Source of the DNA: a virus
Taxonomy: Duplodnaviria; Caudoviricetes
Virus record (IMG/VR): IMGVR_UViG_3300013121_000022
Location: 108,505 to 172,504 of that record
DNA: 64,000 bases
Direction: 5' to 3' (one strand)
Shown here: positions 1 through 64,000 of the stretch, one piece after another
How positions within the stretch are numbered: the first letter of the stretch is position 1
Layout: each line of letters begins with the position of its first letter
Program-made: the position numbers and the translations under genes
The notes under the pieces: generated by a model
Seen by the model: only the letters and a program-made list of their open reading frames with translations
The model's database searches: none
Told to the model about the DNA's origin: nothing

Positions 1-128
1 AAGGTCAATTCGACAATATTGGATATACCGCAAAAGCGGCATCAGGCAGTTTTACACTATGGGCAATTGCTGTCCCTGGGCCAGTTATGGGTAAGCGAAA
101 AATCTTTTATCAAATAGGTTAAAACATT

Positions 129-1652
129 ATGGCAAACATTCAAGGTGGTTCAGATACCGCCAATATTCAAAACGTAGATGCAAATTACAATGGACAGGTC
201 AATCTTCCATATACAACTCCAGCGGGTGTCGATCAGGGTGGAGGATTATCAAAGGCGGGTTTTGCGTCTGTGGCCGCCGAATCCGATCCGGGTGAAATCA
301 CTGGTACGCGACTGATTCGGCAAATTGAGGCATCCGAAGACTTTAGAGTCCGCGCAGGACTTGATTCTTTATTGTTCCATCATTCATTTGAAGGAACAAA
401 CATCGCAAGAGATCGTATTCAGCAAAACGATACCACAGCAACTGCGGCTCAGGCTACTGGAATTTTGACTATCAATAGCGGTGCAAGCGTCACCTCTGGT
501 CAGGGTTGTAACATTCGCACCTATAGAACATTTCCGGTTTTCGGATCATATCCGACTTATATTGATATGTGGTTGCGTGAAACTAATCCATCAGCAACCA
601 ATGCGGTTAGCGAATGGGGGCTTGGTTATGTTTCTGGTGTTACCGTTCAAGTAGTGGACGGTATATTTTTCCGACGATTGTCGGGAGGTCAGTTACGAGC
701 AGTCATGGTGTTCAACAGCGTAGATGTGGCTACTGTTGATATTAACACTGCGAACGTACCTTCCCGTGATGGTTCAGGATCGTTTGACGAGGCTGAAATC
801 AATCATTATCTAATCACTTTCCATGCCGATGTTGCTAATTTCTGGATCAATGATGTTCTGGTCGCGTCCATTAAATCTTTGTCTACTCAGGGATCGCCAA
901 CCTATGCAGTAACCCAACCAATTTTTGCTCGTGTTTACAATTCAGCTGGAGCGTCGGCGGCTCGACAACTTGGTATTGCGCTTTTGTCGGCATCGCTTGG
1001 CGACATGCATTCTGGTAAGCCCTATGGTCATCAAGTGGCAGGTTTTGGTGGTGGTTCATATCAGATTCAACCCGGAACTGCATCAGGGCCAACTGTTACA
1101 CGTGGTACAGGCGCAAACGGATGGCCTACTTCTGCAACCGCTCGTGCCGCTGGTACATGGACAGCAACTTCAGCTCCGGCGCTAAATTCACTTGGTGGAA
1201 ACTGGCTAAGTCCGGCAATATCTACACTAACATCCGAAGCAGATTATCCGGTTTTTGCTTATCTTAATCCAGCGGGTGCTGTAGGTGTACCCGGAAAGAC
1301 CTTGTATATTACTCAAGTCAAATGGGGTAAAACAATTGCAACCGTTGCAGCTGCAACCAACTCCATTATTTTGAACTACATATTGGGAGTGGGATCGACT
1401 GGTTCTGGTACGGCAGTGGCAGAAGCGGCGGCAGCTGTTGCAGCTCGCGGAATTGTATTGGATAACATTCCATTCAAATCAACTGCCGCTATTGGTGATT
1501 ATGTTGAAGGTGGTCAAATGGATTTCTCGCAAGCTCCATTGGTTGTTCCTCCGGGATGCTATCTTCACTTTATTGTTCGTCCATTCGGAACTGTCGCGTC
1601 TAATACTTTGGTTGTCGCAAGTTCAGTTGCGTTTGCTGGATATTTTGAATAA
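129..1652 (+). CDS. putative virion/tail structural protein (Gly/Ala/Thr-rich, beta-rich)
   Basis: 507-aa ORF with tail-fibre-like composition, directly upstream of three tail-like paralogues. Confidence 0.55.
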   Translation: MANIQGGSDTANIQNVDANYNGQVNLPYTTPAGVDQGGGLSKAGFASVAAESDPGEITGTRLIRQIEASEDFRVRAGLDSLLFHHSFEGTNIARDRIQQNDTTATAAQATGILTINSGASVTSGQGCNIRTYRTFPVFGSYPTYIDMWLRETNPSATNAVSEWGLGYVSGVTVQVVDGIFFRRLSGGQLRAVMVFNSVDVATVDINTANVPSRDGSGSFDEAEINHYLITFHADVANFWINDVLVASIKSLSTQGSPTYAVTQPIFARVYNSAGASAARQLGIALLSASLGDMHSGKPYGHQVAGFGGGSYQIQPGTASGPTVTRGTGANGWPTSATARAAGTWTATSAPALNSLGGNWLSPAISTLTSEADYPVFAYLNPAGAVGVPGKTLYITQVKWGKTIATVAAATNSIILNYILGVGSTGSGTAVAEAAAAVAARGIVLDNIPFKSTAAIGDYVEGGQMDFSQAPLVVPPGCYLHFIVRPFGTVASNTLVVASSVAFAGYFE

Positions 1653-1664
1653 GACATATATCTA

Positions 1665-2501
1665 ATGCCAAATACAGCACTCAATAGAACAATTGCATTG
1701 GTATTGACAAATAAAAGCGGCGGCAGTGTCGTACAGGGCGATGTCGTGATTGTTGGGTCGGCTACTGCTTCATCTTTTGTTACCAACTCTACTTTAGCTT
1801 TAGTGACAGACGTAATTGGGGTTGTTATTGAACCCAATGGAATTGCGAATAATTACGATGGACTGATTGCGATTCAAGGTTATGTTCCAAAAATAAACTT
1901 GTCGTCATCCGCTTCTTTGGGTGATACATTTCATTTGGATTCAGTCGCCAAACAAGCCGTTCCACACTCGGATCGGAGATCGTCTGATTTTGGTCAGGTT
2001 TTGACTACCGGATCGACTCCACGAGCTTATTTGTTTGGGCAAAATAAAATTCCATCATACGCAAAACTCAGCGACGTTAAATCGGCTGGAACAAATGGTG
2101 GAACATTCACATCTGGATCGTGGCAAACTAGAACACTGAATACGGAAGACACAGATGACGATGGTATCGTGTCTTTGTCATCAAATCAGTTTACTTTACA
2201 GGCCGGAACATATCGAATTTGTGCATCAACTCCTGCTTATTATATTGCGGCTCATAAAGCCAAACTATACAATATTACTGCGGCGGTTGATGTAATTCTC
2301 GGAACAACCGAGATGTCGTATACGGACGGATCAATTACTACCAGATCGATGGTCGTTGGACAATTTACAATATCGTCTGCCAGTGTTTTTGAAATACAAC
2401 ATCGATGCGAAATCACTAGAGCAACCGATGGACTTGGATACCGATCAAACTTCGGAGTTGCAGAAGTCTATACCGTTGTTGAACTCTGGAAATTGTACTA
2501 A
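1665..2501 (+). CDS. putative tail fibre/receptor-binding-associated protein, paralogue 1
   Basis: 278 aa; shares TALNRTI..LTNKSG and GGTxTSGSWQTRTLNT..NQFTLQAGTY blocks with next two ORFs. Confidence 0.55.
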   Translation: MPNTALNRTIALVLTNKSGGSVVQGDVVIVGSATASSFVTNSTLALVTDVIGVVIEPNGIANNYDGLIAIQGYVPKINLSSSASLGDTFHLDSVAKQAVPHSDRRSSDFGQVLTTGSTPRAYLFGQNKIPSYAKLSDVKSAGTNGGTFTSGSWQTRTLNTEDTDDDGIVSLSSNQFTLQAGTYRICASTPAYYIAAHKAKLYNITAAVDVILGTTEMSYTDGSITTRSMVVGQFTISSASVFEIQHRCEITRATDGLGYRSNFGVAEVYTVVELWKLY

Positions 2502-2503
2502 CT

Positions 2504-3331
2504 ATGCCAACAGCTCTTAATCGATCTATTGTTGTTTTTTTGACCAATAAAAGCGGATTGCAAGTTAGTTATGGATCGGTGGTTGTCCTAAATGCTGTTT
2601 CGAGTAGCTTTACCTTGAATACTACCGAAGGCTTGATCAACAATTCGGTGGGTGTCGTGGCCGAACCTACAGGCATTTCTAACGACGCTCAAGGTGCGGT
2701 AATTATTGGCGGTTATGTTCCTCAGATCAACTTGGATTCCGGATGTACGATTCTTGATTTTATTAAGACATCCAGCACAAGCGGAAAAGGAAAACCATTT
2801 ACCCCTAAAGGCAGGGGCGCATTTGGACAAGCTCTTACCGCATCTGTCAATCCAGAAGCAATCCTGTTTGGATCGATTTTATCGGTTGAATCGTATGCAC
2901 TGTTTGTTGATCAAAAATCGGCTGGAACGGGTGGCGGGACATCTACATCTGGATCGTGGCAAACTAGAACACTGAATACGGTAATTAGCAATAGCGATAA
3001 TATTGCATCGTTATCGTCAAACCAACTTACATTACAAGCAGGAACATATCGACTTAGAGCTAGAGCGCCTGCCTACTTTACCGATAGAACTCAAGCACGT
3101 TGGCGCAATGTGACTGATGGCACAACAACACTGGTTGGTAGCACAATTTACCTAACGGCTGGCGCTTACGATGGCGCGAATTGGGTTGAAGGGGAATTTA
3201 CGATTATCGCAGCTAAAACTTTTGAATTACAGCAACGCGTCACTGTAACGTCGGCTACATATGGATTCGGCGTTAACCCAAGTTTCGATGAAAACGCGAT
3301 ATATGCTACGGTTGAACTCTGGAAATTATGA
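2504..3331 (+). CDS. putative tail fibre-associated protein, paralogue 2
   Basis: 275 aa; same conserved blocks. Confidence 0.55.
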   Translation: MPTALNRSIVVFLTNKSGLQVSYGSVVVLNAVSSSFTLNTTEGLINNSVGVVAEPTGISNDAQGAVIIGGYVPQINLDSGCTILDFIKTSSTSGKGKPFTPKGRGAFGQALTASVNPEAILFGSILSVESYALFVDQKSAGTGGGTSTSGSWQTRTLNTVISNSDNIASLSSNQLTLQAGTYRLRARAPAYFTDRTQARWRNVTDGTTTLVGSTIYLTAGAYDGANWVEGEFTIIAAKTFELQQRVTVTSATYGFGVNPSFDENAIYATVELWKL

Positions 3332-4161
3332 CAAACACAGCTTTACAACGCACAATTGCAAGTCTTCTTTTGAACTCATCAGGCGGAAATGTAAGTAAGG
3401 GCGATGTAGTGATAGTCGGATCGTCGGTTGCGTCTTCCTTTACTACAACAACGACAGTTGGTTTACAAAGCGATCTGATTGGTGTTGCACTTGAAGATAT
3501 TCCTTCTGGATCGCAAGGCATGGTTGCGGTTCAGGGCTATGTGCCGAAAATCAATTTGTCAGCGTCCGCGTCGTTGGGCGATACATTTTGTACGCATTCG
3601 GTTGCCAAACAAGCCGTTCCTCATTCATTGAGGCAAATTGGTGACTTTGGTCAGGTTTTGACTACCGGATCAACCCCCGAAGCAATTTTATTTACAGTTG
3701 TTGATCGACCAGCAATAGCTGTTCTTAGAGACGAAAAAGCTGCTAACACACAAGGTGGAGCAAGTACAAGCGGATCGTGGTTGACTCGTGATTTGAATAC
3801 CGAAGTATACGATCCATATGGCATTGTATCGCTTTCGGCCAATCAATTTACTCTACAAGCCGGAACTTACAAAATCAGAGTCACATCTCCATTTATGACA
3901 GCTTCTGGCGCACGAATTAGACTAAGGAACATAACCGATTCAACTACAACTTGCGTGGGTACAAGTGCTTACAATCAGACTCCCGATCTTGTAGAATGTA
4001 TTAGCACGATTGACGATGTGTTTACAATTTCGGCGGCGAAAGTGTTTGAAATTCAATATCGAGTTGTATTGTCCAGAGCAACCAACGGATTGGGTGTAAG
4101 CGGTGGCGATTTAGGCGAAGTCGAAGTATATACCAGAGTCTTTATTGAGAAGATCGACTAA
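3328..4161 (+). CDS. putative tail fibre-associated protein, paralogue 3
   Basis: 277 aa; same conserved blocks; ATGA overlap with previous gene. Confidence 0.55.
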   Translation: MTNTALQRTIASLLLNSSGGNVSKGDVVIVGSSVASSFTTTTTVGLQSDLIGVALEDIPSGSQGMVAVQGYVPKINLSASASLGDTFCTHSVAKQAVPHSLRQIGDFGQVLTTGSTPEAILFTVVDRPAIAVLRDEKAANTQGGASTSGSWLTRDLNTEVYDPYGIVSLSANQFTLQAGTYKIRVTSPFMTASGARIRLRNITDSTTTCVGTSAYNQTPDLVECISTIDDVFTISAAKVFEIQYRVVLSRATNGLGVSGGDLGEVEVYTRVFIEKID

Positions 4162-4237
4162 AATTTTAATATTGACGGATTAGCAATCTTGCCTTACCAT
4201 TTATCATCCGCAATTGTAGAGAAAGGCTTGACAAATT

Positions 4238-5011
4238 ATGCTGGTTTATGTTTCTGGAAAATACTCCGCCGATCCAGATTCGACGGATGACGCAGATTCT
4301 CAGGTTCTTGAAAATATCAAATTGGCCGGACGAGTTGCCGGAGAATTATGGGACAAAGGACATGCTGTTTTGTGTCCACACACCAACACTAATCATTTCC
4401 TTGTGCCAGTCAAAAATACCACATGGGAAGATTACATGCGCGGCGATTACATGATGATCGCTCGATGTGATGCTGTGGTAATGCTTCCGAATTGGGAAAC
4501 CAGTCGGGGGGCGCGAGCTGAATTGGCTTATGCGGAAGGCTTAAAAATTCCGATCTACTATTATCCACAACTACCTGAATTGCATCCTACCGAAGTGTTA
4601 TCACCAGTGCAATGCAAGCGTTTTGCAGAAACACTTGGACAAATGTATCGAACACATCTTTCCAAGAATCACGATTATAGTCCGGCCAATATTCTTGGCA
4701 TGGGTGAAGTTGGAGGCGTGGTTCGCTTGTGGGATAAAGCAATTCGACTGGCAAATTTGAATGGTATTCAACTTCATCTTAATGACGTATATTTCAGTAA
4801 TCAGTCGGATGAATTCAAGCCTTTGATTTGGTCGTTGCTGGTCAATACTTTAAGTCTAGTAAACAAGCTGGGCTTTAGATTCAAAATCACAAAAATTATG
4901 GTTGGTAAAACAAAATCCGCAAAGAACGAATCGATTGATGATACCTTGATCGATTTATCGGTTTATGCGATTATTCAGCGCCTGCTAATGGCGGGAGAGT
5001 GGGGTAGATAA
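4238..5011 (+). CDS. DUF4406-like (nucleoside deoxyribosyltransferase fold) fused to DUF1599-like nucleotide-modification-associated domain
   Basis: N-term VYVSGKY..CDAVVMLPNWETSRGARAE; C-term KNHDY..RLWDK..ESIDDTLIDLSVYAII. Confidence 0.65.
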   Translation: MLVYVSGKYSADPDSTDDADSQVLENIKLAGRVAGELWDKGHAVLCPHTNTNHFLVPVKNTTWEDYMRGDYMMIARCDAVVMLPNWETSRGARAELAYAEGLKIPIYYYPQLPELHPTEVLSPVQCKRFAETLGQMYRTHLSKNHDYSPANILGMGEVGGVVRLWDKAIRLANLNGIQLHLNDVYFSNQSDEFKPLIWSLLVNTLSLVNKLGFRFKITKIMVGKTKSAKNESIDDTLIDLSVYAIIQRLLMAGEWGR

Positions 5012-5012
5012 C

Positions 5013-5762
5013 ATGAGAGGTTTAGAATTTGAAAAGAAATCGGGAGGGGCGGCAATTTTCTTGGCGTTGCTTGGTTTGGTTACAATTATGATTGCGTTGT
5101 TCTTTTTGTATCTGAACAATCAGTTTTCGGCTTTTGGATTTGTTGAAGCGACGGGTGGAGAAGTATTGTCAGTCAAAAACAACATCTGGACAATCGGAGT
5201 TGATGTGAAGTCGGGCGGTTCGTTTGGTATGTTGGCGGGATGGGCTGGTTCAATTTTAGTCACTGTTATTCAATTGATCTTTTGGGTTCACGATCCTAAC
5301 GTAATTTTCAGGACAACAGATAAGTTGTTTCGACAGCTTATGTACTTGCTGATTGTCTATGATTTCTTATCAACCGTCTATTACTTGACAAGTTTGGGCA
5401 TCGAGACTTTTCCACTCGAATTGCCTTTTGCAATGGCGACGTGGCATGTCTTTACGCTGAATGGACTTATTCAGTTTGGACTGATCTTGTTTATTTCGTT
5501 TGCCTTTTTGTCGGTAGGATCGGAGTTCTGGTTGGCTCTTGGATGGACTTTATTCTCGTTGCACATTGTCGAAGCAATATCAGTAGTTCAAAACTGGCTT
5601 GACAATGCTCAGGAATCTTTTGAGCGTTCGAGATTAAATAAAGTTGATAGGCGCATCGATCAAATGAAACAGCAATCCCAAACCAATCAGGCGCGGCCTG
5701 CTCAAAACTTCAATCGGCCAAATCAGCCACAGCGCACATATCAGCCACAATCACAAACTTAA
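5013..5762 (+). CDS. multi-pass membrane protein with Gln-rich tail
   Basis: 249 aa, several hydrophobic segments. Confidence 0.6.
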   Translation: MRGLEFEKKSGGAAIFLALLGLVTIMIALFFLYLNNQFSAFGFVEATGGEVLSVKNNIWTIGVDVKSGGSFGMLAGWAGSILVTVIQLIFWVHDPNVIFRTTDKLFRQLMYLLIVYDFLSTVYYLTSLGIETFPLELPFAMATWHVFTLNGLIQFGLILFISFAFLSVGSEFWLALGWTLFSLHIVEAISVVQNWLDNAQESFERSRLNKVDRRIDQMKQQSQTNQARPAQNFNRPNQPQRTYQPQSQT

Positions 5763-5764
5763 AC

Positions 5765-5802
5765 AAAAAAAGAGACATCATCGCAATGATGTCTCTTTTT
5801 TT
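5765..5802. terminator. bidirectional intrinsic terminator
   Basis: A7-GAGACATCAT-CGCA-ATGATGTCTC-T7 between convergent genes. Confidence 0.85.
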
Positions 5803-5809
5803 ATTCAAC

Positions 5810-6325
5810 CTACAACTCAATGTACTTGCGCCATTCTTCCTTGATCTCTCCACCAAACCGAGAAATTACAAAGGTGTTGCCTCTTGGCGTCTTTGGTTCA
5901 CTCAGCAACTTCATGCCTGCCTCATTGGGCGTCCTGCTTCCCTTTTTGGTATTGCATTTCTTGCAGGAGCAAACCGTGTTACCCCAAGTGTTTAATCCCC
6001 CTTTGGACTTGGGAATAATGTGATCAACAGTGGGAGCTTTCCATTTGTTACTCTTGTCGGTTGTGATACCGCAGTATTGACAAATGTGGTTGTCACGCTT
6101 GAACACGCCTTGACCACTCCACACAGCGCCACGTCGGGGTACATTGATGTATCGCTTCAACACAATTACACTTGGAATTTCAAATACAATCGACTGAGAT
6201 CGAACGTGCTTGCCAGTTCCCTCTACAAAATTGGCGCGTTCATTCAAAATCAAATTGATTGCTCGTTTGTCGCTCATAGTTGCATGAGGCGATCCGTCTG
6301 CGTTCAATACCAGAACTTGAGTCAT
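5810..6325 (-). CDS. HNH endonuclease
   Basis: VLVLNA..RDNHICQYCG..TVDHIIPKSKGG.NTWGN.VCSCKKCNTKKG; start moved to ATG after GAAAGGA. Confidence 0.9.
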   Translation of the reverse strand: MTQVLVLNADGSPHATMSDKRAINLILNERANFVEGTGKHVRSQSIVFEIPSVIVLKRYINVPRRGAVWSGQGVFKRDNHICQYCGITTDKSNKWKAPTVDHIIPKSKGGLNTWGNTVCSCKKCNTKKGSRTPNEAGMKLLSEPKTPRGNTFVISRFGGEIKEEWRKYIEL

Positions 6326-6349
6326 GTTTGTAATTCCTTTCTTGAAGTG

Positions 6350-6423
6350 TACTCCCGACAGGACTTGAACCTGCAACCTTGAGATTAAAAGTCTCTTGCT
6401 CTACTCTATTGAGCTACGGGAGC
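6350..6423 (-). tRNA. tRNA-Lys(TTT)
   Basis: cloverleaf, anticodon loop CTTTTAA, T-loop TTCAAGT. Confidence 0.92.
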
Positions 6424-6428
6424 ATAGG

Positions 6429-6501
6429 TGCATCCGGTGGGACTTGAACCCACAACCTTGAAATTAAGAGTTTCCTGCTCTGCCAATTGAGCTACGGATA
6501 C
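6429..6501 (-). tRNA. tRNA-Lys(CTT)
   Basis: cloverleaf, loop CTCTTAA. Confidence 0.92.
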
Positions 6502-6504
6502 ATC

Positions 6505-6518
6505 GATCTGCGCCGATC
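6505..6518 (-). repeat. dispersed 14-bp motif GATCGGCGCAGATC
   Basis: perfect copy overlapping the -10/start of the tRNA-Lys promoter. Confidence 0.85.
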
Positions 6519-6649
6519 ATAACACATTGGTCGGTTAGTTGTCAATCAACAACTGGAGTGGAATACACTAACACAACGCCCAAAGTTGGTTGAACTTCTT
6601 TGCAATACACTGCCGAGATCGACAGTTACGATAAACAACACTTCCTGAT

Positions 6650-7129
6650 TCATGTTTCATCCTCCATTTCGATTTCACCACTTTCCAGTGTTGTAAATTT
6701 TACACCTTGCGCGTAATACTTTACAACTCCCGCATGGCGTTGTAGTTGAACCATGCCGCCATACTCTTTGTAATAGAATGCAACCAGTTCGGTTGCTAAC
6801 TGATTGTGTTCTTGGAATTTACATTCATAAAATTTTCCGTCCGGCATCATCCAACCATTAACTTCTTTTTTGAATGGTGTTGGCGTGGGCGGAAAATCAT
6901 TGTAAAACTGAACATACACCGACTCGTATTCATTATTGTACATTGTGTATGTATTAAGAACCTGCAAAGTCGCAGGTTTGATTGTGTAACTCGATCCAAC
7001 TCCCCAATACATTCGAGATGGAAACATGGACTTGAAATGAACCAAGTATGGGCCAACTTCACAAGGTGGACATTCTGGATTGGCGTATGTTTCGATAAAC
7101 TTCACAGCATAAATGGTTTCTGTTTTCAT
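6650..7129 (-). CDS. hypothetical protein (leaderless)
   Basis: TTGACA..TATGAT-N6-ATG on minus strand. Confidence 0.65.
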   Translation of the reverse strand: MKTETIYAVKFIETYANPECPPCEVGPYLVHFKSMFPSRMYWGVGSSYTIKPATLQVLNTYTMYNNEYESVYVQFYNDFPPTPTPFKKEVNGWMMPDGKFYECKFQEHNQLATELVAFYYKEYGGMVQLQRHAGVVKYYAQGVKFTTLESGEIEMEDET

Positions 7130-7204
7130 GCGGTTATCATAGATCAAAAAAGTATTTGTGTCAAGTGTTTGACAAACCCAAAAAATTCAAGTATCATTGC
7201 CGCC

Positions 7205-7513
7205 ATGAGACAAGTGAGCATCGTATTTATCAAGACGGGAGATCAAAACTCTGACATCCGCCGACTCAAATTGATTTTGGCACAGTCCAAAAAGGGGCAA
7301 GGCGCTGATGGACTGTCTATTGATTTTCGAGAATCGTTCAACGACACATCGGGTGTTGTGGTTGATTTTGAAAATGTTTCGATTGGTGTAGACACAATCG
7401 ATGTATGGCGCAAACGCGGATACTCGGTTTCAGAAGATCAGGTACAAGAAATTCAACCAGAAATATTGACGGACGCGAAACCTGAAACACGAATAGATTA
7501 TAATGATTTTTAG
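7205..7513 (+). CDS. hypothetical protein (leaderless)
   Basis: TTGACA-N17-TATCAT-N7-ATG. Confidence 0.6.
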   Translation: MRQVSIVFIKTGDQNSDIRRLKLILAQSKKGQGADGLSIDFRESFNDTSGVVVDFENVSIGVDTIDVWRKRGYSVSEDQVQEIQPEILTDAKPETRIDYNDF

Positions 7514-7517
7514 AAAT

Positions 7518-7590
7518 GCGCCTGTGGTGTAATGGTCAACATGACACTCTTATAAGGTGTGGATTGAAGGTTCGAGTCCTTTCGGGCGTA
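7518..7590 (+). tRNA. tRNA-Ile(TAT)
   Basis: anticodon arm ACACT-CTTATAA-GGTGT. Confidence 0.85.
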
Positions 7591-7594
7591 CAAT

Positions 7595-7666
7595 GGCGAG
7601 GTAGCTAAGCGGTTAAGGCAACTGTCTGCAAAACAGTGATGAAGGGTTCGACTCCCTTTCTCGCCT
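7595..7666 (+). tRNA. tRNA-Cys(GCA)
   Basis: loop CTGCAAA, U73 discriminator. Confidence 0.92.
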
Positions 7667-7668
7667 CT

Positions 7669-7740
7669 GCTTCCGTAGTTCAAAGGATAGAATACCAGTT
7701 TCCTAAACTGCCAATCTCGGTTCGAGTCCGAGCGGAAGCA
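7669..7740 (+). tRNA. tRNA-Arg(CCT)
   Basis: loop TTCCTAA. Confidence 0.9.
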
Positions 7741-7758
7741 CAAGAAAGAGAACTATTA

Positions 7759-8853
7759 ATGAAAATCAAAACCGATGTATTACTCTCCGCACTATCTGAT
7801 ACACTCAAAGCAACAAAAGAAAACGCAACAAACCCAACGCTGGCCTACATCAAAATAGAAAAAGACACAGACTCAAATCGCTGTTCGTTAGTTGGAACGA
7901 ACATGGAGTTTACCGTTGGCCGAACTATCGATGTTGAGGGAAATGAATCTGTTTCGCTGTTGATTGATGGCAGAAAAATTCACGACATCATTTCATCTGT
8001 GCCTGACGAGTACATCACCGTTACTATTCTATCTCAAAAAATTAAAGTGTCGAGTTCGATTAGCGAACTTACTCTATCAACTTTGGTTGCTGATGATTTT
8101 CCAAAAGTTGACAACGGTGGAGAACGTGCCGCACTGGTAAGCTCAGATTCTTTGGCGCTTTGGAGAGAGGCGATGTGGTGTACATCTTCTGATGTCCATG
8201 ATACCTTTAAGAATGGTGTCAACCTAACGTTTGATAAGTCGGGTAAATCCATTCATGTTGAAACAGGGAATGGATTTAGATGCTCTATTCTGAAATGTCC
8301 GGCGCAAGAGGTTTATGGCAACTTCAATGCTCTTGTTCCAGTAAACAACTTGATCAAAATGATGTCATTGGCAGTTGAAGACGTATTTGGCATTTTTGTC
8401 TCTAGCTCTTATATTGTCTTTCAATCCAAAAATGGTTTTACTCGATCTGCGCTGATCGAAGCAAAGTTTCCAGAATGGTTGTCAAAAATCAAAAAGACTA
8501 CTTTGGTCGGAATCAAAGTTGACCGAGATTCAACCCTGCAATCTCTCAAGTCGGCCTTGATTGTTGCTAAGGATTCAGCGAACAAGGTGATCTTGACGTG
8601 GGACAATACTCAAATTCATATTCACGCCGAATCGGAAACCGGAAACGTAGATTTGCATGTTCCGCACAAAGGCTTGATTGGAGATCAGAAAGTCTCTTTC
8701 AAGATTGGTTTTGACTGTATATCGTTGCGCGATGCGCTGACGTTCGGCGGAGATGTTACTATGTGGTTGACTTCTAGTGATCTGTATGCTCGTTTTAGTC
8801 GAGAAAAAGATGATTGGATTGGAGTAGTTATGCCACGAAAGGTGTCACAATGA
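7759..8853 (+). CDS. dnaN: DNA polymerase III beta sliding clamp
   Basis: 364 aa; PTLAYIKI, GTNMEF, DDFPKV, TGNGFR, LIEAKFP motifs. Confidence 0.85.
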   Translation: MKIKTDVLLSALSDTLKATKENATNPTLAYIKIEKDTDSNRCSLVGTNMEFTVGRTIDVEGNESVSLLIDGRKIHDIISSVPDEYITVTILSQKIKVSSSISELTLSTLVADDFPKVDNGGERAALVSSDSLALWREAMWCTSSDVHDTFKNGVNLTFDKSGKSIHVETGNGFRCSILKCPAQEVYGNFNALVPVNNLIKMMSLAVEDVFGIFVSSSYIVFQSKNGFTRSALIEAKFPEWLSKIKKTTLVGIKVDRDSTLQSLKSALIVAKDSANKVILTWDNTQIHIHAESETGNVDLHVPHKGLIGDQKVSFKIGFDCISLRDALTFGGDVTMWLTSSDLYARFSREKDDWIGVVMPRKVSQ

Positions 8854-9467
8854 ACAATACTACTTTGGTTGTTACTTTGCTGGATGAATCTGGATCGATG
8901 CTTGAACAAGACAAATCAGAAGTGGCAGTTCTAGCCTTCAATCAATTTGTCAAGGATCAAAACAATATTCCCGGATGCTATTTTTCGTTACATGTGTTTT
9001 CAGATCGCCAGAAGATCGCGGGTACTCCGCGCACCATTCCCCATCTTCGGACTATATTTGAAAATGTTCCGTCAAATATAGTCAAATTCACACGCGATCA
9101 GTATGATCCAGAGGGTTCTACTCCATTGTACGATGCGTTATCGGATTTGATTGATTTGATTGGTATGCGATTGTCTCTGTTGCCAGAATATGATCGTCCT
9201 TCTAAAGTTATTTTTGTGGTTATCACAGACGGTCAGGAAAATTCCAGTAAGCATACAAAGTATGCGGACTTGATGGAAAAAATTAAACATCAACAAGAAA
9301 AGTATTCTTGGGAGTTTGTTTTTGCGATGTCTGGTGTTACATATAACGAATTTCAAAGCGTCGCTAATTTCTCGACAACATTTTCTGCGTCTGACTCCAA
9401 AACGGTTGAAGCGAGTTATGCGAGTTCATCGCGATATGTCACCAGTTCAAGAACCGATAAACACTAA
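8850..9467 (+). CDS. von Willebrand factor A domain protein
   Basis: MIDAS DESGSM, TPLYDA, ITDGQENSS. Confidence 0.9.
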   Translation: MNNTTLVVTLLDESGSMLEQDKSEVAVLAFNQFVKDQNNIPGCYFSLHVFSDRQKIAGTPRTIPHLRTIFENVPSNIVKFTRDQYDPEGSTPLYDALSDLIDLIGMRLSLLPEYDRPSKVIFVVITDGQENSSKHTKYADLMEKIKHQQEKYSWEFVFAMSGVTYNEFQSVANFSTTFSASDSKTVEASYASSSRYVTSSRTDKH

Positions 9468-9468
9468 A

Positions 9469-10050
9469 ATGCGATCTCGGCGAATTGTTTTTACGTCCGA
9501 TCAACATTTCGGGCACGCGAATATCATCAAGTATCAACATCGTCCATATAAAAATGTGGACGAGATGGATTCTGCCTTAATTGAATCGTGGAACGCAAAA
9601 GTCGATCACGATGATATTGTGTTTCATCTTGGAGATTTTACACTTGGCGATGAACGACAGGCCGCAAGATATTTCTCTCGACTGAACGGGGCGATTGGCG
9701 TTGTACGCGGCTCGCACGATGACAGATGGTATAAAAATTCGGTTTACTATCGATCTCGATCTGGAATTCCAGTAAAGTTACTCGGAGATCGTTTCGACTA
9801 TTCATCTGCGATGATCGGTGAGGACGGGCGTAATCTGTTGATCGTGATGTCTCATTATGCAATGGCGCGATGGCCGATTTCGCATTATGGATCGCTACAT
9901 GTATTTGGACACTCACATGGAAACTTTGAAGGCATCGGAAAATCAGTTGATGTTGGGGTTGACGTTTATCCAAACCTATTGTATATTGAGGAAGTAGTCG
10001 AAATCTTGGCGAAAAAATCATCACCTGAGAACCATCTGAGAAAGAGTTGA
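9469..10050 (+). CDS. calcineurin-like metallophosphoesterase
   Basis: SDQHFGH, HLGDF, GSHD, GHSH. Confidence 0.9.
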   Translation: MRSRRIVFTSDQHFGHANIIKYQHRPYKNVDEMDSALIESWNAKVDHDDIVFHLGDFTLGDERQAARYFSRLNGAIGVVRGSHDDRWYKNSVYYRSRSGIPVKLLGDRFDYSSAMIGEDGRNLLIVMSHYAMARWPISHYGSLHVFGHSHGNFEGIGKSVDVGVDVYPNLLYIEEVVEILAKKSSPENHLRKS

Positions 10051-10052
10051 AA

Positions 10053-10622
10053 ATGGGACAGCGATATTACTTTCCGAACGTCAAAAACTGGCAAGATGCC
10101 TTGAATAGCTTGGATTTGGGGTTACAACATTTTGGGTTTACCATGAAGTTGTCCGGCGTCATGTTTCAGGGTATGGGCAAGACGGTTGTGCTTGTGTTGC
10201 CTTCCTCTGAACTTCCTCATGCCGCAGTTGAAGTTGTCGAACTTGATGCCGAGCAAGCGGCGGCATTGGTCAAGCAAACCGATCAACCCGAAGTGTTGGC
10301 TGGACACGATGGACAAGACAAGGTATGGGTTCGTAAACTTCAATATGAAGTGTCGGGTCATACACAACAACAAGTTTGGTGGGCGGATCACTTTACCTGC
10401 CAGTATTGTGGACGTGGATTGCCGGAAGTTCAGTTGACCATCGATCATTTTCATCCGCTGGACTTGGGCGGAGTAAACGATTCGAGCAACTATCTGACAG
10501 CTTGCAAGAAATGCAATAAGAATAAGGGCAATACGCCTGCTTTGAAGTGGTGCGCCGACAATCATCTGGATTACAATTTGCTGGTTGATTATTTGCGCCA
10601 GAGAAAATTAACTCGTAAGTGA
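10053..10622 (+). CDS. HNH endonuclease domain protein
   Basis: CQYCG..LTIDHFHP..GG..NYLTACKKCNKNKG. Confidence 0.85.
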   Translation: MGQRYYFPNVKNWQDALNSLDLGLQHFGFTMKLSGVMFQGMGKTVVLVLPSSELPHAAVEVVELDAEQAAALVKQTDQPEVLAGHDGQDKVWVRKLQYEVSGHTQQQVWWADHFTCQYCGRGLPEVQLTIDHFHPLDLGGVNDSSNYLTACKKCNKNKGNTPALKWCADNHLDYNLLVDYLRQRKLTRK

Positions 10623-10636
10623 TACAATAGCGAGAT

Positions 10637-10709
10637 GCCGCTATAGTTCAGTTGGCAGAACGTCATCTTGGTAAGATGAAGGTGGTGGGTTCGATCCCCA
10701 CTGGCGGCT
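10637..10709 (+). tRNA. tRNA-Thr(GGT)
   Basis: loop TTGGTAA. Confidence 0.92.
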
Positions 10710-10723
10710 CTTTGGAGTATCTA

Positions 10724-10936
10724 ATGGACGTTATCAATTTAGCAACCGGACAATGTGTAAGCTATAGTTTATCCGAAAAACAGGCTTTGATTGCGGCAGT
10801 TCAACAGTTTGATCGTAAAAACTGGCAGACTTGGAACTATCCAACTCCAGATCAAGTTGTATTTATTGAGGGACAACATACAATCGCATTGGGCGATTGG
10901 TGTGTACTCAAAACAGAAAGAGAGACAGCATGTTAG
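10724..10936 (+). CDS. hypothetical protein
   Basis: GGAG RBS after tRNA. Confidence 0.6.
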   Translation: MDVINLATGQCVSYSLSEKQALIAAVQQFDRKNWQTWNYPTPDQVVFIEGQHTIALGDWCVLKTERETAC

Positions 10937-11178
10937 TTTATCGAGTATCAGTCAAGGCAGTGGTCACAGAAGAAAACGAAAAGAATACCGATCAGGTCAA
11001 GATAAAATTTGTGGACATCGGCATTTACGATGTTCAGGCCAACGACTATAATGCGGCGGCTGAAAAAGCTTATGAGGTTGCGAAAGACAATCCAACTTAC
11101 AAAGAAATTACAGCTGACGTTGAAGTTGAAGTGGTCGCAACCAATATCAAACTTCTGTCAAAGCCAGATGAATTGTAG
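10930..11178 (+). CDS. hypothetical protein
   Basis: GAAAGAGA leader, coupled to previous ORF. Confidence 0.6.
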   Translation: MLVYRVSVKAVVTEENEKNTDQVKIKFVDIGIYDVQANDYNAAAEKAYEVAKDNPTYKEITADVEVEVVATNIKLLSKPDEL

Positions 11179-11307
11179 TTCTTGACAGATTGAATTTTTG
11201 AGATTAGAATGTAAATATCTTTGCTATCAACGTTTCTAGGTCATCAGGACTTAGCGCATAAACGAAACGGACGAGTGATAGTGAGCGTACTCACTCAAAA
11301 CTTGAAC

Positions 11308-11727
11308 ATGAAAAATAACTTGAAAACTCCATGCAGATACTGTCCGTTTAGATCGTCGTCTTTACCGAGATGGTTGGGCGGTATTGAACCCGAACAATTT
11401 ATCAATGATGCATTGAGCGAGTCTGGAAATGCATGTCACATTGATCTCGAACATCAACGTGAATTTTGGCAGAACGAGCAGGACAGTGGTCAACTTAACA
11501 ATGTGGATGACAGTATTATCGATGAGTTGATCGAATCTGATGTTGAACAATGCGCTGGAGCACTAGCTTTTGGTTCGATTATGGGCAAGGTATATCGAAA
11601 TAAAAACAAAGAAGCGCAACGCAGGATGGTCGGAAACGTTGACGGTATAATGAACTATAAAGAATTTTTAGTTCATCATGCCAGTACAGATAATTTCAGG
11701 CGCAAGTCTGATGGAAAAAGATTTTGA
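11308..11727 (+). CDS. Cys/His motif protein (DUF6283-like)
   Basis: PCRYCPFR..ACH..QCAGA. Confidence 0.55.
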   Translation: MKNNLKTPCRYCPFRSSSLPRWLGGIEPEQFINDALSESGNACHIDLEHQREFWQNEQDSGQLNNVDDSIIDELIESDVEQCAGALAFGSIMGKVYRNKNKEAQRRMVGNVDGIMNYKEFLVHHASTDNFRRKSDGKRF

Positions 11728-11760
11728 CAAAAACCATCCGTAAAATATTGCGATGGTTAT

Positions 11761-11847
11761 GCAATCGTGGTGGAACTGGTATACACGCAAGCCTAAGAAG
11801 CTTGTTCCCGTTATAAAGGATTGGAGGTTCAAATCCTCTCGATTGCA
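11761..11847 (+). tRNA. tRNA-Leu(AAG)
   Basis: anticodon arm CAAGC-CTAAGAA-GCTTG, long variable arm, A73. Confidence 0.85.
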
Positions 11848-11925
11848 CAAAGGTGTTGACTAGATATATATAGTCGCCTTGCTGTTGAGGCCAGATTCCG
11901 AAAACACTGGAACAACAGTATACCC

Positions 11926-12011
11926 GCATGAGTGGCGAAATGGTAGACGCGCAATGCTCAGAACGTTGTGACCTTAAATAAGTCGTAAGGGTTCGAGTCC
12001 CTTTTCATGCA
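11926..12011 (+). tRNA. tRNA-Leu(CAG)
   Basis: loop CTCAGAA, long variable arm. Confidence 0.9.
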
Positions 12012-12068
12012 CAGACTTATGTACCACGCGTACAAAAAGTTACAGAGTCCCGCAATGGACTCCGGTTA

Positions 12069-12151
12069 GCCGATATGGTGGAATGCAGACACACTACGTT
12101 TAGAGCGTAGCGATCTAAAAAATCGTGCAGGTTCAAATCCTGTTATCGGCA
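12069..12151 (+). tRNA. tRNA-Leu(TAG)
   Basis: loop TTTAGAG. Confidence 0.9.
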
Positions 12152-12234
12152 CAAGACTGATGTTCAAATAATCCGTATCCAGATTCTTTTGAACTGAGTC
12201 ACCGATGCAATCGGCGGATAACGGTTGCATCAAC

Positions 12235-12318
12235 GCCTGATTGGTGGAATGGTAGACACACGACACTTAAAATGTCGCGATCTCAACAATCGTAAGAGTT
12301 CGAGTCTCTTATCAGGCA
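12235..12318 (+). tRNA. tRNA-Leu(TAA)
   Basis: loop CTTAAAA. Confidence 0.92.
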
Positions 12319-12336
12319 CACGAAAGGTTTATAAAT

Positions 12337-12930
12337 ATGACAATCAAAGCAATCGTCTTTGATCTTGATGGGGTTTTGGTGGATACGCCTGAACTTCACT
12401 ATGAAGCTCTCAACCAAGCGTTGGGGCTTTTTGGTTTTAATATCTCTCGACAAGATCACGATTCAAAATTCAATGGCCTGCCAACTCGGACTAAACTGGA
12501 AATGCTAAACGTTGATCCGGCGATTCGCGGATTGGTAATGGAACTAAAACAACAATATACTCGGCAGGCAATTTCCAAAATTCAACCAAACTATCAAAAG
12601 ATTATGATGCTGAGAAGTCTATCGTGGCGCTATCATCTTGGAGTTGCTTCTAACGCACTCCAAGACACCTGTTATTCGATATTGGAAGCAGCTCGACTGG
12701 ATTCGTATTTTACAACTGTGTGGGGCGGAGATGGGGTGAAAAAAACAAAGCCCGATCCAGAGATATATAGGAAGATTATCAAAAAACTTGAAGTACAACC
12801 AGATCAATGCTTGGTTCTGGAAGACACTCAATACGGTGTTCAGGCCGCACTAGGTGCTGGTGCTCAATGCATTCAAGTAACCTATCCTCAAGTTCATAGT
12901 GGATTATTCGTGCGAAAGGGCTTATTATGA
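12337..12930 (+). CDS. HAD-superfamily phosphatase (beta-PGM-like)
   Basis: FDLDGVLVD, KPDPEIY, LEDT. Confidence 0.9.
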   Translation: MTIKAIVFDLDGVLVDTPELHYEALNQALGLFGFNISRQDHDSKFNGLPTRTKLEMLNVDPAIRGLVMELKQQYTRQAISKIQPNYQKIMMLRSLSWRYHLGVASNALQDTCYSILEAARLDSYFTTVWGGDGVKKTKPDPEIYRKIIKKLEVQPDQCLVLEDTQYGVQAALGAGAQCIQVTYPQVHSGLFVRKGLL

Positions 12931-13679
12931 ATATAGTGATTCCCATGTCGGGCGCGGGAAAAAGATTTTTGGATGCAGGCTATACCGATCCAAAACCATT
13001 CATTTTAGTCGATGGTCAACCCATGATTATGCGTGTGACCAACAACGTCTCGGTTAGATCATCCAAAAATCATAACAACATAGTTTGGCTGGTTAGAACT
13101 GAACACCTTGATCGCGCTCAAGATATTCAGCAGGAAATGCGAGATCGCAATATCATTCCCAATGCAACCTACAACATCATAAAAGTTTCCGGCCTCACAC
13201 AAGGCGCGGCGTGTACTGTATTAATGGCCTCTGGTATTATCAATAACGATCAACCTTTAATTATTGCTAACTCCGATCAACTGACCGATTCTTCGGTTGA
13301 TGGATTTGTTGAGTATTGTCAAAAGAACAACGCGGATGGCGGTATTATCACGTTTCGATCAAGCGCCGACAAATGGAGTTATGTTCGTTTGGATAAGCAA
13401 GGAATATTGGTTGATGAAGTTGCTGAAAAAGTTGTCATTTCAAATCTTGCCACTCTTGGAATTTACTATTTTCGGCGTGGTTCTGATTTTTGTTCAGCGG
13501 CTGTGAAATCTATCAGGTATAACATGCGGCATCGCAATGAATTCTATGTTGCACCTGTATTCAATGAAATGATTTTGCTTGGCAAGCGAATTTATCACTA
13601 CGAAATTCCAGATTATTGTGCACATGGACTTGGAACTCCCGAAGACCTTGAAAGGTATTTACTGCATGGACGCCAATAA
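12927..13679 (+). CDS. sugar nucleotidyltransferase-like protein
   Basis: IVIPMSGAGKRF..PKP, NSDQ, EFYVAPV, GLGTPEDL. Confidence 0.85.
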   Translation: MNIVIPMSGAGKRFLDAGYTDPKPFILVDGQPMIMRVTNNVSVRSSKNHNNIVWLVRTEHLDRAQDIQQEMRDRNIIPNATYNIIKVSGLTQGAACTVLMASGIINNDQPLIIANSDQLTDSSVDGFVEYCQKNNADGGIITFRSSADKWSYVRLDKQGILVDEVAEKVVISNLATLGIYYFRRGSDFCSAAVKSIRYNMRHRNEFYVAPVFNEMILLGKRIYHYEIPDYCAHGLGTPEDLERYLLHGRQ

Positions 13680-14394
13680 CTCATATACACAAATGCAGAA
13701 AAAATATTACGAAGAAAACGCGACGATAATGGCAGTGGAGGATCATCGCGGCCACAATAACAATCCAGATTATTACGGAATTCTATTATCAGACATCACA
13801 ACCAATCCAGAATACTGGACTGGTAAAACCGCCCTAGACTTTGGTTGTGGAACTGGACGAAATATTGCCAATCTGTATCGTTTAGCAAAGTGGAAATTTG
13901 TCGATGGTTGCGACATTGCGCGAAACAACTTGTATGAAGCACATCGTTTATTGACGGAACGTGGTGTTTCCGGTTTTACACTTTACCCCGTCTCAGGCGT
14001 TGATCTTGGTGGTATCCCAAGTAAAAAATATGACTTTGTAATGTCAACCATTGTTCTTCAACACATCGCCGTGTGGTCAATTCGACTGAGTATTTTAACT
14101 GACATCTTTCGAGTGATGAAATCGGGCGGATTATTCTCGTTTCAAGTTGTTAAATATCCGTTGCCGCGAGATCGATATAATATCGCTGACTATCATGAAG
14201 ACAAATGGGATGCGCCAAATACAAATGGAGGGTACGATTTTAGCGTAGATAACGAACAAGATTTGATAAATGACTTGACACGCATTGGGTTTGAAGTGAT
14301 TGAAACAATAAGCAGACCTGAATGGGAATATATCAATCAAGAATACGCTCACAATAACAATCGTTGGGTATTTGTTAAGGCGCGTAAACCATGA
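13666..14394 (+). CDS. class I SAM-dependent methyltransferase
   Basis: ALDFGCGTGR, YDFV, VLQHI. Confidence 0.88.
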   Translation: MDANNSYTQMQKKYYEENATIMAVEDHRGHNNNPDYYGILLSDITTNPEYWTGKTALDFGCGTGRNIANLYRLAKWKFVDGCDIARNNLYEAHRLLTERGVSGFTLYPVSGVDLGGIPSKKYDFVMSTIVLQHIAVWSIRLSILTDIFRVMKSGGLFSFQVVKYPLPRDRYNIADYHEDKWDAPNTNGGYDFSVDNEQDLINDLTRIGFEVIETISRPEWEYINQEYAHNNNRWVFVKARKP

Positions 14395-15149
14395 TAAATG
14401 GTACGTATATCTTTCATGTTTTTGAAACACTCACGATTTCAAATTTGTATTCGGCTATCGATAGCATAGTAAGTCAGACGTTCGATAGCAATCAGTTTGA
14501 CTTCGTGTTGTACAATTCGTCGCGTTATTGGGAAAATTCCGAGAGATTGCTCGATGGAATTCAGTCTCGGTTGCATGGCATGTTTCGGAGTTTTAGATTT
14601 ATCAATCCAGACGTTCCTACCGACTCGACTCTAGCTGATTTACAGTGGCAAATCAGCAACATTGATGGATCGGACTTCTATTTCACACATAAGGCCGATT
14701 TTGTGTTAGGAGATAAAACTATCCAGAGAGTTGCGAATTTATTTGAGAACGTACATCAGCCTCTTTATGTTAGTTTTTGCAAGTTCGATGTCAGAGAAGA
14801 TGTCAACGATCTTGAAACTTATATACTCTCAGGTAGATCGTTTGACAGAATTTTAGATCGTGCGGATGCGTGGGATGTAACTGCTTGCCTTCCAAAAGAT
14901 TGGGAAACCCACGACTACAGGTTTCTTGGCTATCGGGGATGGGATGGAACAATGCATTGCTACAACGAACAAGCTAGACGAAATATACAACTTACTGACT
15001 TTTGCAGCTTGGACACTGTGCAATCAAATCGAACAAACGGCATCGACTGGATTTTTGGTGATACTCGATTTTGGGCGCTTCATAAGTTTCATGCCTTACC
15101 TAACGGCAGGGGCGATGCCCGTAAAGATTTAGATGGAAAACGATTCTAA
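14391..15149 (+). CDS. putative glycosyltransferase-like protein
   Basis: DSIVSQTF motif, operon context. Confidence 0.45.
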   Translation: MINGTYIFHVFETLTISNLYSAIDSIVSQTFDSNQFDFVLYNSSRYWENSERLLDGIQSRLHGMFRSFRFINPDVPTDSTLADLQWQISNIDGSDFYFTHKADFVLGDKTIQRVANLFENVHQPLYVSFCKFDVREDVNDLETYILSGRSFDRILDRADAWDVTACLPKDWETHDYRFLGYRGWDGTMHCYNEQARRNIQLTDFCSLDTVQSNRTNGIDWIFGDTRFWALHKFHALPNGRGDARKDLDGKRF

Positions 15150-15778
15150 TGAACACCCTCATTGTCATCGCGCATCACAATGGATCGCGGTACATTCCGG
15201 CTTTGCTGGATAGCTTGAAGTGGCATGATCGGAAAGATATTGTCGTTATAGATACTGGCTCAACGTCCAACGAACTCGATCTATTGCCACAAGATATACA
15301 GGTCGATGAAATTTATGGTGGATATTGTGTTGGCGCATATAAATGGGCATATCGATGGTATCCTGATTACGACTCGTATTTTTTTATGCACGACTCCATG
15401 AGGGCAAAAACAAATTTTCTTCCGGCCTTTCAGTCAAAAGGCGATGTTGTTGCATGGATCGATTTTCCAATGGATTATGGTGAACAAGAACGCGAGTACA
15501 TTGAATCGCAGTACGGGAAGGATAATCATTCGCCCAACGCAATCTTTGGGCCAATTTTTTACGCCACTCATCAGGCAATGCAGGGTCTGGCGAACAACAA
15601 TAAATTTCCGCGCAACCCTAAAAATCGAGCGGAACTTTGCGCCTCTGAACGTGCTTTTGCCATAGCTTTTCATCAGTGTGGATTTCGAGTCGATCATCTT
15701 GAAGAATATGACAACCAGCGTTTGGACATTAGTCGAGATTACGTGTTGTTTGATAAGTTCAGACCAAATCGAGTATAA
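15149..15778 (+). CDS. family-2-like glycosyltransferase
   Basis: IVIAHHN..IVVIDTGST, FMHDS, ERAF. Confidence 0.7.
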   Translation: MNTLIVIAHHNGSRYIPALLDSLKWHDRKDIVVIDTGSTSNELDLLPQDIQVDEIYGGYCVGAYKWAYRWYPDYDSYFFMHDSMRAKTNFLPAFQSKGDVVAWIDFPMDYGEQEREYIESQYGKDNHSPNAIFGPIFYATHQAMQGLANNNKFPRNPKNRAELCASERAFAIAFHQCGFRVDHLEEYDNQRLDISRDYVLFDKFRPNRV

Positions 15779-15780
15779 AT

Positions 15781-16023
15781 ATGTTCAATAAGTATGTGTA
15801 TGAAATTTTGAAGACAAGCATTGTGTGGTATCCGATCATTGGCTTGGTTTTTGCGACAGGAGTAATGATTCGGATGATTCTAGATGATCCGCTATGGTTT
15901 ATTAGGCACATAAATCAACAGCGTGAACGACATATGTGGTTTGCGATGATATTGATGTCTGCCTGCCTTTGGCCTTATTTTCTTGGTAGACTGATTTGGA
16001 GTAGTGTTCAAAAACTTTTATAG
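15781..16023 (+). CDS. small membrane protein
   Basis: two hydrophobic segments. Confidence 0.55.
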   Translation: MFNKYVYEILKTSIVWYPIIGLVFATGVMIRMILDDPLWFIRHINQQRERHMWFAMILMSACLWPYFLGRLIWSSVQKLL

Positions 16024-16033
16024 GACAACTAAC

Positions 16034-16243
16034 ATGCCATACCGAAATGTTCGTAATGATGCAAGAAATTCCGATCCAAACGTTACTTTGCAAGAATTAA
16101 TGCAAATGTTGAGCACTGTAATAAGTTGTGGAGGATGTGCCAACTTGACATCTGTTGCCTCACAACATACTTGCAAGACATGTGGCCGGACTCTGTGTGG
16201 CGAATGCGGTAATCTCTGTAAAGATCATCGAAAGGTTTCGTGA
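16034..16243 (+). CDS. small zinc-finger protein
   Basis: CGGC, CKTC, CGEC, CKDH. Confidence 0.6.
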   Translation: MPYRNVRNDARNSDPNVTLQELMQMLSTVISCGGCANLTSVASQHTCKTCGRTLCGECGNLCKDHRKVS

Positions 16244-16652
16244 TGTTCATGAATGAAACTGGTATTTCCATAGGATTTGATACGGTAATTCCACCAAACG
16301 ATTTTTGCGTTTTTGTTGTACCCATATTTGATATCAAGTAGTCATTCGTTTTCACCGAGCAAACCGCCTGAACTTAGATGCTGTAGAGTTGCTAACACAG
16401 ACCTGAGTGTTGTAGTTGAATCAATTAATTTCCGCTCACGTAACGAAAATTTTTTTGGAGCTGTTTTTGCTCTGTATGCTCTAACCGCAGGATCGTTATC
16501 CAAAATTATTACATTGGAAAAACCTCAAGTCTGCTTCTCTGTTCTATCACAATCTAATTCAGGTCGTTCAAATCACCGATTGGCGGTTGAGGCATTATAC
16601 TGCGACAAACCCATTGTGTTTGCATATGTAGATCGACATCGAAAGACATTCC

Positions 16653-16681
16653 TTGACTTAGTTGCTGAACTAGGGTAATAT
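16653..16681 (+). promoter_or_regulatory. sigma70-type promoter of the RNase P RNA
   Basis: TTGACT-N17-TAATAT just upstream of the P1 helix. Confidence 0.75.
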
Positions 16682-16687
16682 CAACGT

Positions 16688-17070
16688 GATCGGCGCAGAT
16701 CAAGTTGTCGAGCTCGAAAGAGTTAGGAACTTCCCGACGATACAGGAGCAATCCTGAAAACCCTCCACATGAAAACAGCAAGTGTGGACAGTTCGACTGA
16801 ACTGATGTCAACGGCAACAGAGAACATTCCGCTCGAAAGAGTAACGGGTGAAAAGGACGGTGATACCCGTCCGGCATGTCAAGGTAACTTGCTTGCATAG
16901 GCGACAGGACAGGGGATCGCAAGGTGGCGCAAGATAGGCTACGGTTTATCTTGTAGAACCGCAGTATAAACGGTACGACAGAATAACACTCAGTCGCACT
17001 AGGATATACCATCAACCCGATGAGAAAGATGACAACCTAAACAGAATCGGGGGTATGATCGGCGCAGATT
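16688..17070 (+). ncRNA. rnpB: RNase P RNA (divergent, phage-encoded)
   Basis: P2 GTTGTC/GACAAC, P3 GAAA hairpin, P4 AGGAACTTCCCGA with ACAGAATCGGGGGTA, P5 CGAT/ATCG-CAAG, GCAACAGAGAA and GGGTGAAAAG joiners. Confidence 0.88.
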
Positions 17071-17145
17071 GGTTCTTGACAAAAAAATATAACCGATCCA
17101 TAATAATCTCAACTTCCACTATCTCACAGAAAGAGGATACCGAAC

Positions 17146-17322
17146 ATGGAACTCAAAATTGTTTCTGCAAAAGCTGGTGATCAGTACGTGAATCTGGTGG
17201 GTCAAACATTTCCGGTGGTTCGTGAACTGGAAACAATCTACGTGATTGAAGTTGAGGGCAAAAGCGTCTATGTTCGTGAGGACGACTGCGAAGTAAAAAT
17301 CATTGAACCAGTTGCGGCCTAA
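17146..17322 (+). CDS. small hypothetical protein (58 aa, below ORF-track cutoff)
   Basis: GAGG RBS; MELKIV..EPVAA. Confidence 0.6.
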   Translation: MELKIVSAKAGDQYVNLVGQTFPVVRELETIYVIEVEGKSVYVREDDCEVKIIEPVAA

Positions 17323-17382
17323 ATAATTATTCTACTTGACAGGCTTTATCAAGTCAGGTAGAATAATTTGCGTGAGGGTCAT

Positions 17383-17616
17383 ATGAAATATACCGATAAG
17401 TTTGAAGTGGACACTAACGGTAAAATCATTGGTGCTGAAACGCATCCGAATGCGCCCGTAATTGTAAATTTTTATCGTGTTGTCAACGGCAAGAAGCGAT
17501 ACAATAAACTTGCGAAGCGGTTACATTTTTTTACCGAACAACACTTTCAGAGCAACACCGATTTCTTGAATCGAATGAGCGCACGTAAAGATCGGGTATA
17601 TTATCGGGCAAACTAA
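17383..17616 (+). CDS. hypothetical protein
   Basis: TTGACA/TAGAAT promoter and GAGG RBS. Confidence 0.6.
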   Translation: MKYTDKFEVDTNGKIIGAETHPNAPVIVNFYRVVNGKKRYNKLAKRLHFFTEQHFQSNTDFLNRMSARKDRVYYRAN

Positions 17617-17623
17617 ATAACAA

Positions 17624-17694
17624 GCGGGTATAGTATAACGGTATTATAAAAGCCTTCCAAGTTTAAGACGCGGGTTCGACTCCCGCTATCCGCT
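17624..17694 (+). tRNA. tRNA-Gly(TCC)
   Basis: loop CTTCCAA, U73. Confidence 0.88.
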
Positions 17695-17835
17695 CAGAGA
17701 ATAGCACGAGTGACTAACGTTGCGAAATGGTTGAATACAGAGTCCTGACGTTGATCTATACTGCTTAGGCACACATGGATCATGAGGTCAAAAAACTAAT
17801 CCTCAACACATCCGGCATTATGCTAATTTTGCCAT

Positions 17836-17908
17836 GCGGTTGTAATTCAGTTGGTAGAATATCTCTTTGCCAAAGAGAATGTCGTGGGTTCGAGTCCCAT
17901 CAGCCGCT
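17836..17908 (+). tRNA. tRNA-Gly(GCC)
   Basis: loop TTGCCAA. Confidence 0.92.
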
Positions 17909-17979
17909 CTTGTTATAAAGTCCTAAACTGAAATAGACCATAGTTCCGACAACATGTATCAACCTTACGCCACGATTAA

Positions 17980-18051
17980 GCCGATGTAGCTCAATGGTAG
18001 AGCAACTTCCTTGTAAGAAGAAGGTTAAGGGTTCAAGTCCCTTCATTGGCT
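17980..18051 (+). tRNA. tRNA-Thr(TGT)
   Basis: loop CTTGTAA. Confidence 0.9.
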
Positions 18052-18118
18052 CAGTGTCCCATCAACAATTTATAGCAGGAGTCTTATCCTACTATGGACA
18101 GGGAATATGGGACAATCT

Positions 18119-18191
18119 GCCGGATTAGCTCAGTTGGTAGAGTATCTTTTTCGTAAAAAGAGGGTCACGAGTTCGATTCTCGTATCCGGCT
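18119..18191 (+). tRNA. tRNA-Thr(CGT)
   Basis: loop TTCGTAA. Confidence 0.92.
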
Positions 18192-18227
18192 CAGGTTCGT
18201 TTCATTGTGTCTCATTTAGGAATGAGA

Positions 18228-18255
18228 CAAAGCCTCTTGACAAAGAGGCTTTTTT
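18228..18255 (+). terminator. intrinsic terminator overlapping the next -35 box
   Basis: AAAGCCTCTT-GACA-AAGAGGCTTTTTT containing TTGACA. Confidence 0.7.
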
Positions 18256-18271
18256 GATCTATATTTGTCTC

Positions 18272-18478
18272 ATGACATCTAAAACCGATAAGCCAAAGAA
18301 AATTGAAGCAGGACGCTATTTGTATCGTGGTGTAATTATTCGTCGCAATCCATCAGTCGCGTCGGGTTGGTATGGATCGTGGTTATTCAACGACAGCGGA
18401 GCAGATAGTTTGAATGATGCCTGCCAACAAATCGATTCTCGAATTGAGGCCAGAAAAAATGAAACTATCAATCGCTAA
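18272..18478 (+). CDS. hypothetical protein (leaderless)
   Basis: TTGACA-N17-TATATT-N6-ATG. Confidence 0.65.
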   Translation: MTSKTDKPKKIEAGRYLYRGVIIRRNPSVASGWYGSWLFNDSGADSLNDACQQIDSRIEARKNETINR

Positions 18479-18806
18479 TCTCCGAAAAAGCGAAATTCCT
18501 TCCGAAGTAAAGAATCGTGTTTTAGATTTGATCAAAACCCATCGTACTCGTGCTTTGTCTTTGGAATATCGAGACAATCTTTATCTTGACGAAGGATCGG
18601 ACTATACGTTTTATTTGAACGGTGAACAAAAATCTGTTTCCATGATGTCCGCCGAAGGGTTTCATGCTGGTGGTCAGCCGATTGAATATAAGGTTGGCGC
18701 AACCCTGCCTCTGCCATTTGGTGTGTGGGTCGTGGAAAGGAAATTGTTTTTGGGTAAATATCTTATTCGCATTATTCACAACAACGGACAAAAGGAGCTG
18801 AAATGA
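18459..18806 (+). CDS. hypothetical protein
   Basis: GAGG RBS, coupled ORF. Confidence 0.6.
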   Translation: MKLSIANLRKSEIPSEVKNRVLDLIKTHRTRALSLEYRDNLYLDEGSDYTFYLNGEQKSVSMMSAEGFHAGGQPIEYKVGATLPLPFGVWVVERKLFLGKYLIRIIHNNGQKELK

Positions 18807-19003
18807 AGTTCTATTATGTGGCCTATACATGGGTAGATAACACATCAAACGGAGTCGGTAATGCATACATTACTTCTACAGGGCTAGACAACAAAACCGC
18901 AATTGAACTCGTCAAACAAAACATTATCGATTTGCTGGCTAAAGAAAGAGATAATCCTAACGTTGTGATTACAAACTTGATTGAATTAAGGAGTCTCGAC
19001 TAA
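18803..19003 (+). CDS. hypothetical protein
   Basis: AAGGAG RBS, ATGA overlap. Confidence 0.6.
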   Translation: MKFYYVAYTWVDNTSNGVGNAYITSTGLDNKTAIELVKQNIIDLLAKERDNPNVVITNLIELRSLD

Positions 19004-19004
19004 T

Positions 19005-19241
19005 ATGAAACGCCAATACTATCTCACTTACGTTAAGCTCCCGCCCGAAGACGAATTTGATGAATGGACGCAAATCGCCAAAACAAAAACTTTATCACAA
19101 GCGTCTCAGGCAGCTGTCGATGCAGGTGCTGAGGCAGTGATTTATTTCGTTACTGATACGCTGGCAGGTCGTCATTGGTATCGCAATTCTGTTTGCATCA
19201 ATGACTTGGTTCACTACAACAAAATTGTTTTTGCGGCATAA
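19005..19241 (+). CDS. hypothetical protein
   Basis: AAGGAG RBS. Confidence 0.6.
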   Translation: MKRQYYLTYVKLPPEDEFDEWTQIAKTKTLSQASQAAVDAGAEAVIYFVTDTLAGRHWYRNSVCINDLVHYNKIVFAA

Positions 19242-19253
19242 AGGATTCATAAC

Positions 19254-20147
19254 ATGGGATACGCACACATCGAAAATCTTTACAAGCCACATGTAAAAGA
19301 ACTTCTCTTTATGTTTCGGGAAGTCTATGCACTCGAAAAGATACATGGATGCTCCGCCGAAATTAAGTTTACCGCCGAGATTGGAACTGGCAAAGTTGAT
19401 GTTAGTTTTGACGGTGGGCTATTGTCGCCAGAACAATTCTCAAACATTATCGACAAGTCTATTGTAGAAAAGTTCGTGGAACTGAACAAGCAATACAACA
19501 ACGAAAGCATGTCTGTGTTTGGTGAGCTCTACGGTGGATCGATCAACCATATGAGCAAGGTGTATGGAGAGGAAAAACGCTTTGTTGTTTTTGATGTCAA
19601 GGTTGGCGATGTTTTCTTGTCTGTGCCACAGGCCGAAGACACAGCGAATCGACTTGGACTGGAATTCGTATCTTACAAGCGCATTCCGGTAACGATTGAA
19701 GCCATTGATGCTGAACGGGACGCCGAATCGGTTCAGGCTATCCGCGTCGGAATGGGTTCTGGCAAATATCGCGAAGGTGTGGTTTTGCGTCCGTTGTTTG
19801 AAGCACGACTGAATAACGGCGAGCGAATTGTAGCCAAACACAAGCGTCCAGAACATTCTGAAACAAAGACTCCGCGAACTCTGAATGAGGATGAACTGAA
19901 AGTCCTGTCCGATGCCAATGAAGTTGCAGAGGAATGGGTTACGGAAACCAGACTCCAGCATGTCTTGGACAAGATTACCGGAACACGAGATATGAAGTTG
20001 ATGGGAACGGTAATAAAGGCCATGACTGAGGATGTGTACCGAGAGGCGCATGGCGAAATCGTGGAATCCAAAGCTATTCAAGGCGCAATCAGCAAGAAAA
20101 CGGTTGCGCTTTACAAGAACTACCTTGAAACCGACAGCGTTCAATAA
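19254..20147 (+). CDS. ATP-dependent RNA ligase (Rnl2-like)
   Basis: motif I EKIHG, GELYG, FDV, EGVVLR, terminal K motif. Confidence 0.85.
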   Translation: MGYAHIENLYKPHVKELLFMFREVYALEKIHGCSAEIKFTAEIGTGKVDVSFDGGLLSPEQFSNIIDKSIVEKFVELNKQYNNESMSVFGELYGGSINHMSKVYGEEKRFVVFDVKVGDVFLSVPQAEDTANRLGLEFVSYKRIPVTIEAIDAERDAESVQAIRVGMGSGKYREGVVLRPLFEARLNNGERIVAKHKRPEHSETKTPRTLNEDELKVLSDANEVAEEWVTETRLQHVLDKITGTRDMKLMGTVIKAMTEDVYREAHGEIVESKAIQGAISKKTVALYKNYLETDSVQ

Positions 20148-20384
20148 CAAAATTGAAGCACTGCTAGTCGATTTACATCGATGGGGAGTGCTTCAATGTA
20201 TTATCCGACAAGATCAAATGTTTTGCACTCCACCTGTAGCCGGACGTCCATCAATTGTTGATATGTTTGAAGTTGAATGGAGCGTTCATTCAGTCAAAGA
20301 CGTTCCAGAGATCGTCTTGTACGTGACGGACACTACAGCCTACACGCGATTGCACAAATGGAATCAGAAAGAAAGCTTACTGAC

Positions 20385-21110
20385 ATGGACAATCTAAAAG
20401 AGATTGGGCAAACATGGATTGTTGAATTTCCAAGAACAAAACATCTTCCATTTCGCCCTAACGCCACTCGTGATGACCTAATTGCTACCCAAGTTCAGGC
20501 AAGCATTATTTTTGATCCGGCAGTTGTCGTATCAACAACTGAAAAAGTAGACGGGGCACAATTGGGAGTTGGAATTGTTGATGGTAATCTTTGTATCCGC
20601 AACCGAAATCACGTGCTCAATAAAGGTTATCTCAGTCGCGGGGCGGCAGGCCGACAATTTGCGCCAACATGGACGTATTTTTACAAGCGAATTGAAGCAC
20701 TAAAGGCAATGGAAAAGTTCGCAGGTGAGCCTTTGGTAATTTACGGAGAGTGGTTGTATGCGGTTCATTCAATTGTTTATGACACTTTAACTGTTCCGTT
20801 TTTGAGTTATGATATTTATTTGCCGGAACAAAAGATATTTATTAAAGGTGCTCTGGCTAGATCGCTACTAGAAAACTTTGGATGGTCAGTTGTTGAACAA
20901 CTTGAAAACAAGGGATCGTATGAAGAATTGTCGAAGTTGTGTCACCAAAAATCGGCCTATGGATCGACTAAGCGAGAGGGTGTTTATCTGTCGGTCTGCG
21001 CCGATAAAAAATCAGTCACACATCGATTCAAAATGGTACGTTCAGATTTCATTACTGGTGAACACTGGTCTAAGCGATCTATTATCAAGCAACCTATGGT
21101 GAGGTTTTAA
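20385..21110 (+). CDS. RNA ligase family nucleotidyltransferase
   Basis: PRTKHLP, TEKVDG, YGEW, REGV, RFKMVR. Confidence 0.85.
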   Translation: MDNLKEIGQTWIVEFPRTKHLPFRPNATRDDLIATQVQASIIFDPAVVVSTTEKVDGAQLGVGIVDGNLCIRNRNHVLNKGYLSRGAAGRQFAPTWTYFYKRIEALKAMEKFAGEPLVIYGEWLYAVHSIVYDTLTVPFLSYDIYLPEQKIFIKGALARSLLENFGWSVVEQLENKGSYEELSKLCHQKSAYGSTKREGVYLSVCADKKSVTHRFKMVRSDFITGEHWSKRSIIKQPMVRF

Positions 21111-21355
21111 TGATTCACTTAACACAAAAATCAAAAGATGATCACACCCATATTGACAAGGGCGATGTCGTTGTTACGCTTTGCGAACAACATGTTCCGT
21201 TTACGACAGCACAGGCAGATTGTGTGAGACATGCTATCAATCTTCTGGCGGTTGCCAATCAAAACATTTAATCTAGTTCCATTTGATGATGGAATATACA
21301 GCACTTGACAATTTGGATTTATTATTATAATATGGTCGCACAGGAGTAAATACTT

Positions 21356-21691
21356 ATGCCAAGTTCTGATTTGCGAATTGTTCAAAAATTTCATAATCGA
21401 TATTCCGCCGAAGACTTGCAAAATCTGAGTCGTGCTAGTTACCATCGTTGTGCATACCTAGATAGCTTTGGCGGAACATGTGTATATGAAATTTTAGGAG
21501 CAACCGAACAACATAAGCCGATTTGCTATTATGTTGTCGAAGTGGCTGACGCTTATAAGCATCGTGGATCGATTAGAAACGGAGATATTGTGGCGGTAGT
21601 GTATTTTCCTGATGATCCAGATGGAAAGGAACGCAACAAAGAGTTTCGCAAGCACATTGATACTGTAAAGGTCGATCTTCGACTAGAATGA
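21356..21691 (+). CDS. hypothetical protein
   Basis: TTGACA/TATAAT promoter, AGGAG RBS. Confidence 0.65.
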   Translation: MPSSDLRIVQKFHNRYSAEDLQNLSRASYHRCAYLDSFGGTCVYEILGATEQHKPICYYVVEVADAYKHRGSIRNGDIVAVVYFPDDPDGKERNKEFRKHIDTVKVDLRLE

Positions 21692-21799
21692 GGTTTGGTA
21701 GCCAGACAAATATAACAAGTTGGCCGCACTCAATTTTTTAAGTTTTACCTATTGACATTTAGTTCATAAGCGTCTATACTGTCTTCTGTAAGTGAGAGA

Positions 21800-21956
21800 G
21801 AGATTGAGAGAGACGGGCGCAAGTCCGGCGAGTACGCAAGTTCTGATATACCACTCAGCCAGCCAGATAGAACGGTGGAGCGAACAATGGAGTGGCAACC
21901 CGATAAGCAGGGTTGGCAAGCGCACTGATAGTAGGAACGCTGTCAGGCTCAATCTT
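21800..21956 (+). ncRNA. candidate structured RNA, about 157 nt
   Basis: own TTGACA-N17-TATACT promoter; closing helix GAGATTGAG/CTCAATCTT and internal helices. Confidence 0.6.
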
Positions 21957-21988
21957 ACAAAAAACACAACCGAAAGGATAACGCGGCA

Positions 21989-22180
21989 ATGTCAAAACTC
22001 AATTTGGGCGACACGGTGTATGTAAAGGGTTTTCGGAATCAAGGGACAACGACCATTGCTCGGTTTATGATCAATAAAAAGGGCGGAGTTGTATTGAACA
22101 ATCCGATTAACGGTTTGTGGTGCTGGAATGTGAAGGATTTGGTTAAGATCAAATTACCAAAGGTGTTTAATGGAAATTAG
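21989..22180 (+). CDS. hypothetical protein
   Basis: GAAAGGA RBS. Confidence 0.55.
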   Translation: MSKLNLGDTVYVKGFRNQGTTTIARFMINKKGGVVLNNPINGLWCWNVKDLVKIKLPKVFNGN

Positions 22181-22355
22181 CGTGGGATTGAAAGTCACAT
22201 GGAATGACAACGGATTAACCCGATGGGATTATTTTGAACTTGTCATTCGCAACGGGCAGGAATTAGTTTTGTCGGGTTTTGGAAAAACCGTTCACATCAA
22301 GGTTGAGGACTTGAAATATATCGAACCATTTGGAAAGTTACCAGAAAACGGTTGA
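22170..22355 (+). CDS. hypothetical protein
   Basis: AAGGTG RBS. Confidence 0.5.
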   Translation: MEISVGLKVTWNDNGLTRWDYFELVIRNGQELVLSGFGKTVHIKVEDLKYIEPFGKLPENG

Positions 22356-22490
22356 TGCCATTTGTATACTCTGTGATGTAGAAATCCAGCATACCGCGTT
22401 CGCGGAGGCATAAGAATGGGTGCAACCTGTGGTCTTGTCTGAGTAGGCAAAGGTCATGAACTTTGTTTGAATGGCATCATCCGTTTTCTG
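22342..22490 (+). ncRNA. candidate structured RNA, about 150 nt
   Basis: about 21-bp closing stem CAGAAAACGG-T-TGATGCCATTT/GAATGGCATCA-T-CCGTTTTCTG. Confidence 0.55.
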
Positions 22491-22569
22491 ATAAATTCGG
22501 TGGTACGATAACGCAAGTAATCTTGAAATTGATCCTTGACAGGATAGCAAAAGCGACTATAATTTTTTT

Positions 22570-23570
22570 CTGTTGGCCTGAACTTTACAAAAATTACTGA
22601 GGGCGCTAATGGAGTTCAACTCTCCATCAGTAACATATCCAAATTGGAGTGGGGTAGTGCATACCCAAATCAAGGGAGGAAGCAAGCGAAAGCAAGCTGA
22701 AACCTGAGATTGAAACTCTAAGGCGGAGGGAACATCTAGTTCCCTTAGATAAAACCCGTAAGGGTAATAAAGGCGGATACCAATGGTCTGCCGGATGCAA
22801 ATCTCAACTAGACGAACTATCTTCGCTTGTGTTGGTGTAGGTGGTCGGCAAGAAATTGCAGGCTACTGAACAGCTAAGCCCACTGAAAAGGTGGTGAGTC
22901 CGAAAGACAAAACAATAAGATAGAGGGTAACAAGTTCGTTCGCAAGACGGGCGCTTACAAGACAATCGGCATCACTCCTAGCGGAACTTGCCAGAAAGTT
23001 AAGCGGTTACTGACAGCAAATCAGTGGCGGCAAAATGTGTGGTGTGGTAAAGGGATGCGTAAAAGTGTCTACAACCCGACAGGATACATCACGCACAATT
23101 GGAAAAACTCTGCCTGAAGCTCAGGCTTGGCCTCTTAAGCAAATGCAATCGCAAAAATAAAGTCCTGTAGGTGTACGAGATTTACAGATACCCCTTCATT
23201 ACCGTAACCAATCGGTGAATCAAGGCCACGAGCTTTGATATGTGCAACGAGTGAAGGATGTTCGGCGGCTTGCAACCGTTGGGCATCAGGCGCGGCGAGT
23301 GCATAGAAGATTTCGTAAACCTGAGTGGGTTGGGCTAAACCCACAAAAAGAAACTAAGCGACATCGTAAGCACAACGATACGCAAGGATAGCGGGGTAAA
23401 GTGTAGGATGATTGGGGTAACTCGATCTTGGAACAGAGCGGACACTGTGACGAACAGAACTGCTTGACTCTACACTAAAAAACGGAATGTGGCCTGAACC
23501 GTTTCTTGAAACGACTACCCTCTGGACTATATAGTCGAATGGACATATAATTCAGAGAGTGGTCATTTTT
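22570..23570 (+). ncRNA. large ornate ncRNA, about 1 kb (GOLLD-like candidate)
   Basis: consensus TTGACA/TATAAT promoter upstream, no + strand ORF, many GNRA hairpins, terminal hairpin plus T run. Confidence 0.65.
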
Positions 23571-23597
23571 GTTTAACCGAAAGATGGAAAATTTTAC

Positions 23598-24194
23598 ATG
23601 AAGATGAATGCTGTTATGGTCGGAGATGTACACGGCAAGTGGGATCAATTCAAGTCGATTGCTGAAAAGGCAACGATGCCTGTGTTTCAGGTCGGTGACT
23701 TTGGATTTGGACTACGGAATCGTAAGCCCAACATCAAAGGCGATTGGCGTTTCATTCGCGGCAATCATGACGATCCAAGTTTAGCTAAAAAGGACAGTCA
23801 TTATGCTGGCGACTTTGGCGTTTGGAACGGAGTGTTCTTTGTTTCGGGCGCAGCTTCAATTGATGTTGGTCAGCGTACTACTGGTGTTGACTGGTGGCCG
23901 GATGAACAATTGAATTACACGCAAATGCAAGAGGCATACAATCTGTATGTAAGATTTAAGCCAAAAATTGTTATCACTCATGATTGTCCAGATCATTTCA
24001 AGTCGCATTTTATGACCTATGTCATCAAGCGATCCTCGACCGGAGTTTTATTGAATGCACTATATGAATTTCATGAGCCAGAGTTGTGGGTTTTTGGTCA
24101 TCACCACAAAAGTCAGCAAACTCGATTCGGAAAAACAATGTTTGTTGGCCTTAGAGAACTTGAAACCCAAGAAATTGAATGGACGATTCCATAA
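23598..24194 (+). CDS. calcineurin-like metallophosphoesterase
   Basis: GDVHG, VGDFG, GNHD, THDCP, GHHH. Confidence 0.9.
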   Translation: MKMNAVMVGDVHGKWDQFKSIAEKATMPVFQVGDFGFGLRNRKPNIKGDWRFIRGNHDDPSLAKKDSHYAGDFGVWNGVFFVSGAASIDVGQRTTGVDWWPDEQLNYTQMQEAYNLYVRFKPKIVITHDCPDHFKSHFMTYVIKRSSTGVLLNALYEFHEPELWVFGHHHKSQQTRFGKTMFVGLRELETQEIEWTIP

Positions 24195-24214
24195 TATAGT
24201 CAAAAGAGAAGATC

Positions 24215-24856
24215 ATGACAACCTGTAAATGCTGTGGATCAATTATTACCAATGGAAACTCTCGTACATGGGATGAAATTCCGAGTTGCTTCAACTGGAG
24301 TCGTCGGGCGGTTGAAGTTGCTTTAGTTCAAAACTCCCCTATTGTGTTTTATGGCAATGTATGGGCATCGATCATAGCAGAGGCAACCAAGATTCTTGAT
24401 AAGGAACTGGCGGTTTATCATGTCAAACCTTGTCCTTGCGGCAACTTCCGAAGCGCAGTTGCTTCGTGTACATGTTCGGTTAGACAAATTCAGTCGTGGG
24501 AGCGTAAACGCGATTTTCAAAGAGCATTGAGTGTGTATCATTTATGGATTGAAATTCATGATGCTGATGGACGACTAGATATTCATCAAAACAGGACAGA
24601 AAAGATCGCTGATATTGTCAGTCGATCTAAAAGAGCACGAGATAAATTATCTAAGATCGATTCAAATCTCATTGAGGATTCGGGACAATCTCTATTACAG
24701 GCATGGGACAGACAATCTCATATGTCGTATCGTTTACCAGCAATCAAGCATGTTGCAACCAGTATTGCATCTCTCTCGGCTTTATACTCAAGCGTCAACC
24801 ATCTTTCGGCGGTACATATCGCTGAATCCATCCAATATCAGCGCAAAAATTGGTAA
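24215..24856 (+). CDS. degenerate ComM/YifB (Mg-chelatase-like) C-terminal domain protein
   Basis: PCPCG..CTCS..QI, VATSIASL, HIAESIQY; no Walker A seen. Confidence 0.6.
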   Translation: MTTCKCCGSIITNGNSRTWDEIPSCFNWSRRAVEVALVQNSPIVFYGNVWASIIAEATKILDKELAVYHVKPCPCGNFRSAVASCTCSVRQIQSWERKRDFQRALSVYHLWIEIHDADGRLDIHQNRTEKIADIVSRSKRARDKLSKIDSNLIEDSGQSLLQAWDRQSHMSYRLPAIKHVATSIASLSALYSSVNHLSAVHIAESIQYQRKNW

Positions 24857-24891
24857 TTGACAAATATATCATTTTGATCCACAATAACTGC

Positions 24892-25320
24892 ATGAACACT
24901 ACAAAATACATTCCTCGGCCTGACGCAACTTATCCAGAAATTCTGAAAACTCTCAAACATACCGCTACATATTTCAATGAATTGGTGGCGGCTATGGGAC
25001 ACAAGATCAAGTTTTTGGTTGCCGATGGAGAAATTGTTGTATCGGCAGATGGAATATACGAAGTATGTCGGATTGCTTTTTCTCGTGTTGAACAGAAATC
25101 GTTTGTGAAGAACACTACAACTCCGAAGTGGGAAGTGTATGCCTTGAAAACACTGCGGAGCACTCATTGGGATGAACCCGATGACGTTGATGCAGTTGAA
25201 CTTGGTGAAACCAACAACTTTTGGGAACTCCTACCGCTGGTCGTTGGCATATTTTACAAAATTCAAACCGAACAATGGTTGGAAAACAAGGCTGAACAAG
25301 AAAGCGATAAGGATTTATGA
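24892..25320 (+). CDS. hypothetical protein (leaderless)
   Basis: TTGACA-N17-CACAAT-N6-ATG. Confidence 0.65.
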   Translation: MNTTKYIPRPDATYPEILKTLKHTATYFNELVAAMGHKIKFLVADGEIVVSADGIYEVCRIAFSRVEQKSFVKNTTTPKWEVYALKTLRSTHWDEPDDVDAVELGETNNFWELLPLVVGIFYKIQTEQWLENKAEQESDKDL

Positions 25321-25499
25321 GCGACCACATTGCCCGTACTCAAAAGATCGTCAACCGCCGACACACTGACACTACAAAAATCTGCTACGGTTCGCCAACC
25401 GCTCACCAAAACGGCAAAGATCGAGCTTCACGCCGAACACGCCGCATCGTCAAAGCATTTCTTCGCAATCAAAATTTTGAATAAAGAAAGCAGGTAGAC

Positions 25500-25718
25500 A
25501 TGGTAAATTTTCTTTTGGGCGTTGTTATGGTTTCAATCATTAACGTAATAGCAAGCATTATTTACACTGTGGCCTATACATCTGTCGAATCGAAATACGA
25601 TTTTTTTGTTGCTTTGAGTGTCCGCGTTGCGCTATCTGTCTTCTGGCCTATCACCGTATTCTTTTGGGTTTTAGCGGACATCATTCGGTTCTGGCAGAAG
25701 CGTTACATTGAAAATTAG
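25500..25718 (+). CDS. small membrane protein
   Basis: two hydrophobic helices. Confidence 0.55.
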   Translation: MVNFLLGVVMVSIINVIASIIYTVAYTSVESKYDFFVALSVRVALSVFWPITVFFWVLADIIRFWQKRYIEN

Positions 25719-25758
25719 TTCTTGACAAAATACGGTCAAATGAGTATAACAAGCCAAG

Positions 25759-25890
25759 CGATCTGCGTGTTTTTGATAAGTTGAAATCGATGGAAGATAC
25801 AATACCCTGTCTCATCGGGCGAATCAAGAACCAACCAGAAACGGGATGCGATTTCAAGAGTAAAGGGATTTGAGAGATCGGCGCAGATCG
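25759..25890 (+). ncRNA. candidate rod-shaped RNA with internal bubble (6S-like shape)
   Basis: promoter TTGACA-N17-TATAAC; CGATCTGCGT/GCGCAGATCG and TTGAAATCG/CGATTTCAA helices. Confidence 0.5.
25876..25889 (+). repeat. GATCGGCGCAGATC motif
   Basis: perfect copy. Confidence 0.85.
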
Positions 25891-25902
25891 AGATTTATAT
25901 CT

Positions 25903-26256
25903 ATGAAAAATAAATTCAAAGTTGCCGCTCCATACGGACTAAAAACTGCTTATAGGTGGATTGTTGCGCCTAATGGAACTCCAGTGCTTGGAGTATCAAC
26001 CGGAGAATACTTGCAACGTATCGGCAATTTACGCGAGTCGGTTGTATATGTATTGAAAAGATCGGACAATCCAAAGCGCAAATGGGAAAACGATGTATCG
26101 CGCTGTTTGTATTGTGATTATGGCGGCATTATCAGAAAGATTATCCATTATCTTCATCGAACTCGCACTTTTGAAAAATGGGAACTTGACGACATGGGTG
26201 ATGAAATGCTAGATCACCTGAACGAATTGAGAAAAAGATACTTGACATCAGAGTAA
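25903..26256 (+). CDS. hypothetical protein
   Basis: 117-aa ORF. Confidence 0.55.
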   Translation: MKNKFKVAAPYGLKTAYRWIVAPNGTPVLGVSTGEYLQRIGNLRESVVYVLKRSDNPKRKWENDVSRCLYCDYGGIIRKIIHYLHRTRTFEKWELDDMGDEMLDHLNELRKRYLTSE

Positions 26257-26280
26257 AGCCTGCTATAATCGTTGAGGTTC

Positions 26281-26353
26281 GGGCAATTAGCGTAGTTGGG
26301 AACGCATCTCAATGGCATTGAGAAGATCATGGGTTCGAGTCCCATATTGTCCA
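26281..26353 (+). tRNA. tRNA-Ala(GGC)
   Basis: G3-U70, loop ATGGCAT. Confidence 0.92.
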
Positions 26354-26373
26354 CAGGAAAGAAATAATAACAC

Positions 26374-26670
26374 ATGAAAGCATTGTTACTCAAGGCTGAT
26401 AGATCGGAGCGGATGGTTGAACCAATCAACGGGAGATTTGACTTGAATCAAATCTACTCTCTGATTGGGTGTGAAGTTTTTCAACCCATTCAACTCAATG
26501 ACAACCGGAAAGTTTTATTGGTCGATGAAGACGGAAAACTAAAAAAACTACCAATCAATCAAAGGGCAACAAAGCTTTTTCATCAAGCAGGCGGAGCGGA
26601 ATTTGATTTTGTAGTTGGTGATGTGTTGGTTGTTGTTAACAGCGGAAGTCAGTACGTTGGGTATTTGTAG
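26374..26670 (+). CDS. DUF3846-like protein
   Basis: LVDEDGKLKKLPINQRAT..VGDVLV. Confidence 0.75.
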   Translation: MKALLLKADRSERMVEPINGRFDLNQIYSLIGCEVFQPIQLNDNRKVLLVDEDGKLKKLPINQRATKLFHQAGGAEFDFVVGDVLVVVNSGSQYVGYL

Positions 26671-26675
26671 TTTTT

Positions 26676-26748
26676 GGGCAGGCATGTTCTAAGGGAGCGA
26701 GGAATACTTGCAATATTCCTGTTGTGGGTTCGATTCCCATTCTGTCCA
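26676..26748 (+). tRNA. tRNA-Ala(TGC)
   Basis: G3-U70, loop CTTGCAA, atypical D arm. Confidence 0.85.
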
Positions 26749-26751
26749 CTA

Positions 26752-27410
26752 TGATGCAACGTAAAGATAGTGATTGCATCATTATTAATAATATCTGTGT
26801 CCTATCTGTCTGGTCTGGTTTGGTCAGAGAAAAACATCGGAACACTAGGCGAAGATTTTCGAGCAGATTTCATAAATTGGTTTATGCGCGATGGGCTTGT
26901 CAGTCCAATGACAATCGCGTTGAAGGGTGCGCCTCTGTAACCGCACTCCCATAACATGAGGCAAAGCTTGTAAGAGACAAGTGGAAGTAGGGTTTTCAAG
27001 TCTGCTATCTAATAACCACACTCCGTCACTAGGGAAGCGTGAGCCGAAACGATGTGGCGCAGAGGAAAAACTTGCAGACATGCACATTTCAAATTCTATA
27101 TTCTGTTGTTCAGGGCGAGTGATTGACTGATCATCAACATTCGTTATAATCATCGCGTAAAAACTGTTGCCATAACAGTAGCGCACTAGACTATACACTT
27201 TCGCTGGTCTAGGTTGAACAATACCAATGACATAGAGCATCACAAGTGGGAGATACGAGCGAATGCTTTGAAGCAGTAATGCTTCTTAACCCACGTGAGT
27301 CGTCCCGAATCTTACAGCTAGTGGTCGGTGGCGTGAAGGAAAAATCCTTTCACAGAAATGTGTCGCTTAATAATTTAGTTGGTATGTCTTATCGGCTTTG
27401 CAACCGATTG
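26752..27410 (+). ncRNA. large structured ncRNA, about 650 nt (ROOL-size candidate)
   Basis: no credible ORF, dense hairpins, bounded by two tRNA-Ala genes. Confidence 0.55.
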
Positions 27411-27444
27411 ATTTGAACAACAGAACATAGAATTTGAAGTTTTT

Positions 27445-27517
27445 GGGCGATTAGCTTAGTTGGGAGAGCATTTCGTTCGCAACGAAAAGGTCGCGGGTTC
27501 AACTCCCGTATCGTCCA
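27445..27517 (+). tRNA. tRNA-Ala(CGC)
   Basis: G3-U70, loop TTCGCAA. Confidence 0.92.
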
Positions 27518-27532
27518 CAGAAAGAAAACAAT

Positions 27533-27853
27533 ATGACACCAGATATGGCGGCACAGAAGTGGCAATCCGTTCTCAAAAAACAAGATCAACAGCGTCAGCA
27601 AATTGAAGGGATGCTCACTATTGAGTTTGACCAAAAAGTTTTTCGCGCTGATACAGTCAAACCAAAACCACGTGCATGTGTTGCATCAGTACACGTACAA
27701 ACCATTTTCAATTTATGGTCATCCGCGTCTCAAGACAATCTTATTATGACCATCGATGAAATTTTGGAAGTTGTTTCAAATCACTATCAGAGTTTGGGAT
27801 GGCTAACCGAAGTATCAGAAGAACGAGTTAGAATTTTATATCCAGAACAATAA
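27533..27853 (+). CDS. hypothetical protein
   Basis: ORF fills the gap between tRNAs. Confidence 0.55.
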   Translation: MTPDMAAQKWQSVLKKQDQQRQQIEGMLTIEFDQKVFRADTVKPKPRACVASVHVQTIFNLWSSASQDNLIMTIDEILEVVSNHYQSLGWLTEVSEERVRILYPEQ

Positions 27854-27854
27854 T

Positions 27855-27926
27855 CAGGGTGTACGTCAGCGGCAGACTACTACGTTTGGATCGTAGGGGA
27901 CACTGGTTCGAGTCCAGTCATCCTGA
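27855..27926 (+). tRNA. tRNA-Pro(TGG)
   Basis: C1-G72, loop TTTGGAT. Confidence 0.88.
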
Positions 27927-27937
27927 CAAAAAAAAGA

Positions 27938-28192
27938 ATGACACATTTTCTCAATCGCCAGTTTCAGTATATTCATCACTCAGATCATTTTTGTGATCTC
28001 CGGCCAAATTGTACGCATCGAGACTTTTGGATGGCAGGCGATAAATTCGAGTGGGTGTTGAAGCAAAATCATCTGAATGGGCAACTCGATGTTTTGTATA
28101 ATTCAAAAAGCGATCTTGAAACACTAAAATGGTGTCCCAATTGCGGGGGTAATATCGAATCAGTTATTCAATTTGTGATACAATTTTGTTAA
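27938..28192 (+). CDS. hypothetical protein with CPNC motif
   Basis: ORF fills the gap between tRNAs. Confidence 0.5.
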   Translation: MTHFLNRQFQYIHHSDHFCDLRPNCTHRDFWMAGDKFEWVLKQNHLNGQLDVLYNSKSDLETLKWCPNCGGNIESVIQFVIQFC

Positions 28193-28193
28193 T

Positions 28194-28267
28194 CGGGATG
28201 TAGCGCAGTTCGGTAGCGCACTTGCATGGGGTGCAAGGGGTCGCTGGTTCAAATCCAGTCATTCCGA
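28194..28267 (+). tRNA. tRNA-Pro(GGG)
   Basis: loop ATGGGGT. Confidence 0.92.
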
Positions 28268-28271
28268 CTAT

Positions 28272-28344
28272 ACAGGTGTACCTCAGCGGTTAGAGCGCCT
28301 TTCTTACAAAAAGGAAGTCGGGGGTTCGAGTCCCTCCACCTGTA
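28272..28344 (+). tRNA. tRNA-Val(TAC)
   Basis: loop CTTACAA. Confidence 0.9.
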
Positions 28345-28346
28345 CT

Positions 28347-28375
28347 AAAGCAACTCACGACTGAGTTGCTTTTTT
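28347..28375. terminator. intrinsic terminator
   Basis: AAAGCAACTCA-CGAC-TGAGTTGCTTTTTT. Confidence 0.8.
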
Positions 28376-28376
28376 A

Positions 28377-28505
28377 TTACAGGCACAAGTGTCTACAACG
28401 AGACAGCGCCGGAAAAACTGTAAACCAAGCACAGCACAAGACCAGCAATAAATAGATACCGCACACAACAACGGGCACAATCCAACTCAAAAATTTTTTC
28501 TTCAT
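28377..28505 (-). CDS. 42-aa hydrophobic Cys-rich peptide (not in ORF track)
   Basis: MKKKFLSWIVPVVVCGIYLLLVLCCAWFTVFPALSRCRHLCL; TGt-TAAAAT-N6-ATG; stops at the terminator. Confidence 0.55.
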   Translation of the reverse strand: MKKKFLSWIVPVVVCGIYLLLVLCCAWFTVFPALSRCRHLCL

Positions 28506-28519
28506 AGGTGGATTTTAAC

Positions 28520-28822
28520 ATGGATTACACTGAAATGAAATCACAGATCGATACCTTGATGCACGAGAAAGAAAAAATAGATTCGCAGATTTCGTCCATT
28601 AAACGACAGTACATTCAAGAACACTGTCCCTATAAAGTTGGGCAGAAAATTATTCGTGCGGGTTATGAATATGAGATTCGATCTATCTACTTGGATTTGA
28701 CTGAGGAAAATACTTACATTTTAGGATGCATCAGGATTGGCGCAACGGGTCGTAGAGCATTCAGGGAATTGACATTTAGACCAAGTAAGTCTCAGGTCGA
28801 GTTTGACAACTCAAATGTGTAG
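28520..28822 (+). CDS. hypothetical protein
   Basis: AGGTGG RBS. Confidence 0.6.
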   Translation: MDYTEMKSQIDTLMHEKEKIDSQISSIKRQYIQEHCPYKVGQKIIRAGYEYEIRSIYLDLTEENTYILGCIRIGATGRRAFRELTFRPSKSQVEFDNSNV

Positions 28823-28852
28823 TGTTATTATGTTTGCAATAGAAAGGTTGAT

Positions 28853-29119
28853 ATGTCTAAATTAAAGTCTGCTCTATCATGGGTGTTTTGGTTGCTTGTT
28901 CGGGTTATAGCCTTCCCGTTTCGACTGCTGGTTCAGTTTTCGTGGAAAATTCGGATGGCATGGTCGTACAATAAAGCGAACATCCAAAAATCAATCAGGG
29001 CTTTTTTTGTTGTCTGGATTTTAATACTGGCTTTGATCGTGTGTTTTTTCTTGGCCGGAGCTTTGATTGGCCTGCTGGTTGCAGGGTATCACATTGCATT
29101 GGGGTTGTTCGGGGTATAA
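28853..29119 (+). CDS. membrane protein
   Basis: GAAAGG RBS, hydrophobic. Confidence 0.6.
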   Translation: MSKLKSALSWVFWLLVRVIAFPFRLLVQFSWKIRMAWSYNKANIQKSIRAFFVVWILILALIVCFFLAGALIGLLVAGYHIALGLFGV

Positions 29120-29127
29120 TAATTCAT

Positions 29128-29201
29128 CGGGATGTGATCGAGCATGGCAAGACTCTCCACTCGGACTGGAGGAATCGTTGGTTCAAATCCAACCATCCCG
29201 A
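29128..29201 (+). tRNA. tRNA-Pro(CGG)
   Basis: loop CTCGGAC. Confidence 0.88.
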
Positions 29202-29207
29202 CACTTT

Positions 29208-29576
29208 ATGAACTTCATTGCCCTAGCAATCATTGCCCACTTGAGTTGGTACAATCCGGCCTTGTGCTATACAAGACCAATCAACTGTTTCGATCCCGAT
29301 CACTGGTGGGTCATGGCGGCAGGATCGGACGCCAGAGAATGGTACAACAAATCTCTGGCGTGTCCCGAAACATATCCAATTGGATCGAAATGGATTATCA
29401 CTAACTCACGCAATCAATTGGCCGATGGACAATATCTATGCATGGATCGGGGCGGCATGATTGTTCAGAACGAAGATAGTTCAGTCGTCTTGGATTTGTT
29501 ACGCAAAACCCCCATTTGGCACGAAGTGGTTCAGGTATTTGTTTTAGTTCCCAATCCCCTAGATAAACGACGATAG
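29208..29576 (+). CDS. putative secreted protein with 3D/DPBB-like domain
   Basis: SWYNP..ACP..YPIGS..CMDRGG. Confidence 0.5.
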   Translation: MNFIALAIIAHLSWYNPALCYTRPINCFDPDHWWVMAAGSDAREWYNKSLACPETYPIGSKWIITNSRNQLADGQYLCMDRGGMIVQNEDSSVVLDLLRKTPIWHEVVQVFVLVPNPLDKRR

Positions 29577-29588
29577 AAAGACAAACAC

Positions 29589-29855
29589 ATGATTGTCACG
29601 AAAGAATTTTTAAACGAGAGAGCTAAACGTTCAGTCGAAGCAGGATACCCAAAGCAAAAGTGGATTGAGTTTTGCGAAATGCTATTGAATATCGACTGCG
29701 GCTTTGAACTCCACTTGAAAGAGGCCAAGACAACTGTTTCCAACAATCCGCAACAGGGAGTCAATCGACTAAACACCAAAGTACGTGGGCTTACATCCCA
29801 AGACGGTGGTCGAAAAATCCACCTTGACTTTAGACACACTCGGCAAGTTCTATAG
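29589..29855 (+). CDS. hypothetical protein
   Basis: 88-aa ORF. Confidence 0.55.
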   Translation: MIVTKEFLNERAKRSVEAGYPKQKWIEFCEMLLNIDCGFELHLKEAKTTVSNNPQQGVNRLNTKVRGLTSQDGGRKIHLDFRHTRQVL

Positions 29856-29895
29856 GGCTTGACGATTTGTTTTGCGGCGAGAGATAATTATTTAT

Positions 29896-29971
29896 GGAGT
29901 TGTCAGCATAACAGGCCATGCGTCCCGACTTCGCCTAAAGAAGATATGAGTTCGAGTCTCATACAGCTCCC
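29896..29971 (+). pseudogene. tRNA-like element with collapsed anticodon stem
   Basis: acceptor GGAGTTG/CAGCTCC, D stem GCAT/ATGC and T arm ATGAG-TTCGAGT-CTCAT intact; anticodon stem unpaired. Confidence 0.7.
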
Positions 29972-29974
29972 AAA

Positions 29975-30280
29975 TAACCTGAACAACACAAAGCCGACTT
30001 AGTTCATTGGATTGGACTGAGAGGGAGATTATAAAAGAGTGTTGTTGATTTACAAACAGGGAAGTCCAATTTAATCTGACTTGGACATTACTGGATATGA
30101 GAATGTTGTAAAGTAATAGATTGCGGTATCTGTTTACATAGGTCAGGAACTTCCCATTCAAGCCCTGCTGGTCGGCATTGCGCCGATTAGTGGAGCATGG
30201 TACTCAGCGGGTGCGGGAACACCCTTAAGATAGAGTATCAGCAACGCCACAAACGTTGATAAAACCGTCTGACCGTATTT
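29975..30280 (+). ncRNA. candidate structured RNA(s)
   Basis: AACAACAC/GTGTTGTT, GTCCAA/TTGGAC, GGTCAG/CTGACC and CTGGTCGGC/GCCGATTAG helices; no ORF. Confidence 0.45.
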
Positions 30281-30324
30281 GTTACTTGACAACATTCTCG
30301 TATCCAGTATAATCAGAAACACAT

Positions 30325-30397
30325 GCCGATGTAACTCAACGGTTAGAGTATCATTCTGATAAGATGAAGGTTGGAGGTTCGATTCCTCTCATCGGTA
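30325..30397 (+). tRNA. tRNA-Ile(GAT)
   Basis: loop CTGATAA. Confidence 0.92.
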
Positions 30398-30402
30398 CAC
30401 GA

Positions 30403-30525
30403 GACTGTTCGCACTTCATAGGACGCGTAATTGCATAGAAGTGAACGTTCATAAAGATTAGACTTGTCGTTTTTATGAACCGTAAGTTACCGCATAGACT
30501 TAAGGGAATGCGGCGGGAACAAGTC
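30403..30525 (+). ncRNA. candidate multi-branch RNA
   Basis: closing TGTTC/GAACA plus CACTTC/GAAGTG, GTTCATAAAGA/TTTTTATGAAC, CCGCAT/ATGCGG. Confidence 0.45.
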
Positions 30526-30612
30526 ACCATGCAACCAACCGACAGAGGTTCAAGGAATTATCGACTGTTTGCCAATAGCATAGAATCTTAGAGTTCATAG
30601 AAATTGGATTAT

Positions 30613-30686
30613 CTAGGTATAGCTGAGTTCGGTAAAGCACTACGTTTGGAGCGTAGGGATCGAAAGTTCAAATCTTTCTACCTAGA
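30613..30686 (+). tRNA. tRNA-Pro(TGG), second copy
   Basis: loop TTTGGAG. Confidence 0.88.
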
Positions 30687-30908
30687 CCTGCTTAATGATG
30701 GGTAGCGTCCATCCGAAATCCGAACGTTATCGGAATGTTGATGGCATAGTATCTTTATGTGTTCACCGAGAATTGCGCGATCAACTTATGGTCAGCCATA
30801 AAGAGACACCTGCTGATGCTGACGTTGCATATTGGTCGGGCAGAAACCCGAATAACCAACGCAACCGAGTCGAGTGGTGTGACTTCCCCGTAGAGAGTAA
30901 CGGTGCTT

Positions 30909-30983
30909 GCAACTATAGCTCAGTTGGTTAGAGCGTTTCGTTGACATCGAAAAGGTTCACAGGTTCGAGTCCTGTTAGTTGCA
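30909..30983 (+). tRNA. tRNA-Val(GAC)
   Basis: loop TTGACAT. Confidence 0.92.
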
Positions 30984-31264
30984 CAAACGTTTTGCTTCAT
31001 GGGCAAGACGGGTCAAGCGGAACGGTGGGTTCAATTCCCTGCAACGACAAACGTGCATTCGCTTGACTAGAAACGCTTTCAAAGAAATCCTCTGGCCTTG
31101 CCATTGCAGGGTAGTCCTGAAAAATTTTCCTTAGCGGGAAGAAAGAGCAAGGCGGCGAATCACGAAATGGCCGAAGTAACGGGTCGGCTAAACGCTAAGA
31201 GAAAGTGTCCGGCACATTGATTTCTTTGAAAGCATTTCTATAAACTCTCGAAAGGAACTTGAAC

Positions 31265-31756
31265 ATGAAAACTATCGCTGGAATTTTACAGTTGGCTTTG
31301 TGGGTGATTGGTCTGCCAAGTCTGATTGTTATCGGATTGATTGAGGCCGGACTTAAAATTACCACAAAGATCGTTACGTTGGTGTTATTGATTTTGTTTT
31401 TGTTTGTAACACCATTTGCGCTATTGTTTGCGGGAGTGGCAGGCATGACTCCGGCTGAAATGTGGAAAGTCTTGAAGGTAATTCTTCGGGCAAACTCGGC
31501 GCAGATCATTGGTCATAAGATTTACGAGATTGGCGCAGAACACGCCGAAGACTCCAGCAAGGATCACAAAACGGATGGGGTTGTAGTTGAAATTTTGGCA
31601 ACTCGACAGGATTTTGAAAACATTCGCGATCAGGCCAACGAACAATTGCTTTGGTTTTCCAACATGACGTTTCGTTCATTGGGAACGACTGAGAAATTCA
31701 TCTACAGCTTTTATCTGGTCAACCTGCAACTTGACAAGTGGAAGCGACGCAAGTAA
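31265..31756 (+). CDS. membrane protein
   Basis: GAAAGGA RBS, hydrophobic N-half. Confidence 0.6.
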   Translation: MKTIAGILQLALWVIGLPSLIVIGLIEAGLKITTKIVTLVLLILFLFVTPFALLFAGVAGMTPAEMWKVLKVILRANSAQIIGHKIYEIGAEHAEDSSKDHKTDGVVVEILATRQDFENIRDQANEQLLWFSNMTFRSLGTTEKFIYSFYLVNLQLDKWKRRK

Positions 31757-32055
31757 AATATAACCGTTGCCGACTTGATTGAAACTTCTACGGAAGTGGA
31801 CGGGCAACGCTGAAATCAGCGATGGATCGATAGGTGATCTAACAACTCAGAAAGAGCATGGTGTTCCGAAGCTCCCTTATCCGTCAGTCAATGAGTCGCT
31901 CGATGCCTACACCGGAGGCGAATAGCGAACAAGAAGCTTAGCAAAGCATAAGCCACAACGGACATCGCTAAAAAAAGTGGTATAAGGCGACATAATTTGA
32001 ACCACCAAACAGATTGTTTATGCAATCTTACCCAATCAATTGCTGTCGCATATTT

Positions 32056-32126
32056 GGCCTGCTCCGCTAATGGTAGGCGTACTCATTCTCAATGAGTCAA
32101 CCAGAGTTCGATTCTCTGGCAGGTCA
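32056..32126 (+). tRNA. tRNA-Glu(CTC)
   Basis: loop TTCTCAA. Confidence 0.88.
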
Positions 32127-32159
32127 CAAGATAATAGTTGGAAAGTGTTTTACAATCAT

Positions 32160-32230
32160 GGCCTATTCCTCTATCGGCAGGAGCACTCACTTTCAATGAG
32201 AGAAGACGGGTTCGACTCCCGTATAGGTCA
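32160..32230 (+). tRNA. tRNA-Glu(TTC)
   Basis: loop CTTTCAA. Confidence 0.88.
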
Positions 32231-32433
32231 CAGCGCACGATACGGTTTCATTCAATGTATCGGGCAAGTCACAGCGGACTTGAAAAACGCAGCTTATCGG
32301 TGATGCCAATGTTACAAAAAACGAGATGCCTGAACGAAGAAAAGCTACAGGTAGCAGTAACTTCTCAGGCTATGGTTTGTCGTCTTCTGTGTGATGGGAA
32401 CTGATTGAACGGGCGAAGACGACAAACCATCAT

Positions 32434-32505
32434 TGACGGTTATCACAATGGTAGTGAAACTTACTGTTAATAAGTGCTATGGACGTTCGACTCGTCTACC
32501 GTCAG
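32434..32505 (+). tRNA. tRNA-Asn(GTT)
   Basis: loop CTGTTAA, G73. Confidence 0.88.
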
Positions 32506-32506
32506 C

Positions 32507-32800
32507 ATGTTTACTCAAGCGATAAAAGACTTACAAGCAAAGAAAACCGTTCAGGTTCGTCCACGTGGCAATTCAATGACTGGACGCATAAACAGTGGTC
32601 AACTGGTCACAATTCGTCCCTGTGAACCTTCTAAGGTCAGCAAAGGGCAAGTTGTACTGGTTCGGGTAGGGCGGAACATGTATTTGCATTTGGTGGTAGA
32701 TACAAAACCGGACAGTGTATTGATCGGCAACAATCACGGCAAGATCAATGGTTGGGTGTTCCGAGAAAAAGTGTACGGGATAGTCGAGAAAGTTGAATGA
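32507..32800 (+). CDS. S24/S26 peptidase-like protein
   Basis: PRGNSMTGRI..YLHLV..IGNNHG. Confidence 0.65.
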   Translation: MFTQAIKDLQAKKTVQVRPRGNSMTGRINSGQLVTIRPCEPSKVSKGQVVLVRVGRNMYLHLVVDTKPDSVLIGNNHGKINGWVFREKVYGIVEKVE

Positions 32801-32895
32801 ACTATAAACGCAAGCGATGCCGCCGACAAGTACGATGCAATTTATGCACTGATAACCGAATTGGTAATTCAGCCAAGAACGGGATCAAAAAAGCA

Positions 32896-32909
32896 GATCG
32901 GCGCAGATC
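32896..32909 (+). repeat. GATCGGCGCAGATC motif
   Basis: perfect copy 19 nt upstream of tRNA-Asn. Confidence 0.85.
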
Positions 32910-32927
32910 ATCTCGTAAAAACAACAT

Positions 32928-32999
32928 TGGCCTCTAGCTCAATGGCAGAGCATCCGGCTGTTAACCGGAGGGTTGCTGGTTCGAGTCCAGCGAGGTCAG
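32928..32999 (+). tRNA. tRNA-Asn(GTT), second copy
   Basis: loop CTGTTAA. Confidence 0.92.
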
Positions 33000-33002
33000 C
33001 AT

Positions 33003-33174
33003 AGCAGGTGAGTAGAAAACGACGACTGGATTATTCCAGCGTTATCTAGTGTGGTTCTAAATGGTAGCACTAGGAACATAAATCCGGCCAACCGACATAG
33101 GAGTAACAGACTCGCCCTCTTACCGTATTTGTGTTCTGGCAGAAACCAATGTCGAAAAACCATACTCACCTGTT
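33003..33174 (+). ncRNA. candidate multi-branch RNA, about 170 nt
   Basis: 12-bp closing helix AGCAGGTGAGTA/TACTCACCTGTT; CTGGA/TCCAG, CTAGTG/CACTAG, GAACATAAAT/ATTTGTGTTC. Confidence 0.6.
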
Positions 33175-33302
33175 TTTTATTGTATCACCCTAAACGGAAG
33201 CTTTGGCCGATCTGTGTGCGCTTCGGAAGCTAGACTACGATACTCACAGGAAGATGAACGGAGAAGTAATTACTCTCAAAAATCGGGAAGTGGTACAATT
33301 AT

Positions 33303-33374
33303 GCCATTGTAGCTCATTGGTAGAGCATCTATCTGAAGAATAGAGGGTTGTGGGTTCGATTCCCACTGATGGCA
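33303..33374 (+). tRNA. tRNA-Phe(GAA)
   Basis: loop CTGAAGA. Confidence 0.9.
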
Positions 33375-33378
33375 CTAT

Positions 33379-33458
33379 GCGTTGGAGCGGTGATGGGTGA
33401 CACCAACTGACTGTAAATCAGCCGATTCGTCTTGCAGGTTCAAATCCTGTCCAACGCA
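33379..33458 (+). tRNA. tRNA-Tyr(GTA)
   Basis: loop CTGTAAA, extended variable arm. Confidence 0.88.
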
Positions 33459-33484
33459 CTGATAATTTCTTGAAAGGAACTTGA

Positions 33485-33679
33485 ATGGAGATCAAAAAGG
33501 GTCACACACTGGTTTACTCGATTGAATTAATTCGAGTTGCATCAGACAAAAACAAGGCATGGCCGAAGTATAAATACCTGATTATCGACGGAAAAAAAGT
33601 TCGATTTGAATTTGAATCGACATCCTATGCCAGTAGTTATTTTGTCGTTGCCAAGTACAAAAGAGAAATCACTTATTAG
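33485..33679 (+). CDS. hypothetical protein
   Basis: GAAAGGA RBS. Confidence 0.55.
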   Translation: MEIKKGHTLVYSIELIRVASDKNKAWPKYKYLIIDGKKVRFEFESTSYASSYFVVAKYKREITY

Positions 33680-33682
33680 TTT

Positions 33683-33753
33683 GCATCTATGGCGTAACGG
33701 TAGCGCAGTAGCCTTTTAAGCTTTTGGTCAGGGTTCGACTCCCTGTAGATGCA
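33683..33753 (+). tRNA. tRNA-Lys(TTT), second copy
   Basis: loop CTTTTAA. Confidence 0.85.
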
Positions 33754-33756
33754 CAT

Positions 33757-33830
33757 GCGCTTGAAGCTGAGTCTGGAACAGCAAGAGACTCTTAATCTCA
33801 AGGAAGTGGGTTCGATGCCCATCAAGCGCA
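33757..33830 (+). tRNA. tRNA-Lys(CTT), second copy
   Basis: loop CTCTTAA. Confidence 0.88.
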
Positions 33831-34053
33831 CACACAACACGAGTTGTTGATCATCGTGCAAGGAACAGTAAGCATTGTGGATGGATGTATTACAGGTAGA
33901 TGGACATTTGCAAAGCGTGGTCAAAATTACGATGTCAAGTTAGTAAAACAATGTGTACTCAATCGGGTCTAGGCAATGTCTCAGATAGGAGCTCCACTTC
34001 ATTTGAGTAAGTCCGACAGTCGAAAGCGATCTAATAAGGCTGGAGCTGAAAAA

Positions 34054-34067
34054 GATCGGCGCAGATC
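34054..34067 (+). repeat. GATCGGCGCAGATC motif
   Basis: perfect copy in an ORF-free spacer. Confidence 0.85.
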
Positions 34068-34215
34068 AACTTTATCACACTACAGGAAGCGATTCCACCT
34101 AAGAAGCAATACGAGTTTGGTAGGCGACTGAATGGACTTGATTCGCGGCAAGGTCTAAACAGTGAACGTACAATGAACGAAAACATCAAACGCCTTGTGT
34201 GATAAAATCTCTGCA

Positions 34216-34818
34216 ATGAGACGTATCCGACACGGAACTTCAATCAAATTCGCCTTAAATAAATTTTCGCCCATGCAACACAAAGATGAATTCTTATGGT
34301 TATGGGATCATCTGCCTCCACTTGAAACAGTTTTGGAAATTGGCATGGGTTATGGCGCAACAGCGGCGTTGTTTGCTTTTTCGGGCGCACAGGTTACAAC
34401 GATTGATCCAAAAGTAAAAACCGAATTGTATCAAGAGGTTGATGAAAACGAAGAATACACATTTGACTCACCGGAGTTCAAAAAGTTAGCGTGGTGGGCA
34501 AAGCCAGTTCGCTGGATAAGAAAATCAAGTCTTGACAAAACAGTAATTAGTGATGTAGAATTACCAAGCAATCAGAAATACGATTTACTACACATTGACG
34601 GAGATCATTCGCCAGAGGTATGTAGATCGGATTGGGAAACGTTCTCTCCAATGGCAAAGATAGTTGCCATTCATGATATTTATGGATGGGACAATGATAT
34701 GCACTGGAAGGATGGGCCAAGAGGTTTGTGGAGTGAACTTCGGGAAAGTAAGCAGTATAAAATGCAAGAGTGTTGTTTGCATGAAAGCGGCGGAATGGGA
34801 TTGATATGGATGTCATAA
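34216..34818 (+). CDS. class I SAM-dependent methyltransferase (Methyltransf_24-like)
   Basis: VLEIGMGYG, DLLHIDGDH, IVAIHD. Confidence 0.85.
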   Translation: MRRIRHGTSIKFALNKFSPMQHKDEFLWLWDHLPPLETVLEIGMGYGATAALFAFSGAQVTTIDPKVKTELYQEVDENEEYTFDSPEFKKLAWWAKPVRWIRKSSLDKTVISDVELPSNQKYDLLHIDGDHSPEVCRSDWETFSPMAKIVAIHDIYGWDNDMHWKDGPRGLWSELRESKQYKMQECCLHESGGMGLIWMS

Positions 34819-35069
34819 CTGCGGAATATACGATTAGGCCAGCACGATATGCCAAAAAAATGTTTGCAGTAGAAACCGTTCCAAATGGAACGGGATGGAA
34901 AACAAAAGCAGATCGGGCGGCAGAGGCCGCACAAGGAAAAACAGTTCGTTACTCACATCGCGAAAAGTCGTACATTTTATCGGCTAGACAAGTCGAAAAA
35001 TTCAAAGCTTTGATGTCAAGTAACAACAATATTTTCACTAAAGAATTGCTCGCGAGGACTAACGGCTAG
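34806..35069 (+). CDS. hypothetical protein
   Basis: 87-aa ORF; 3' end overlaps tRNA-Asp. Confidence 0.55.
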   Translation: MDVITAEYTIRPARYAKKMFAVETVPNGTGWKTKADRAAEAAQGKTVRYSHREKSYILSARQVEKFKALMSSNNNIFTKELLARTNG

Positions 35070-35122
35070 GTCGTTTCTCTGTCAAAGAAACAGTCAAGCG
35101 GGTTCGACTCCCGTCGTGGGCG
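35048..35122 (+). tRNA. tRNA-Asp(GTC)
   Basis: loop CTGTCAA, G73. Confidence 0.85.
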
Positions 35123-35128
35123 CACGTT

Positions 35129-35321
35129 GTTGTTAGCATTGAGAGTGTAGCACATTTTTGATTGACGCCGACTTGTTGCGTCGGACGTGCTATCACACGA
35201 CAATCAAAAGTCCCTCACAAGGGATAAGTTGTCAGGCAACCATTGATAGATGTGACAATGAAAGGGCTACCGGAACTTATCCGGTTTCGATCTTGATCGA
35301 AACCCTCTCAATGCTAACAAC
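35129..35321 (+). ncRNA. candidate pseudoknotted RNA, 193 nt
   Basis: perfect 17-bp closing helix; crossing helices TAGCAC/GTGCTA and TTTTGATTG/CAATCAAAA. Confidence 0.65.
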
Positions 35322-35323
35322 TA

Positions 35324-35453
35324 ATTTACAAGTAGTAGCATATAACATACGATAGCATAAGGCTGACTACTTTGAGGCTGAAGCTTGGTTGCAAACAATT
35401 AGTAAGCCGGAACAGCTCTGACTACGCGAAGTTGTATGCTGTTGCTTGTAAAT
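35324..35453 (+). ncRNA. candidate structured RNA, 130 nt
   Basis: 23-bp closing helix ATTTACAAGTAGTAGCATATAAC/GTTGTATGCTGTTGCTTGTAAAT with G-U pairs. Confidence 0.6.
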
Positions 35454-35459
35454 TAATCT

Positions 35460-35531
35460 GCCGCTGTAGGCTAATGGATAAACCGCTAGTCTTCGGAACT
35501 AGCTTTCAGGGTTCGAGTCCCTGTGGCGGCG
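35460..35531 (+). tRNA. tRNA-Arg(TCG)
   Basis: loop CTTCGGA. Confidence 0.9.
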
Positions 35532-35644
35532 CTGAGTTATCTGGTTGCTTGCACGAGATGGATCGATACGTTGACGTGAGTTATTCTCAATAAAATTTAT
35601 GTATTGGCGTGAAGAACCAAACATAGAAATAACCAGACGTTTAT

Positions 35645-35863
35645 ATGACCGAACTTGTTCGCGAACTAATCAATAAACTGCTAGACGGAAAGCGGATTTA
35701 TCTTCCTAACGGACAAGTAATCGGCATGGGAGAAGATTTTTCAATCGGTTATATGTATATGACTCAGAGTGGCGAATGGTTCGTTGGTGCAATAACCATT
35801 GACTTGACTGGTCTGGTTCAGGTAATAGAAAAATACAATCTCTCTCTTGATAATGTTCGCTAA
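35645..35863 (+). CDS. hypothetical protein
   Basis: 72-aa ORF. Confidence 0.55.
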   Translation: MTELVRELINKLLDGKRIYLPNGQVIGMGEDFSIGYMYMTQSGEWFVGAITIDLTGLVQVIEKYNLSLDNVR

Positions 35864-35865
35864 AT

Positions 35866-35937
35866 GCTCTCGTTCGTTAATGGATAAACGACAAAGCTTC
35901 TAACTTTCCCCTGTGGGTTCGACTCCCGCCGAGAGTA
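35866..35937 (+). tRNA. tRNA-Arg(TCT)
   Basis: loop CTTCTAA. Confidence 0.85.
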
Positions 35938-35942
35938 CACTT

Positions 35943-36149
35943 ATGATCAAAAAACAAAAAGTCAATCCTAACGCCATTGCGTATCCCGAAGTTACTGGAT
36001 GGACGTGGATCGGAAATTCAAGTAAAGAAACCGCCGATGAAGCAGTACGTGGATACCAAGTGGCATTTCCAGAATACAAGAAATTACGGGCAGTTAAGTT
36101 TGTTGTGCCAGATACAAAAATCAAGTTTGCGGTATATATGAAGGCTTAA
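35943..36149 (+). CDS. hypothetical protein
   Basis: ATG 6 nt after tRNA end. Confidence 0.55.
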   Translation: MIKKQKVNPNAIAYPEVTGWTWIGNSSKETADEAVRGYQVAFPEYKKLRAVKFVVPDTKIKFAVYMKA

Positions 36150-36151
36150 AC

Positions 36152-37033
36152 ATGAACACAAAAATGACTCGAACCTACAAACCCTATAAGTCTCTGGAAA
36201 ATACATTTGCTGAACATGGACTGAAACTTAAGGTTGTATCTGATCCAATTACTGGACGCGGAAACAAAAATCAGGCGCAGATCGATATTACGGGCAATCA
36301 TTTTCGTTTGTACGCTGGCAAGAATCCTGAAACCAAAATTGCTGTGCAACACGCCGATGGCAAACACATTTTGCTGATGGTGAACGAACCAGAGACGACA
36401 TTCAAAACCGAAGTCACTCACCCAATCAAACGAGACAAGATCATCAAGGTTGTTCCTAAACAATCAAAATGGTCAACTGAAAAATATCTAATTGAACGTA
36501 TTTTACCAGCAGGTGTACGGCACTTTTTGATGGGTCAAGACGAGCGCGGCTTGTTTATTTCAACTGTAGCCAACGTCACGACTGTTCAAAGCGCATTGAA
36601 TTCATTGAAACGCAAGCCAATTGTTGAGGCCGAGAAAAAGGTCAAGGTCGTTCGTCAAGGTGAATGGTTCTTTGTTCCGGCGACCAAAGAGGAAGTACAC
36701 TCGATTGAACTGAGTGGCATAACACATCGCAATCATTCAATTGGTGATGCAACCAAAGTTCGCAGTGGCAAGCCTCATGTTGCACAAGAATTGGTGGTTG
36801 CCGAAATTTATCCGCTTGGACATTTCTTGCCGGAAGTCGAATTGGGTTATAACCTAACACGCTACAACAACGATCCGGTTGTGAACAACATGAACACTCC
36901 TTATTATTTTGCGGTGTTTGTTCGCGGTAAAGTTGCACATGAAGATCATAAGTCGGTTCAGTTCAGTTGCTGGATGAAGGTCATCAAGAATAACGAACGT
37001 CCTAATGTTACGGGCGGAAAGTGGTTTGATTAA
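36152..37033 (+). CDS. conserved phage hypothetical protein (RQGEWFF motif)
   Basis: RHFLMGQDE, RQGEWFFVP, RGKVAHEDH. Confidence 0.7.
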   Translation: MNTKMTRTYKPYKSLENTFAEHGLKLKVVSDPITGRGNKNQAQIDITGNHFRLYAGKNPETKIAVQHADGKHILLMVNEPETTFKTEVTHPIKRDKIIKVVPKQSKWSTEKYLIERILPAGVRHFLMGQDERGLFISTVANVTTVQSALNSLKRKPIVEAEKKVKVVRQGEWFFVPATKEEVHSIELSGITHRNHSIGDATKVRSGKPHVAQELVVAEIYPLGHFLPEVELGYNLTRYNNDPVVNNMNTPYYFAVFVRGKVAHEDHKSVQFSCWMKVIKNNERPNVTGGKWFD

Positions 37034-37202
37034 TTCTTGACAGTATCAGAACTTGTGATACAATTCCGTTCATCATTGCAGAGCACACTTAGAAAGTTGA
37101 AAAAATACTTTCAGCACCTGTGTTTCTTTCGTGAAGTTGCCGAGTGGTAAAACCTAACTTCAAGCCGAACGCTTATTGCTGTGCGATAACAGCAATGACA
37201 AT

Positions 37203-37288
37203 GGCCTTGTGGTGGAACTAGGTAGACACAGCAGACTCAAAATCTGCCGCCCTAAAAAAGCGTGAAGGTTCGACTCCTTTCAAGGCCA
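37203..37288 (+). tRNA. tRNA-Leu(CAA)
   Basis: loop CTCAAAA, long variable arm. Confidence 0.92.
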
Positions 37289-37295
37289 CACGTTG

Positions 37296-37383
37296 GTTTG
37301 CGGAATAGGCGACAGCAAACATCTGGATCGGCATTACGCGGAGTCTTCCCTGCCGATGAATAAATGAAGACCTTGACCTATTC
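37296..37383 (+). ncRNA. candidate compact double-pseudoknot RNA
   Basis: four 6-7 bp helices in order A B A' C D C' D' B'. Confidence 0.55.
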
Positions 37384-37390
37384 AAATTGA

Positions 37391-37462
37391 CGCGGGGTAG
37401 AGCAGTGGTAGCTCGCTTGGCTCATAACCAAGAGATCGCAAGTTCGAGTCTTGCTCCCGCTA
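37391..37462 (+). tRNA. initiator tRNA-fMet(CAT)
   Basis: CGCGGGG start with unpaired C1, loop CTCATAA. Confidence 0.9.
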
Positions 37463-37466
37463 CTTT

Positions 37467-37539
37467 GGCTAGTTTCGTTAATTGGATAAACGGGTAGTCT
37501 CCAAAACTATTCCTGAGAGTTCGAGTCTCTCACTGGCCG
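37467..37539 (+). tRNA. tRNA-Trp(CCA)
   Basis: loop CTCCAAA, G73. Confidence 0.88.
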
Positions 37540-37541
37540 CA

Positions 37542-37772
37542 ATGCGAATTCATTTCGACAGAACAAAATTTGATCTTGTATTATTCGGTGCTCGTTCGCA
37601 AGGGTGTCAGTTTGTTTTTCAAGATCGAACCTATAAATTCATAGGCAACAAGAAGTACGCAGATGTTGCCAACAAAATCTTTCATGGATGGGTTATGGAT
37701 TACACAATGGAAGACGCCAAACGTTATACTCGTTGGGCGAAAGAAGTATGTCAGCGTAGTTCAGATGGATAG
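37542..37772 (+). CDS. hypothetical protein
   Basis: ORF between tRNAs, 3' end overlaps tRNA-Arg. Confidence 0.5.
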   Translation: MRIHFDRTKFDLVLFGARSQGCQFVFQDRTYKFIGNKKYADVANKIFHGWVMDYTMEDAKRYTRWAKEVCQRSSDG

Positions 37773-37823
37773 AACGCATTCCTGCGAAGAATGAGGTCGT
37801 GAGTTCGAGTCTCGCCGTTGACA
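37750..37823 (+). tRNA. tRNA-Arg(GCG)
   Basis: anticodon arm CATTC-CTGCGAA-GAATG. Confidence 0.88.
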
Positions 37824-37930
37824 CAAGCACTCATTATCATGGGTGCTTTTTTTATTGATCGGCGCAGAGCGCGCCTTTAATATTGACACTTGAAATCAAC
37901 TAAGGGACAATTAAGAAAAGGAAAACATTC

Positions 37931-38992
37931 ATGGCAAAAAAATCAATCAATCAAGAACTTGAAACAGTGCTATCGAATATCGATAAGAAATACGGAGAGG
38001 GCGCAATTGTCAAAGTATCCGAAACCGAGATCAAGCATATCCCCGTTGTATCAACAGGATCGTTGAGTCTCAATCATGCGCTAGGCGTCGGCGGATACCC
38101 ACTGAACCGTATCACTGAAATTTATGGGCCAGAATCGTCCGGCAAAACAACACTCTGTATTCACGCAATTGTTGAAGGTCAAAAGAAGTTTCCAGATCGA
38201 CAGGTTGCCTTTGTGGATATGGAACATGCTTTGGATATTGCATATACCGAAGCACTTGGAGCGGACTTGGATCGCTTGTATGTGTCACAGCCCGATACTG
38301 GCGAACAAGCACTAGAGATTACAGAAGCATTAGTTCGATCTGGTCAGTTTTCAGTCGTGGTTGTCGATTCGGTTGCAGCTCTTGTCCCTAAAGCCGAAAT
38401 TGAAGGCGAAATGGGCGATGCTCAGGTTGGGCGACAAGCTCGATTGATGAGTCAGGCTATGCGTAAAATTTCTCCGGCGCTCAAGTCGAACGATATTGAT
38501 CGATCATGCGCCTTGATTTTTACTAATCAAATTCGGATGAAAATTGGCGTTATGTTTGGCAATCCAGAGACGACTAGCGGCGGCAACGCCTTGAAATTTT
38601 ATTCCAGTATCCGGCTAGATGTTCGCAAAACTGCGACAGTCAAAGATGCGGAAAAAGTCTCTTTATCAAATACAACTCGCGTCAAGGTGGTGAAGAACAA
38701 GGTTGCTCCGCCATTCCGTGAGGCGATCTTGGATATTGAATTCGGCAAAGGTATCGATTTGGCGTCTGAACTGATTACACTTGGACTTGAATACAATATT
38801 TTGGTCAAGCGTGGTGCGTTTTTCTCGTATAACGATAATCGTCTTGGTCAGGGAGCGGTAAACACCAAAAAATATATTTCCGAACACCCTGAGTTGGCAT
38901 CTGAACTTACAGAGAAAATCGAGCAGGCTATTGCATCGGGTGTTGAAAAGCAAGTGGTTATCAAATCAGACACTGACTTAAGTGAAGAATAG
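37931..38992 (+). CDS. recA: recombinase RecA
   Basis: [46 protein letters not shown]. Confidence 0.98.
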
Positions 38993-39029
38993 TCTTGACA
39001 AAGATTGATATTTAGTTTATTATGCCGCT

Positions 39030-39254
39030 ATGCTGATTTACAAATTCCCAAACGATCCAGAGTTCAGTGAGGCATTGAAGAGTCTTGTAAACGGCATAGC
39101 GGTAAACTTGAAAATCAGCATTCAGGTTCATGTAGCGGATAATAAAGTTGAAATCATAAGTAGTGATGTGGTAGACTTAGATGGTACACGCTATCCGGCT
39201 GAAATGGTTATCAAGCAATCGATTGATATGGTTGTCAAAACACTAAGAAAGTAA
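39030..39254 (+). CDS. hypothetical protein (leaderless)
   Basis: TTGACA-N17-TATTAT-N6-ATG. Confidence 0.6.
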   Translation: MLIYKFPNDPEFSEALKSLVNGIAVNLKISIQVHVADNKVEIISSDVVDLDGTRYPAEMVIKQSIDMVVKTLRK

Positions 39255-39256
39255 AT

Positions 39257-39349
39257 GGAGTAGAGGCGAATACTGGTTTGTCGCGTTTGTTTGCTAAACA
39301 AATCCACGATGTAAATCTGGTGTGGGTTCAATTCCTGCCTACTCCGCCA
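39257..39349 (+). tRNA. tRNA-Ser(GCT)
   Basis: loop TTGCTAA, long variable arm, encoded GCCA end. Confidence 0.88.
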
Positions 39350-39353
39350 AAAC

Positions 39354-39647
39354 ATGGCTAAAACAATTCGTAATTACGAAGATTTTAAAAAATCGTCTTT
39401 ACCAAAAAGCAGAACAAGAAGTTTACAGAGATTTATTGATGGAGTGCGAATCACAGGCGCACTAGGACGAGCATTAATGTCTAACCCATCGACTGTGCCA
39501 GTTGGCCTTAGAAGCAAAGGACGATCATTTGAATCGTTTGGGTTGTTTAATGTTGTTCGAGATTCAAGACCTCCGTTCCATGTACTGTCATGGAGTCTGA
39601 CCGAGAAGGGAAAGCAAATCAAGCAACGATTGATGGAACTTGACTAA
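39354..39647 (+). CDS. hypothetical protein
   Basis: ORF fills the gap between tRNAs. Confidence 0.55.
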   Translation: MAKTIRNYEDFKKSSLPKSRTRSLQRFIDGVRITGALGRALMSNPSTVPVGLRSKGRSFESFGLFNVVRDSRPPFHVLSWSLTEKGKQIKQRLMELD

Positions 39648-39650
39648 CAT

Positions 39651-39725
39651 GGTGGCTATTGTGTAGTGGTCTGCACGAAGTGCTGTGAACACTTAGGTAA
39701 GGGTTCGATCCCCTTTAGTCACCCA
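39651..39725 (+). tRNA. tRNA-His(GTG)
   Basis: G-1, C73, loop CTGTGAA. Confidence 0.9.
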
Positions 39726-39751
39726 CGAAATAAACAGAAAGAGAGAAAGAT

Positions 39752-39964
39752 ATGTTAAATGACGAGCAGATAAAATCTTTGAAGGAAGACGGAATTCAAC
39801 TCAACCACACTGAAAACAACTTGAGCTGGATTGCTACAATTGGTTATCTACCTTTTCCGCGTGGCATTGGTGATACCAAAGAATCGGCATTGTATAACCT
39901 GTTGATCGATGTTGGTCTATTGAAAATTGAGAATAGGATTAATCCGATCTTGTTGTGGCGGTAA
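39752..39964 (+). CDS. hypothetical protein
   Basis: GAAAGAGA leader. Confidence 0.55.
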   Translation: MLNDEQIKSLKEDGIQLNHTENNLSWIATIGYLPFPRGIGDTKESALYNLLIDVGLLKIENRINPILLWR

Positions 39965-39996
39965 GTCCAACTCTGTCAAAATTTAGAAAGATTATC

Positions 39997-40251
39997 ATGC
40001 CATTTCAAACAATCCGAGAAGCTATTGCCGATGTTGAGAATTTGCCTGAGTTCATGAAAGAATTTCCAAGTATCATCGAGCTGCCCAACGGAAAGTTCGA
40101 CTGGTTCTGCCTCAAGGGTAGTAAGGCCGGATACTACAACGACAGCAACTTATTTGTTCCTCTCAAGCATTACACGATTGTCCGAGAGTGGAGCGGTAGT
40201 AAATGGATTGAAGTTGGTATTCCGGTCATTGTAGAACGCGTAAGATGGTGA
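39997..40251 (+). CDS. hypothetical protein
   Basis: 84-aa ORF. Confidence 0.55.
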   Translation: MPFQTIREAIADVENLPEFMKEFPSIIELPNGKFDWFCLKGSKAGYYNDSNLFVPLKHYTIVREWSGSKWIEVGIPVIVERVRW

Positions 40252-40266
40252 TGTAATGTCACCAAT

Positions 40267-40361
40267 GGGTAGGTGGCAGAGTTCGGCTGATTGCGCTAGT
40301 CTTGAAAACTAGAAATCTTGCTAACAAGCAAGGTTCGTGGGTTCAAATCCCACCTTACCCG
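40267..40361 (+). tRNA. tRNA-Ser(TGA)
   Basis: loop CTTGAAA, long variable arm. Confidence 0.92.
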
Positions 40362-40392
40362 CTAGTAACATATAACTTGAAAGAGAGAGAAT

Positions 40393-41637
40393 ATGCAGAT
40401 CAATTTTTGGATTCCCGTTGTTGTAGTTGCCGTGATTACGGGGTTGGCGGCAATCTTCTTTCATCCGAAAGAGACGGTACGTAGGTCGGGCTATTATCGT
40501 AAGTTTTCTCAATCACCATCAGTGACATGGTATGAGGCACTTGCGGTATTTTGCGCGGCCTTTTTTATTCAATGGCTTGGATGGAATATAGCCATTCGTC
40601 AGCAGGCCAGTGCGGTTGAGTTTTTAAATGGACACATCGCGGCCAAAGGATCGACTGACTGGCAGTTTGATGTATGCGATAGTTATTCCACAGATAAGGA
40701 CGGTAATCGAACTTGCACAAGTCATCATACGGAGTATCGAACCAACTATTGGGCGAACACCAATTATGTTGAATTCTTTCCATCAGAAGGACACTTGAAT
40801 TACGGAGATGTGAAACGAAACGATCCGCCTCCCCAACGATGGGCTTTAGCGCAAGTTGGCGATCCGGTTACGACATTGCACACTTACACCAATAATGTCA
40901 AAGGTGCTGGACGACTCAACCAGATGTTTCCTAACTCGCCTTTGACACAAACCTTGCGCGATCAAAATGCATTTCCGCCATTACCTACTTCCCTTCACTC
41001 GTTCGATTATGCACCAAAGGTGTTTTATATTGGTGGAACTCCCCAAAACGGAGAGACTTATAGCGATGTAACAGTCAAGTTTCGCGACGGGAAAATCAAT
41101 AGCGTCCATGTATATACCCTGAACGAATCATCTCGCGAAATGAACAAGATCAACGATCCGCTAGGCAACTCCAAGCAGGCGAATACCCAAGTCTTTTTTG
41201 TTGTGGGTCAACCAATTGAATACGCCAATGCTTACATGGATTATGCCGAAGGCGGGGGCAAGAATGATGTCAATGTCTTTGTCGGCCTGTCAGACGATGG
41301 TCAGACAGTTGTATGGGCAACAGTACGATTTGGGCTGGTGGGATTTGATCAAACCGACGAATCGAACGGTGGATCAAACGCCATGCTGGACATCAAATTA
41401 GGCCGCGAGCTGCGGCACAAGACACTGACTGAACTTGGCGGCTACACTGGTGTGGTCAAGTTGTCCGGCGAATACGTCAATCTGTATTTTGATCGTGTGC
41501 CAAACAAACAATTCAAGTTTTTGGAAGCAGAGTTTGAACCGCGTGGTGGTTGGGCGGTATTCGTGAACTTCACAACGTATATAGTGGCGCTCGTGTTGTT
41601 GGTTGTGGCGTTTATCGTAAACGTAGAAGAAATTTAA
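40393..41637 (+). CDS. membrane-anchored protein with large extracytoplasmic domain
   Basis: N- and C-terminal TM segments; adjacent to LemA-like gene. Confidence 0.65.
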   Translation: MQINFWIPVVVVAVITGLAAIFFHPKETVRRSGYYRKFSQSPSVTWYEALAVFCAAFFIQWLGWNIAIRQQASAVEFLNGHIAAKGSTDWQFDVCDSYSTDKDGNRTCTSHHTEYRTNYWANTNYVEFFPSEGHLNYGDVKRNDPPPQRWALAQVGDPVTTLHTYTNNVKGAGRLNQMFPNSPLTQTLRDQNAFPPLPTSLHSFDYAPKVFYIGGTPQNGETYSDVTVKFRDGKINSVHVYTLNESSREMNKINDPLGNSKQANTQVFFVVGQPIEYANAYMDYAEGGGKNDVNVFVGLSDDGQTVVWATVRFGLVGFDQTDESNGGSNAMLDIKLGRELRHKTLTELGGYTGVVKLSGEYVNLYFDRVPNKQFKFLEAEFEPRGGWAVFVNFTTYIVALVLLVVAFIVNVEEI

Positions 41638-41663
41638 TCATAACGAAAGAGAGAAAACGACAA

Positions 41664-42332
41664 ATGAATACATCGAGTTATATCAAATATGGAGTCATGG
41701 CTTTTCTGATCAGTGCCGTGTTACTTGGCCTGATTGCAGTGAACGGTTGGATTGGTGTTCAGAATGCATCCGCTGATTATGAGGCCGAAATTCCGGCGCA
41801 AATGTCGATTTGTGCTACTAAAGTTGACGCTGGTTATCAAACGATTCAGTTACAATATCAGATCAATCAATCACAGGGCGATACCATCAAGGGTTATCTG
41901 GCGATGATGTTTCAGTCGGCGGTTGATCCCAATGGTCAAGAAACCTTTGCTCAATCTCAGAACAATTTGATTACCGCTGTAATGCAGTATTCTGTTTTGG
42001 GAAATACTGATTTGAATGCGCTTGCCCTGAATGTTCAAGATACCGTTGCGACAGTGTTTTCTGAATTTTCTTCTTGTTTAGGTCGGGCAAATGCATTGAA
42101 GGCTGAATACAAAAAGGCACTTACGCGTTGGCCGAATAGTATCTTTGCCGATCAACTCAACTTGCCGAATAAGTTCAATGGAGAAGGCGCTAATATGCCC
42201 AAGCGAGATATTGACGGAGACGGTTATTTGACTGTGTTTGATTATCAAACGACCATTGTCTCTAGCCTCACAGCAGGTACATTTGATACGGGACAACTGC
42301 CGCAATTGGTGTTACCAACACAAGCTCCGTAA
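41664..42332 (+). CDS. LemA-like membrane-anchored helical protein
   Basis: N-terminal TM; YKKALTRWPNSIFA resembles LemA C-terminal motif. Confidence 0.55.
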   Translation: MNTSSYIKYGVMAFLISAVLLGLIAVNGWIGVQNASADYEAEIPAQMSICATKVDAGYQTIQLQYQINQSQGDTIKGYLAMMFQSAVDPNGQETFAQSQNNLITAVMQYSVLGNTDLNALALNVQDTVATVFSEFSSCLGRANALKAEYKKALTRWPNSIFADQLNLPNKFNGEGANMPKRDIDGDGYLTVFDYQTTIVSSLTAGTFDTGQLPQLVLPTQAP

Positions 42333-42358
42333 ATAAATTAATAGTAGGACAGAATTTC

Positions 42359-42388
42359 AACTCCACTGGCAACAGTGGAGTTTTTTTG
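42359..42388 (+). terminator. intrinsic terminator
   Basis: AACTCCACTG-GCAA-CAGTGGAGTTTTTTT. Confidence 0.85.
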
Positions 42389-42429
42389 ATTTCCGAATGG
42401 TATAATATCTTTATTCATGGAGAAAAAAT

Positions 42430-44307
42430 ATGACTCTTAAATTGGGCGCACACTGTTTAACTGGCACATCGGATGCCATACGTTTGGCGCAAGCCGGAAT
42501 GAAAATATTCAAGGTTATCGACAACGCTGGTATGGCGGACGATATTTTGAAAATTGTTCCAGACGCAACTATCATTGGATTGATTAGCACCGACTATCGT
42601 CCGGTGGAAGATTACGACAAACTTACACCTAAACAGGCCGCAAACAAATTCTTCAACAACATCGTTGGAGGAATGCGATCTGCGAAGTCAGTCAAAATGT
42701 GGGAAGGGCCAAACGAACCGTTGTGCGATACGATGGAACGCATGGATTTTTTCAATGCTTTTACTATTGAAATGATCGATCTCATGGCCGCAGAAGGCTG
42801 GAAATATGTGGTGGGTGGTTTTTCGGTTGGACAACCCCGTTTAGATATACCAGTATGGGAACATTATTTGCCTGCTATTCGCTACGGAATGCAACATGGT
42901 GCGTGGTTGGGCTTGCATGAATATTCGTGGCCGGATATGCGATGGATGTATGGTCATAACCAGATTGATCCTAATGAAGACGCCGGAGATGAAGGTTGGG
43001 TTACACTTCGCTATCGCAAGGTCTATAGACAATTTTTAATTCCAAACAACTTGGTAATCCCGCTAATTATGACTGAGGCGGGAATTGATTCGGGCGTCAA
43101 CCCGAAACCATTTGACGGTGGGGGTAATTTCCGCGATCAGGGTTATCGCGACGGAATCGATCAATGGAACAATGCGGTTCAAGAACCGAATGCTTATTAC
43201 GCTCGAAACTTGATGTGGTATGAATCGGAACTCGCCAAAGACGACTATGTTGTGGGCGCAACAGTTTTTACCATTGGAAGCACAGCTCGCTGGACGGATT
43301 TTGATATTGCAGGCACTGGTGTTATCGATGAACTAATAAAATATTTCAATGGCACTAAAAAGTTCGAGCCTTATCCGTCGGCCTACAAGCCTCTCAACAA
43401 TCAGTTAGTCAATCCATCATTTGAGGGCGGCTATTACAAACACAACGGAATCACTGAACTGCCCGTACCGGATGGCTGGAAATTTTGGTATCAAACTGAC
43501 ACCAGTTTACGACTTCCTAATCAACAGTTTCAGTTTTATCCGCCAGAAAACGTTGTATGGAATTACATTCAGGCTAATCGACGCGATCAAATTGCATTTT
43601 TCCGATCCGGCAAACGCATTCTAAAATGCTTCAAGGGTTGGGGAGCAATCTGGTTCAAGTTCAGTCAAAAGGCAAAAACAGTTGTTGGGCACACTTACAG
43701 GTTTTCGGTAGATGTATATCCAGATTTAGTTGCTGATTACGATAAATTCGGCAACAAAGTTTTTGCCACTGATCCGATCTGCGGTGAGCATCGCGTTACT
43801 CTGGACGATGGTTGGTTTGATTGGCAGGATGGACGCAAACACCGATTTGGTGAATGGAGTACATTATCGGCCTCATTTGTTGCTACTCAATCAGAACATG
43901 AAGTTGGATTTGAAATTAGAGGTCGTTACGGACTCAAAAACAATGGCTGGTTTATTGACAATGCGATCTTAGAAGACACAAGTATAAACGTTCCGCCTGT
44001 GGTCACTCCACCTGTGGTCGTTCCGCCCGTTGTTACTCCACCTGTAGTGACTCCGCCTCCAGTAGTTGTTTCTCCAGAAACAACATTATCTGTTTTGGAT
44101 CGAGTAAAAGTAAATTCGCTGATCGGATTGAGAGTTCGGGAGACTCCAAGTATTACAGGAAAAATTTTAGCCGTTGAATCTTATGGCGCAAAGGGTTATG
44201 TCATGCGCGATAAAGTTGTCAAAGATGGAGTGACTTGGTATAAAGTTTTGTACGACAACGATATATACGGTTGGTCATCAATGGCCTATTTGGAGAAAAC
44301 GTCATGA
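42430..44307 (+). CDS. putative glycoside hydrolase with carbohydrate-binding-like domain, Pro/Val linker and SH3b domain
   Basis: WEGPNEP, GLHEY, MTEAG; NPSFEG; (PPVVT)n; LRVRETPS..WYKV..GW. Confidence 0.7.
   Translation: MTLKLGAHCLTGTSDAIRLAQAGMKIFKVIDNAGMADDILKIVPDATIIGLISTDYRPVEDYDKLTPKQAANKFFNNIVGGMRSAKSVKMWEGPNEPLCDTMERMDFFNAFTIEMIDLMAAEGWKYVVGGFSVGQPRLDIPVWEHYLPAIRYGMQHGAWLGLHEYSWPDMRWMYGHNQIDPNEDAGDEGWVTLRYRKVYRQFLIPNNLVIPLIMTEAGIDSGVNPKPFDGGGNFRDQGYRDGIDQWNNAVQEPNAYYARNLMWYESELAKDDYVVGATVFTIGSTARWTDFDIAGTGVIDELIKYFNGTKKFEPYPSAYKPLNNQLVNPSFEGGYYKHNGITELPVPDGWKFWYQTDTSLRLPNQQFQFYPPENVVWNYIQANRRDQIAFFRSGKRILKCFKGWGAIWFKFSQKAKTVVGHTYRFSVDVYPDLVADYDKFGNKVFATDPICGEHRVTLDDGWFDWQDGRKHRFGEWSTLSASFVATQSEHEVGFEIRGRYGLKNNGWFIDNAILEDTSINVPPVVTPPVVVPPVVTPPVVTPPPVVVSPETTLSVLDRVKVNSLIGLRVRETPSITGKILAVESYGAKGYVMRDKVVKDGVTWYKVLYDNDIYGWSSMAYLEKTS
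43990..44070 (+). repeat. coding tandem repeat (PPVVT)n linker
   Basis: about five degenerate 15-bp units. Confidence 0.75.
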
Positions 44308-44786
44308 AATTGTATGCGCGAGTATTAACAGTTTTTGTTACATCGATTGTAACGATGATTGGACTTGTAGGTTTTAGTTTGCTGGCAACTCCATTTGCTT
44401 TATCGGCGGTTGCAACTCCTACTGCTCCGTTTCTATGTTTTGATAGCGTGGGTGAACCATATATTCTCGTGCCTCTCAAAACTCAATTAGCTTTGACTGA
44501 AATCGCATTAACTCCAACATCAACCCCAACGCGATTTCCAACACCAACTAACCTGCCAGAAAAACCGTGTTCAATAGGAACTGCGACGGTGGTTACTTCT
44601 GTTTTGAATGTAAGATCGGGTGCTGGCACAACGTTTTCTCTTGTCGGTGCTTCTCTGAAAAAAGGTGATACGTTTGACATCGCAGAGGTTAAAGGTACAT
44701 GGTTACGCCTGTGCGATTCAACGCAAAAATGGGTCAACTCTAAACTCGAAAACGGCACAGTCTTAGTAACCTACAAACTAAAATAA
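44304..44786 (+). CDS. secreted SH3b-domain protein with Pro/Thr linker
   Basis: signal-like N-term, TPTSTPT, LNVRSGAGT..WLRL..WV. Confidence 0.8.
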   Translation: MKLYARVLTVFVTSIVTMIGLVGFSLLATPFALSAVATPTAPFLCFDSVGEPYILVPLKTQLALTEIALTPTSTPTRFPTPTNLPEKPCSIGTATVVTSVLNVRSGAGTTFSLVGASLKKGDTFDIAEVKGTWLRLCDSTQKWVNSKLENGTVLVTYKLK

Positions 44787-44789
44787 CCG

Positions 44790-44818
44790 AACTCCAACCG
44801 AAAGGTTGGAGTTTTTTT
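44790..44818 (+). terminator. intrinsic terminator
   Basis: AACTCCAACC-GAAA-GGTTGGAGTTTTTT. Confidence 0.85.
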
Positions 44819-44856
44819 GTCTTGACATTTTTCTATACTTGAATTATAATGCCCTC

Positions 44857-46854
44857 ATGACATACTATTCTATTTCGGGCATCCTCAAGATGTGGCGCGA
44901 TCTCGTTGAAGTGTATTCGCCGGACGACAATCTCAACAACTTTTTTAGTGAGTTGCGGGATTACGACAATCAAATCAGCCTTGCCTTAGAATTAGACGAT
45001 ACCAATCTTACGGCAATATTGATTCTGGACAATGTACTTAAGCAGTATCTTGAAAATAAAAGCATCAATCTAAGCGAAATCGCCGGATCGAGAAGTAATG
45101 TTCTGAAATTCTTGGTTGAATATCAGAACTTAAATGACGCTTTACACGCGCCAGAGATTGAATCTTTGGTCAAGGATTTTCAAGATGGTATTGCAACATC
45201 ACTAAATAACGTTCAATGTTTGACACCCTCTGTTGCTGAACTAATCAGCAATCGTTTCATGTTGGCCGAAATACGCTTGGCCGCACTGAAATCAAACCGC
45301 GATCTCAAGGTATTCAAGTTTTCATCCGGCAACAACGACGCCACTGACTTTGTGTTTTTCAAAGAAGTGCGCCAATACTTTGATGTCAATATTTTGTTGC
45401 AACTCGCCGCAAATCCGCATTTTCCAAATAGCATTAGTCTTCACTTGATTCGAGATGTTGTCAATGAAGAATTCTCGTATTTTGTCTTTTTGATAAAGAA
45501 CGGTGACAATGTTTATTTGGTTGCCGACAACCCCGATTTACCTTCACCTGACTACAAGAACAGAGGCCGATCTCGATCTATTTCGCGCAAGTTTAGTGCT
45601 CGAATCGACGCTCATTATTTTCCGTATAGTTTTATGAACGTTGAGTTCAACAAAAAAACAGCTCTGTACGAAATCAAAAATTTTTACTCAACCGATCTCG
45701 TGCCTGCCGATCAATCGAATATCGTTGGTCGCTTAAATGAAATGGATGCCGAAAGCATTGTGTGGGTGTATATGTTGTTTTGGTTATTTAAGCAAAAGTT
45801 CTTTGCCGATGAACCGATTCAACTTGAGCAATCCTATACAGGTGCGATGATTAGGACTGGAATTGAGTCTCCGAAAGTTTCAAACGCCATTATCAAGGCG
45901 TATCCAGCATTAAATGTTCAATCACTAACAACATCCTTGTTGACTAATTCAAATCCAGAGATTGTCAAACAGTGGAAATATGAACCTACGCATCAAAATC
46001 AATGGATGGAAGATCGCTATGCTGATAAAATCAAAAACACAGATCGGATATTGAATTACGTTGAAGTTCCGGCCTTGCCAGACGACTATAACGTTAAGAC
46101 CGGAAACATAATTCAACATCACAAAAAAGATACTGACAGTTTTTTTGGTCAAGATAAACTAGAGGTTGCAATTCCGCTCAGAGGCGTATCTGTTACCGAT
46201 ATGGGATCGGCGCAAACTTTGGAGCAAAACAGAATATTTTTTGCCCGTCTTTCTCAAGCTCGATCAATTCAGGTTTTGGCACAACAAGAGTTCAACGCAA
46301 CTCGTAAATCTGTTTTTGCATGGTATTTTTCACAAGTTGTACAAAACATCTCAGAACTTAAACGCGCCATTGCGACTGAAACGTTTATGTGTAATGTCTC
46401 AGTGCATAATTCTTATTCTCCAGATCGTCCTAGCATGGCGGATTCGTTTGACAGTCACATGGAATTGAGAAACATTTTTGTTCTTTTGCCGATTGAAAAA
46501 AGGCGGGGATGGTACGATGACGAGCAGGTGGTGTTGTTAGGTGGCGGAGATAGATTTAGACAATGCTACTTCACTAATGGTCAGGCGTCGTATGTCGCTA
46601 AATTCTATGTACGCGACAGCGATTCAATCGCCAGAGTGTGTAATTTATCGGTATCTGATTTACCTGATGTATTACAACACGTTCGGGGTGTTGATCGCTA
46701 TATTGGAAATTCAATACTGTCTCGTATCGATCCATTGGATAATTTGAAAAATCCCTGGAACAAACTTGACTATAGCATTGAAATTGCATTATCCAAGCGA
46801 GCTCTGAATGCCATTCGCAAAGAATACGGGATCAAGAAAGAAAATCAGTCATGA
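44857..46854 (+). CDS. large hypothetical protein (leaderless)
   Basis: 665 aa; TTGACA/TATAAT-N6-ATG. Confidence 0.75.
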   Translation: MTYYSISGILKMWRDLVEVYSPDDNLNNFFSELRDYDNQISLALELDDTNLTAILILDNVLKQYLENKSINLSEIAGSRSNVLKFLVEYQNLNDALHAPEIESLVKDFQDGIATSLNNVQCLTPSVAELISNRFMLAEIRLAALKSNRDLKVFKFSSGNNDATDFVFFKEVRQYFDVNILLQLAANPHFPNSISLHLIRDVVNEEFSYFVFLIKNGDNVYLVADNPDLPSPDYKNRGRSRSISRKFSARIDAHYFPYSFMNVEFNKKTALYEIKNFYSTDLVPADQSNIVGRLNEMDAESIVWVYMLFWLFKQKFFADEPIQLEQSYTGAMIRTGIESPKVSNAIIKAYPALNVQSLTTSLLTNSNPEIVKQWKYEPTHQNQWMEDRYADKIKNTDRILNYVEVPALPDDYNVKTGNIIQHHKKDTDSFFGQDKLEVAIPLRGVSVTDMGSAQTLEQNRIFFARLSQARSIQVLAQQEFNATRKSVFAWYFSQVVQNISELKRAIATETFMCNVSVHNSYSPDRPSMADSFDSHMELRNIFVLLPIEKRRGWYDDEQVVLLGGGDRFRQCYFTNGQASYVAKFYVRDSDSIARVCNLSVSDLPDVLQHVRGVDRYIGNSILSRIDPLDNLKNPWNKLDYSIEIALSKRALNAIRKEYGIKKENQS

Positions 46855-47357
46855 AAATTTTAACTCCACAGGCTCAACAAGATCGCGAAAATTTTATCAA
46901 CGCCGATCTGTCGGCCTGCACATGCAATACAGGACATCCACCATGTTCTTTTTGTACTCACCCTGGAAACCCAATCAATCAGGACTTGAAATATAGTCCT
47001 GATTGCTGGATGGATGTTCATACTACCGACTCTATTCGAGCAGAACTAAACACCGAGACACGATTTTACTTGTTGGCTATAAGAAGCATTTGTCAAAAGG
47101 GATTTGACGCAATCGCAAAGCCATACTTGGACAAGAACGGATTTCATTTTGTGGTTGATGAGGAACATTGGTGTATATACGACTCAAATATGCGCTTTAT
47201 GATTATCGATTCGTTTGACGGACGACATGACGGGCGCGATATTGAACATATTGAACTAAGCAACATTGTCCAGTTTTTACAAATCAGCATCGATGGCAAA
47301 TACACCATCGGTATGATGTGTGAAAACTATAGTTCCAAAGCCAAATCGAGGTCTTGA
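46851..47357 (+). CDS. hypothetical protein with CxC..HPPCxxC motif
   Basis: CTCNTGHPPCSFCTHPG. Confidence 0.6.
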   Translation: MKILTPQAQQDRENFINADLSACTCNTGHPPCSFCTHPGNPINQDLKYSPDCWMDVHTTDSIRAELNTETRFYLLAIRSICQKGFDAIAKPYLDKNGFHFVVDEEHWCIYDSNMRFMIIDSFDGRHDGRDIEHIELSNIVQFLQISIDGKYTIGMMCENYSSKAKSRS

Positions 47358-47388
47358 CTAATTTGAATTATGAGATATAATTTATACA

Positions 47389-47530
47389 CTAATTGCTTGC
47401 GTAGAATAGCAGGGAGTAGGCAACCTTAATTTGTTCAGTAAATAAAATCTGACCTGAACTGGTTGTTGACTAGGAAGCTCAACCCCTGGGTTGGGTGGAG
47501 TCGCAAATGAAATACCTGCCTAGCAGTTAG
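47389..47530 (+). ncRNA. candidate structured RNA, about 140 nt
   Basis: TTGACT/TATAAT promoter; CTAATTGCT/AGCAGTTAG and GCAGG/CCTGC helices; abuts tRNA-Ser. Confidence 0.55.
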
Positions 47531-47533
47531 TAT

Positions 47534-47630
47534 GGATAGGCGGCAATGGTTGGCGCAAGCAGACCGCTTGGAAAGCGGTTAGTCGTGATAGTGATATTGC
47601 GGCTTATGGGTTCGATCCCCATCCTATCCT
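47534..47630 (+). tRNA. tRNA-Ser(GGA)
   Basis: loop TTGGAAA, long variable arm, atypical D arm. Confidence 0.82.
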
Positions 47631-47635
47631 CAATA

Positions 47636-48160
47636 ATGTTCAACGGAGTTTACGTGCAAAAGAAATTTTATCAACTCGGTGATTTTGGTCAAGCGACAAA
47701 CGAAAAGCTACCAACACCACGATTGGAATTGAGATGTGGATTAGACGTGGATTTGGCAAGTTGGCAATGGATATATCGATTGGTATTTAATGACGTTAAC
47801 GGAAATGAATCTGCTATCGATATTGCTACTGAACACACGTACGAGAATCCGGTTGCCTCTGATGGTTTGTATTTGCCCGAAGGACTTGATAACATGATTT
47901 CCAGCGACTCACTGGAATTGGGTATTCGGGCATTTGGAGTTTATGGCGCAAGAATTTTTCAAATTGGATTTGCGCCCGTAACAAACGCGTATCAGATTTT
48001 AGAAAAGGCTGAGTGTCTATCCTGTATAAGCGCGGGACGTGATCAGTCCTTAATGGTTGGCGTAACCGATTATGGATTGCAGGTGTGGTGTAAGAACTGC
48101 GATAAAAATGTTTTGCATATAGATTTTCAAGGTCGGCGTCATCCTGTTGTGTTTGGATAA
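47636..48160 (+). CDS. hypothetical protein with CxxC pairs
   Basis: CLSC, GLQVWCKNC. Confidence 0.6.
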   Translation: MFNGVYVQKKFYQLGDFGQATNEKLPTPRLELRCGLDVDLASWQWIYRLVFNDVNGNESAIDIATEHTYENPVASDGLYLPEGLDNMISSDSLELGIRAFGVYGARIFQIGFAPVTNAYQILEKAECLSCISAGRDQSLMVGVTDYGLQVWCKNCDKNVLHIDFQGRRHPVVFG

Positions 48161-48162
48161 TT

Positions 48163-48249
48163 GGAGTTGCCCATAGGCGCGGTTAGCTATCTCGAACATA
48201 GTGAAGTCGATTAATTATCGGCGTGAGAGTTCGACTCTCTCCAACTCCG
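48163..48249 (+). tRNA. tRNA-Ser(CGA), reduced D arm
   Basis: acceptor GGAGTTG/CAACTCC-G, loop CTCGAAC, long variable arm. Confidence 0.75.
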
Positions 48250-48254
48250 CACTT

Positions 48255-48425
48255 ATGAATACTGTAATAGAGCAATTCAAAATGAATCTTCCTGTATGTG
48301 AATGTTGTTTTTCGTATCTTGTCACTCTGCATTATTTGTACGACTACAAAAATAGATACTGCGAGTTTTATCGTTGCTGGTCATGCGATCATGAATGGTG
48401 GAAGCATAAAAGACGTGAAACTTAA
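48255..48425 (+). CDS. small zinc-ribbon protein
   Basis: CECC..CWSCDHEW. Confidence 0.5.
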   Translation: MNTVIEQFKMNLPVCECCFSYLVTLHYLYDYKNRYCEFYRCWSCDHEWWKHKRRET

Positions 48426-49314
48426 ATTCTTGAACTTGGGAATTGCACTTGGAATTTTTTGCGCCATTGCTTTACAGTGGCAAGGTGGGTTTGACTGCCT
48501 GTGGTTCTTTTGTCGTCCGTATCATTCTGGTACGACAATTCCGGCGTTTGGACACATATTGCTATTCCCTCTTACATTTCTATCTTTTCCGTACTCATGG
48601 ATGATGGTGGTTTTTATAACCCTATCATCCATTTTTTTTGTTCATACTGTGCTTCGTCTGTCGGATTGGTATTTAACGGTTGCATTGCTATCTCCAATAA
48701 CATGGATGGAGCTATGGTTAGGCCAAATTGAATTTTTATATATGCTTGGCGTAGCCTTGATTGTATTGGATGAAGAAAAAAGAAAATCGGATTGGTGGAC
48801 GGGAGTTGCGATCTTGCTGTTATCAGTCAAGCCTCAAATGTCGTGGTTGCTACTCGTATTCGTGGTCTGGTGGATTTATAAAGATGGTCGAAACGTGGGT
48901 GTTGTGTTTATTCCGTTGGTGCTGGCCGGACTGCTTTCGTTTTGTTTTTATGGCTGGTGGATACCAGACTGGTTGAGGGCGATTCCAAATGTGTATGGTT
49001 GGTCGGCAATATACCCTTATGGATTTTTAGCATTGCCGCTTGCATGGTTGCCTACCAATAGACGAAATAAAATTTTTCTGACGCTACTGGTATCATTGGT
49101 GGTTAATCCGCACGTCCTGATGTATCACTCGGTTTTGATCGCTCTATTTATTCCGTTTGGGCACGTGGTATCTCTGATGCTTTTTGTGTTCAAGGCATTG
49201 GACTTGAGCATTATTATTCCCTTAGCTTGTTTGTTGGTGTTTGGAATAATCTGCCTAAAAACGCCTTATCTCTTGAATATTGCTCATAAGTTAGGTATTG
49301 ACATTTATAAATAG
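48415..49314 (+). CDS. GT-C membrane glycosyltransferase (GT87/DUF2029-like)
   Basis: multi-TM; LGQIE and SVKPQ motifs. Confidence 0.7.
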   Translation: MKLKFLNLGIALGIFCAIALQWQGGFDCLWFFCRPYHSGTTIPAFGHILLFPLTFLSFPYSWMMVVFITLSSIFFVHTVLRLSDWYLTVALLSPITWMELWLGQIEFLYMLGVALIVLDEEKRKSDWWTGVAILLLSVKPQMSWLLLVFVVWWIYKDGRNVGVVFIPLVLAGLLSFCFYGWWIPDWLRAIPNVYGWSAIYPYGFLALPLAWLPTNRRNKIFLTLLVSLVVNPHVLMYHSVLIALFIPFGHVVSLMLFVFKALDLSIIIPLACLLVFGIICLKTPYLLNIAHKLGIDIYK

Positions 49315-49367
49315 TTGTCATATAATTCTCTCAACCTAAATACTATTCTTGAAGAAAGAGGATTTCA

Positions 49368-49715
49368 ATGTACGACACACTTTCACTAACCGAAAAGTTG
49401 GAGTTGTGGGGCAAACTTAAAGTTGAACTCGCGGCTCTTGAAAACGAGATCGAACCGCAAATTTTGTCGCTTGGGAATTCTCAAATTGTCGGCAAGGTTT
49501 CGGCAAAAATTTCAGAACCCCGCGATTCGTTTGACTACCAAAAAGCAGCTGCCAAGATCAAAGCCCCGTTTGCGGTAATTAAGCAACACACTACACCAGT
49601 TACAGACTGGAAAGCGGTATGTGAGGCAGTGGGTCTACCAGACAGCGTAAAAGAGATGTTCCGCATCCCAAGCAAGAACGGCAAGCGCAAGGTCAACTTC
49701 TCTCTGCTGGACTAA
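49368..49715 (+). CDS. hypothetical protein
   Basis: promoter and GAGG RBS. Confidence 0.65.
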   Translation: MYDTLSLTEKLELWGKLKVELAALENEIEPQILSLGNSQIVGKVSAKISEPRDSFDYQKAAAKIKAPFAVIKQHTTPVTDWKAVCEAVGLPDSVKEMFRIPSKNGKRKVNFSLLD

Positions 49716-49721
49716 TCAAAC

Positions 49722-49750
49722 AAAAAGACTTCCAATTGGAAGTCTTTTTT
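49722..49750. terminator. bidirectional terminator
   Basis: AAAAAGACTTCC-AATT-GGAAGTCTTTTTT. Confidence 0.85.
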
Positions 49751-49752
49751 AT

Positions 49753-50091
49753 TTAACGTCCGATCAATTCAATCGGTGGTCGCTCTCTGCCCATGACGTT
49801 ATGCCGAACGTATCTAACGTCTTTTACAACTCCATCACCGATGGGTTGAAAATCACCGAACTCCAATGGCTTGATTGTTGGCGTGGGCTTGATCAAATAC
49901 AGTCGAATGGTATCGGACACGATAACAGACACATTGTAGACAAGGGGCAAGACAAAGGGAAGGACAAACACCCATATCAATGAGACAAAGACATCTAAGG
50001 CGTTGTCCGTTGTCACGCTATATGCCGCAACACCCAACATTGCAATAAAGACACATTCCAGTGTGCATCTCCAAACAGTATTTAGTTTCAT
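49753..50091 (-). CDS. membrane protein
   Basis: two TM segments, coupled to upstream gene. Confidence 0.6.
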   Translation of the reverse strand: MKLNTVWRCTLECVFIAMLGVAAYSVTTDNALDVFVSLIWVFVLPFVLPLVYNVSVIVSDTIRLYLIKPTPTIKPLEFGDFQPIGDGVVKDVRYVRHNVMGRERPPIELIGR

Positions 50092-50852
50092 AATTTATTC
50101 TCCCGTAATTCTGCAACAAAACGATCTATTGATCGGGGTGTCAAGTTTAGATCAACGGCGGCTTGACGTTTGCTAAATGTCTCGCCCTGAGACTCTATCC
50201 AAGACAAATATGCCTTGAAACCAGACAAGCCACGTTGAAATGTCGGGACTTGTCGGCCAACTGTCTGTCCGTCCGATGCAAATACAGTTTTTGAAGTGTC
50301 TCGAATTGTCGGACTCGGAGTCTGGCCTGCTTCTAGGCGCATTTTGGTTGTCTTGAGCTTTGTCTCGTTGTAATCGCGTCGCGCCTGCTCACTGTCGATC
50401 CAGTCTTGACGATCTTTGCTCCATCTGTCAATCCGTTCTTGATATTTTCGATACTCTCCACCAAAGGCAAAAGAAAGAGTTACGATAGCAAAGATTGGCC
50501 CTAACGCCAACACACTAATCATTGTAATGTTGTTGATTCCATTGCGTTCGCCAATCGTGCTTGCTTGAATGAAATTATAGGTCAACGAAATTCCAAGCGA
50601 TACGATCAGGGCAATAACCGCTAATCTATTTCGACTGGAAATTGCCGAGAACGCTTCTGCTAACATACCGCCCTCAACGACAAGCGCCGCTAAGAAAGAT
50701 TGTTGCGGACTCATAACGGATGAAAAGGCTGAATATGCCGAGACAAATAAAGTCAATAGTCCGGCGACCAACAATCCGCCATACAAATAAAGCACTGGCG
50801 GAAACGATGGCTTAGGAATCGTGTATTCATTGCTGTTCTGCAAGTTGTCCAT
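50088..50852 (-). CDS. 4-TM membrane protein with coiled coil and C-terminal HTH
   Basis: TM block, charged helix, SKRQAAVDLNLTPRSIDRF. Confidence 0.65.
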   Translation of the reverse strand: MDNLQNSNEYTIPKPSFPPVLYLYGGLLVAGLLTLFVSAYSAFSSVMSPQQSFLAALVVEGGMLAEAFSAISSRNRLAVIALIVSLGISLTYNFIQASTIGERNGINNITMISVLALGPIFAIVTLSFAFGGEYRKYQERIDRWSKDRQDWIDSEQARRDYNETKLKTTKMRLEAGQTPSPTIRDTSKTVFASDGQTVGRQVPTFQRGLSGFKAYLSWIESQGETFSKRQAAVDLNLTPRSIDRFVAELRENKL

Positions 50853-51021
50853 AGCGTTGCTTAATCCATTCGTCTAAAGTAGATTGATGTACTCGCCATT
50901 GCCCACCAATTTTGAAACCGGGCAACTCTTTGGATCGAAAGAACCGCTTGACTGTCCATTCGTCCAATCTCAATATCTCTGCAACTTCGGTAGGAGTTAA
51001 AATTTTATCGTGCTTGTCCAT
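50827..51021 (-). CDS. excisionase-like winged HTH protein (HTH_17)
   Basis: LTPTEVAEILRL..ELPGFKIGGQWRV. Confidence 0.88.
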   Translation of the reverse strand: MDKHDKILTPTEVAEILRLDEWTVKRFFRSKELPGFKIGGQWRVHQSTLDEWIKQRYGQLAEQQ

Positions 51022-51105
51022 ATCTTAATTATGCACAATATGTAAAAATCTTGCAAATTTTCAAAATTGCTTGACGACTGTGGATCGGCGTGGTATATTC
51101 TTGCC

Positions 51106-51435
51106 ATGACAACTACTTATCCAAAACCAAACTTTTTAGCGGTCTGTTCCTGTGGTAAACGCGCAATTATTTATTACGATCATGAGACGGATGATTTTGT
51201 GCCTTCCGATTCTTCGTGGTTGTTTGTGTATCAGAGTGAAGTTGAGCCTTATGATACTCGTGGTTGGAACTGTGGTCAGGCCGGACATACATCGCATTAC
51301 ATCAACCATAGTCAACACGAATTGGATGCCGAGATAGACCTTGCCACAGCAACAAAAACGCCACAACCAGCACCCATCAAAAAACAAAAACCGAAGACAA
51401 AAACAGAAACCGACGATAAATATAGCCTGTTTTAA
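51106..51435 (+). CDS. hypothetical protein (leaderless)
   Basis: TTGACG-N17-TATATT-N6-ATG. Confidence 0.6.
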   Translation: MTTTYPKPNFLAVCSCGKRAIIYYDHETDDFVPSDSSWLFVYQSEVEPYDTRGWNCGQAGHTSHYINHSQHELDAEIDLATATKTPQPAPIKKQKPKTKTETDDKYSLF

Positions 51436-51503
51436 TCCAAATATATCGCAAGGCTGAATTTGGGATATTTGACATTTTATTTGTTTTGATCTATAATGCC
51501 TGC

Positions 51504-51728
51504 ATGTCAAAGAAAATCAAGCATCAAAAAATTTCGCTATGGAAGATCATTCGCCAAATTAATCCAGACAGCACGAGTGGTATTCTAAGACGAGATTTTG
51601 AAGACAACTGTGTTTGGGTAAATGGCAGTCCGGTCAATAGTGAAACATACCCTATTCAAAAGGGTGATGTCGTTCGATATTATCCTAATGGCGCGGGAAC
51701 TAAACCCGTATACGAGAGGAAAGTATGA
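51504..51728 (+). CDS. S4-like RNA-binding domain protein (leaderless)
   Basis: RRDFEDNCVWVNG..IQKGDVV. Confidence 0.55.
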   Translation: MSKKIKHQKISLWKIIRQINPDSTSGILRRDFEDNCVWVNGSPVNSETYPIQKGDVVRYYPNGAGTKPVYERKV

Positions 51729-51925
51729 GAACACAAACATTGAAGTTCATTGATGCTAATGGCAAAGAAGTTGATCCTTTGGACTGGTTGGCTGGTCTGA
51801 CAGGAAACTGCAAGTGCTATCGTAAGCGACGCGGCAAGTGGGTAGAAATTCTGCCGCTATGGGCTGACGAAACGACAAAGTCGAGTGTCAAACAAAACGA
51901 AACGAAAGGCCGCAAACGATCATGA
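51725..51925 (+). CDS. hypothetical protein
   Basis: GAGG RBS, coupled. Confidence 0.5.
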   Translation: MRTQTLKFIDANGKEVDPLDWLAGLTGNCKCYRKRRGKWVEILPLWADETTKSSVKQNETKGRKRS

Positions 51926-52455
51926 GAAAAATCGTCATTGTCAATAAAACACAATGGTCAACCCGCGATCTGCGCCGATTCGTCAATCGGGCGTGTCATG
52001 AGGTTCTGCTAGATCATGAAGTTCCGGTTGTGCATTGCACGTTCAAGACTGGTCGTGCCGCCTTAATTGGTGGTTGTTCGGGTTGGGCGATACTACATGG
52101 ATCGACTATGCAGGTCTGTGTTGGCAAGCAAGTTATCGATAAAATCGATCTTGCATTTGTAATTGGTCATGAGCTCGGACATCTCAAGGGTCTCAATCAT
52201 GCTCAGATGCGTGGTTCGTGTCGCTGGCGGAGAGATCGCGAAAACAAACATCGCGAGATATACAGTTGGGGTGATTCTCTGCCGCTCGCCAAGCAGGTTG
52301 TAAAAGAACACATTAGACCATCTGCCGTTGACAAGGCCGAACATTGCCAGACAATGATCAAGCAGTGGAAATCGAAAGTCAAACGCGCCAACACTGCCCT
52401 AAAGAAGTGGGAACGCAAACTGAAATACTATCAAAAGAAAGAAGATGTCGCATGA
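51922..52455 (+). CDS. zincin-like metallopeptidase domain protein
   Basis: HELGHLKGLNH. Confidence 0.7.
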   Translation: MRKIVIVNKTQWSTRDLRRFVNRACHEVLLDHEVPVVHCTFKTGRAALIGGCSGWAILHGSTMQVCVGKQVIDKIDLAFVIGHELGHLKGLNHAQMRGSCRWRRDRENKHREIYSWGDSLPLAKQVVKEHIRPSAVDKAEHCQTMIKQWKSKVKRANTALKKWERKLKYYQKKEDVA

Positions 52456-52807
52456 AGATCGCCGGTTATCCGTCTATTGCTGTTATTCGTGCAATCCGTT
52501 CTACGATCAACAAATCTCTGTGGCGCGTTAGCATGAAATTTATAATTCTCGTAATTGCGTAATGGCAATTGCCTCTGCCTATGGGCTTAAAACAGTCAGG
52601 GTATCAACTAAAAAACTTATCAACCAACTATTTGAGCTATCAAAAAGAAAAAAAGAAAGCGAATAAACATCATGGATTTCTTAGGCGTATTACTCATTGG
52701 TGGATTGGTGATCGTGTTGGTGTCTTTACTTCTGTGCATTCTGTGGTTGGAAAACGATCTGGCGATTAAAAAGTTGGCCGAAAAAATTGAGCGCAATGGA
52801 AGGATGA

Positions 52808-53614
52808 TTGACCGTGAATAAACTAAGTGTTGTATTTCCTGACGCCTATTCAGGCGGAGTAGTAGACGAGGATTTCTATGAAGAATGGCAGGCGTTTAGT
52901 GCGCTTAAAATTCCATGCTTTGTAATTGATCTCAACGAAGTGGTTAGCGATTTTTTTCCGTACCATCGTTTTCCAGAAAGTATTAAAGGCACAACTGTTG
53001 TCTATCGCGGATGGATGCTCAGTCAAGGTCGGTATCAGTGGTTGCAAGACAGCGTGGAGTATCACGGCGCAATGATGTTGACTAACATCAATCAATATCT
53101 GAACACTCACTATCTTACGAACTGGTACGACAATCTGAGGAATTTTACTCCGGCCACTGCCTTCTATCCAATTGGAACTGTCTTTAGTGATTTGCAACCT
53201 ACTGTGTTCCCCGAATGGTATAAGGGTAGTTGTTTTGTTCGCGACGCAGTCAAGTCAAACACCACGACACGCAGATCGATTGCACACACGACTCACGAAA
53301 TCAATGACATCGTAAACCTGATCGATCTATACAAGGGGTTAGAGCATTGCATTTGCCTGCGACAGATTGAACCACTTGAAAACAAAACTCGTTATTGGGT
53401 AGTGAATGGTCGTGTGTATTCTATGATCGGACAACCAAAAATCAACTTGAATGTTGATTGGAGTGTGATCGACTCGCCGTTTTACTCGCTGGACATTGCT
53501 TACAACCCCAAACTGAAATGCAATCGGATTGTTGAAATTGGGGATGGACAAGTGTCAGGTCGCAAAGGTTTACTGGCCTCTGATTTAGCCAAATTACTGC
53601 AAATTATGCGGTAA
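52808..53614 (+). CDS. ATP-grasp domain protein (DUF4343-like)
   Basis: YRGWML, FVRDAVKS, IVEIGDGQVSG. Confidence 0.8.
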   Translation: MTVNKLSVVFPDAYSGGVVDEDFYEEWQAFSALKIPCFVIDLNEVVSDFFPYHRFPESIKGTTVVYRGWMLSQGRYQWLQDSVEYHGAMMLTNINQYLNTHYLTNWYDNLRNFTPATAFYPIGTVFSDLQPTVFPEWYKGSCFVRDAVKSNTTTRRSIAHTTHEINDIVNLIDLYKGLEHCICLRQIEPLENKTRYWVVNGRVYSMIGQPKINLNVDWSVIDSPFYSLDIAYNPKLKCNRIVEIGDGQVSGRKGLLASDLAKLLQIMR

Positions 53615-53657
53615 ATTTACGCTTGACATCTATTCTTGTTTATGCTAATATACCTGC

Positions 53658-53930
53658 ATGAACAAGAGAGTGACGTATAACGCAATCAACAAAGTAATCG
53701 CCCCTGATGAACTGGTGAAGGGTGATGGCTACCACTATTTTGTCATCAACTCAGACAACAAAATTCGTGAAACCACTTCTGTGCCTGTATGTTTTCTAAG
53801 CGACTTGACTTTGGATCAATGGATGGCCGAATACGCCGAGATCAAGGCGTCCGGTCATGAACCATTCGGCGGAAATGAATGCAAATCCAATGTATGGCAT
53901 GGCACTATCGTGATACGAAAGGTCAAATGA
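53658..53930 (+). CDS. hypothetical protein (leaderless)
   Basis: TTGACA-N17-TAATAT-N6-ATG. Confidence 0.65.
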   Translation: MNKRVTYNAINKVIAPDELVKGDGYHYFVINSDNKIRETTSVPVCFLSDLTLDQWMAEYAEIKASGHEPFGGNECKSNVWHGTIVIRKVK

Positions 53931-54193
53931 ATTACGAAAACTTGGAACGCACTCAAACCCTCATCCACATTACTGCTGGTCATGGCAAAGCAGTGCACTA
54001 TGCCTACAAAACAGAGTATCGCGATCTGCAAACAAAAGAAGTTGTTGAATCGCGGATTTATTCGTTGTGCGGATCGGAAGGTGCTGGTGGTGGTTCGCGA
54101 TTGGTTCAGACCGGAATCAGTGGAACGACTGATCGTCCCGTAACTTGCAAACGATGCTTGAAGTCTTATGGAGAACCTAAACAATGTCAATGA
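53927..54193 (+). CDS. hypothetical protein
   Basis: VTCKRC motif, coupled. Confidence 0.55.
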   Translation: MNYENLERTQTLIHITAGHGKAVHYAYKTEYRDLQTKEVVESRIYSLCGSEGAGGGSRLVQTGISGTTDRPVTCKRCLKSYGEPKQCQ

Positions 54194-54666
54194 AAGATAC
54201 GGTATACAAAATCCTAAAAGCACACGGTTTAGTTGAGGAATTTGAGCAGGCCAAAGGCGGAGAGTTTCATTTGCGACTGGTCAACGATCCGTATATGCCT
54301 CTGGTCATCGAAAAAATTTCCGACAACGAGGTTTCGGTTGCTCACTACGGAGAATTAAACGGCGATGCCATGCGTAATCCAGAGATGGTATTCAAAATTG
54401 TGCCCGATACATCAATCAGGCTGACAAAAAAAGGTATGGTCAAAAAAGACATCGTTGTTTGGAAACCCACTTACTTCCGCAACGACTACATGGGAGCTGA
54501 ATCATTTGTCTATAACGTTCGGGAAGGCGTCGAATATTACGGTGCAACACTTGCTATGTCGCTAAAATCGTTTCAGGCTATGTGGTCAAAAAATTTAATT
54601 GATCAGGGCTTTGCCAAGAAAGATTGTATTGCCATTTCAAATACGCACAACCTGAAAGAGAAATAA
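54184..54666 (+). CDS. DUF1249/DUF6908-like protein
   Basis: YMPLVIE..VAHYGELNGDAMRNPEMVF..WSKNLIDQGF. Confidence 0.75.
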   Translation: MSMKDTVYKILKAHGLVEEFEQAKGGEFHLRLVNDPYMPLVIEKISDNEVSVAHYGELNGDAMRNPEMVFKIVPDTSIRLTKKGMVKKDIVVWKPTYFRNDYMGAESFVYNVREGVEYYGATLAMSLKSFQAMWSKNLIDQGFAKKDCIAISNTHNLKEK

Positions 54667-54820
54667 TGCTATACATGGTGGTTGCAGGAAAACGAAGAAT
54701 CGAAATTTCAACTAACTGATCAGGGATCGCTATGTTGTACACCTATACCTGTGATGATAGATTTGATTCTTGACAAGCAAGAGTAATTGTGTATAATCAG
54801 CCTTAGTTCTTTAACAATTT

Positions 54821-55133
54821 GGGAGCGACAGGATTCGACGGATACAGATAGCTGACGGATCGATCACAAAATAACTGACAATACTTCTAAAGAAGTTGCA
54901 CAGTTTGAAGCAATGTTCGCACAGTTCGCCTCACAGGGAGCTGTCATCGCCGCCTAAAGCGGTTCGCAGTGACGTTTGTGTATTCGTATAAATACACTGG
55001 TGGCCTTTCATCCCCGCACGTTCGGCAACTCGTAAAGTTGTCCCTTACTTCGCTAGGTTAAACGAAGAATGATCGTAACATCTGAAAGCACATGATCGGT
55101 AGACGGACGTGGGTTCAATTCCCACCGCTTCCA
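54821..55133 (+). ncRNA. ssrA: tmRNA
   Basis: GGGAGCGACAGGATTCGAC start, G3-U acceptor, T arm GGGTTCAATTCCC, tag ORF 54877-54957 after ATAACT ending IAA-stop; own promoter. Confidence 0.95.
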
Positions 55134-55373
55134 CTAGACTACATCAAGCAAAGAACACTTGATTAGCCGTACAAGCAGAGTAGGTTTATTGGAGATAAAC
55201 AATGAATACCAATAATAACAACAACTGCAATCAGTTCTAACGGCAAGCGATGCTTGCCCGACTAGATAGGCGTCGGGCAAGCGTCGTTTGCTAAACGAGG
55301 CGTTGAAAATCTCCTACGCCTACAAAGCCGAAAGGCCGGAGCGTTAGACAGGAGTAACTTAAAAACTGAATAT

Positions 55374-55446
55374 TGCCGCGTAGCATAATGGTAGTGCGCC
55401 TGCCTTTGAAGCAGGGTCAGCAGAGGTTCGATTCCTCTGGCGGCAA
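55374..55446 (+). tRNA. tRNA-Gln(TTG)
   Basis: loop CTTTGAA. Confidence 0.88.
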
Positions 55447-55482
55447 CATGCGTTTTTTGGTGTCGCATCGAACAACCATCTT

Positions 55483-55553
55483 TGTCTTGTCGTATATTGG
55501 TATTATGGGAAGCTCTGAACTTCCAGAACGAGGTTCGATTCCTTGCGAGACAG
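55483..55553 (+). tRNA. tRNA-Gln(CTG)
   Basis: loop CTCTGAA. Confidence 0.88.
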
Positions 55554-55569
55554 CTAGAAAGAGAAAAAC

Positions 55570-55947
55570 ATGATAATTACCAGCGAACAAATTGATGCCT
55601 TGATTAGAATGTTTGGCGAACTTGGATCAACTGCCTATACCATTGCCTTAACAAAAGTGTATGCCGATGGTATTGTTAATTTGGTCTGGTCGGTTGGCGT
55701 GTTTGGCCTTTCGATTGTCGCTTGGACTGTAGCGGCTTATACGGGTCGTTATCGGGAAAAACATGACGACGATCTATCGAGAGACGGTGTGGGAGTTCTG
55801 TGGGCAGTCCAAGTTATCGCATGGGTGATAATGACAGTCAGTATTTTTGTGTCATTATCCGCTCTGTCAAACGGCGTTAGTCGAATGATTGCGCCGGAAT
55901 GGTGGGCGATTCAGGAACTGGTCGACCTGAGCAAAACACTACGATGA
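55570..55947 (+). CDS. membrane protein
   Basis: two TM segments. Confidence 0.65.
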   Translation: MIITSEQIDALIRMFGELGSTAYTIALTKVYADGIVNLVWSVGVFGLSIVAWTVAAYTGRYREKHDDDLSRDGVGVLWAVQVIAWVIMTVSIFVSLSALSNGVSRMIAPEWWAIQELVDLSKTLR

Positions 55948-56252
55948 ACATTCAATGCAAACACTGCGGGAGTATCAATCGAGTTGTCAAAGTCAACAAT
56001 GATTTTGACAGACCTTATATCAGTTGTGACGTGTGTCGATCTGTTTTAGTTGTAAACACAACTCGATTGAAATTGAATGCGTTTTTCTGGAACACCCTGC
56101 TATATTTGATTGTGGTCGATCTATTTGTTGGCATAGCCTGTTTAGCATTTCAAGGTATATTGCATCAATGGATTGAACCGGATGCTACTGTGTTGTATGT
56201 GCTGTCGGCGGTAACAGCAATCAATATTGTGGCAATAAAGATTACAAACTGA
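55944..56252 (+). CDS. zinc-ribbon membrane protein
   Basis: CKHC..CDVC plus two TM. Confidence 0.55.
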   Translation: MNIQCKHCGSINRVVKVNNDFDRPYISCDVCRSVLVVNTTRLKLNAFFWNTLLYLIVVDLFVGIACLAFQGILHQWIEPDATVLYVLSAVTAINIVAIKITN

Positions 56253-56253
56253 T

Positions 56254-56326
56254 GCCGATGTAGCTTAGTTGGTAGAGCGTATCCCTCATAAGGATAAGGT
56301 CAAGGGTTCAAGTCCCTTCATCGGCA
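56254..56326 (+). tRNA. tRNA-Met(CAT) elongator (or Ile2)
   Basis: loop CTCATAA, paired 1-72. Confidence 0.88.
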
Positions 56327-56380
56327 CAAGAAAATCAATAACCCGATGTGTTGTTGATTTTTTATTTAACGAGAGAGATC

Positions 56381-56947
56381 ATGAAACCTATTGTAATGAG
56401 TTCCGCAAGCGTGGTTAGTTTGAAACACAAACGAAAAACCATTACGCATCGAATTCTAAAAGAAAAGTTGTATCCCAATGTAGTCAAGATTGAGTACAAG
56501 ACAACAATCGCCGGAAAGCATTATTGGTGGGGAACGTCCGACGCAGAATCAGACATTTCGCAGTCGATTGTGTGTCCATATAGCGTGGGAGATCAATTAG
56601 CGGTTCAGGAGTTGTGGGCGCTAAATGGCGGACGCTATGTGTATGCCGCCGATAATCGATCCGAAAGCGGATCGTGGCAACCTGCTCATATTATGCCGAT
56701 TGAGGCATGTCGCTTTTTCTTGGAAATCACTGGCCTAGATTGTGAGATGATAAAATTTATCAGTCAAAGTCAAGCAATGGCGGAAGGCTTGTGGAAAAGC
56801 AAAACACATGGTTGGATGCCCGGTGGATATGATGAATGGAAAGCGGCTTATATTCATCAATGGAAAGAAACCAATCCAAACCACAAATTCAGCGATACAT
56901 GGGTTTGGCGAATTGTCTTCAAGCAAAAGGATCATGATTCATGGTAA
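56381..56947 (+). CDS. phage ASCH/PUA-like protein
   Basis: CPYSVGDQLAVQE..MPIEACRFFLEIT..AMAEG..WVWRIVF. Confidence 0.7.
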   Translation: MKPIVMSSASVVSLKHKRKTITHRILKEKLYPNVVKIEYKTTIAGKHYWWGTSDAESDISQSIVCPYSVGDQLAVQELWALNGGRYVYAADNRSESGSWQPAHIMPIEACRFFLEITGLDCEMIKFISQSQAMAEGLWKSKTHGWMPGGYDEWKAAYIHQWKETNPNHKFSDTWVWRIVFKQKDHDSW

Positions 56948-57207
56948 AACGACATGTGGCTGTAGCGCATACGATCCATCGATATATCAGCTGGATCGAA
57001 AAACAACCTGAGAAATATAACGTTGTCCGCCGACAGTTAGGGCATCACTGGCAAGCCTTTCATAAAATCAACATCAAGAAAGAAGTCCGACGCACTTTTG
57101 TCGAGACGATCAACACCCCTGAAAGCTTTTATGAATTTTTAGAGTTTTGCTTTATATCTTCACCCTCAGACTACGAATATCTTAAGGCAAAAATCAGGCG
57201 TTCGTGA
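56941..57207 (+). CDS. hypothetical protein
   Basis: coupled ORF. Confidence 0.5.
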   Translation: MVKRHVAVAHTIHRYISWIEKQPEKYNVVRRQLGHHWQAFHKINIKKEVRRTFVETINTPESFYEFLEFCFISSPSDYEYLKAKIRRS

Positions 57208-57237
57208 TAGAATCTTCGTAATCACAGGAGGTTCGCT

Positions 57238-57570
57238 ATGAACTTTATTATCGAAAATTTCGACAAGCTGTTAGGCGTTGCCGCGCTGATTGCGGTCATC
57301 ATCAATATCTTTAAGTATTTTGGATTGGTGAAAGATGGACAGTCAGGAGTCTGGAACACTGCCTTGAGTTTGATTGCCGCCGCAGTTATCTTTTATGTTC
57401 GGCAACAGTTTCCGGCCTATGCCGAAAATTTGGATACTCAGGCTGGACAAATTGCCGCAGTGCTGACCGCAGTGCTGACATTTTTGGTTCAGTTTGGTGG
57501 TGCATTGGCAACCCACAAGCTGGCAACCGCTGGCAAGATGTCATTTATTGGCAAATCCCTTAGCAACTAA
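57238..57570 (+). CDS. holin-like 3-TM membrane protein
   Basis: AGGAGG RBS, three TM, basic C-term, followed by terminator. Confidence 0.55.
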   Translation: MNFIIENFDKLLGVAALIAVIINIFKYFGLVKDGQSGVWNTALSLIAAAVIFYVRQQFPAYAENLDTQAGQIAAVLTAVLTFLVQFGGALATHKLATAGKMSFIGKSLSN

Positions 57571-57582
57571 ATACGTTTCACT

Positions 57583-57612
57583 AAAAAGGACTCCATTAGC
57601 GAGTCCTTTTTT
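57583..57612 (+). terminator. intrinsic terminator
   Basis: AAAAAGGACTC..GAGTCCTTTTTT. Confidence 0.8.
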
Positions 57613-57653
57613 AGTTATTGACTGTCAATCAAAAATCAGGTAAGATGTCTGGC

Positions 57654-58022
57654 ATGACAAAATTATCATTTTGGAAACAAGAAAAGAGCGACTGCTTTAT
57701 TGATCTCAAAAACCACTTTGATGGGAAAAATTCGCGCATCAAATTCATAGAAATGAACGGATGGGGACAGATCGATACACTCCGAGTTGTGTTTGATGTA
57801 TATGGATTTCGGGTTAGTGGCTGGTTCATCCTTGATAAAAAAATCTTGCAAGTTGAACACATTTCGATAGATGAGGATGTGGCTACAGCCGAAGATTTCG
57901 GCGGACTTCTTTCAGTTTTGACTGGAACTTATACCGCAAAGGCGGTTTGGAACGATAACGGATTGTATTCTCTCGAAAGGATTGAAATAGCTGATGGAGA
58001 ATCAAAGCATACCGAATTTTGA
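57654..58022 (+). CDS. hypothetical protein
   Basis: TTGACT/TAAGAT promoter. Confidence 0.6.
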   Translation: MTKLSFWKQEKSDCFIDLKNHFDGKNSRIKFIEMNGWGQIDTLRVVFDVYGFRVSGWFILDKKILQVEHISIDEDVATAEDFGGLLSVLTGTYTAKAVWNDNGLYSLERIEIADGESKHTEF

Positions 58023-58034
58023 TCTGCGCCGATC
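58021..58034 (-). repeat. GATCGGCGCAGATC motif
   Basis: perfect copy, reverse orientation. Confidence 0.85.
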
Positions 58035-58130
58035 CAAGATCAAGTTATACTGGATCGTAATTTTTTCAAGCGTATTTGTGGTGGCAGGCACATTTCTGGC
58101 GTTTCTGTTTCTAACATCTCAGGTTTAATT

Positions 58131-58697
58131 ATGTGGAATTTTATACTCGATAATACGCCTTGTCGGTGTGGTGATGTAATTGTTCCGGCAGGCGTCAAAA
58201 GTTATATGTTTGAAGGACGTATTCACGAACGGCAAGATTCTGGCTTGATGTGTGAGGCTCGTAAATCTAAAGCCGAACAAGAGTTGATAGAAGAAAATCA
58301 ACTTTTGAGTCGGTTATTGCATTTCAATAAACGAGTCTTCGATTTAGCGTCCACTAAAACGCCGTTTGTCGTGGTCGCTCAGGATGAACCTTATTTTCGT
58401 GAAGTTTATAATCTGATTCGATCTCATGAACAATCGTTGGGACGTTGGGACGCTAAGGACGAAGAACTTTTTTGTGCATTGACTGAACCCGACCTGGTAA
58501 ACTTGGTCGAAGAACAAAAAATTTATCACGATAACTTTGTGATCGCCTGCAAGTATTGTGAACAAAGTGTGTCCACCAATGCCGATCCGAGTGAGTGGAA
58601 GATCAAACACAAACCTGATTGCCGCTGGCTATTGGCCGAACAACGACTTGAGAGAATTGAGAGAAAATATGTCCACCCCACACTTATCACCCCTTGA
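58131..58697 (+). CDS. hypothetical protein
   Basis: CKYC..HKPDC. Confidence 0.6.
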   Translation: MWNFILDNTPCRCGDVIVPAGVKSYMFEGRIHERQDSGLMCEARKSKAEQELIEENQLLSRLLHFNKRVFDLASTKTPFVVVAQDEPYFREVYNLIRSHEQSLGRWDAKDEELFCALTEPDLVNLVEEQKIYHDNFVIACKYCEQSVSTNADPSEWKIKHKPDCRWLLAEQRLERIERKYVHPTLITP

Positions 58698-58935
58698 CGT
58701 TTCTTTTGTTTTCGAAAACGGCGACACAACCGCCCAAGATACCATCAACGATCTCCGCAACAAAATCCGGCAGGCATGGCAACCCACCGATCATGTGATG
58801 CCGCCCACGACTGAAACCGATCCAAAGGTATGGGCAGACGCTTTTCAGAAGTGTTATCCCAATGCCAACGTTCCGTTTGAAGTAGCTGAACGCTGGTTTC
58901 GCAGATCGCTTCAATCTGGACGATTATATGGATAA
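58669..58935 (+). CDS. hypothetical protein
   Basis: coupled ORF. Confidence 0.5.
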   Translation: MSTPHLSPLDVSFVFENGDTTAQDTINDLRNKIRQAWQPTDHVMPPTTETDPKVWADAFQKCYPNANVPFEVAERWFRRSLQSGRLYG

Positions 58936-59152
58936 TCCAACGACCTTCAAGGTAGGCGACATAGTCAAGGCCACTCATTTCATTCGTCGGGTAGATGGAC
59001 GCTACGCTCTGTATTCTGGCGATCTGGCGACCATTATCCGAATTTATCAAGACGATCCCGACGTATCTTTTGGGCAGGGTTGTATGAACGATATTGTCTG
59101 CTATCAGGAAGGCCATTTGTTTTGGCGAACTTGTTATGAAACAAATCACTAA
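58928..59152 (+). CDS. hypothetical protein
   Basis: FKVGDIV motif. Confidence 0.5.
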   Translation: MDNPTTFKVGDIVKATHFIRRVDGRYALYSGDLATIIRIYQDDPDVSFGQGCMNDIVCYQEGHLFWRTCYETNH

Positions 59153-59444
59153 ATTTGTATGTGACCTTTGTGCCACTGAATATAACAGCGCCGAAAAAGC
59201 TTTGGCTTGCGAAAATCTGCCTACCGATACCCCGTCGCGTCAGGTCGAAGATTTAGTCGTCTCGCCGGACGGAGTGGTTGGAGTTGTGCTGGAAATTCAA
59301 TACAAAGTCGATTATGGTCTTGTGCGATTGGGAATTACGTCTAGGTCGCAGGTGGTTGTGCGTGAATATCCTGTGTACACCAAGACATATCCCGCACAGG
59401 GCGTCTGCACACTCGCTTATATTCAAGAGGCATTACAGAAATGA
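59136..59444 (+). CDS. hypothetical protein
   Basis: CDLC..ACE motif. Confidence 0.55.
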   Translation: MKQITKFVCDLCATEYNSAEKALACENLPTDTPSRQVEDLVVSPDGVVGVVLEIQYKVDYGLVRLGITSRSQVVVREYPVYTKTYPAQGVCTLAYIQEALQK

Positions 59445-59752
59445 TCTACATCTTAGTTCCGCCCACGAACAAGGTAAAAATTCAACTTCTGCACATTCAC
59501 AAGTTGTCAGTAAACGGACAGCACATTACATTTTGCGGCAGACGATTTGATGAAGATCGTTTTCAGCCGACGACTGAAAAACCTAGCATGGCCGGAACTC
59601 GATCCTGCAATCATTGCGCCGAATCTTACGAGCATCACACGCGGGTTGTTGGCGCAATTCAACCCGAAGACGATCTCATTCCGGGCGACAGCGGTACAGT
59701 TAAACGAATGCCGCCCAATTCAGGTTGGGCAGAAACGGAGCAAACAACGTGA
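59441..59752 (+). CDS. hypothetical protein
   Basis: GAGG RBS, coupled. Confidence 0.5.
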   Translation: MIYILVPPTNKVKIQLLHIHKLSVNGQHITFCGRRFDEDRFQPTTEKPSMAGTRSCNHCAESYEHHTRVVGAIQPEDDLIPGDSGTVKRMPPNSGWAETEQTT

Positions 59753-59953
59753 GTAATTTAATGTGGATTTTTTGTAAAAAAGGTGAAATCATTGTCGGTT
59801 GGCTAGAATCAATTGGCAGGTTATCCGTAAAAGCATGGGAAGCAATCGTGCGTCTTTATTGGCGTGTGGTTGCGCCCAACAAAGCGTACAGTCGACGTGG
59901 CGCAAAGGTCGTCAAATCCAAATCAAAGGTTCGCGTTGGTCGCACACGTGGTT

Positions 59954-60080
59954 AACCGTTGGGCGGATAATTGCTGAGGCTCTCTGTTAAAAACCAGAGT
60001 GCCGCATGATGAAACTCTGCGGCGGCAATGTCCACAAAGCGTCATGTCGGGAAGCCTCCGAAACAGACCGCCCAAAGGTT
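59954..60080 (+). ncRNA. candidate pseudoknotted RNA or leader
   Basis: TTGGGCGG/CCGCCCAA closing; ATTGCTG/CGGCAAT crossed by GAGGCT/AGCCTC. Confidence 0.5.
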
Positions 60081-60122
60081 ACGGTTAGCCCGCACGCGGC
60101 TCACGCAAGTCCGTTGGTAAAC

Positions 60123-60365
60123 ATGATCAAGTTACAGATTGAATACAACGAAAGCGATCCAAGTTTTGTGATCGAATACCAGAATCGAGTCAATCAACTT
60201 TCGGCTGTGATAATTGAAATGATGGAAAAAAATCCCGCATTGATATTGTCGCCTGTCTTTCGCGAGTTGATGGTTGAGAAAGCTAAAGAACTCGACAAGT
60301 ACAACGCAAAGGTCTATGGTAAATTACACGTAGATAATTCCTTTGCGCCGCTCAAGGTGGACTGA
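60123..60365 (+). CDS. hypothetical protein
   Basis: 80-aa ORF. Confidence 0.55.
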   Translation: MIKLQIEYNESDPSFVIEYQNRVNQLSAVIIEMMEKNPALILSPVFRELMVEKAKELDKYNAKVYGKLHVDNSFAPLKVD

Positions 60366-60691
60366 TGCAAAAGATACTTGGCAAGAAACTGTCAGGCAAA
60401 ACCAAAGAACTCATCAAGATTAGCGCTAAAACTGGTTTCTATATTGTCACCAAAGATCAGAGTAACGCCAAAAATATAGTGTACACCGCTAAAACAATGG
60501 GCCTGAAAATCCATGAACCCATTACCTTTTATGAATTTATGTATCGTCAATACGGACGCAAGGTAGATGGAGTGCTGATTGACAACGCAGATTTATTGCT
60601 GGCGTTTTACATAGCCGATTTAAATGTTCGAGTTCACGCTGTAACCATGACGTGGGACGAGATTGACGATAAAATACTCCCTACCCCTTAA
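60365..60691 (+). CDS. hypothetical protein (P-loop-like start)
   Basis: GKKLSGKTK..VLIDNAD. Confidence 0.6.
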   Translation: MQKILGKKLSGKTKELIKISAKTGFYIVTKDQSNAKNIVYTAKTMGLKIHEPITFYEFMYRQYGRKVDGVLIDNADLLLAFYIADLNVRVHAVTMTWDEIDDKILPTP

Positions 60692-60718
60692 TTAAAAATT
60701 TTTTGAAGGAATCCCGAA

Positions 60719-61006
60719 ATGAGCCGAGAAGAACTTGAACACCTGTTTAAAAAACACCACGACAAATTTTTGAACTTCCACGATGTAGTCAATCCCCGTT
60801 CACGACGCCCCGATCTTAACGCCTTCCTGTTGTTGGATTCGCTTCTGCCAAATGGCAGAGATATTATCGGCGGAGCAGATCATGATGTTGTGTATTTGAG
60901 CATCAATCCCGCTAGACTGGCCGAAGTGGTATCCGAAGATCAAGTCATTGAACTCATCCGCTGTGGCGTCCGTCTCGAACCAAATGGCCTTGAAATGTTC
61001 GCTTGA
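60719..61006 (+). CDS. conserved phage hypothetical protein
   Basis: SRRPDLNAFLLLD..ELIRCGV; AAGGA RBS. Confidence 0.65.
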   Translation: MSREELEHLFKKHHDKFLNFHDVVNPRSRRPDLNAFLLLDSLLPNGRDIIGGADHDVVYLSINPARLAEVVSEDQVIELIRCGVRLEPNGLEMFA

Positions 61007-61335
61007 TCTAAAATAAGGGGTAGGGTTAATTAAATTTTTTTGTGAAGGGTATTGGGGCATCCCCGCCCCGTTGACCATAATGGCCGAGAGGGGGAGGGGG
61101 TGTCCTCTGAGATCGTGATGACTGAATCATATAACGAATAAGACCAGCTCCATACCCACACCCCCATGCCCCTGCGCCCTTGTTTATACAATGCGCCTCC
61201 CCTGTATAGACAAGCGAGAATACGATTAGATATATATCTAATTGTTTGTGTGCGTGTATATACAAGCACACATACACCACGCGCCTGTTTTATAATGCGC
61301 TTGACATGTTTATATATATGTGCTACATTATAACC

Positions 61336-62490
61336 ATGACCTACAAATTGACAGCCCACACCCTGAGTATTCTTCAAGATCAATTGTCCAAGCTCCAGAA
61401 GACAGCTCGCAAGATTGGTCAGGTCGCTCCTGCCCTCACTGTGGAAGGTACGGAAGATATAACCCATGAGGATGGATCGGTTACACGCTATACGCTGGTA
61501 TCTATCACTGGCGATGCTCCCCGCATCAATGGATGGGTATTTGTGGGCAAAATAGAATGGGTCGAAGGACAACCCTTGATTTCGGTGGGCTTGACCGGAG
61601 AAAACATTCCCGCGTCATTTCGGCAGGCTGTGCCCGTATGTGATCATTGTCAGGTGCGCCGCAATCGCAATGCTATCTTTATTCTGCGCTCAGAAGCAGG
61701 CGATCAATGGAAGCAGGTAGGCCGCACGTGCTTGAAGGACTTTACCGGACACGCCGATCCCAATGCTATTGCTTCTTATGCGGAATCGCTTAACGACTTT
61801 ATTGCCGACATTGCTCAGGCCGAATATGAAGATCATGGTTATCGCTCAGGCCGCAAGCCGGAATTGATCAACACACGCCGCTTTGTTGCCTGTGTTATTT
61901 CGGCTGTGCGTTCGGATGGATACTTTGTCACTCGGAAGCAGGCCGAAGAAAAGAACACACTCTCAACCAGTGATCGCGTAATTTCGGCTATGTTCCCGCC
62001 GATCTCCAGTCAAGAAAAACCACTTGTTCCCACACAGGCCGATTTGGACGAAGCAGATAAGATCATTTCGTGGGCAAATCAAATCGACGCCAACACGACA
62101 AACGACTATCTCTACAATCTGCGCGTAATGGCCGGAGCAAGCGCCTTTGATCTGCGCCGATCCGGTTTGGTCGCTTCAATGGTCGTGGCTTATCGTCGCG
62201 AGAAAGATCAACTCAACACAAAATCGGCCAAGCCCGTTAGTCAACACGTTGGAAAGATTGGCGACAAAATTTCGGAAACCCTGACCGTCAAGAACTCAGT
62301 CGAGTGCAACAATCAATATTCGTCCATTCTTTACACGTTTGAAGATCAAGCCGGAAACGTCTATATCTGGTTCGCTTCTCATGCCGTAGCCGAAGTCGGC
62401 CAGACTTATACCGTTACCGGAACGATCAAAGATCATACCGAATTTCGCAACGTCAAGCAAACCGTTCTTACTCGGTGCAAGGTCAACTAA
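61336..62490 (+). CDS. phage protein with CxxC and C-terminal OB-like domain (leaderless)
   Basis: CDHC..VGRTCLKDF; GTIKDHTEFRNVKQTVLTR; TTGACA/TACATT-N6-ATG. Confidence 0.75.
   Translation: MTYKLTAHTLSILQDQLSKLQKTARKIGQVAPALTVEGTEDITHEDGSVTRYTLVSITGDAPRINGWVFVGKIEWVEGQPLISVGLTGENIPASFRQAVPVCDHCQVRRNRNAIFILRSEAGDQWKQVGRTCLKDFTGHADPNAIASYAESLNDFIADIAQAEYEDHGYRSGRKPELINTRRFVACVISAVRSDGYFVTRKQAEEKNTLSTSDRVISAMFPPISSQEKPLVPTQADLDEADKIISWANQIDANTTNDYLYNLRVMAGASAFDLRRSGLVASMVVAYRREKDQLNTKSAKPVSQHVGKIGDKISETLTVKNSVECNNQYSSILYTFEDQAGNVYIWFASHAVAEVGQTYTVTGTIKDHTEFRNVKQTVLTRCKVN
62149..62162 (-). repeat. GATCGGCGCAGATC motif inside a CDS
   Basis: perfect copy encoding DLRRS. Confidence 0.8.
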
Positions 62491-62491
62491 C

Positions 62492-62761
62492 ATGCCAAGC
62501 CAATCTATCCACAGTGTCCAAGCCAAACAAATTCTAGTGGACTGGTGCGATCAAGAGGGAATCAGCATCAAACAATTGTCCCGCATGATTCATTGCGAAT
62601 ATCAACACGTCTGGAACATTATGCGCGGTACATATCCAGTCACTCTCCCCACTTTGGCAAAGCTTTTGATCTATTTGGGAGAAACTGGCCCTGCCGTGAA
62701 AATGGCCGAGATCATCAAGGCCGAAGGAACACACGAAGACTATGACGACCTGCAACCATAA
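62492..62761 (+). CDS. XRE-family HTH protein
   Basis: ISIKQLSRMI..VWNIMRG..TLPTLAKL. Confidence 0.7.
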   Translation: MPSQSIHSVQAKQILVDWCDQEGISIKQLSRMIHCEYQHVWNIMRGTYPVTLPTLAKLLIYLGETGPAVKMAEIIKAEGTHEDYDDLQP

Positions 62762-63057
62762 TTGACATCGGAGCAACAACCGAAGATGGTCGCGATACAT
62801 TTCGTTGCCTCATTTGCGGATCACGGTGGTCAATGCGCGAATACGAGAAACGGCTCAAAGCCGATCAGAACAACAAGAAAATCAAGCGAAAACAGCGCAA
62901 AAATAGATTATTGACTTTTTACCTAAAACAGACTATATTGAGGTCATGAAAAACACATTCAAAAACCCAACGATTTACATCTGGTCGGTTTTAGCCTGTA
63001 TGTTTGGATTTACCTTCAACGCGATTGGCTTGATCGGAATTCTCTTGCGAGACTAAA

Positions 63058-63375
63058 ATGAACACCCAATACTTTTCAGCCAAAGTCAATTTGCCGGACG
63101 GAACAACCGACATTCGTAAGAAAACAACGCATCAATACACGCACGCAGTGGTCGCCCATTGGCGCGATGGTCTGCGCTGTAAAGACGGAACGGTTTTTTA
63201 TTATCGTGCTTGGTTCTACGCATCAAGCGAAAAACTGGCAATCTCTCGCCGGAACACAACTGCCGCCCAACACTTACAAGCTCAACGCGAATACCCCGAT
63301 CCCAATTACGCCTATCCAGACGAATTCATTGTTCTGCCCGTTGAACTCACTCCCCTGACCAAGAAAGCGAAATAA
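63058..63375 (+). CDS. hypothetical protein
   Basis: YTHAVV motif. Confidence 0.6.
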   Translation: MNTQYFSAKVNLPDGTTDIRKKTTHQYTHAVVAHWRDGLRCKDGTVFYYRAWFYASSEKLAISRRNTTAAQHLQAQREYPDPNYAYPDEFIVLPVELTPLTKKAK

Positions 63376-63379
63376 GATC

Positions 63380-63832
63380 ATGTCACTGACCATCAACGAA
63401 ATCGCCAAAGAAGTACGTGCTCAACTCAAGGCCGAATTTCCCCATGCCAAATTTTCGGTAAGAATTGACAAGTATTCAGGCGGATTCTCCCTGAACGTCG
63501 ATCTGTTGTCTGCGCCCTTTGAGGCAATAATTTTCGATGAAGGATACACTGGTGAGCGCAAGGCGTATGCACAAATGAATCACTACACTCTGCGCCAAAA
63601 CGAAACAGTTCCAGTCAATCCGCCTCCAGAGAGCTGGGAAGAAGTGAAAGCGAGCTGGCATGTCACTCAAGAGTGCTGGACTCTTTTGCGACGAGTTGAT
63701 CAAATCGCGAACAAACACAATTGGGATCATTCGGACATCCAAAGCGACTACTTCGATGTGAACTATTACTTTCATCTGGCAATCGGACAATGGGATCGCC
63801 CGTTTACCAACACCGCAAAGGAAACACAATGA
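63380..63832 (+). CDS. LPD29 (large polyvalent protein-associated domain 29) protein
   Basis: AKEVRAQLKAEFP..KFSVR..YSGG..SDIQSDYFDVNYY. Confidence 0.8.
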   Translation: MSLTINEIAKEVRAQLKAEFPHAKFSVRIDKYSGGFSLNVDLLSAPFEAIIFDEGYTGERKAYAQMNHYTLRQNETVPVNPPPESWEEVKASWHVTQECWTLLRRVDQIANKHNWDHSDIQSDYFDVNYYFHLAIGQWDRPFTNTAKETQ

Positions 63833-64000
63833 GCGACATTCTGGAAGGTCTATTGTTTCACGTCTATCGTTCGGACAAAATGGATTGCACCAATGGCGGT
63901 TTGTCTTCACAGGCCGACAAGGGAGTTCTGGTCAACATCGACTGCCCGATCTTTGTTGCTTCTGAATCCGCTCCCGCTTATAAGCTTGTGCGTCAAACAA

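Follow-up and report, generated by a model that had tools for sequence, protein, structure and literature searches.

What reads a 14-bp word that recurs, letter for letter, in the promoters, spacers and genes of one phage, and does the word act as DNA or as RNA? The word, GATCGGCGCAGATC, was noticed in the window analysed here (the whole stretch of DNA whose first lines are given above, 64 kb), which belongs to the 172.5-kb genome of an uncultivated phage, assembled as a circle. The whole genome holds 22 perfect copies (11 on each strand), seven of them in the window, on the strands and at the positions listed by the first-pass annotation; 100 dinucleotide shuffles gave 0 matches, and the reversed control pattern of the word has 0 copies in the whole genome. 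It is by far the commonest 14-mer of the genome. Expected copy numbers on both strands range from 0.0007 to 0.007 under Markov orders 0–4 and reach 0.055 under order 5, so the earlier expectation of far less than one chance copy withstands backgrounds up to fifth order (<0.06), above which the copies themselves inflate the expectation. Across the genome, 22, 7, 11 and 18 places match at 0, 1, 2 and 3 mismatches, respectively.

As first described, copies in the window occupy promoters, spacers and coding sequence. The perfect copy at 6505–6518 (minus strand) directly follows the promoter TTGACA-17-TGTTAT (6519–6547, minus strand) and lies 3 nt before tRNA-Lys(ctt), and that at 16688–16701 (plus) lies 6 nt 3' of the promoter TTGACT-17-TAATAT (16653–16681). 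Two one-mismatch copies on the plus strand precede promoters: 17057–17070, with T as its last base, by 5 nt (TTGACA-17-CATAAT), and 37857–37870, between a terminator and the recA promoter, whose −35 element begins 12 nt after the copy. Spacers hold the perfect plus-strand copies at 32896–32909, with tRNA-Asn 18 nt downstream, and 34054–34067, with tRNA-Lys(ctt) 222 nt upstream.

Within genes, the perfect copy at 25876–25889 (plus) lies at codons 3–7 of a 128-aa ORF with a TTG start, that at 58021–58034 (minus) overlaps the TGA stop of the plus-strand ORF 57618–58022, and that at 62149–62162 (minus), which is antisense, falls in a variable loop of a phrog_2319 protein, where it is read as DLRRS with no indel relative to 15 homologues. 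The one-mismatch copy at 51967–51980 (minus), present like those at 17057 and 37857 as originally reported, opens a minus domain that crosses the contig join to genome position 16952. Three copies had been overlooked: a one-mismatch copy at 8444–8457 (minus; A at position 5), antisense within the beta-clamp gene, and two-mismatch copies at 20993–21006 (minus), the sole reversed copy within the 16.7–37.9 kb plus domain, and at 31528–31541 (plus), in coding sequence. The partial copies proposed earlier fared unevenly: that at 31494–31507 (plus, coding sequence) has two mismatches and that at 46205 three, whereas the one at 36270 has four and shares only the 10-nt 3' part.

Several features place the signal at the level of DNA. 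The edges of the word are sharp at 14 bp, with no homology between the flanks of different copies, and copies occur in every reading frame and in both gene orientations; without any indel, they are accommodated in very small spacers, in overlaps with stop codons and in variable patches of proteins. At least 8 of the 22 perfect copies lie outside ORFs, compared with 11% non-ORF DNA in the genome; short spacers are preferred, and about half of all copies sit deep inside coding sequence. The copies arose in place through point changes: alignments of two proteins show the word overlying a variable patch, built by synonymous and tolerated changes. These two alignments contain no indel, and an origin of the copies by insertion was rejected on that ground; none of the internal duplications of the genome ends at a copy.

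The proposal that the word has been recruited into RNA structure held for one RNA. The copies at 16688 and 17057 provide the 5' and 3' strands of helix P1 in an RNase P class A-like RNA (16688–17070, plus), joined by 14 pairs that include two G-A mismatches and one G-U. The match to the class A model spans positions 1–367 and scores 58.9 bits (E = 3e-17), which falls short of the gathering score of 100, and the minimum free energy fold pairs both copies (z = −4.8). A reversed second copy would yield 14 perfect pairs; a direct copy with two G-A mismatches has been kept instead. The suggestion that the 25876 copy closes another RNA failed, as the fold is no better than that of shuffles (z = +1.0), the region overlaps the 128-aa ORF and no partner sequence is present, and a proposed spacer RNA at 33835–34080 folds as shuffles do (z = 0.0). 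Beyond the RNase P pair, potential pairing partners of the word are no commoner than background, and general recruitment into RNA structure is therefore not shown.

An RNA-level signal, whether a processing site or a helix-forming module common to many phage RNAs, would agree with the P1 helix and with the location of several copies in 5' leaders. At least 9 of the 22 perfect copies are antisense to local transcription, however, and this, together with the background rate of pairing partners and the failure of the two other RNAs, makes the explanation highly improbable. The use of the word in P1 may be a secondary accommodation of a nearly self-complementary sequence, and the case is a warning that such a DNA word can pass for an RNA motif.

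The word has the form GATC-K-GCGC-M-GATC, in which 6 of 7 pairs obey dyad symmetry (chance 0.0015) and the GATC and GC arms are invariant across the 22 copies. For the pattern GATCNGCGCNGATC, the G..A form alone is present (11+11 copies); none of the four symmetric forms occurs. Restriction-site-like hexamers account for these gaps: TGCGCA (58 expected), GGCGCC (42 expected), CGCGCG (13 expected) and CGATCG (137 expected) all have 0 copies in the genome, as has RGATCY, and AGCGCT is depleted to 8 copies. The nearest symmetric forms (T..A and G..C at positions 5/10) are impossible because they would contain TGCGCA or GGCGCC; C..G would contain the excluded CGCGCG, and A..T the depleted AGCGCT. 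Symmetric versions of the word are thus censored by hexamer exclusion. Avoidance of CGATCG and RGATCY also explains the flank preferences, in that C never precedes the word and a purine always follows it.

Because the permitted form is slightly asymmetric at one pair, the site has a direction. The A..T form is possible yet unused, and two near-copies have A at position 5, from which some intrinsic asymmetry of recognition is likely.

The strand pattern described for the window is borne out and continues across the whole genome, where orientation is sorted into six domains. Orientation switches only 6 times along 29 copies (p = 0.001) and 8 times along 39 (p = 2e-4), and the switches fall in motif-poor gaps averaging 8.4 kb, compared with 3.4 kb elsewhere (p = 4e-4). 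Copies are spaced more evenly than random placement would give (CV 0.68 vs 0.95, p = 0.017). Orientation changes from minus to plus near 22, 73 and 121 kb; the second and third of these boundaries adjoin helicase and beta-clamp genes.

These domains do not simply track transcription or skew. Outside an arc of about 160–17 kb, the majority of copies point with transcription; within it (genome positions 160471 to 16952, 29 kb across the join), most of the 11 copies oppose plus-strand genes, whose strong promoters were confirmed; two of these 11 copies stand ahead of small ORFs on the minus strand. Third-position GC and AT skew showed no difference between co-oriented and anti-oriented domains, so skew gives no independent tie of orientation to replication, and clear origin features were not found in the two domain-boundary regions examined.

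Enriched, sharp-edged, evenly spaced and sorted by orientation, the word points to a binding site for a candidate protein and not to an RNA signal, which supports the earlier reading of a selected, polar DNA-level signal that is most likely read by a predicted protein. Our preferred, if tentative, explanation is a private recognition site on duplex DNA, kept by selection for a dimeric and probably phage-encoded protein. Selection would hold the word at about one copy per 6–8 kb, the dyad form would suit a predicted dimeric, sequence-specific reader, and the exclusion of symmetric forms would fix the site in a permitted, slightly asymmetric and hence directional version. A symmetric dimer alone does not predict orientation domains, an observation that runs against this explanation. 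We infer that the reader has a role in DNA metabolism or genome organisation; marking of phage DNA, strand-directed nicking or relaxation, recombination and fork handling are possible roles. Transcription initiation and RNA folding are less likely roles. Roughly a fifth of the copies stand at +1 to +15 of a sigma-70-like promoter, and there the same protein may also use the word as an operator.

The genome offers several candidate readers. It encodes two HNH endonucleases, a type IB topoisomerase (TopIB), a PARP with a regulatory domain and ligase-like genes, as well as RecA, a UvrD-like helicase, a PD-(D/E)XK nuclease, a beta clamp, a ParB-like domain protein and glycosyltransferases. A ParB_N domain fused to an N6/N4 methylase is the only ParB-type domain seen, and a full ParB, Noc, SlmA or MatP homologue was not found, in searches that covered the small ORFs in part. 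No match to an integrase or resolvase family occurs in the genome. The word was also considered as a target of TET-type hypermodification and rejected as such, the genome having neither TET/JBP nor a C5 methylase.

A more specific and rather unlikely version treats the word as a directional self-mark, with a phage enzyme (TopIB, an HNH endonuclease or the ParB_N-methylase being the candidates) acting on one strand per copy and the domains corresponding to replication or recombination units. If true, this would be the first phage genome in which both strands bear programmed, strand-specific marks, arranged in domains, with a site sequence shaped by the restriction repertoire of the host.

Among the rivals to a dimer-read recognition site, programmed single-strand interruption is unlikely. 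A phage nickase or type IB topoisomerase would cut one strand per copy, and the nicks in virion DNA would fall on the top strand of plus domains and the bottom strand of minus domains. The nick sites known from other phages are strand-specific; they are short, exact words, each private to a lineage, and are found both inside and outside coding DNA (PMC3517423). The word here is likewise exact, private and present in both kinds of DNA, its centre agrees in 7 of 8 positions with R/GCGCRGG, the consensus of the T5 major nicks (chance 0.008, a post hoc figure), and the HNH, TopIB, PARP and ligase-like genes would suit such a system. Against this, all described cases are confined to a single strand, whereas the 11/11 copies here keep to one strand only within domains, and a strand-specific enzyme leaves the near-palindromy unexplained. 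Quite unlikely is a stoperator-like operator set, in which a phage regulator would repress six promoters at +1 to +15 and block elongation elsewhere in an orientation-dependent manner. Six copies do lie 0–10 nt after a −10 element, all six in sense, where only ∼1% of positions would be expected to fall; the bias towards transcription outside the arc and the preference for short spacers also fit, and oriented 13-bp stoperators of Cluster A mycobacteriophages are a precedent (PMC9283540). Against this account stand the arc, where most copies face strongly promoted plus-strand genes, the half of the copies deep in coding sequence and the asymmetry and monomer binding of stoperators, and the lack of an integrase or resolvase makes an immunity system unlikely.

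The remaining rivals revisit the classes named by the first-pass annotation. A private Chi-like signal would tame a helicase-nuclease, of phage or host, that degrades inward from a DNA end and meets the word from one side, so that phage DNA would be protected and phage RecA loaded; polarity in domains, even spacing and the RecA, UvrD-like helicase and PD-(D/E)XK nuclease of the phage speak for it. It is nonetheless improbable, since known Chi sites are non-palindromic and 5–8 nt long, a short asymmetric form that a 14-bp word symmetric at 6 of 7 pairs lacks; Chi also calls for a cognate enzyme of RecBCD/AddAB type, whereas the helicase and the nuclease seen here are encoded by separate genes that are not linked, and its orientation is tied to replication direction or DNA ends, while the skew analysis yields no replication direction to set beside the domains. 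A parS reading does not fit either, as the 22 copies are spread evenly over the genome instead of forming a cluster of few sites near an origin. A parS system also relies on a ParB with an HTH domain and a ParA partner; in searches that covered the small ORFs in part, the one candidate seen was the ParB_N–methylase fusion. HIP1, the octamer GCGATCGC, is excluded because its core hexamer CGATCG is absent from the genome. DNA uptake sequences number in the hundreds to thousands within the genome of the host. It is very improbable that phage and host have the word in common, as a sequence of uptake or HIP type, or that it is neutral and stems from some process of copying: HIP1 itself cannot exist in this genome, other IMG/VR contigs with the word, including five whole records, hold one copy each, and the copies arose where they stand, away from duplication junctions.

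An exact-word scan of IMG/VR returned single chance copies only and no relative carrying the word as a repeat, nor was it a repeat in contigs with homologous genes, the best homologue of a motif-bearing gene being 38% identical. A portal search found one 12-kb contig (58% identity, 63% GC) without the word; a 13-mer repeated in that contig encodes one peptide, xAPKN, in one frame. Scanning JGI metagenomes with the ParB-methylase gave nothing close, megablast against cultured phages gave no matches, and the exact word is absent from the papers searched. Streptomyces phage Tomas, a distant portal relative, repeats a 13-bp dyad word 14 times within its early region. No host signal emerged from RecA, which is 52–60% identical to RecA of many phyla, and an Atlas look-up of the epimerase returned mixed taxa.

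Among bacterial systems, Noc NBS, SlmA SBS, MatP matS and ParB parS are dyad sites of 12–16 bp, present in tens of copies and read by dimers, that mark parts of a replicon; they are degenerate and unoriented. The phage word shares their dyad form, copy number and placement in genes and spacers, but is exact and oriented.

The closest phage system is the 17-bp dyad repeat TGTTCGG-N3-CCGAACA of Cluster O mycobacteriophages, whose arms are invariant and whose function is unknown; it has >30 copies per genome, of which about 40% occupy short spacers and the others coding sequence, only a few being near promoters, and is absent from the host and from other phages (PMC4351075). These lytic-looking phages encode a beta clamp, a ParB-like domain protein and glycosyltransferases (PMC4351075), as does the phage here. 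Both words are dyads with invariant arms and tens of genome-wide copies in spacers and genes, mostly off promoters, without any relationship of sequence or phage. Unlike the Cluster O repeat, for which no meaningful orientation was seen, the word here is sorted into orientation domains; restriction-site avoidance censors its symmetric form, and two of its copies together also serve as an RNA helix.

Cluster A stoperators, asymmetric sites to which an immunity repressor binds as a monomer and whose orientation always follows transcription (PMC9283540), resemble the word in length (13–14 bp), copy number (>20), use of promoters and short spacers, and dependence on orientation. They differ from this nearly palindromic word, which has half of its copies in genes and a 29-kb arc pointing mostly against transcription in a phage without integrase. 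The nick sites of T5, tf and phiKMV-like phages are exact, private, strand-specific words of 9–19 nt (PMC3517423), and the GCGC core recalls the T5 consensus; those sites lie on one strand only, whereas this word lies on both. Phage-wide iterated words are therefore already familiar as stoperators, Cluster O repeats and nick sites, most without a settled function. To these the present genome adds three features that together make the question of function testable: an orientation-domain map that predicts where something changes along the genome, an apparent case of restriction avoidance dictating the version of a binding site that is open to a phage, and a short list of candidate readers within the same genome.

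The near-palindromic 14-bp word, of the form GATC-K-GCGC-M-GATC, is present genome-wide in 22 exact copies, split evenly at 11 per strand, together with seven near-copies carrying one mismatch and 11 carrying two, and no other 14-mer in the genome approaches this count. Its enrichment held against Markov backgrounds up to order 5, under which fewer than 0.06 copies are expected. In the window, the seven perfect and three one-mismatch copies reported in the first-pass annotation were all recovered at their positions; its list of near-copies had missed a one-mismatch copy at 8444 (-) and two two-mismatch copies, and two of the three copies that it called partial proved weak.

The word is a real, strongly selected and polar feature that acts at the DNA level. 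Information content drops to background directly beyond the 14 positions. Copies in coding sequence fall in all three frames, sense and antisense, and are read as peptides as different as DLRRS, ICAD, SAQI, IGAD, SAPI, and DRRRS. By a simple ORF call, at least eight of the 22 perfect copies lie outside ORFs, compared with ∼11% of the genome; one copy occupies a 19-nt gap between two genes, and in three others the first GA of the word overlaps a TGA stop.

Two coding copies illustrate how the word originated. In the phrog_2319 protein it lies on a variable loop adjoining an invariant glycine, with no indel at the copy in an alignment with 15 homologues. In the strongly conserved TET-associated glycosyltransferase (75–81% identity to thousands of proteins) it falls on the sole variable patch of that region, and is built from Ile-Gly-Ala codons found in a close homologue, the remaining changes being synonymous choices and one tolerated replacement. 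No copies were found at the ends of internal duplications. Together, these observations show that the word originated in place on many occasions, through point changes under selection.

The genome is a 172,504-bp IMG/VR virus record, of which the window is the last 64 kb, and its ends overlap by 141 bp, indicating a circular assembly. Along this circle the orientation of copies is non-random: in genome positions, minus-strand copies run from 160.5 kb through the contig junction to 17 kb, from 65 to 70 kb, and from 115 to 117 kb, alternating with plus-strand copies from 26.8 to ∼60 kb, from 76 to 103.5 kb, and from 125 to 146 kb. Label permutation gave p values for this sorting of 0.02 with 22 copies, 0.001 with 29, and 2e-4 with 39. 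Copies are spaced more evenly overall than random, and the mean gap is 8.4 kb at orientation switches versus 3.4 kb elsewhere (p 4e-4). Word orientation agrees with transcription across most of the genome, including all six promoter-proximal copies; over a 29-kb arc it is opposite to long plus-strand ORFs and near-consensus promoters. The domains change from minus to plus at ∼22, 73, and 121 kb and from plus to minus at ∼61, 109, and 153 kb, and two of the minus-to-plus boundaries adjoin helicase and beta-clamp genes. Third-position skews showed no difference between co-oriented and anti-oriented domains, and thus give no independent sign of the domains as replication units.

Six of the seven position pairs of the word are complementary (chance 0.0015), and its departure from full symmetry coincides with an extreme genome-wide avoidance of 6-bp palindromes (window 1–64000 plus L123–L128, the stretches of the genome outside it). 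Nineteen hexamer palindromes have zero copies, among them CGATCG (137 expected), TGCGCA, AGATCT, GGCGCC, GGATCC, CCATGG, and CGCGCG, with a further ten or so at one to five; the degenerate sites GGWCC, GGYRCC, and RGATCY are likewise absent, while GATC and GCGC on their own show no avoidance. This avoidance points to a host, or a range of hosts, with many type II restriction systems, and a large share of the avoided sites probably belong to cyanobacterial enzymes. It also accounts for the flanks of the word, which is never preceded by C because this would create CGATCG, nor followed by a pyrimidine because this would create RGATCY.

Sixteen forms of GATC-N-GCGC-N-GATC are possible. All 22 perfect copies are of the G..A form; besides it, only A..A occurs, in the two near-copies that have A at position 5, and the four symmetric forms have 0 copies each. 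The two nearest symmetric forms would contain zero-copy hexamers (58 and 42 expected). The underlying site would then be dyad-symmetric and read by a dimeric protein, host restriction pressure having censored its symmetric versions. Candidate readers would include the ParB_N-methylase fusion, the type IB topoisomerase, the two HNH proteins, and small HTH proteins. The A..T symmetric form, however, is only partly avoided by the genome, yet is unused; together with the two A-at-position-5 near-copies, this means that recognition may be somewhat asymmetric in itself.

The proposal that the word had been recruited into RNA structure survives at one locus. An RNase P class A-like RNA that has a promoter to itself (window 16653–17070) gives a full-length model match of 58.9 bits, below the Rfam gathering score of 100, and a fold z-score of -4.8. 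The predicted pairing of its two copies as helix P1 was seen in the covariance-model alignment and in both MFE and centroid folds. A reversed 3′ copy would form a perfect 14-bp helix and stay a perfect copy of the word, but the copy retained in P1 is direct, leaving two G-A mismatches in the helix, and matches the local plus domain. Elsewhere the proposal failed: neither the stretch after the 25876 copy, said to close another RNA, nor the spacer before the 34054 copy folds better than shuffles, and pairing-capable sequences (G-U allowed) occur near copies at the genome background rate. At L125:16856–16960 (genome 56856–56960), where a block of plus-strand genes ends, a stretch of ∼100 nt contains in succession a weak promoter-like site, a one-mismatch copy, and a strong terminator hairpin. 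It could encode a short RNA beginning with the word, or be no more than the last gene's 3′ end.

The phage-encoded RNase P-like RNA adjoins an array of 46 tRNA genes and merits separate study. Besides these tRNAs, the window encodes one tmRNA, recA, the beta clamp, and two HNH endonucleases. A reversed cassette (5810–6547 (-)), surrounded by a plus-strand region, holds in order a promoter, the word, tRNA-Lys(ctt), tRNA-Lys(ttt), and an HNH endonuclease ORF; the plus strand has another pair of Lys tRNAs at 33683–33831. Outside the window are genes for the portal protein, UvrD-like and SNF2 helicases, a ParB_N-N6/N4 methylase fusion and further methylases, a type IB topoisomerase, a PD-(D/E)XK nuclease, and RtcB; searches of the phage genome found no integrase or resolvase. 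The topoisomerase (L123:16880–18028 (+)) combines a Topoisom_I core with a bacterial TopIB N-terminal domain, contains the word once within its N-terminal extension, and belongs to a family that PHROGs classes as of unknown function. Nearby, L123:12674–14701 and L123:15378–16226 encode large proteins with a RelA/SpoT domain and a zeta-toxin domain. A phage PARP (L126:1062–2315 (-)) has catalytic (E 3e-34) and regulatory (E 6e-7) PARP domains. A 28-nt inverted repeat (L126:16340–16429; 93% complementary, 34-nt loop) lies in the 536-bp divergent spacer that separates replication-type genes on the minus strand from the SNF2 helicase gene; 300 nt to the left of the repeat is a copy of the word. 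A TET-associated glycosyltransferase (L127:1015–1866 (+)), 75–81% identical to thousands of metagenomic proteins and far better conserved than the remaining genome, lies within a methylase/epimerase/glycosyltransferase block; neither a TET/JBP nor a C5 methylase gene was detected.

We did not assign the word to the Chi, parS, HIP1, or uptake-sequence classes. Of the systems described so far, it most resembles the invariant 17-bp dyad repeat of Cluster O mycobacteriophages, which is present in both spacers and genes in >30 copies, most of them not near promoters, is absent from the host and other phages, and is of unknown function; its authors inferred a dimeric DNA-binding protein with a role other than transcription initiation (PMC4351075). 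Cluster A stoperators are similar to the word in number and size, and orientation matters for both, but stoperators are asymmetric and point with transcription in every case (PMC9283540). Nick sites of T5, tf, and phiKMV-like phages are likewise exact, private, and strand-specific, and the T5 consensus is similar to the centre of the word, but they are confined to one strand (PMC3517423).

Among relatives, a contig with the only portal relative found (L129; 63% GC) has a 13-mer at 5517–5529, 5721–5733, and 10082–10094, always in one frame encoding xAPKN, and hence a repeat at the level of the peptide, which the word is not. The best portal match among cultured phages, Streptomyces phage Tomas (25% identity), carries a 13-bp dyad word with a ACCGGGCCGGT core in 14 copies across spacers of its early left arm (L214:793–10816), all in the same orientation and each adjoining a hairpin; this arm also holds two ParB-like nuclease domain genes. 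By analogy, iterated dyad words may be common in this broad phage group, with a sequence differing per phage. We file the word as a putative new variant of this phage-wide kind of iterated protein site.

Follow-up and report, generated by a model that had tools for sequence, protein, structure and literature searches.

A full-length homolog of Anaerolineae-type (Chloroflexota) RNase P RNA in the genome of a tailed phage

Bacterial RNase P RNAs and their types

RNase P RNA is the ribozyme that trims new tRNAs by endonucleolytic maturation of the 5′ end of pre-tRNA, and it counts as a housekeeping ribozyme common to all cells. In vivo, the bacterial RNAs depend on a protein. The conserved regions CR-II and CR-III are the modules that read the T-loop, the J5/15 adenosine contacts nucleotide N(-1), with preference for U(-1), and the GGU of L15 pairs with the 3′-CCA of tRNA. 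Helix P6 joins J5/7 and L17.

Type A RNAs, represented by Escherichia coli M1 RNA (rnpB) and by the Rfam family RF00010, have in common with the phage RNA described here the helices P1–P5, P7–P15, and P16/17, the P4 pseudoknot with its bulged U, the regions CR-I to CR-V, and the P13/P14 hairpins. The phage RNA departs from type A in having neither an evident P6 nor the L15 GGU, and in carrying an extra hairpin between P5 and P7. Four of its eight P4 pairs also differ from the type A consensus, each of them in a compensated manner (A-U to C-G, G-C to U.G, G-C to C-G, and G-C to A-U).

Type C RNase P RNA corresponds to type A plus P10.1 and P15.2 (PMC7191817). It too occurs in Chloroflexi and likewise mixes type-A and type-B-like elements. 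It is set apart from the phage RNA by description only: in the phage RNA, P10 and P11 are only CAA (16809–16811) apart on their 5′ strands, the B-like element occupies the P5.1 position, and two hairpins come after P15. P10.1 and P15.2 are not obviously equal to these extra elements, and the two sets are not equated here. A parallel of another kind is offered by the tRNAs and tmRNA encoded by large phages, which are host-derived translation RNA genes in or beside the phage tRNA array, as is proposed below for the RNase P RNA. No published virus-encoded RNase P RNA was found in the literature.

The phage genome and its RF00010 match

The window, i.e., the whole stretch of DNA that was analyzed (64 kb), forms the final 64 kb of a complete virus record of 172,504 bp having 141-bp terminal repeats and 43% G+C. 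Tailed-phage genes of the record include those for a capsid protease, a major capsid protein (phrog_1623), and a tape-measure protein. The nearest cultured phages by major capsid protein are Streptomyces phages of the Stanwilliamsviridae (~40% identity), and the same protein used as an anchor gave no close relative in IMG/VR. A neighboring 252-aa protein was tried as another anchor and rejected, its four Logan homologs sharing only the sugar-modification cassette and being without RNase P RNA.

In the window, ARAGORN detected 46 tRNA genes and a tmRNA, and default Rfam gathering thresholds gave 40 tRNA matches and the tmRNA, with no RNase P RNA. The same genome encodes a CCA-adding enzyme and a protein weakly similar to RNA 2′-phosphotransferase, and two RNA ligases are encoded 2–4 kb downstream of the phage RNase P RNA. 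Many small ORFs near this RNA have no family assignment.

A sensitive scan of positions 16500–17200 gave an RF00010 (RNaseP_bact_a) match at 16692–17070 on the plus strand, covering model positions 1–367 of 367 with 58.9 bits and E 2.2e-17 (E 1.3e-18 at whole-genome scale). This is the sole RF00010 match in the 172.5-kb record, and its score is below the Rfam gathering score of 100 bits. Searching the phage genome with the class B model RF00011 (RNaseP_bact_b) gave nothing at E ≤ 1. The folding energy of the RNA is better than that of 100/100 dinucleotide shuffles (z = -3.97), and all helices are intact on a direct base-by-base check over the 383 nt spanned by the RNA. Such direct checks were used instead of the MAFFT-column count, which for the phage row gives 71 of 99 pairs and is too low, reflecting one-column register slips.

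The phage locus encodes a homolog of bacterial RNase P RNA that is full length and belongs to the Anaerolineae (Chloroflexota) subtype. A preliminary description of this DNA had recognized RNase P helices in their order and proposed comparison with the class A and class B covariance models. The first part is borne out by the helices and by the class A match, full length though under the gathering threshold.

Anatomy of the locus

The elements of the locus, in order, are the following.

16653..16681 (+), sigma-70-like promoter-like site TTGACT-17-TAATAT, 9/12 consensus matches
16688..17070 (+), RNase P RNA gene, from the P1 5′ strand to the P1 3′ strand (RF00010 match, fold z, covariation with cellular homologs)
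16688..16701 (+), P1 5′ strand, one copy of the 14-mer GATCGGCGCAGATC, pairing with 17057–17070 (12/14)
16704–16709 (+), P2 5′ strand, 6/6 pairs with 17031–17036
16711–16724 (+), P3, a short hairpin with GAAA loop, 5/5 pairs
16725..16737 (+), CR-I and P4 5′ strand AGGAACUUCCCGA, paired at 16729–16731 and 16733–16737, with U16732 bulged
16738..16741 (+), P5 5′ strand CGAU, 4/4 pairs with AUCG at 16916–16919
16743..16756 (+), hairpin CAGGA-GCAA-UCCUG at the P5.1 position, 5/5 pairs
16761–16764 (+), P7 5′ strand, 4/4 pairs
16765–16787 (+), P8 with a 13-nt loop, 5/5 pairs, L8 motif GAAA(A)CAGCAAG
16789–16804 (+), P9, 6/6 pairs
16807..16856 (+), P10 and P11 5′ strands, J11/12, P12, and J12/13 (RF00010 alignment; P10 2/2 pairs)
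16855–16872 (+), P13, 6/6 pairs
16874–16896 (+), P14 with GUAA loop, 8/9 pairs (4/4 plus 4/5)
16901..16924 (+), 3′ strands of P11, P10, P7, and P5, then J5/15 (RF00010 alignment, helix check)
16924–16927 with 16959–16962 (+), P15, enclosing the P16/17 hairpin
16930–16953 (+), P16/17 hairpin with UACG loop, 10/10 pairs
16964–17009 (+), long 3′ hairpin with UAACAC in the loop, 8/10 pairs changed on both sides
17010–17022 (+), short 3′ hairpin, 3/4 pairs changed on both sides
17023..17056 (+), J18/2 AGAAAGAUG, P2 3′ strand (17031–17036), and CR-V (RF00010 alignment, helix check)
17057..17070 (+), P1 3′ strand, second direct copy of the dispersed 14-mer with T as last base, pairing with 16688–16701
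17076..17104 (+), predicted strong promoter of the next unit, TTGACA-17-CATAAT, 11/12 consensus matches

The -10 box of the upstream promoter-like site ends 7 nt ahead of the first P1 base, in agreement with the promoter that had been ascribed to the RNA beforehand. On the other side, the predicted promoter of the next unit starts 6 nt past P1 and marks the downstream boundary of the RNA. No terminator-like sites were found in 16200–17700, and hence none between the RNA and this promoter.

In P4, 8/8 pairs are formed between AGGAACUUCCCGA and UCGGGGGU, with the bulged U at 16732; pairing and bulge are kept, and the strands are exactly as first described. CR-II (J11/12) reads ACAGAGAACA at 16817 and agrees with the consensus ACAGARA, and CR-III (J12/13) reads GGGUGAAAAGG, with GGGTGAAAAGG at 16846, in agreement with the consensus GGGUGAAA. 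Positions of the CR-II/CR-III region that are invariant among cellular RNAs are retained in the phage RNA. Together with P13 and P14, these two regions are modules of the specificity domain, which is intact. J5/15 (CR-IV) is GCAAGG at 16919–24; its conserved adenosines are present and it is invariant in the alignment. CR-V is ACAGAAUCGGGGGUA at 17041, in which ACAGAA (17041–17046) is followed by the P4 3′ strand (17047–17054). The CCA-binding GGU motif of L15 is absent from the phage RNA, in which the 3′ internal loop is UAGAA, and P6 has no evident partner (the P16/17 loop being UACG).

Both P1 strands are direct copies of the 14-mer GATCGGCGCAGATC. Its 13-base core, GATCGGCGCAGAT, has 23 exact and 10 one-mismatch copies in the genome (~0.005 expected by chance). 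Copies of the 14-mer have unconserved flanks, lie inside and between genes, and are polar in orientation along the genome. Because the 14-mer is nearly palindromic, two direct copies are able to pair as P1. The P1 sequences of cellular relatives are unrelated, which suggests that the phage replaced P1 with its own motif.

Traits shared with cellular Anaerolineae RNAs

Cellular RNase P RNAs of Anaerolineae (e.g., L200, L184, L187, L163, and L156) have the same CR-I/P4 5′ and CR-V/P4 3′ strands as the phage RNA. Phage and cellular RNAs alike possess the P5.1-position hairpin, the L8 motif GAAA(A)CAGCAAG, P13 together with P14, and two hairpins before J18/2; alike, they are without the L15 GGU, and the state of P6 is also the same. 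The hairpin between P5 and P7, the long L8 loop, P7, the UAACAC 3′ hairpin, and the short hairpin preceding J18/2 are present in the cellular Anaerolineae RNAs with other sequences, and the UAACAC loop of the long 3′ hairpin is common to L163, L156, and L140. Identity of the phage RNA to its cellular relatives is 46–52%. An operational Anaerolineae-type group is delimited by P4 AGGAACUUCCCGA/UCGGG(G/A)GU, the P5.1-position hairpin, the long L8, and in-clade placement, and the phage RNA has all four. The mixture of type A and type B elements pointed out in the preliminary description is real, in that a hairpin at the P5.1 position stands beside P13/P14, but it is not a novelty of the phage, since the combination is ordinary in cellular RNAs of Anaerolineae and other Chloroflexota.

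Several features distinguish the phage RNA from the cellular Anaerolineae RNAs. It is shorter (383 nt vs. ~400–500 nt), and its P3 and P12 are trimmed to short GAAA hairpins (P12 with 6/6 pairs). Its P1 consists of two phage-repeat copies, a 5-nt 3′ internal loop is inserted at P15/P16, and L13 is different.

Covariation was assessed in alignment A1, which contains the phage RNA and seven Chloroflexota-type RNAs. RNAalifold on A1 gave 99 pairs, and compensatory changes were seen in 53. As many as 94.5% of cells are paired, vs. 34–43% with partners slid, and the 53 doubly changed pairs compare with 10–16 in the slid controls; 0/500 shuffles reach any observed measure. Helices 6–8 (P7–P9 region) covary in A1, and the inner P4 pairs covary across lineages. 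Three of the four P5 pairs are doubly changed (phage CGAU/AUCG vs. cellular CUCC/GGAG). In the P5.1-position hairpin, 4/5 pairs are changed on both sides, and its homolog covaries in all aligned Chloroflexota RNAs.

Distribution of the P4 variant

The P4 pattern used in searches comprised both variant strands at the right spacing, with the three inner pairs left free. It matched 12 metagenome contigs. Genuine RNase P RNAs are carried by 10 of them, nine with RF00010 scores of 49–216 bits and the tenth archaeal, located beside an LSU rRNA gene. Plainly cellular genes (histidine kinase, MutL, peptidases, 6S RNA) are borne by two of the P4-pattern contigs. The inner three pairs are fully complementary in 10/10 genuine RNAs yet differ in sequence (CGA/UCG, GGA/UCC, CCA/UGG, and GCC/GGC). 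The other two contigs of the 12 are chance matches with no RNA match and with non-complementary inner triplets. The pattern gave nothing further in IMG/VR, where the window's own record was maybe excluded from the viral-contig scans, and no matches were obtained when viral contigs, again perhaps exclusive of that record, were searched with an S-domain gapped pattern and three P4 gapped patterns. The 120 viral-contig loci that have the P4 14-mer including the phage's leading T were all chance matches by nhmmer.

Among ~185,000 species genomes, the pattern was found in 18, a figure that is too low, most Anaerolineae RNAs being longer than the permitted gap. The 18 genomes belong to Chloroflexota (Anaerolineae and others), Thermobaculum, Rubrobacter, Elusimicrobia, a Micrarchaeota archaeon, and one Alloscardovia. 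The exact inner P4 triplets of the phage, CGA/UCG, are the Chloroflexota version.

The Anaerolineae order of the closest genome is represented by 56 genomes, 44 of which have one RF00010 match each, and 24/56 are above the cut-off. AGGAACUUCCCGA is present in 26/27 parsed cellular RNAs of this order. Their P4 3′ strand is UCGGGGGU in 18 RNAs and UCGGGAGU in 8, corresponding to a swap between U.G and U-A, and this alternation across cellular RNAs is further evidence that the P4 pair is real. The variant P4 sits in the sole RNase P RNA detected per genome, which is compatible with essential function. The unusual P4 was not invented by a virus; it characterizes the Chloroflexota as a lineage, along with a few other phyla. 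The proposal that the phage had rewritten its P4 has to be given up, since the same P4 with the bulged U is found in those 26 cellular RNAs.

Origin and probable host

Comparison of the phage RNA with 25 cellular Anaerolineae RNAs by nhmmer gave E-values from 4e-16 to 4e-7, and among the genome RNAs with the P4 pattern those of Anaerolineae were closest (L163, E 3e-15). No match was found by RF00010 at E ≤ 1 in five Stanwilliamsviridae phages, or by blastn of the phage RNA against GenBank phages. Besides the phage RNA, a maximum-likelihood tree took in nine other carriers of the P4 variant, the uncharacterized metagenome RNA L140, and 31 RNAs from cellular Chloroflexota, 26 of which belong to a single Anaerolineae order. 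The phage RNA is placed inside the clade of this order (22 tips with a support of 1.0), and its terminal branch measures 1.33 substitutions/site vs. a median of 0.13 (~10×). A branch of this length could reflect relaxed constraint and could distort the placement in the tree; it calls for caution on the exact sister group, not on the phylum-level source. Judged from this one gene, the virus is probably an Anaerolineae phage.

In bacteria of this lineage, the cellular rnpB is located within 8–55 nt of tRNA genes. For example, in genome G001 a cluster of tRNA-Arg, rnpB, and tRNA-Met-Trp-Gly lies exactly between integrated siphophage tail genes and cellular genes, and this rnpB is the sole RNase P RNA in its MAG. 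Given such a layout, rnpB and tRNAs could be captured through imprecise prophage excision. L163 was also considered as a second phage copy, but this was set aside as the less simple reading, since L163 is the sole RF00010 match in its MAG and has a prophage end on one side and cellular genes on the other.

An ancestor of the phage would have captured rnpB from an Anaerolineae host, where the gene lies inside tRNA operons. The captured gene would then have evolved fast under selection for the fold, with P3 and P12 becoming shortened and P1 rebuilt from two copies of the 14-mer.

Function, substrates, and protein partner

The phage RNA retains 110/136 positions that are invariant in cellular RNAs, CR-I to CR-V included. 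The other 26/136 (19%) are lost, vs. ≤6% in leave-one-out cellular controls. Losses on this scale would fit a decaying passenger, i.e., an rnpB taken together with neighboring tRNA genes by imprecise prophage excision and now a non-functional relic under relaxed selection. The terminal branch of ~10 times the median length, the RF00010 score of just 58.9 bits, and the lack of relatives in the phage collections searched point the same way, and the cellular rnpB at the prophage junction of G001 makes accidental capture plausible. However, neutral drift to ~50% identity should break helices, whereas here no helix is broken and in many pairs both partners have changed, which argues for function. 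Against decay there are also the intact CR-I to CR-V, the promoter-like site 7 nt ahead of P1, and the rebuilding of P1 as a 14-bp stem (12/14 paired). A relic is thus unlikely, and the sequence evidence makes it likely that the rnpB of the phage is functional and was acquired horizontally.

The tRNA genes of the phage match this RNA. CCA is not encoded in 44/46 of them, which goes together with the CCA-adding enzyme and with an RNA lacking GGU, and U is found at -1 in 38/46, U(-1) being the preferred partner of the conserved J5/15 adenosine. Several phage tRNA pairs are spaced just 1–3 nt, so an endonuclease must separate them.

No rnpA was found either in the window, as had been remarked in the first reading of the DNA, or in the complete phage genome (PF00825 six-frame search, E ≤ 10). 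The upstream 121-aa ORF was examined as a cryptic RnpA and rejected, with no Pfam match and no RNR-type motif. RnpA is present in 5/5 Chloroflexota genomes checked. As the phage has no rnpA and Chloroflexota RnpA is available, the simplest model is an enzyme combining the phage's RNA with the protein of the host. It is somewhat more likely than not that the phage RNA is an active ribozyme in a hybrid holoenzyme with host RnpA, specialized for the CCA-less, U(-1), tightly spaced polycistronic pre-tRNAs of the phage and for its pre-tmRNA. During infection the RNA would assemble with host RnpA, and the holoenzyme would cleave the 5′ leaders of these pre-tRNAs, often tightly spaced and rich in U(-1), and of pre-tmRNA. 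Cleavage would raise the RNase P capacity, or would secure it as host gene expression fails.

An RNA encoded by a phage without RnpA must compete for the host protein, and the unusual P1, short P3, and changed L13 could be seen as signs of repurposing. The RNA would then be a decoy or regulator binding host RnpA or pre-tRNAs, or its specificity would have shifted to other structured RNAs of the phage and away from general tRNA 5′ maturation. Yet the catalytic core (P4, J5/15, and CR-V) is conserved, as are CR-II and CR-III, none of which a pure decoy would need, and the phage tRNA genes bear the standard U(-1) signal; such repurposing is quite improbable.

A bolder version of the hybrid-enzyme model is that the phage RNA works without RnpA, either by itself or with an unrecognized protein cofactor encoded by the phage. 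The lack of a PF00825 match in the complete genome and the many nearby small ORFs without family assignment would permit it, but the adjacent 121-aa, 58-aa, and 82-aa ORFs have no RnpA-like RNR motif, bacterial RNase P RNAs are known to require protein in vivo, and RnpA is available in the likely host lineage. We regard independence from RnpA as very unlikely.

Mis-joining of host DNA into the phage contig at assembly, which the G+C content of the RNA region (~49% vs. 43% in the genome) might suggest, is extremely improbable, the record being complete with its 141-bp terminal repeats and the RNA being ≤52% identical to any cellular copy, bounded at both ends by copies of the phage's own dispersed 14-mer, and flanked by phage-type promoters.

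Significance of a phage-borne RNase P RNA

The RNA itself belongs to a known family and to a recognizable cellular subtype; what is new is the phage as its carrier, with a copy that is full length and whose donor lineage can be identified. With it, the phage translation toolkit, known to include tRNAs, tmRNA, a CCA-adding enzyme, and RNA ligases, comes to cover the processing of tRNA 5′ ends as well. The RNA also provides a host prediction, Anaerolineae, for an uncultured 172-kb phage, and to our knowledge few phages of Anaerolineae are known.

The locus also discloses a gap in annotation. The Rfam class A threshold misses the phage RNA, and most of the cellular Anaerolineae genomes searched do not exceed it either. 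With only 24/56 genomes of the Anaerolineae order above the cut-off, the threshold is poorly tuned for this lineage.

For the RNase P RNA family, the phage copy is a natural experiment on how far P1, P3, P12, and L13 may change with the core kept. If the proposed function is true, RNase P would be a virus-encoded activity, and the phage RNA would be a fast-evolved, trimmed natural variant with which to test which peripheral elements the bacterial enzyme needs.

Phage tRNA genes and RNA maintenance functions

Encoded 3'-CCA is absent from 44 of the 46 phage tRNA genes, all of which lie in the window, and in 38 of the 46 the base at position -1 is T. Some neighboring tRNAs, in several cases, lie only 1–3 nt apart (e.g., 7591/7595, 28268/28272, 33375/33379, 33754/33757, and 37463/37467). 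The phage also carries a tRNA/RNA maintenance kit, in which two RNA ligase-family proteins (both PF09414) are joined by a CCA-adding enzyme (phrog_2244); the remaining member is a putative RNA 2'-phosphotransferase-like protein, for which the similarity is weak. These genes and a separate sugar-modification cassette are located as follows:

Window 19254-20147 and 20277-21110, genome 22292-23989 and 33262-35829: maintenance kit genes
Window 12337-15149: sugar-modification cassette encoding a HAD hydrolase, a nucleotidyltransferase, a methyltransferase, and a 252-aa protein without assigned function

The cassette is shared with four Logan contigs at 40–43% identity, in rearranged gene order.

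A dispersed 14-mer

The 14-mer GATCGGCGCAGATC is dispersed over the whole phage genome. Its copies in the window lie at:

16688, 17057, 25876, 32896, and 34054 (+)
6506, 58022, and 62150 (-)

The 13-base core GATCGGCGCAGAT has 23 exact and 10 one-mismatch copies in 172.5 kb, with approximately 0.005 expected. Copies are both intragenic and intergenic, their flanks are not conserved, and several are immediately preceded by a -10 box. Their orientation is polar, being (-) across the genome ends (0.5–17 and 160–171 kb) and mostly (+) at 26–146 kb. The element could be an operator, a polar signal similar to Chi or KOPS, or a recombination site.

Relatives of the phage RNase P RNA

In the P4 variant, the near-universal A-U and G-C pairs beside the bulged U are replaced by C-G and U.G or U-A (loci L149–L166). 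Its carriers belong to lineages distant from one another, namely Chloroflexota, Thermobaculum, Rubrobacter, Elusimicrobia, Micrarchaeota, and one other archaeon, and the inner P4 pairs covary, each variant-carrying lineage having its own specific set.

Among 56 genomes from a single Anaerolineae order (G006–G060; loci L175–L204), only 24 exceeded the RF00010 cut-off (100 bits), and 12 had no RF00010 match at E ≤ 1e-5. This Rfam model under-detects cellular Anaerolineae RNase P RNA, probably leaving an annotation gap for the lineage.

Two loci illustrate the genomic surroundings of Anaerolineae-type RNase P RNAs:

Metagenome contig Ga0315314_1000269, 2673-3415 (-): L140, locus with an Anaerolineae-type RNase P RNA
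Contig C915 of the Anaerolineae MAG G001, about 36-66 kb: prophage-rnpB region (L172/L173)

At L140, a canonical tmRNA gene lies 5 nt from the RNase P RNA and three tRNA-Met genes are nearby; the neighboring ORFs have no Pfam match, and the contig may be either cellular or viral. In G001, a siphophage-like prophage, encoding TerL, portal, capsid, tape measure, Dit, and a Gp37-like protein, abuts a tRNA-Arg/rnpB/tRNA-Met-Trp-Gly cluster, beyond which cellular genes follow. This junction is a plausible setting for the capture of rnpB by a phage.

Follow-up and report, generated by a model that had tools for sequence, protein, structure and literature searches.

Helix-clamped non-coding modules between the tRNA genes of an orphan phage and their possible release by tRNA processing

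Introduction

What occupies the spaces between the tRNA genes of a large phage, if it is not protein-coding sequence? The question is raised by the window analysed here, the final 64 kb of a complete phage genome of 172.5 kb for which no relatives were found. A sequence-only reading had proposed that many ORF-free spacers at 16688-56326 are closed by helices next to tRNAs and that tRNA processing sets them free, which would give the phage a cassette system of non-coding RNAs with its own processing and repair enzymes. The folding statistics suggest that about ten spacers of the island form separate non-coding modules, each 60-350 nt long and lying on the gene strand. As a tentative reading of these data, to which we assign a probability of roughly 0.4, the modules are co-transcribed, helix-clamped RNAs that are freed by tRNA processing.

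The RNA genes of the window

The window carries 46 tRNA genes and an additional unannotated tRNA-Ser(GGA), which makes 46-47 in total, and 36 tRNA genes fall within 16688-56326. The encoded CCA is missing from 44 of the 46 tRNA genes, and the phage possesses a gene for a CCA-adding enzyme. Further RNA genes and remnants are the following:

16692-17070, + strand: divergent RNase P class A-like RNA gene (Rfam RF00010, full model 1-367, E 1e-15)
29898-29968, + strand: decayed tRNA-like remnant with a 7-bp acceptor-like helix and a T-arm at 29944-29960 (T-loop motif search)
47354-47629, + strand: unannotated class II tRNA-Ser(GGA)-like gene at 47534-47629 behind a promoter and a 145-nt leader (tRNA-Ser(gga) by ARAGORN -ps90)
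54821-55134, + strand: tmRNA (ARAGORN; Rfam RF00023 with 56 bits at a gathering score of 47)

The RNase P RNA and the tmRNA that had been read from the letters are thus both present, the former as a divergent gene whose RF00010 score of 58.9 bits lies under the gathering score of 100 and which retains the P4 and J-region motifs; its folding z of -5.2 serves as a comparison value for the spacer modules. The tRNA-Ser(GGA)-like gene also matches the tRNA-Sec model with 22 bits (E 0.045), and the remnant at 29898-29968 receives no tRNA call by ARAGORN or Rfam. As tRNAs start -2 to +7 nt from ORF stop codons in ten cases and tRNA-to-tRNA gaps measure 1-3 nt in seven, the operons are tightly punctuated.

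Long helices close spacers at tRNA ends

The comparison with shuffled sequences, which had been suggested together with the sequence-only reading, reveals a clear folding excess: 9 of the 29 spacers in the tRNA island have z <= -3 (-3 to -8.8), and none of 36 coding control windows does (mean z -0.6, sd 0.9). Six long-range inverted repeats (score >= 15, arms 40-450 nt apart) exist in the whole 172.5 kb, as compared to 0.2 per shuffle, and five of them are clustered within 13 kb, at 22.3-35.3 kb of the window. Clamps are enriched at tRNA ends, with 12 of 51 tRNA-adjacent spacer ends being clamped versus 9.2% in shuffles (p 0.002). What had been called many clamped spacers holds for about one third. 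The helices enclose ORF-free modules of 60-350 nt, with 0-6 nt separating their start or end from a tRNA, and folding together with the neighbouring tRNAs gives them pair probabilities of 0.86-1.0; their arm lengths group at 17-33 bp with 84-96% complementarity, and no ORF with ATG and Shine-Dalgarno sequence was found inside the modules. These are the modules and associated hairpins:

18055-18114, + strand: 60-nt hairpin module that fills the tRNA-Thr(tgt)/tRNA-Thr(cgt) spacer, with an 8-bp closing helix; spacer z -4.0
22335-22497, + strand: clamped module I2, an inverted repeat with 25-28-bp arms and 107 nt between
27088-27438, + strand: clamped module I3, 25-bp arms of 96% complementarity with 301 nt between; spacer z -5.1
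30089-30309, + strand: clamped module I1, 28-33-bp arms with 155-165 nt between; pair probability 0.98
30988-31067, + strand: two hairpins with a T-loop-like motif at 31028 (T-loop motif search), followed by I7
31068-31240, + strand: clamped module I7, an inverted repeat with 22-bp arms; spacer z -4.9 including the two hairpins at 30988-31067
32372-32430, + strand: perfect 16-bp hairpin that ends 3 nt before tRNA-Asn; pair probability 0.97, spacer z -3.6
33003-33299, + strand: two modules, 33003-33174 and about 33180-33299, that fill the spacer between tRNA-Asn and tRNA-Phe; spacer z -3.3
35129-35321, + strand: clamped module I12, 17-20-bp arms with 153 nt between; pair probability 0.99
35322-35455, + strand: clamped module I6, 25-bp arms, 4 of whose pairs are G-U; pair probability 0.99
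55232-55370, + strand: structured module that separates the tmRNA from tRNA-Gln and contains an inner hairpin of 20 bp at 55243-55291; spacer z -7.8

The most compact arrangement is the spacer between tRNA-Asp and tRNA-Arg, which is filled by I12 and I6 with linkers of 5, 0 and 4 nt: the I12 helix (35129-35148/35302-35321) begins 5 nt downstream of tRNA-Asp, I6 (35322-35346/35431-35455) abuts I12 and ends 4 nt before tRNA-Arg, and the spacer 35124-35459 has a z of -8.8 on the + strand and -7.6 on the - strand. As neither a promoter of at least 10/12 nor a + strand terminator was found in this interval, cuts at the ends of the flanking tRNAs would free the two units. The helices noted earlier at 35129 and 35324 are both confirmed here, and so is the one at 33003, where a 12-bp clamp (33003-33014/33163-33174; pair probability 0.96) starts 2 nt after tRNA-Asn and is followed by a T-run; the second clamp of that spacer is present in the MFE fold only. 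The module at 18055-18114 lies 2 nt after the upstream and 4 nt before the downstream tRNA, with a closing-helix pair probability of 0.94 when folded with both, and about 3 nt separate the module at 55232-55370 from tRNA-Gln at 55374. I3 ends 6 nt upstream of tRNA-Ala(cgc) at 27445, I7 ends 18 nt upstream of the start codon of the CDS at 31259, and I2 follows a small CDS and precedes the perfect promoter 22536-22563. The spacer of I1 has a z of -6.1 on the + strand versus -2.5 on the - strand. A strong promoter (27123-27150) lies immediately inside the 5' arm of I3, and a perfect one (30286-30313) within the 3' arm of I1, 11 nt before tRNA-Ile; transcripts from these two promoters would miss one arm.

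The arrangement also occurs elsewhere, as three unrelated phage contigs carry clamps of a similar kind next to tRNAs:

Contig L006: clamp 6 nt before tRNA-Pro, z -5.3
Contig L011: clamp 5 nt before tRNA-Asp
Contig L012: clamp 1 nt after tRNA-Ile

Spacers with other content

The other three helices cited earlier fold no better than expected by chance. The site at 37073 (spacer 37034-37202, z -2.2) marks where a leader begins behind the promoter 37037-37064, and the site at 47389 (spacer 47358-47545, z -0.9) belongs to the leader behind the promoter 47354-47381 (11/12); at 37296, the spacer 37290-37390 has a z of -0.15. About half of the other supposedly ORF-free spacers contain plausible small ORFs or are unstructured. 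A good small ORF lies inside one spacer, at 35913-36149, and 37825-37848 is a plain terminator. Two further features are the following:

37037-37202, + strand: promoter (37037-37064, 11/12 with TG extension) and leader of about 130 nt of tRNA-Leu(caa), in which a local hairpin ends 4 nt before the tRNA
22570-23574, + strand: candidate large RNA of about 1 kb without ORFs, behind the perfect promoter 22536-22563 and ending in a hairpin (23513-23564) and a T-run

The candidate large RNA has a folding z of -5.1 on the + strand versus -2.2 on the - strand. GOLLD and ROOL covariance models gave no match at E <= 1 over 16000-57000, nor at E <= 10 over 28340-37950.

Processing and repair enzymes

19254-20147 and 20277-21110, + strand: two RNA ligase genes (Pfam RNA_ligase, E 7e-14 and 2e-16)
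23598-24194, + strand: calcineurin-like metallophosphoesterase (Pfam Metallophos, E 5e-8)
51486-51728, + strand: ORF of 80 aa with a sub-threshold S4 domain (Pfam S4, 18.7 bits versus a cut-off of 22.8)

Both ligases that had been recognized earlier hold, and the one at 19254-20147 is Rnl2-like, matching the T4 Rnl2 structure 2hvq (E 6e-6). The announced phosphoesterases come down to a single gene, and the S4-like protein to a weak match below the Pfam cut-off. No RNase III, RNase Z-like enzyme or RNase P protein is encoded in the phage genome, and the phage's own processing gear consists of the RNase P-like RNA and the CCA-adding enzyme, nothing more. The ligases resemble a set of enzymes for tRNA repair, and the known role of Rnl2-like ligases and phosphoesterase in phage tRNA repair fits at least as well as a maturation of non-coding RNA cassettes.

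RNAs, processing stems or DNA elements?

The folding excess resides mostly in the long closing helices and not in the module interiors, which without the closing helix have z values of -0.05 to -2.2 (one at -3.1) and thus barely exceed coding sequence, so that a sequence-specific folded RNA is not established by folding. This fits well with the helices being cis-acting processing or insulating stems and not genes, with host RNase III cutting the polycistronic transcripts between tRNAs and mRNAs and the enclosed sequence being dispensable and degraded; the stems may also prevent spacers from misfolding with neighbouring tRNAs. The arms of 17-33 bp have lengths typical of RNase III substrates, cuts at the end of I7 before its start codon or at the ends of I3, I6 and I16, 3-6 nt before tRNAs, would set useful 5' ends, and no sequence is common to the arms of different modules, as expected if pairing alone matters. 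Such stems are nevertheless a somewhat less probable explanation than released RNAs, as a local hairpin would be enough for cleavage and the 84-301 nt enclosed in a compact genome suggest that the interior is retained for a reason. An RNase III gene is missing from the phage, and the 31 tRNA spacers of phage Cece show no such structure, which means that tRNA arrays can do without clamps.

A role of the inverted repeats as DNA, be it as substrates of recombination or inversion, regulator sites, promoter-occluding cruciforms or footprints of tRNA-cassette assembly, would be in line with the strongly negative minus-strand z of several modules and with the promoters in I1 and I3, which make both resemble invertible promoter segments. 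It is nonetheless the least probable of the explanations, since neither a serine or tyrosine recombinase nor a reverse transcriptase was found in the genome, the arms share no core or repeat family, and the module ends coincide with tRNA boundaries, an RNA-level landmark. Where the arms depart from Watson-Crick pairing, the gene strand has G-U in 10 positions and A-C in 3, a weak bias, and in most cases the + strand also gives the better z and folding energy. It is also rather improbable that there is nothing special about the spacers, i.e. that leaders, terminators, decayed tRNAs and unannotated small ORFs are mixed with a few long helices from functionless recent duplications. About two thirds of the spacers do fold no better than coding sequence, and the small ORF, the terminator, the tRNA-Ser and the tRNA remnants at 29898-29968 and near 31028 are all of that kind, but this leaves the six long-range helices, the clamps at tRNA ends and their recurrence in unrelated contigs unaccounted for. 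From the sequence-only reading there remains an RNA-dense island with a subset of same-strand, helix-closed, ORF-free units edge to edge with tRNAs.

Relation to known phage RNAs

T4 encodes RNA C and RNA D in its tRNA cluster, and both are matured together with the tRNAs. Northern blots of infected cells have confirmed these small non-tRNA RNAs (species 1 and 2) of unknown function (PMC9697503), and T4 tRNAs likewise lack CCA and lie less than 5 nt apart (PMC11143913). The modules resemble them as small non-tRNA units in a cluster of CCA-less, closely packed tRNAs, but have no sequence or Rfam similarity to them, are about ten and mutually distinct, possess far longer closing helices (17-33 bp) and are predicted from sequence. 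GOLLD and ROOL, large ornate RNAs of phages and prophages that typically lie beside tRNA islands and have no known function (PMC12286853), correspond in setting and size class to the 1-kb unit 22570-23574, whereas the clamped modules are far smaller and not ornate inside. Like the RNase III stems of rRNA operons and T7 early mRNA, the modules have long near-perfect duplexes made from segment-flanking sequences at junctions of polycistronic transcripts, but the predicted stems enclose short ORF-free segments adjoining tRNAs. Hairpin-closed are also the C4 antisense RNA of P1/P7, M3 RNA and pre-4.5S RNA, which are matured by RNase P (PMC11143913); the modules differ in lacking a 3' CCA-like tail, and none of them is significantly antisense to a gene of the phage itself (longest match 15 nt, within chance). 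In bacterial and phage Y RNAs (YrlA), the 5' and 3' ends form a long stem, and they are found in phages with tRNA arrays (PMC4201824), such as Cece, but the Ro-binding motif GNCGAAN0-1G is not common to the module stems, the YrlA model has no match outside a tRNA, and a search of the phage genome detected no TROVE protein. Homologues of the modules were not found.

A possible route to stable RNAs

If the modules are RNAs released by tRNA processing, they would share short sigma-70-driven operons with tRNAs and small ORFs, everything edge to edge, and an 8-33-bp helix would close each module by pairing its first bases with its last. RNase P, i.e. the host enzyme, perhaps with the phage RNase P-like RNA, would cleave at the 5' end of the tRNA that follows a module, and host 3'-end enzymes would cut behind the discriminator base of the CCA-less tRNA that precedes it. 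Both activities are established mechanisms with T4 RNA C and RNA D as a precedent (PMC9697503, PMC11143913), and RNase P is known to process hairpin-type and phage non-tRNA substrates (PMC11143913). The near-perfect stems of 20-33 bp would be long enough for host RNase III, by which the interior could be trimmed or released. With both ends buried in the helix, a freed module would be protected from exonucleases and could accumulate as a stable RNA like T4 RNA C and RNA D, which may then have a function in trans.

Long-range helices in the ORF-free spacers

The phage genome contains six long-range inverted repeats (score of at least 15, arms 40-450 nt apart) versus 0.2 per shuffle, and five of the six lie in the window at 22.3-35.3 kb. 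Several ORF-free spacer segments, here termed modules, have their ends paired by such a closing helix, or clamp.

Arms of the closing helices, listed at looser settings than those used for the count
I1, arms 30089-30121 / 30277-30309, 33 bp (28-33)
I2, arms 22335-22362 / 22470-22497, 28 bp (25-28)
I3, arms 27088-27112 / 27414-27438, 25 bp
I6, arms 35322-35346 / 35431-35455, 25 bp
I7, arms 31068-31089 / 31219-31240, 22 bp
I12, arms 35129-35148 / 35302-35321, 20 bp (17-20)
I16, arms 32372-32387 / 32415-32430, 16 bp

The arms of I1, I2, I3, I6, I7 and I12 are 84-96% complementary, and with the flanking tRNAs included in the fold the arms pair with probabilities of 0.86-1.0. Pairing from end to end of whole spacers is not general; the modules clamp themselves.

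In the sequence-only reading, the island was filled with many structured RNAs. When 29 ORF-poor spacers were folded and each was compared with its dinucleotide shuffles, nine had a folding z-score of -3 or lower, and the other 20 were inside the range of coding controls (36 windows of the same genome, mean -0.61, sd 0.88, none below -3), so that the claim holds for a minority of the spacers. Two positive controls were folded as well, of which the island's RNase P-like RNA scored -5.2 and its tmRNA just -1.4.

Spacers with z of -3 or lower
35124-35459, z -8.8
55135-55373, z -7.8
29856-30324, z -6.1
26750-27444, z -5.1
30985-31258, z -4.9
18053-18118, z -4.0
32232-32433, z -3.6
33001-33302, z -3.3
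37825-37930, z -3.1, a plain terminator

This folding signal derives from the long-range inverted repeats. Without the closing helix one interior has a z-score of -3.1 and the others lie between -0.05 and -2.2, which is unremarkable, so the data speak for clamps and not for elaborately folded interiors. Self-blast found no sequence shared between modules beyond each element's own arms, and the longest antisense match of a module to the phage's own genes is 15 nt, within chance. Also the freedom of the gaps from ORFs had been overstated, as several hold ORFs with good codon usage (e.g. 35913-36149), but within the modules themselves no Shine-Dalgarno sequence with an ATG behind it was found.

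A further ORF-free stretch is organised as a unit of its own, as it is preceded by a perfect promoter and followed by a hairpin with a T-run:
22570-23574, + strand, ORF-free unit of about 1 kb behind TTGACA-16-TATAAT

Its z-score is -5.1 on the + strand versus -2.2 on the - strand, and as it matches neither GOLLD nor ROOL, the large RNAs known from phages, it is a candidate for a new large phage RNA.

Position of the modules between tRNA genes

All modules lie between tRNAs or ORFs of the + strand, and the claim that helices start or end close to tRNAs proved sound as a statistical statement: 12 of 51 tRNA-adjacent spacer ends are clamped (a helix of at least 7 bp that starts at most 6 nt from the tRNA and has its partner at least 30 nt away) versus 9.2% in shuffles (p 0.002). 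Three of the six individual sites named for it stood up as well. At 35129, I12 begins 5 nt after tRNA-Asp; at 35324, I6 directly adjoins I12 and stops 4 nt short of tRNA-Arg; and at 33003 the clamp begins 2 nt after tRNA-Asn. The other three did not: spacer 37034-37202, with the site 37073, has a z of -2.2, spacer 47358-47545, with the site 47389, one of -0.9, and both sites lie directly downstream of strong promoters (37037-37064 and 47354-47381, respectively), while spacer 37290-37390, with the site 37296, is in the control range at -0.15. Further close placements are those of I3, which ends 6 nt before tRNA-Ala, of I16, which ends 3 nt before tRNA-Asn, and of a hairpin (18055-18114) that occupies the gap between two tRNA-Thr genes.

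Tight packing is seen throughout. In seven cases one tRNA follows another after 1-3 nt, and in ten cases the stop of a small ORF is found -2 to +7 nt from the next tRNA (stops at 7518, 17624, 26676, 27855, 33683, 35866, 39257, 39652, 48159 and 56254), with two further ORFs overlapping a tRNA by 22-23 nt. In a genome this compact, the helix ends thus behave like the borders of genes. RNase P cleavage at these tRNA 5' ends would leave mRNAs with almost no 3' UTR, in which they would resemble the products of mitochondrial tRNA punctuation.

The island appears, by its sequence, to be a series of short operons of the host-sigma-70 type. Between tRNA-Asp and tRNA-Arg, neither a promoter of at least 10/12 matches nor a + strand terminator was found. 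A strong promoter is located just inside the 5' arm of I3, and a perfect promoter makes up the 3' arm of I1, 11 nt ahead of tRNA-Ile; both arms of these modules can thus occur together only in read-through transcripts, which complicates a view that considers only RNA. Seven perfect 12/12 promoters (TTGACA-N16/17-TATAAT) were counted, at 22536, 26242, 30286, 44822, 49298, 51469 and 54770, together with eleven 11/12 matches, all of them on the + strand.

At non-Watson-Crick positions within the arms, G-U on the + strand occurs ten times versus three times A-C, and z-scores as well as folding energies are mostly better on the + strand, with a strong difference for 29856-30324 and likewise for the unit at 22570-23574. 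This bias points to an RNA of the gene strand, for some modules weakly.

RNA genes and RNA enzymes of the island

The tRNA-rich character of the island is well founded, with 46 tRNAs and a tmRNA called by ARAGORN, of which 40 tRNAs and the tmRNA pass the Rfam gathering score. The proposed RNase P RNA matches the full class A model at 16692-17070 (E 1e-15) and keeps the conserved core motifs, but its 58.9 bits are below the gathering score of 100, and it is better termed RNase P-like. No RNase P RNA was found in nine other large phage records. A locus on a 533-kb IMG/VR record (L192, G010:C1:464339-464576) has a weak full-model match of only 238 nt and 53 bits.

Three tRNA-like sequences add to the annotated genes:
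47534-47629, unannotated class II tRNA-Ser(GGA)-like gene with 7-bp acceptor, T-arm GGTTCGATCCC, long variable arm and anticodon loop TTGGAAA
29898-29968, tRNA remnant with an acceptor-like 7-bp helix and a good T-arm (ATGAG-TTCGAGT-CTCAT)
31011-31067, tRNA remnant with a T-loop-like GGTTCAATTCC within an 11-bp stem

Neither remnant is called a tRNA by ARAGORN or Rfam. Because the tRNA-Ser(GGA)-like gene occupies 47534-47629, the 5' part of ORF 47546-48160 is spurious, and its coding sequence more likely starts with GTG at 47654, behind GGAG.

Encoded CCA is missing from 44 of the 46 tRNA genes, most have a T at position -1, and the phage has its own CCA-adding enzyme. Both RNA ligases were confirmed by Pfam, the first (19254-20147) resembling T4 Rnl2, and Pfam also finds a metallophosphoesterase and RecA. 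Of the S4-like protein there remains an 80-aa ORF whose S4 match is sub-threshold. Genes for RNase III, an RNase Z-like enzyme, RNase P protein, reverse transcriptase, and serine or tyrosine recombinases were searched in the phage and not found. The simplest view of the ligases and the phosphoesterase is that they form a tRNA-repair set like that of T4; a role of these enzymes in maturing the cassettes is speculation. The 213-aa ORF 24215-24856 was considered as a kinase; nothing in PDB matches it, and its P-loop signal is weak.

An orphan phage and tRNA islands elsewhere

The genome, that of an uncultured phage, is a 172,504-bp IMG/VR record with direct terminal repeats (the first 141 nt equal the last 141 nt) and a CheckV completeness of 100%; the window forms its final 64 kb. 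Beyond the window it encodes the large terminase, the portal and the CCA-adding enzyme (genome 22292-23989). Judged by sequence searches, the phage is an orphan. Its large terminase has a single relative, with 58% identity, on a 12-kb contig without the island; RecA reaches at best 57-59% among viral and metagenome contigs; and for a 165-aa island protein no relatives were found. Only tRNAs were matched when 26750-34194 was compared with 50,697 phage records by sensitive blastn and 30000-50000 with GenBank phages by megablast, 34195-38000 being covered by the less sensitive search alone, and none of the modules matched the 3 Mb of fetched loci (blastn and nhmmer).

Clamps at tRNA ends recur in large phages unrelated to this one, as seen in 20-kb loci that hold their tRNA islands. 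A long-range helix ends 6 nt before tRNA-Pro in L006 (z -5.3), one ends 5 nt before tRNA-Asp in L011, and one starts 1 nt after tRNA-Ile in L012, with a chance of about 1.7% per such placement as computed for L006 and L011. Spacers between tRNAs have a z of -3 or lower in 6/13 cases in Tunturiibacter phage Tunturi_5 (all six at -3.3 or lower) and 6/12 in L011, versus 0/31 in Microbacterium phage Cece and 0/5 in L008. tRNA arrays can thus do without structured spacers, common as these are in some phages. Cece carries the same set of island genes (RNA ligase, RtcB, Ro-like protein). One highly structured L011 spacer (16177-16390; 316-kb phage contig, z -6.9) resembles a tRNA whose anticodon arm is followed by some 130 nt of inserted sequence; it has an intact acceptor, D arm and T arm and was overlooked by ARAGORN.

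A 293-aa protein of the island (36152-37033) is carried by this contig only and finds at most 35% identity in 5.8 billion proteins. Distant relatives with 25-44% identity are encoded on 23 matching viral contigs, seven of which have at least five tRNA genes within the fetched 13-21-kb locus (L002, L003, L004, L006, L008, L009, L017), and also in L011 and L012 tRNAs lie beside the relative. Among the invariant residues of the alignment are RQGEWFF and His/Asp positions. AlphaFold gives a confident model (pLDDT 80), with no Foldseek match at E <= 0.001, a best VIA-align Z of 4.1, and no match to PDB profiles at E <= 0.001.

Comparison with known systems

The closest precedent are RNA C and RNA D of T4, non-tRNA RNAs of a phage tRNA cluster (PMC9697503), which like the modules are encoded among tRNA genes of the same strand; no homology to rnaC or rnaD was found (blastn 26750-34194, megablast 30000-50000), nor does any module match an Rfam family. 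T4 tRNA dimers are CCA-less and tightly spaced, and RNase P also cuts hairpins and phage non-tRNA substrates (PMC11143913). GOLLD and ROOL occur near phage tRNA islands (PMC12286853) and share this location with the modules; their covariance models gave no match at E <= 1 over 16000-57000 and at E <= 10 over 28340-37950. Y RNAs of the YrlA type were dismissed, as the Ro-binding motif occurs, anywhere in the region, in just 3/9 regions, a Pfam search of the whole genome gave no TROVE match at E <= 0.01, and the sole YrlA match lies within tRNA-Lys at 19.5 bits versus a gathering score of 69. Of tRNA-like genes the modules hold only the remnants (29898-29968, 31028), with no tRNA-clan match at E <= 10. 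A MITE or transposon family was rejected, since self-blast found no terminal repeats common to several copies, and a retron reading was rejected as well. By sequence, the modules would differ from the known tRNA-cluster RNAs in their long clamps and their number.

What the modules may be

The reading preferred here, tentatively and at a probability of about 0.4, is that the modules are released as helix-clamped RNAs. It draws on thermodynamic and positional evidence from a single sequence. The modules would be transcribed together with the tRNAs and cut free on both sides, by RNase P where the downstream tRNA begins and by 3'-end nucleases where the upstream tRNA, which lacks CCA, ends, and the clamp would protect their ends. 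The main rival, which is rather doubtful, keeps only the stems, as processing elements of the RNase III type or as insulators. It would account for the unstructured interiors, and I1, I2, I3, I6, I7 and I12 do resemble RNase III processing stems in that flanking sequences form a duplex of about 20 bp or more. That nothing in the spacers is functional is unlikely in view of the helix statistics and the recurrence in other phages.

A role of the inverted repeats at the DNA level is less probable still, as there is no resolvase/invertase or tyrosine recombinase and the arms have no common core. An inverton was rejected on the same grounds, yet I3 encloses a promoter and the 3' arm of I1 carries one. 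Lowest of all we place the idea that clamped cassettes make up a general but so far overlooked type of gene in phage tRNA islands, excised, perhaps ligase-sealed or circularised, exonuclease-proof and acting in trans. RNase III and RNase P would then excise the cassette at the long stem or at neighbouring tRNA ends, the phage's Rnl2-type ligase, an enzyme that seals nicks in duplex RNA, might seal or circularise it, and it could serve e.g. as a decoy for host anticodon nucleases or RNA-sensing defences.

If the stems serve only in processing, they would still show how operons of this type yield separate tRNAs along with mRNAs that lack a leader or trailer. The clamps at tRNA ends in three unrelated phage contigs hint that phage tRNA operons may follow a common design rule. 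If the released, helix-clamped RNAs do accumulate, the phage would make about ten small RNAs that no catalogue lists, and one of 1 kb, alongside its tmRNA, its RNase P-like RNA and an almost full set of tRNAs, and the old and still unexplained observation of RNA C and RNA D in T4 would be widened to a larger system.

Follow-up and report, generated by a model that had tools for sequence, protein, structure and literature searches.

A candidate gene for a 1-kb structured non-coding RNA in the translation-RNA-maintenance island of a phage

Large protein-free structured RNAs are rare, and RNA-only assemblies of GOLLD, ROOL and OLE have been shown only recently, their functions being still unknown. 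The bacterial Y RNA YrlA, an RNA of 100-200 nt, carries a tRNA-like module and is encoded together with a Ro60/RtcB RNA-repair operon. GOLLD is a phage-borne, highly structured RNA of more than 800 nt that lies beside tRNA genes and whose function is unknown; some of its members carry a tRNA within a linker, and the RNA forms a protein-free homo-oligomeric nanocage (PMC12286853). ROOL, which is large and ornate, occurs in phages and prophages, often near tRNA islands, assembles free of protein and is likewise of unknown function (PMC12286853).

Here, we describe a locus that invites comparison with these systems, in the 172,504-bp IMG/VR phage record IMGVR_UViG_3300013121_000022. The window, that is, the whole 64,000-nt stretch of DNA analysed, comprises bases 108505-172504 of that record, and positions below are those of the window unless stated otherwise. 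Our results make it likely that the locus is a genuine structured non-coding RNA gene and, on balance, we favor reading it as a stand-alone gene whose product is a large non-coding RNA (about 1.0 kb) of an uncatalogued family, so far known only from this phage. The locus resembles GOLLD in the length of its predicted transcript, about 1,005 nt, and in its tRNA neighbors within a tRNA-rich phage window, and the tRNA-like minihelix that we predict near its 5' end parallels the tRNA held in the linker of some GOLLD RNAs. However, the GOLLD covariance model fails to match the locus at E<=10, and sequence similarity is not detectable. ROOL differs in length, at about 0.6 kb against about 1.0 kb here, and its model has no match in the region. 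The likeness to YrlA is that of a non-coding RNA with a tRNA-like module among RNA repair genes. A Ro60/Y RNA system was nevertheless dropped, since the phage has no Ro60/TROVE gene and Rfam gave no Y RNA match, and Y RNAs are far shorter. In an unrelated metagenomic phage contig (L002, 2952-6432), a metallophosphoesterase homologue lies 1.5 kb upstream of a Ro60/TROVE gene, and the uncalled gaps between those genes could hold Y RNAs.

The genomic setting is one of translation and RNA maintenance. The window carries 45-46 tRNA genes and a tmRNA (ARAGORN, Rfam), the tRNAs closest to the 1-kb locus being at 18119-18192 and 26281-26354. A divergent, full-length RNase P RNA of bacterial class A (model positions 1-367) was found at 16692-17070 on the plus strand by the permissive Rfam scan (58.9 bits, E=2.4e-17); the default scan missed it because 58.9 bits is below the 100-bit gathering score. 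To our knowledge, phage-borne rnpB genes are unusual. Among the products of the rest of the genome are a terminase, a portal protein and a CCA-adding enzyme, the last being a tRNA nucleotidyltransferase of 565 aa (PHROG 2244, E=2e-54) at G000:C1:22292-23989, outside the window (L006:14293-15987). Around the locus itself, two ligases directly upstream (19254-21110) and, on the other side, a metallophosphoesterase and a 213-aa ORFan (23598-24856), all on the plus strand, make up an RNA repair-like cluster. Taken together, the ligases, the phosphoesterase, the tRNA array, the tmRNA, the RNase P RNA and the CCA-adding enzyme place the RNA within a translation-RNA-maintenance island. Other ORF-poor spacers are numerous in the tRNA island of this phage. 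A second ORF-poor stretch, of about 650 nt (26752-27410, plus strand), lies between two tRNA-Ala genes; it had no Rfam match at E<=1 except for the edge of a flanking tRNA, and it may be another uncatalogued RNA.

The locus has the outer parts of a gene of its own (Table 1). The TTGACA/TATAAT promoter reported in a preliminary description, made by eye, agrees with the sigma-70 consensus at every one of its 12 positions, and it predicts a transcription start for the 1-kb RNA at about 22570. Perfect TTGACA-N16-18-TATAAT sites occur seven times in the window, all on the plus strand, against 0.06 expected, and three of the six others stand directly 5' of a tRNA-Ala (26281), a tRNA-Ile (30325) and the tmRNA (54821). 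This type of promoter is therefore real here and serves stable RNA genes. The final hairpin with a T run was also rightly recognized: it folds at -25.5 kcal/mol (z -4.78), and none of 200 shuffles did as well. The end had been placed at 23570, where the terminator is indeed present, although the U run extends slightly past that point, to 23574. A simple scan of the plus strand of 22570-23575 matched no internal promoter or terminator; it also failed to call the terminal hairpin, because bulges interrupt the stem. Further upstream, a structured element of about 130 nt (22350-22490, plus strand) folds at -45.7 kcal/mol (z -2.4), with GAUGCCAUU/AAUGGCAUC as its closing strands and a U run behind it. 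It overlaps the 3' end of a 61-aa ORF, and transcription of the preceding operon probably terminates there. With its own promoter, its own terminator and this probable terminator of the operon before it, the locus therefore looks like a separate transcription unit.

Elsewhere in the window, the sequence TTCTTTAACAATTT (54807-54820, plus strand) lies between the perfect promoter at 54770-54797 and the 5' end of the tmRNA at 54821, and is the only such site in the window; it is an almost exact copy of boxA, the enterobacterial rRNA antitermination element. A boxA antitermination leader was considered for the 1-kb RNA as well, and was dropped because CTTTACAA occurs six times in the window against 2.7 expected and because the leader of the RNA is not within three mismatches of the boxA-like sequence before the tmRNA.

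Table 1. Features of the 1-kb RNA locus and of its surroundings, in positions of the window
Feature	Position	Strand	Description
Sigma-70 consensus promoter	22536-22563	+	-35 TTGACA 22536-22541, 16-nt spacer, -10 TATAAT 22558-22563; 12/12 matches
Perfect promoters	22536, 26242, 30286, 44822, 49298, 51469, 54770	+	TTGACA-N16-18-TATAAT
Predicted primary transcript	22570-23575	+	about 1,005 nt, non-coding; A 32%, G 26%
5' leader segment ACAAAAAUUAC	22587-22597	+	11 nt, 91% complementary to 23562-23572 (GUCAUUUUUGU); paired in MFE
tRNA-like minihelix	22594-22633	+	7-bp stem UUACUGA/UCAGUAA, 9-nt bulge, 5-bp stem, T-loop-like loop UUCAACU; MFE
Hairpins GGGUA-GUGCA-UACCC and AGCAAGC-GAAA-GCAAGCU	22652-22698	+	joined by purine-rich strand AAAUCAAGGGAGGA; pair probabilities >=0.95
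Four-hairpin run	22727-22803	+	AGGGAAC/GUUCCCU; ACCC-GUAA-GGGU; GGCGGA/UCUGCC (9-nt loop); GAU-GCAA-AUC; pair probabilities 0.80-0.90
12-bp hairpin with GAAA cap (22840-22867), then CCACU-GAAAA-GGUGG and GUC-CGAAA-GAC	22840-22908	+	pair probabilities 0.83-0.92
Central domain	22968-23094	+	nested hairpin 22968-22992; 10-bp hairpin 23003-23031; pair probabilities 0.87-0.96
9-bp long-range helix of central domain	23037-23045/23086-23094	+	encloses GAUGC-GUAAAA-GUGUC
GCCUGA-AGC-UCAGGC hairpin	23112-23126	+	terminator-like site when read on minus strand
3' domain, part 1	23199-23293	+	hairpins 23199-23218 and 23220-23238, 12-bp hairpin 23257-23287; pair probabilities 0.81-0.99
3' domain, part 2	23325-23464	+	GUGGGUU/AACCCAC, 23358-23383, GAUUGGG-GUAA-CUCGAUC, nested hairpin 23437-23464; pair probabilities 0.88-0.99
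Intrinsic-terminator-like element	23513-23574	+	21-bp interrupted stem 23513-23564, then AUUUUUGUUU
Promoter-like site TGGACT-N17-TATAAT	23523-23551	+	10/12 matches; within terminator stem
T4 Rnl2-like RNA ligase	19254-20147	+	upstream of RNA
Second RNA ligase, PF09414	20277-21110	+	upstream of RNA
Calcineurin-type metallophosphoesterase	23598-24194	+	immediately downstream of RNA

Beyond its boundaries, the locus stands out by its predicted fold, a thermodynamic prediction made on one sequence. Specifically, shuffles of the full-length plus strand average -277.4 kcal/mol in minimum free energy (MFE), and the strand itself has -322.6 (z -4.77), whereas the minus strand reaches -269.7 kcal/mol (z -2.03) and seven coding segments of 1,006 nt from the same phage, used as controls, range from z +0.49 to -2.64. 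A strand-specific fold energy beyond that of shuffles and coding controls is what is generically looked for in a structured non-coding RNA. Further, 5 of the 29 hairpins in the plus-strand MFE structure are capped by GNRA loops, where shuffles have 0.58 on average and never more than 3, and the minus strand has none, which amounts to an approximately ninefold enrichment on one strand only. Helices with a pair probability of at least 0.8 number 24. The hairpins picked out by eye in the preliminary description reappear in this fold, namely TACTGA..TCAGTA (22595-22631), GGGTA-GTGCA-TACCC (22652-22666), ACCC-GTAA-GGGT (22754-22765), GGCGGA..TCTGCC (22772-22792), GCCTGA-AGC-TCAGGC (23112-23126) and GTGGGTT..AACCCAC (23325-23344), most of them with pair probabilities of at least 0.8.

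The search for relatives of the locus returned chance similarity only. A blastn search against 50,697 phage records (2.3 Gb) gave nothing at E<=1e-5 or at E<=10, and DNA searches of four huge-phage genomes (chosen for sharing the ligase or another protein of the window) and of 39 terminase-related IMG/VR contigs gave only chance matches of 16-23 nt; the one related IMG/VR fragment held no homologue either. Pattern scans, four of them on IMG/VR, one on metagenome contigs and one on genome contigs, used either exact seeds or patterns with loops and junctions fixed and stems free. They produced no homologue: in the only three matches, the supposed stems were non-complementary, and nhmmer found no similarity. 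No paralogue of the RNA occurs in the phage's own genome.

The flanking genes were equally sparing with relatives. The ORFs of 61 aa (upstream) and 213 aa (downstream) have none (ORFans), and homologues of the metallophosphoesterase are at most 48% identical, with none of the five contexts examined being syntenic. The family of the second RNA ligase has 55 members, the closest of which, at 51% identity, belongs to a related phage (L097, JGI 3300045394; L098, JGI 3300045377). This phage, known from these fragments and from a third (L010, IMG/VR 3300045391), is the only detectable relative, with a 58% identical terminase and 73% nucleotide identity over the tRNA-Thr region, and it lacks the Rnl2-like ligase at the syntenic position. 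Sampling around our phage is poor: that terminase is also the single close relative of its large terminase, found on a 12-kb IMG/VR fragment; all others are at 30% identity or less, and the nearest phage isolates give matches at about 25%. The related phage is collinear with window positions 18030-21107 and diverges right after the ligase into different small genes, and its fragment holds neither the RNA locus nor any similar sequence at the syntenic place. As far as is visible from these sequences, the RNA would thus not seem to be a conserved feature of the related lineage.

These results bear on the explanation that competes best with a dedicated RNA gene, namely that the locus is a transcribed long spacer, a leader or a decayed gene remnant between two operons, with a structure that is incidental or that merely stabilizes the transcript. 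Its conservation cannot be shown, the related phage has other small genes in its place, the tRNA island of this phage is rich in further ORF-poor spacers, and a promoter-like site, which probably serves the downstream phosphoesterase gene (23598-24194), sits inside the terminator. Even so, we regard this explanation as unlikely, given that it does not account for a perfect promoter of the stable-RNA type paired with its own terminator, for a fold at z -4.8 where coding controls reach -2.6 or weaker, for GNRA loops confined to one strand, or for a G+C content above that of the flanks with no trace of protein similarity.

A second alternative concerns the fate of the transcript, which could be a precursor from which RNase P, RNase Z or RNase E releases a number of smaller RNAs, perhaps with a tRNA-like piece among them. 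In its favor, the phage encodes its own RNase P RNA, the predicted helices are mostly local hairpins, and the tRNA-like minihelix lies about 25 nt from the predicted start of the RNA. Taken alone, however, this minihelix is modest (z -2.2; 6 of 200 shuffles fold as well), and neither ARAGORN nor Rfam calls a tRNA there. The transcript also has no internal promoter or terminator, and no internal repeats or modules were found in 22570-23575; no tRNA or other small-RNA family was detected inside it even at E<=10; and some predicted helices are long-range, such as that at 23037-23094. We therefore hold processing into several products to be improbable. The related idea of a decayed tRNA array was dropped because the region has no tRNA (ARAGORN; Rfam at E<=10) and the genome no paralogue.

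On the reading of one large RNA, the predicted parts suggest 5', central and 3' domains. The leader at 22587-22597 and the tail at 23562-23572 may pair into a helix that brings the two ends of the RNA together, an interaction noticed post hoc and lying only weakly beyond chance. In the run of four hairpins at 22727-22803, two of the loops are of the GNRA type. The hairpin at 23257-23287, which alone folds at -20.2 kcal/mol (z -2.9), presents a 7-nt loop, CUUGCAA, that contains the palindrome UUGCAA, again a post hoc observation. Two further proposals were dropped: the 10-nt direct repeat TGGCCTGAAC as an insertion scar, processing signal or bracket, since by our estimate about 0.5 such repeats per kb are expected by chance, and a sponge of Shine-Dalgarno-like (anti-Shine-Dalgarno-binding) sites, since the 15 sites compare with 12.9 +/- 1.8 in shuffles.

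The locus could also be a very divergent member of something already catalogued, whether GOLLD, ROOL, OLE, a group I or group II intron, or an rRNA fragment, and its size, phage origin and tRNA-island location do resemble those of GOLLD and ROOL. The preliminary description had left the choice between an enlarged GOLLD-type RNA and a new class, naming covariance searches for GOLLD, ROOL, OLE and the group I and II introns as one way to check it; in those searches, no family matched in the region. The default Rfam 15 scan gave no family at gathering score there, and a scan of 22350-23650 with relaxed filters and the 4,227 Rfam 15 models, including OLE, gave best E-values of 2.8 to 4.7, for a Tetrahymena snoRNA, a CRISPR repeat and a preQ1 aptamer, all of them unrelated and far below their gathering scores. 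The positive control for this permissive mode was the divergent RNase P RNA of the same window, which was recovered at E=2.4e-17, and the sensitivity of the scan is therefore adequate in this genome.

Model by model, the search for GOLLD and its conserved 3' domain (RF02032 in the Rfam copy used) scored 11 candidates across the phage genome, of which none came in at E<=10, and membership in that family is thereby refuted. ROOL (RF03087) gave only a chance match of 8.2 bits and 24 nt (E=4.5) elsewhere in the genome, and the group I intron (RF00028) only a 6.9-bit match outside the window, with none in the region. The group II intron (RF00029) and the D1-D4 families had no match in the all-family scans, RF01998 (group-II-D1D4-1 in the same copy) having zero matches. 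A divergent known family is thus very improbable, and of the two earlier options, the GOLLD-type RNA falls away, while a new class fits all of the single-sequence evidence.

Hardly any weight is left for a protein-coding origin, through an alternative genetic code or small genes on the minus strand. The earlier observation of some 1,000 nt without a plus-strand ORF holds: the three plus frames of 22560-23600 contain 22, 16 and 19 stops, with TAA, TAG and TGA each present in every frame, the longest plus-strand ORF is of 49 aa, and the index of 3-base periodicity, at 1.6, is below the 3.1-12.5 of the neighboring genes. In fact, 22026-23597 is the longest stretch without an ORF of at least 75 aa in the 172.5-kb genome. 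None of the nine small ORFs inside the region was called by the gene caller of the source annotation, and the six longest had no Pfam match at E<=1. An alternative genetic code was rejected on account of the stops in each frame and of the absence of a suppressor tRNA among the 46 tRNAs of the window. The minus strand does have fewer stops, and on it a 69-codon ORF (23344-23135) ends just before a terminator-like hairpin; the low stop count is explained by the purine-rich composition of the plus strand (58%), and the ORF was rejected as a gene because its GTG start follows a pyrimidine run and lacks a ribosome-binding site, and because no promoter was found on the minus strand.

Finally, origins sometimes account for large non-coding gaps in phages, yet a role at the level of DNA, as a replication origin or packaging site for instance, is scarcely credible for a locus that has no iterons, repeats or AT-rich block, a G+C content above that of its flanks, no turn in cumulative GC skew and a strand-specific folding advantage, in a genome whose direct terminal repeats lie at its ends, away from the locus.

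Returning to the stand-alone RNA gene, a course of events can be sketched. The host sigma-70 RNA polymerase would start at about 22570 from the perfect consensus promoter and stop at the long hairpin and U run (23513-23574), and the transcript is predicted, from this single sequence, to fold into more than 20 helices, many with GNRA-type caps. By its context and by analogy with GOLLD and ROOL, the RNA would be made in quantity during infection and would act in trans as a stable structural RNA of their kind, that is, a compact, self-folding and possibly self-associating particle that might act within the translation/RNA-maintenance module of the phage. The tRNA-like minihelix could conceivably serve as a processing signal for RNase P, whose cut would then define the mature 5' end, a suggestion with weak support.

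Function is argued here from gene neighborhood and analogy only. As a tentative proposal, this RNA of about 1 kb may found a new class of giant phage RNAs, of which it would so far be the sole representative, and form a compact and possibly multimeric particle. Its partners would be the neighboring RNA ligases and phosphoesterase and the phage's own RNase P, tRNAs and tmRNA; it might, for example, serve as a scaffold or decoy by which the translation RNAs of the phage are guarded or serviced against host RNA-targeting defenses. More speculative still is the narrower view that the RNA is a scaffold that assembles itself and takes part in RNA maintenance or counter-defense, and we would not expect it to hold.

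The orphan status of the locus makes it, at present, a well-supported single-sequence candidate only; it would also be a good target for cryo-EM. The combination of the strongest promoter type of the genome with neighbors devoted to RNA repair and tRNA maintenance gives it a concrete functional context, that of RNA repair and tRNA defense. If our reading is true, this would be a further giant phage RNA of unrelated sequence, and such RNAs would have evolved more than once in phages.
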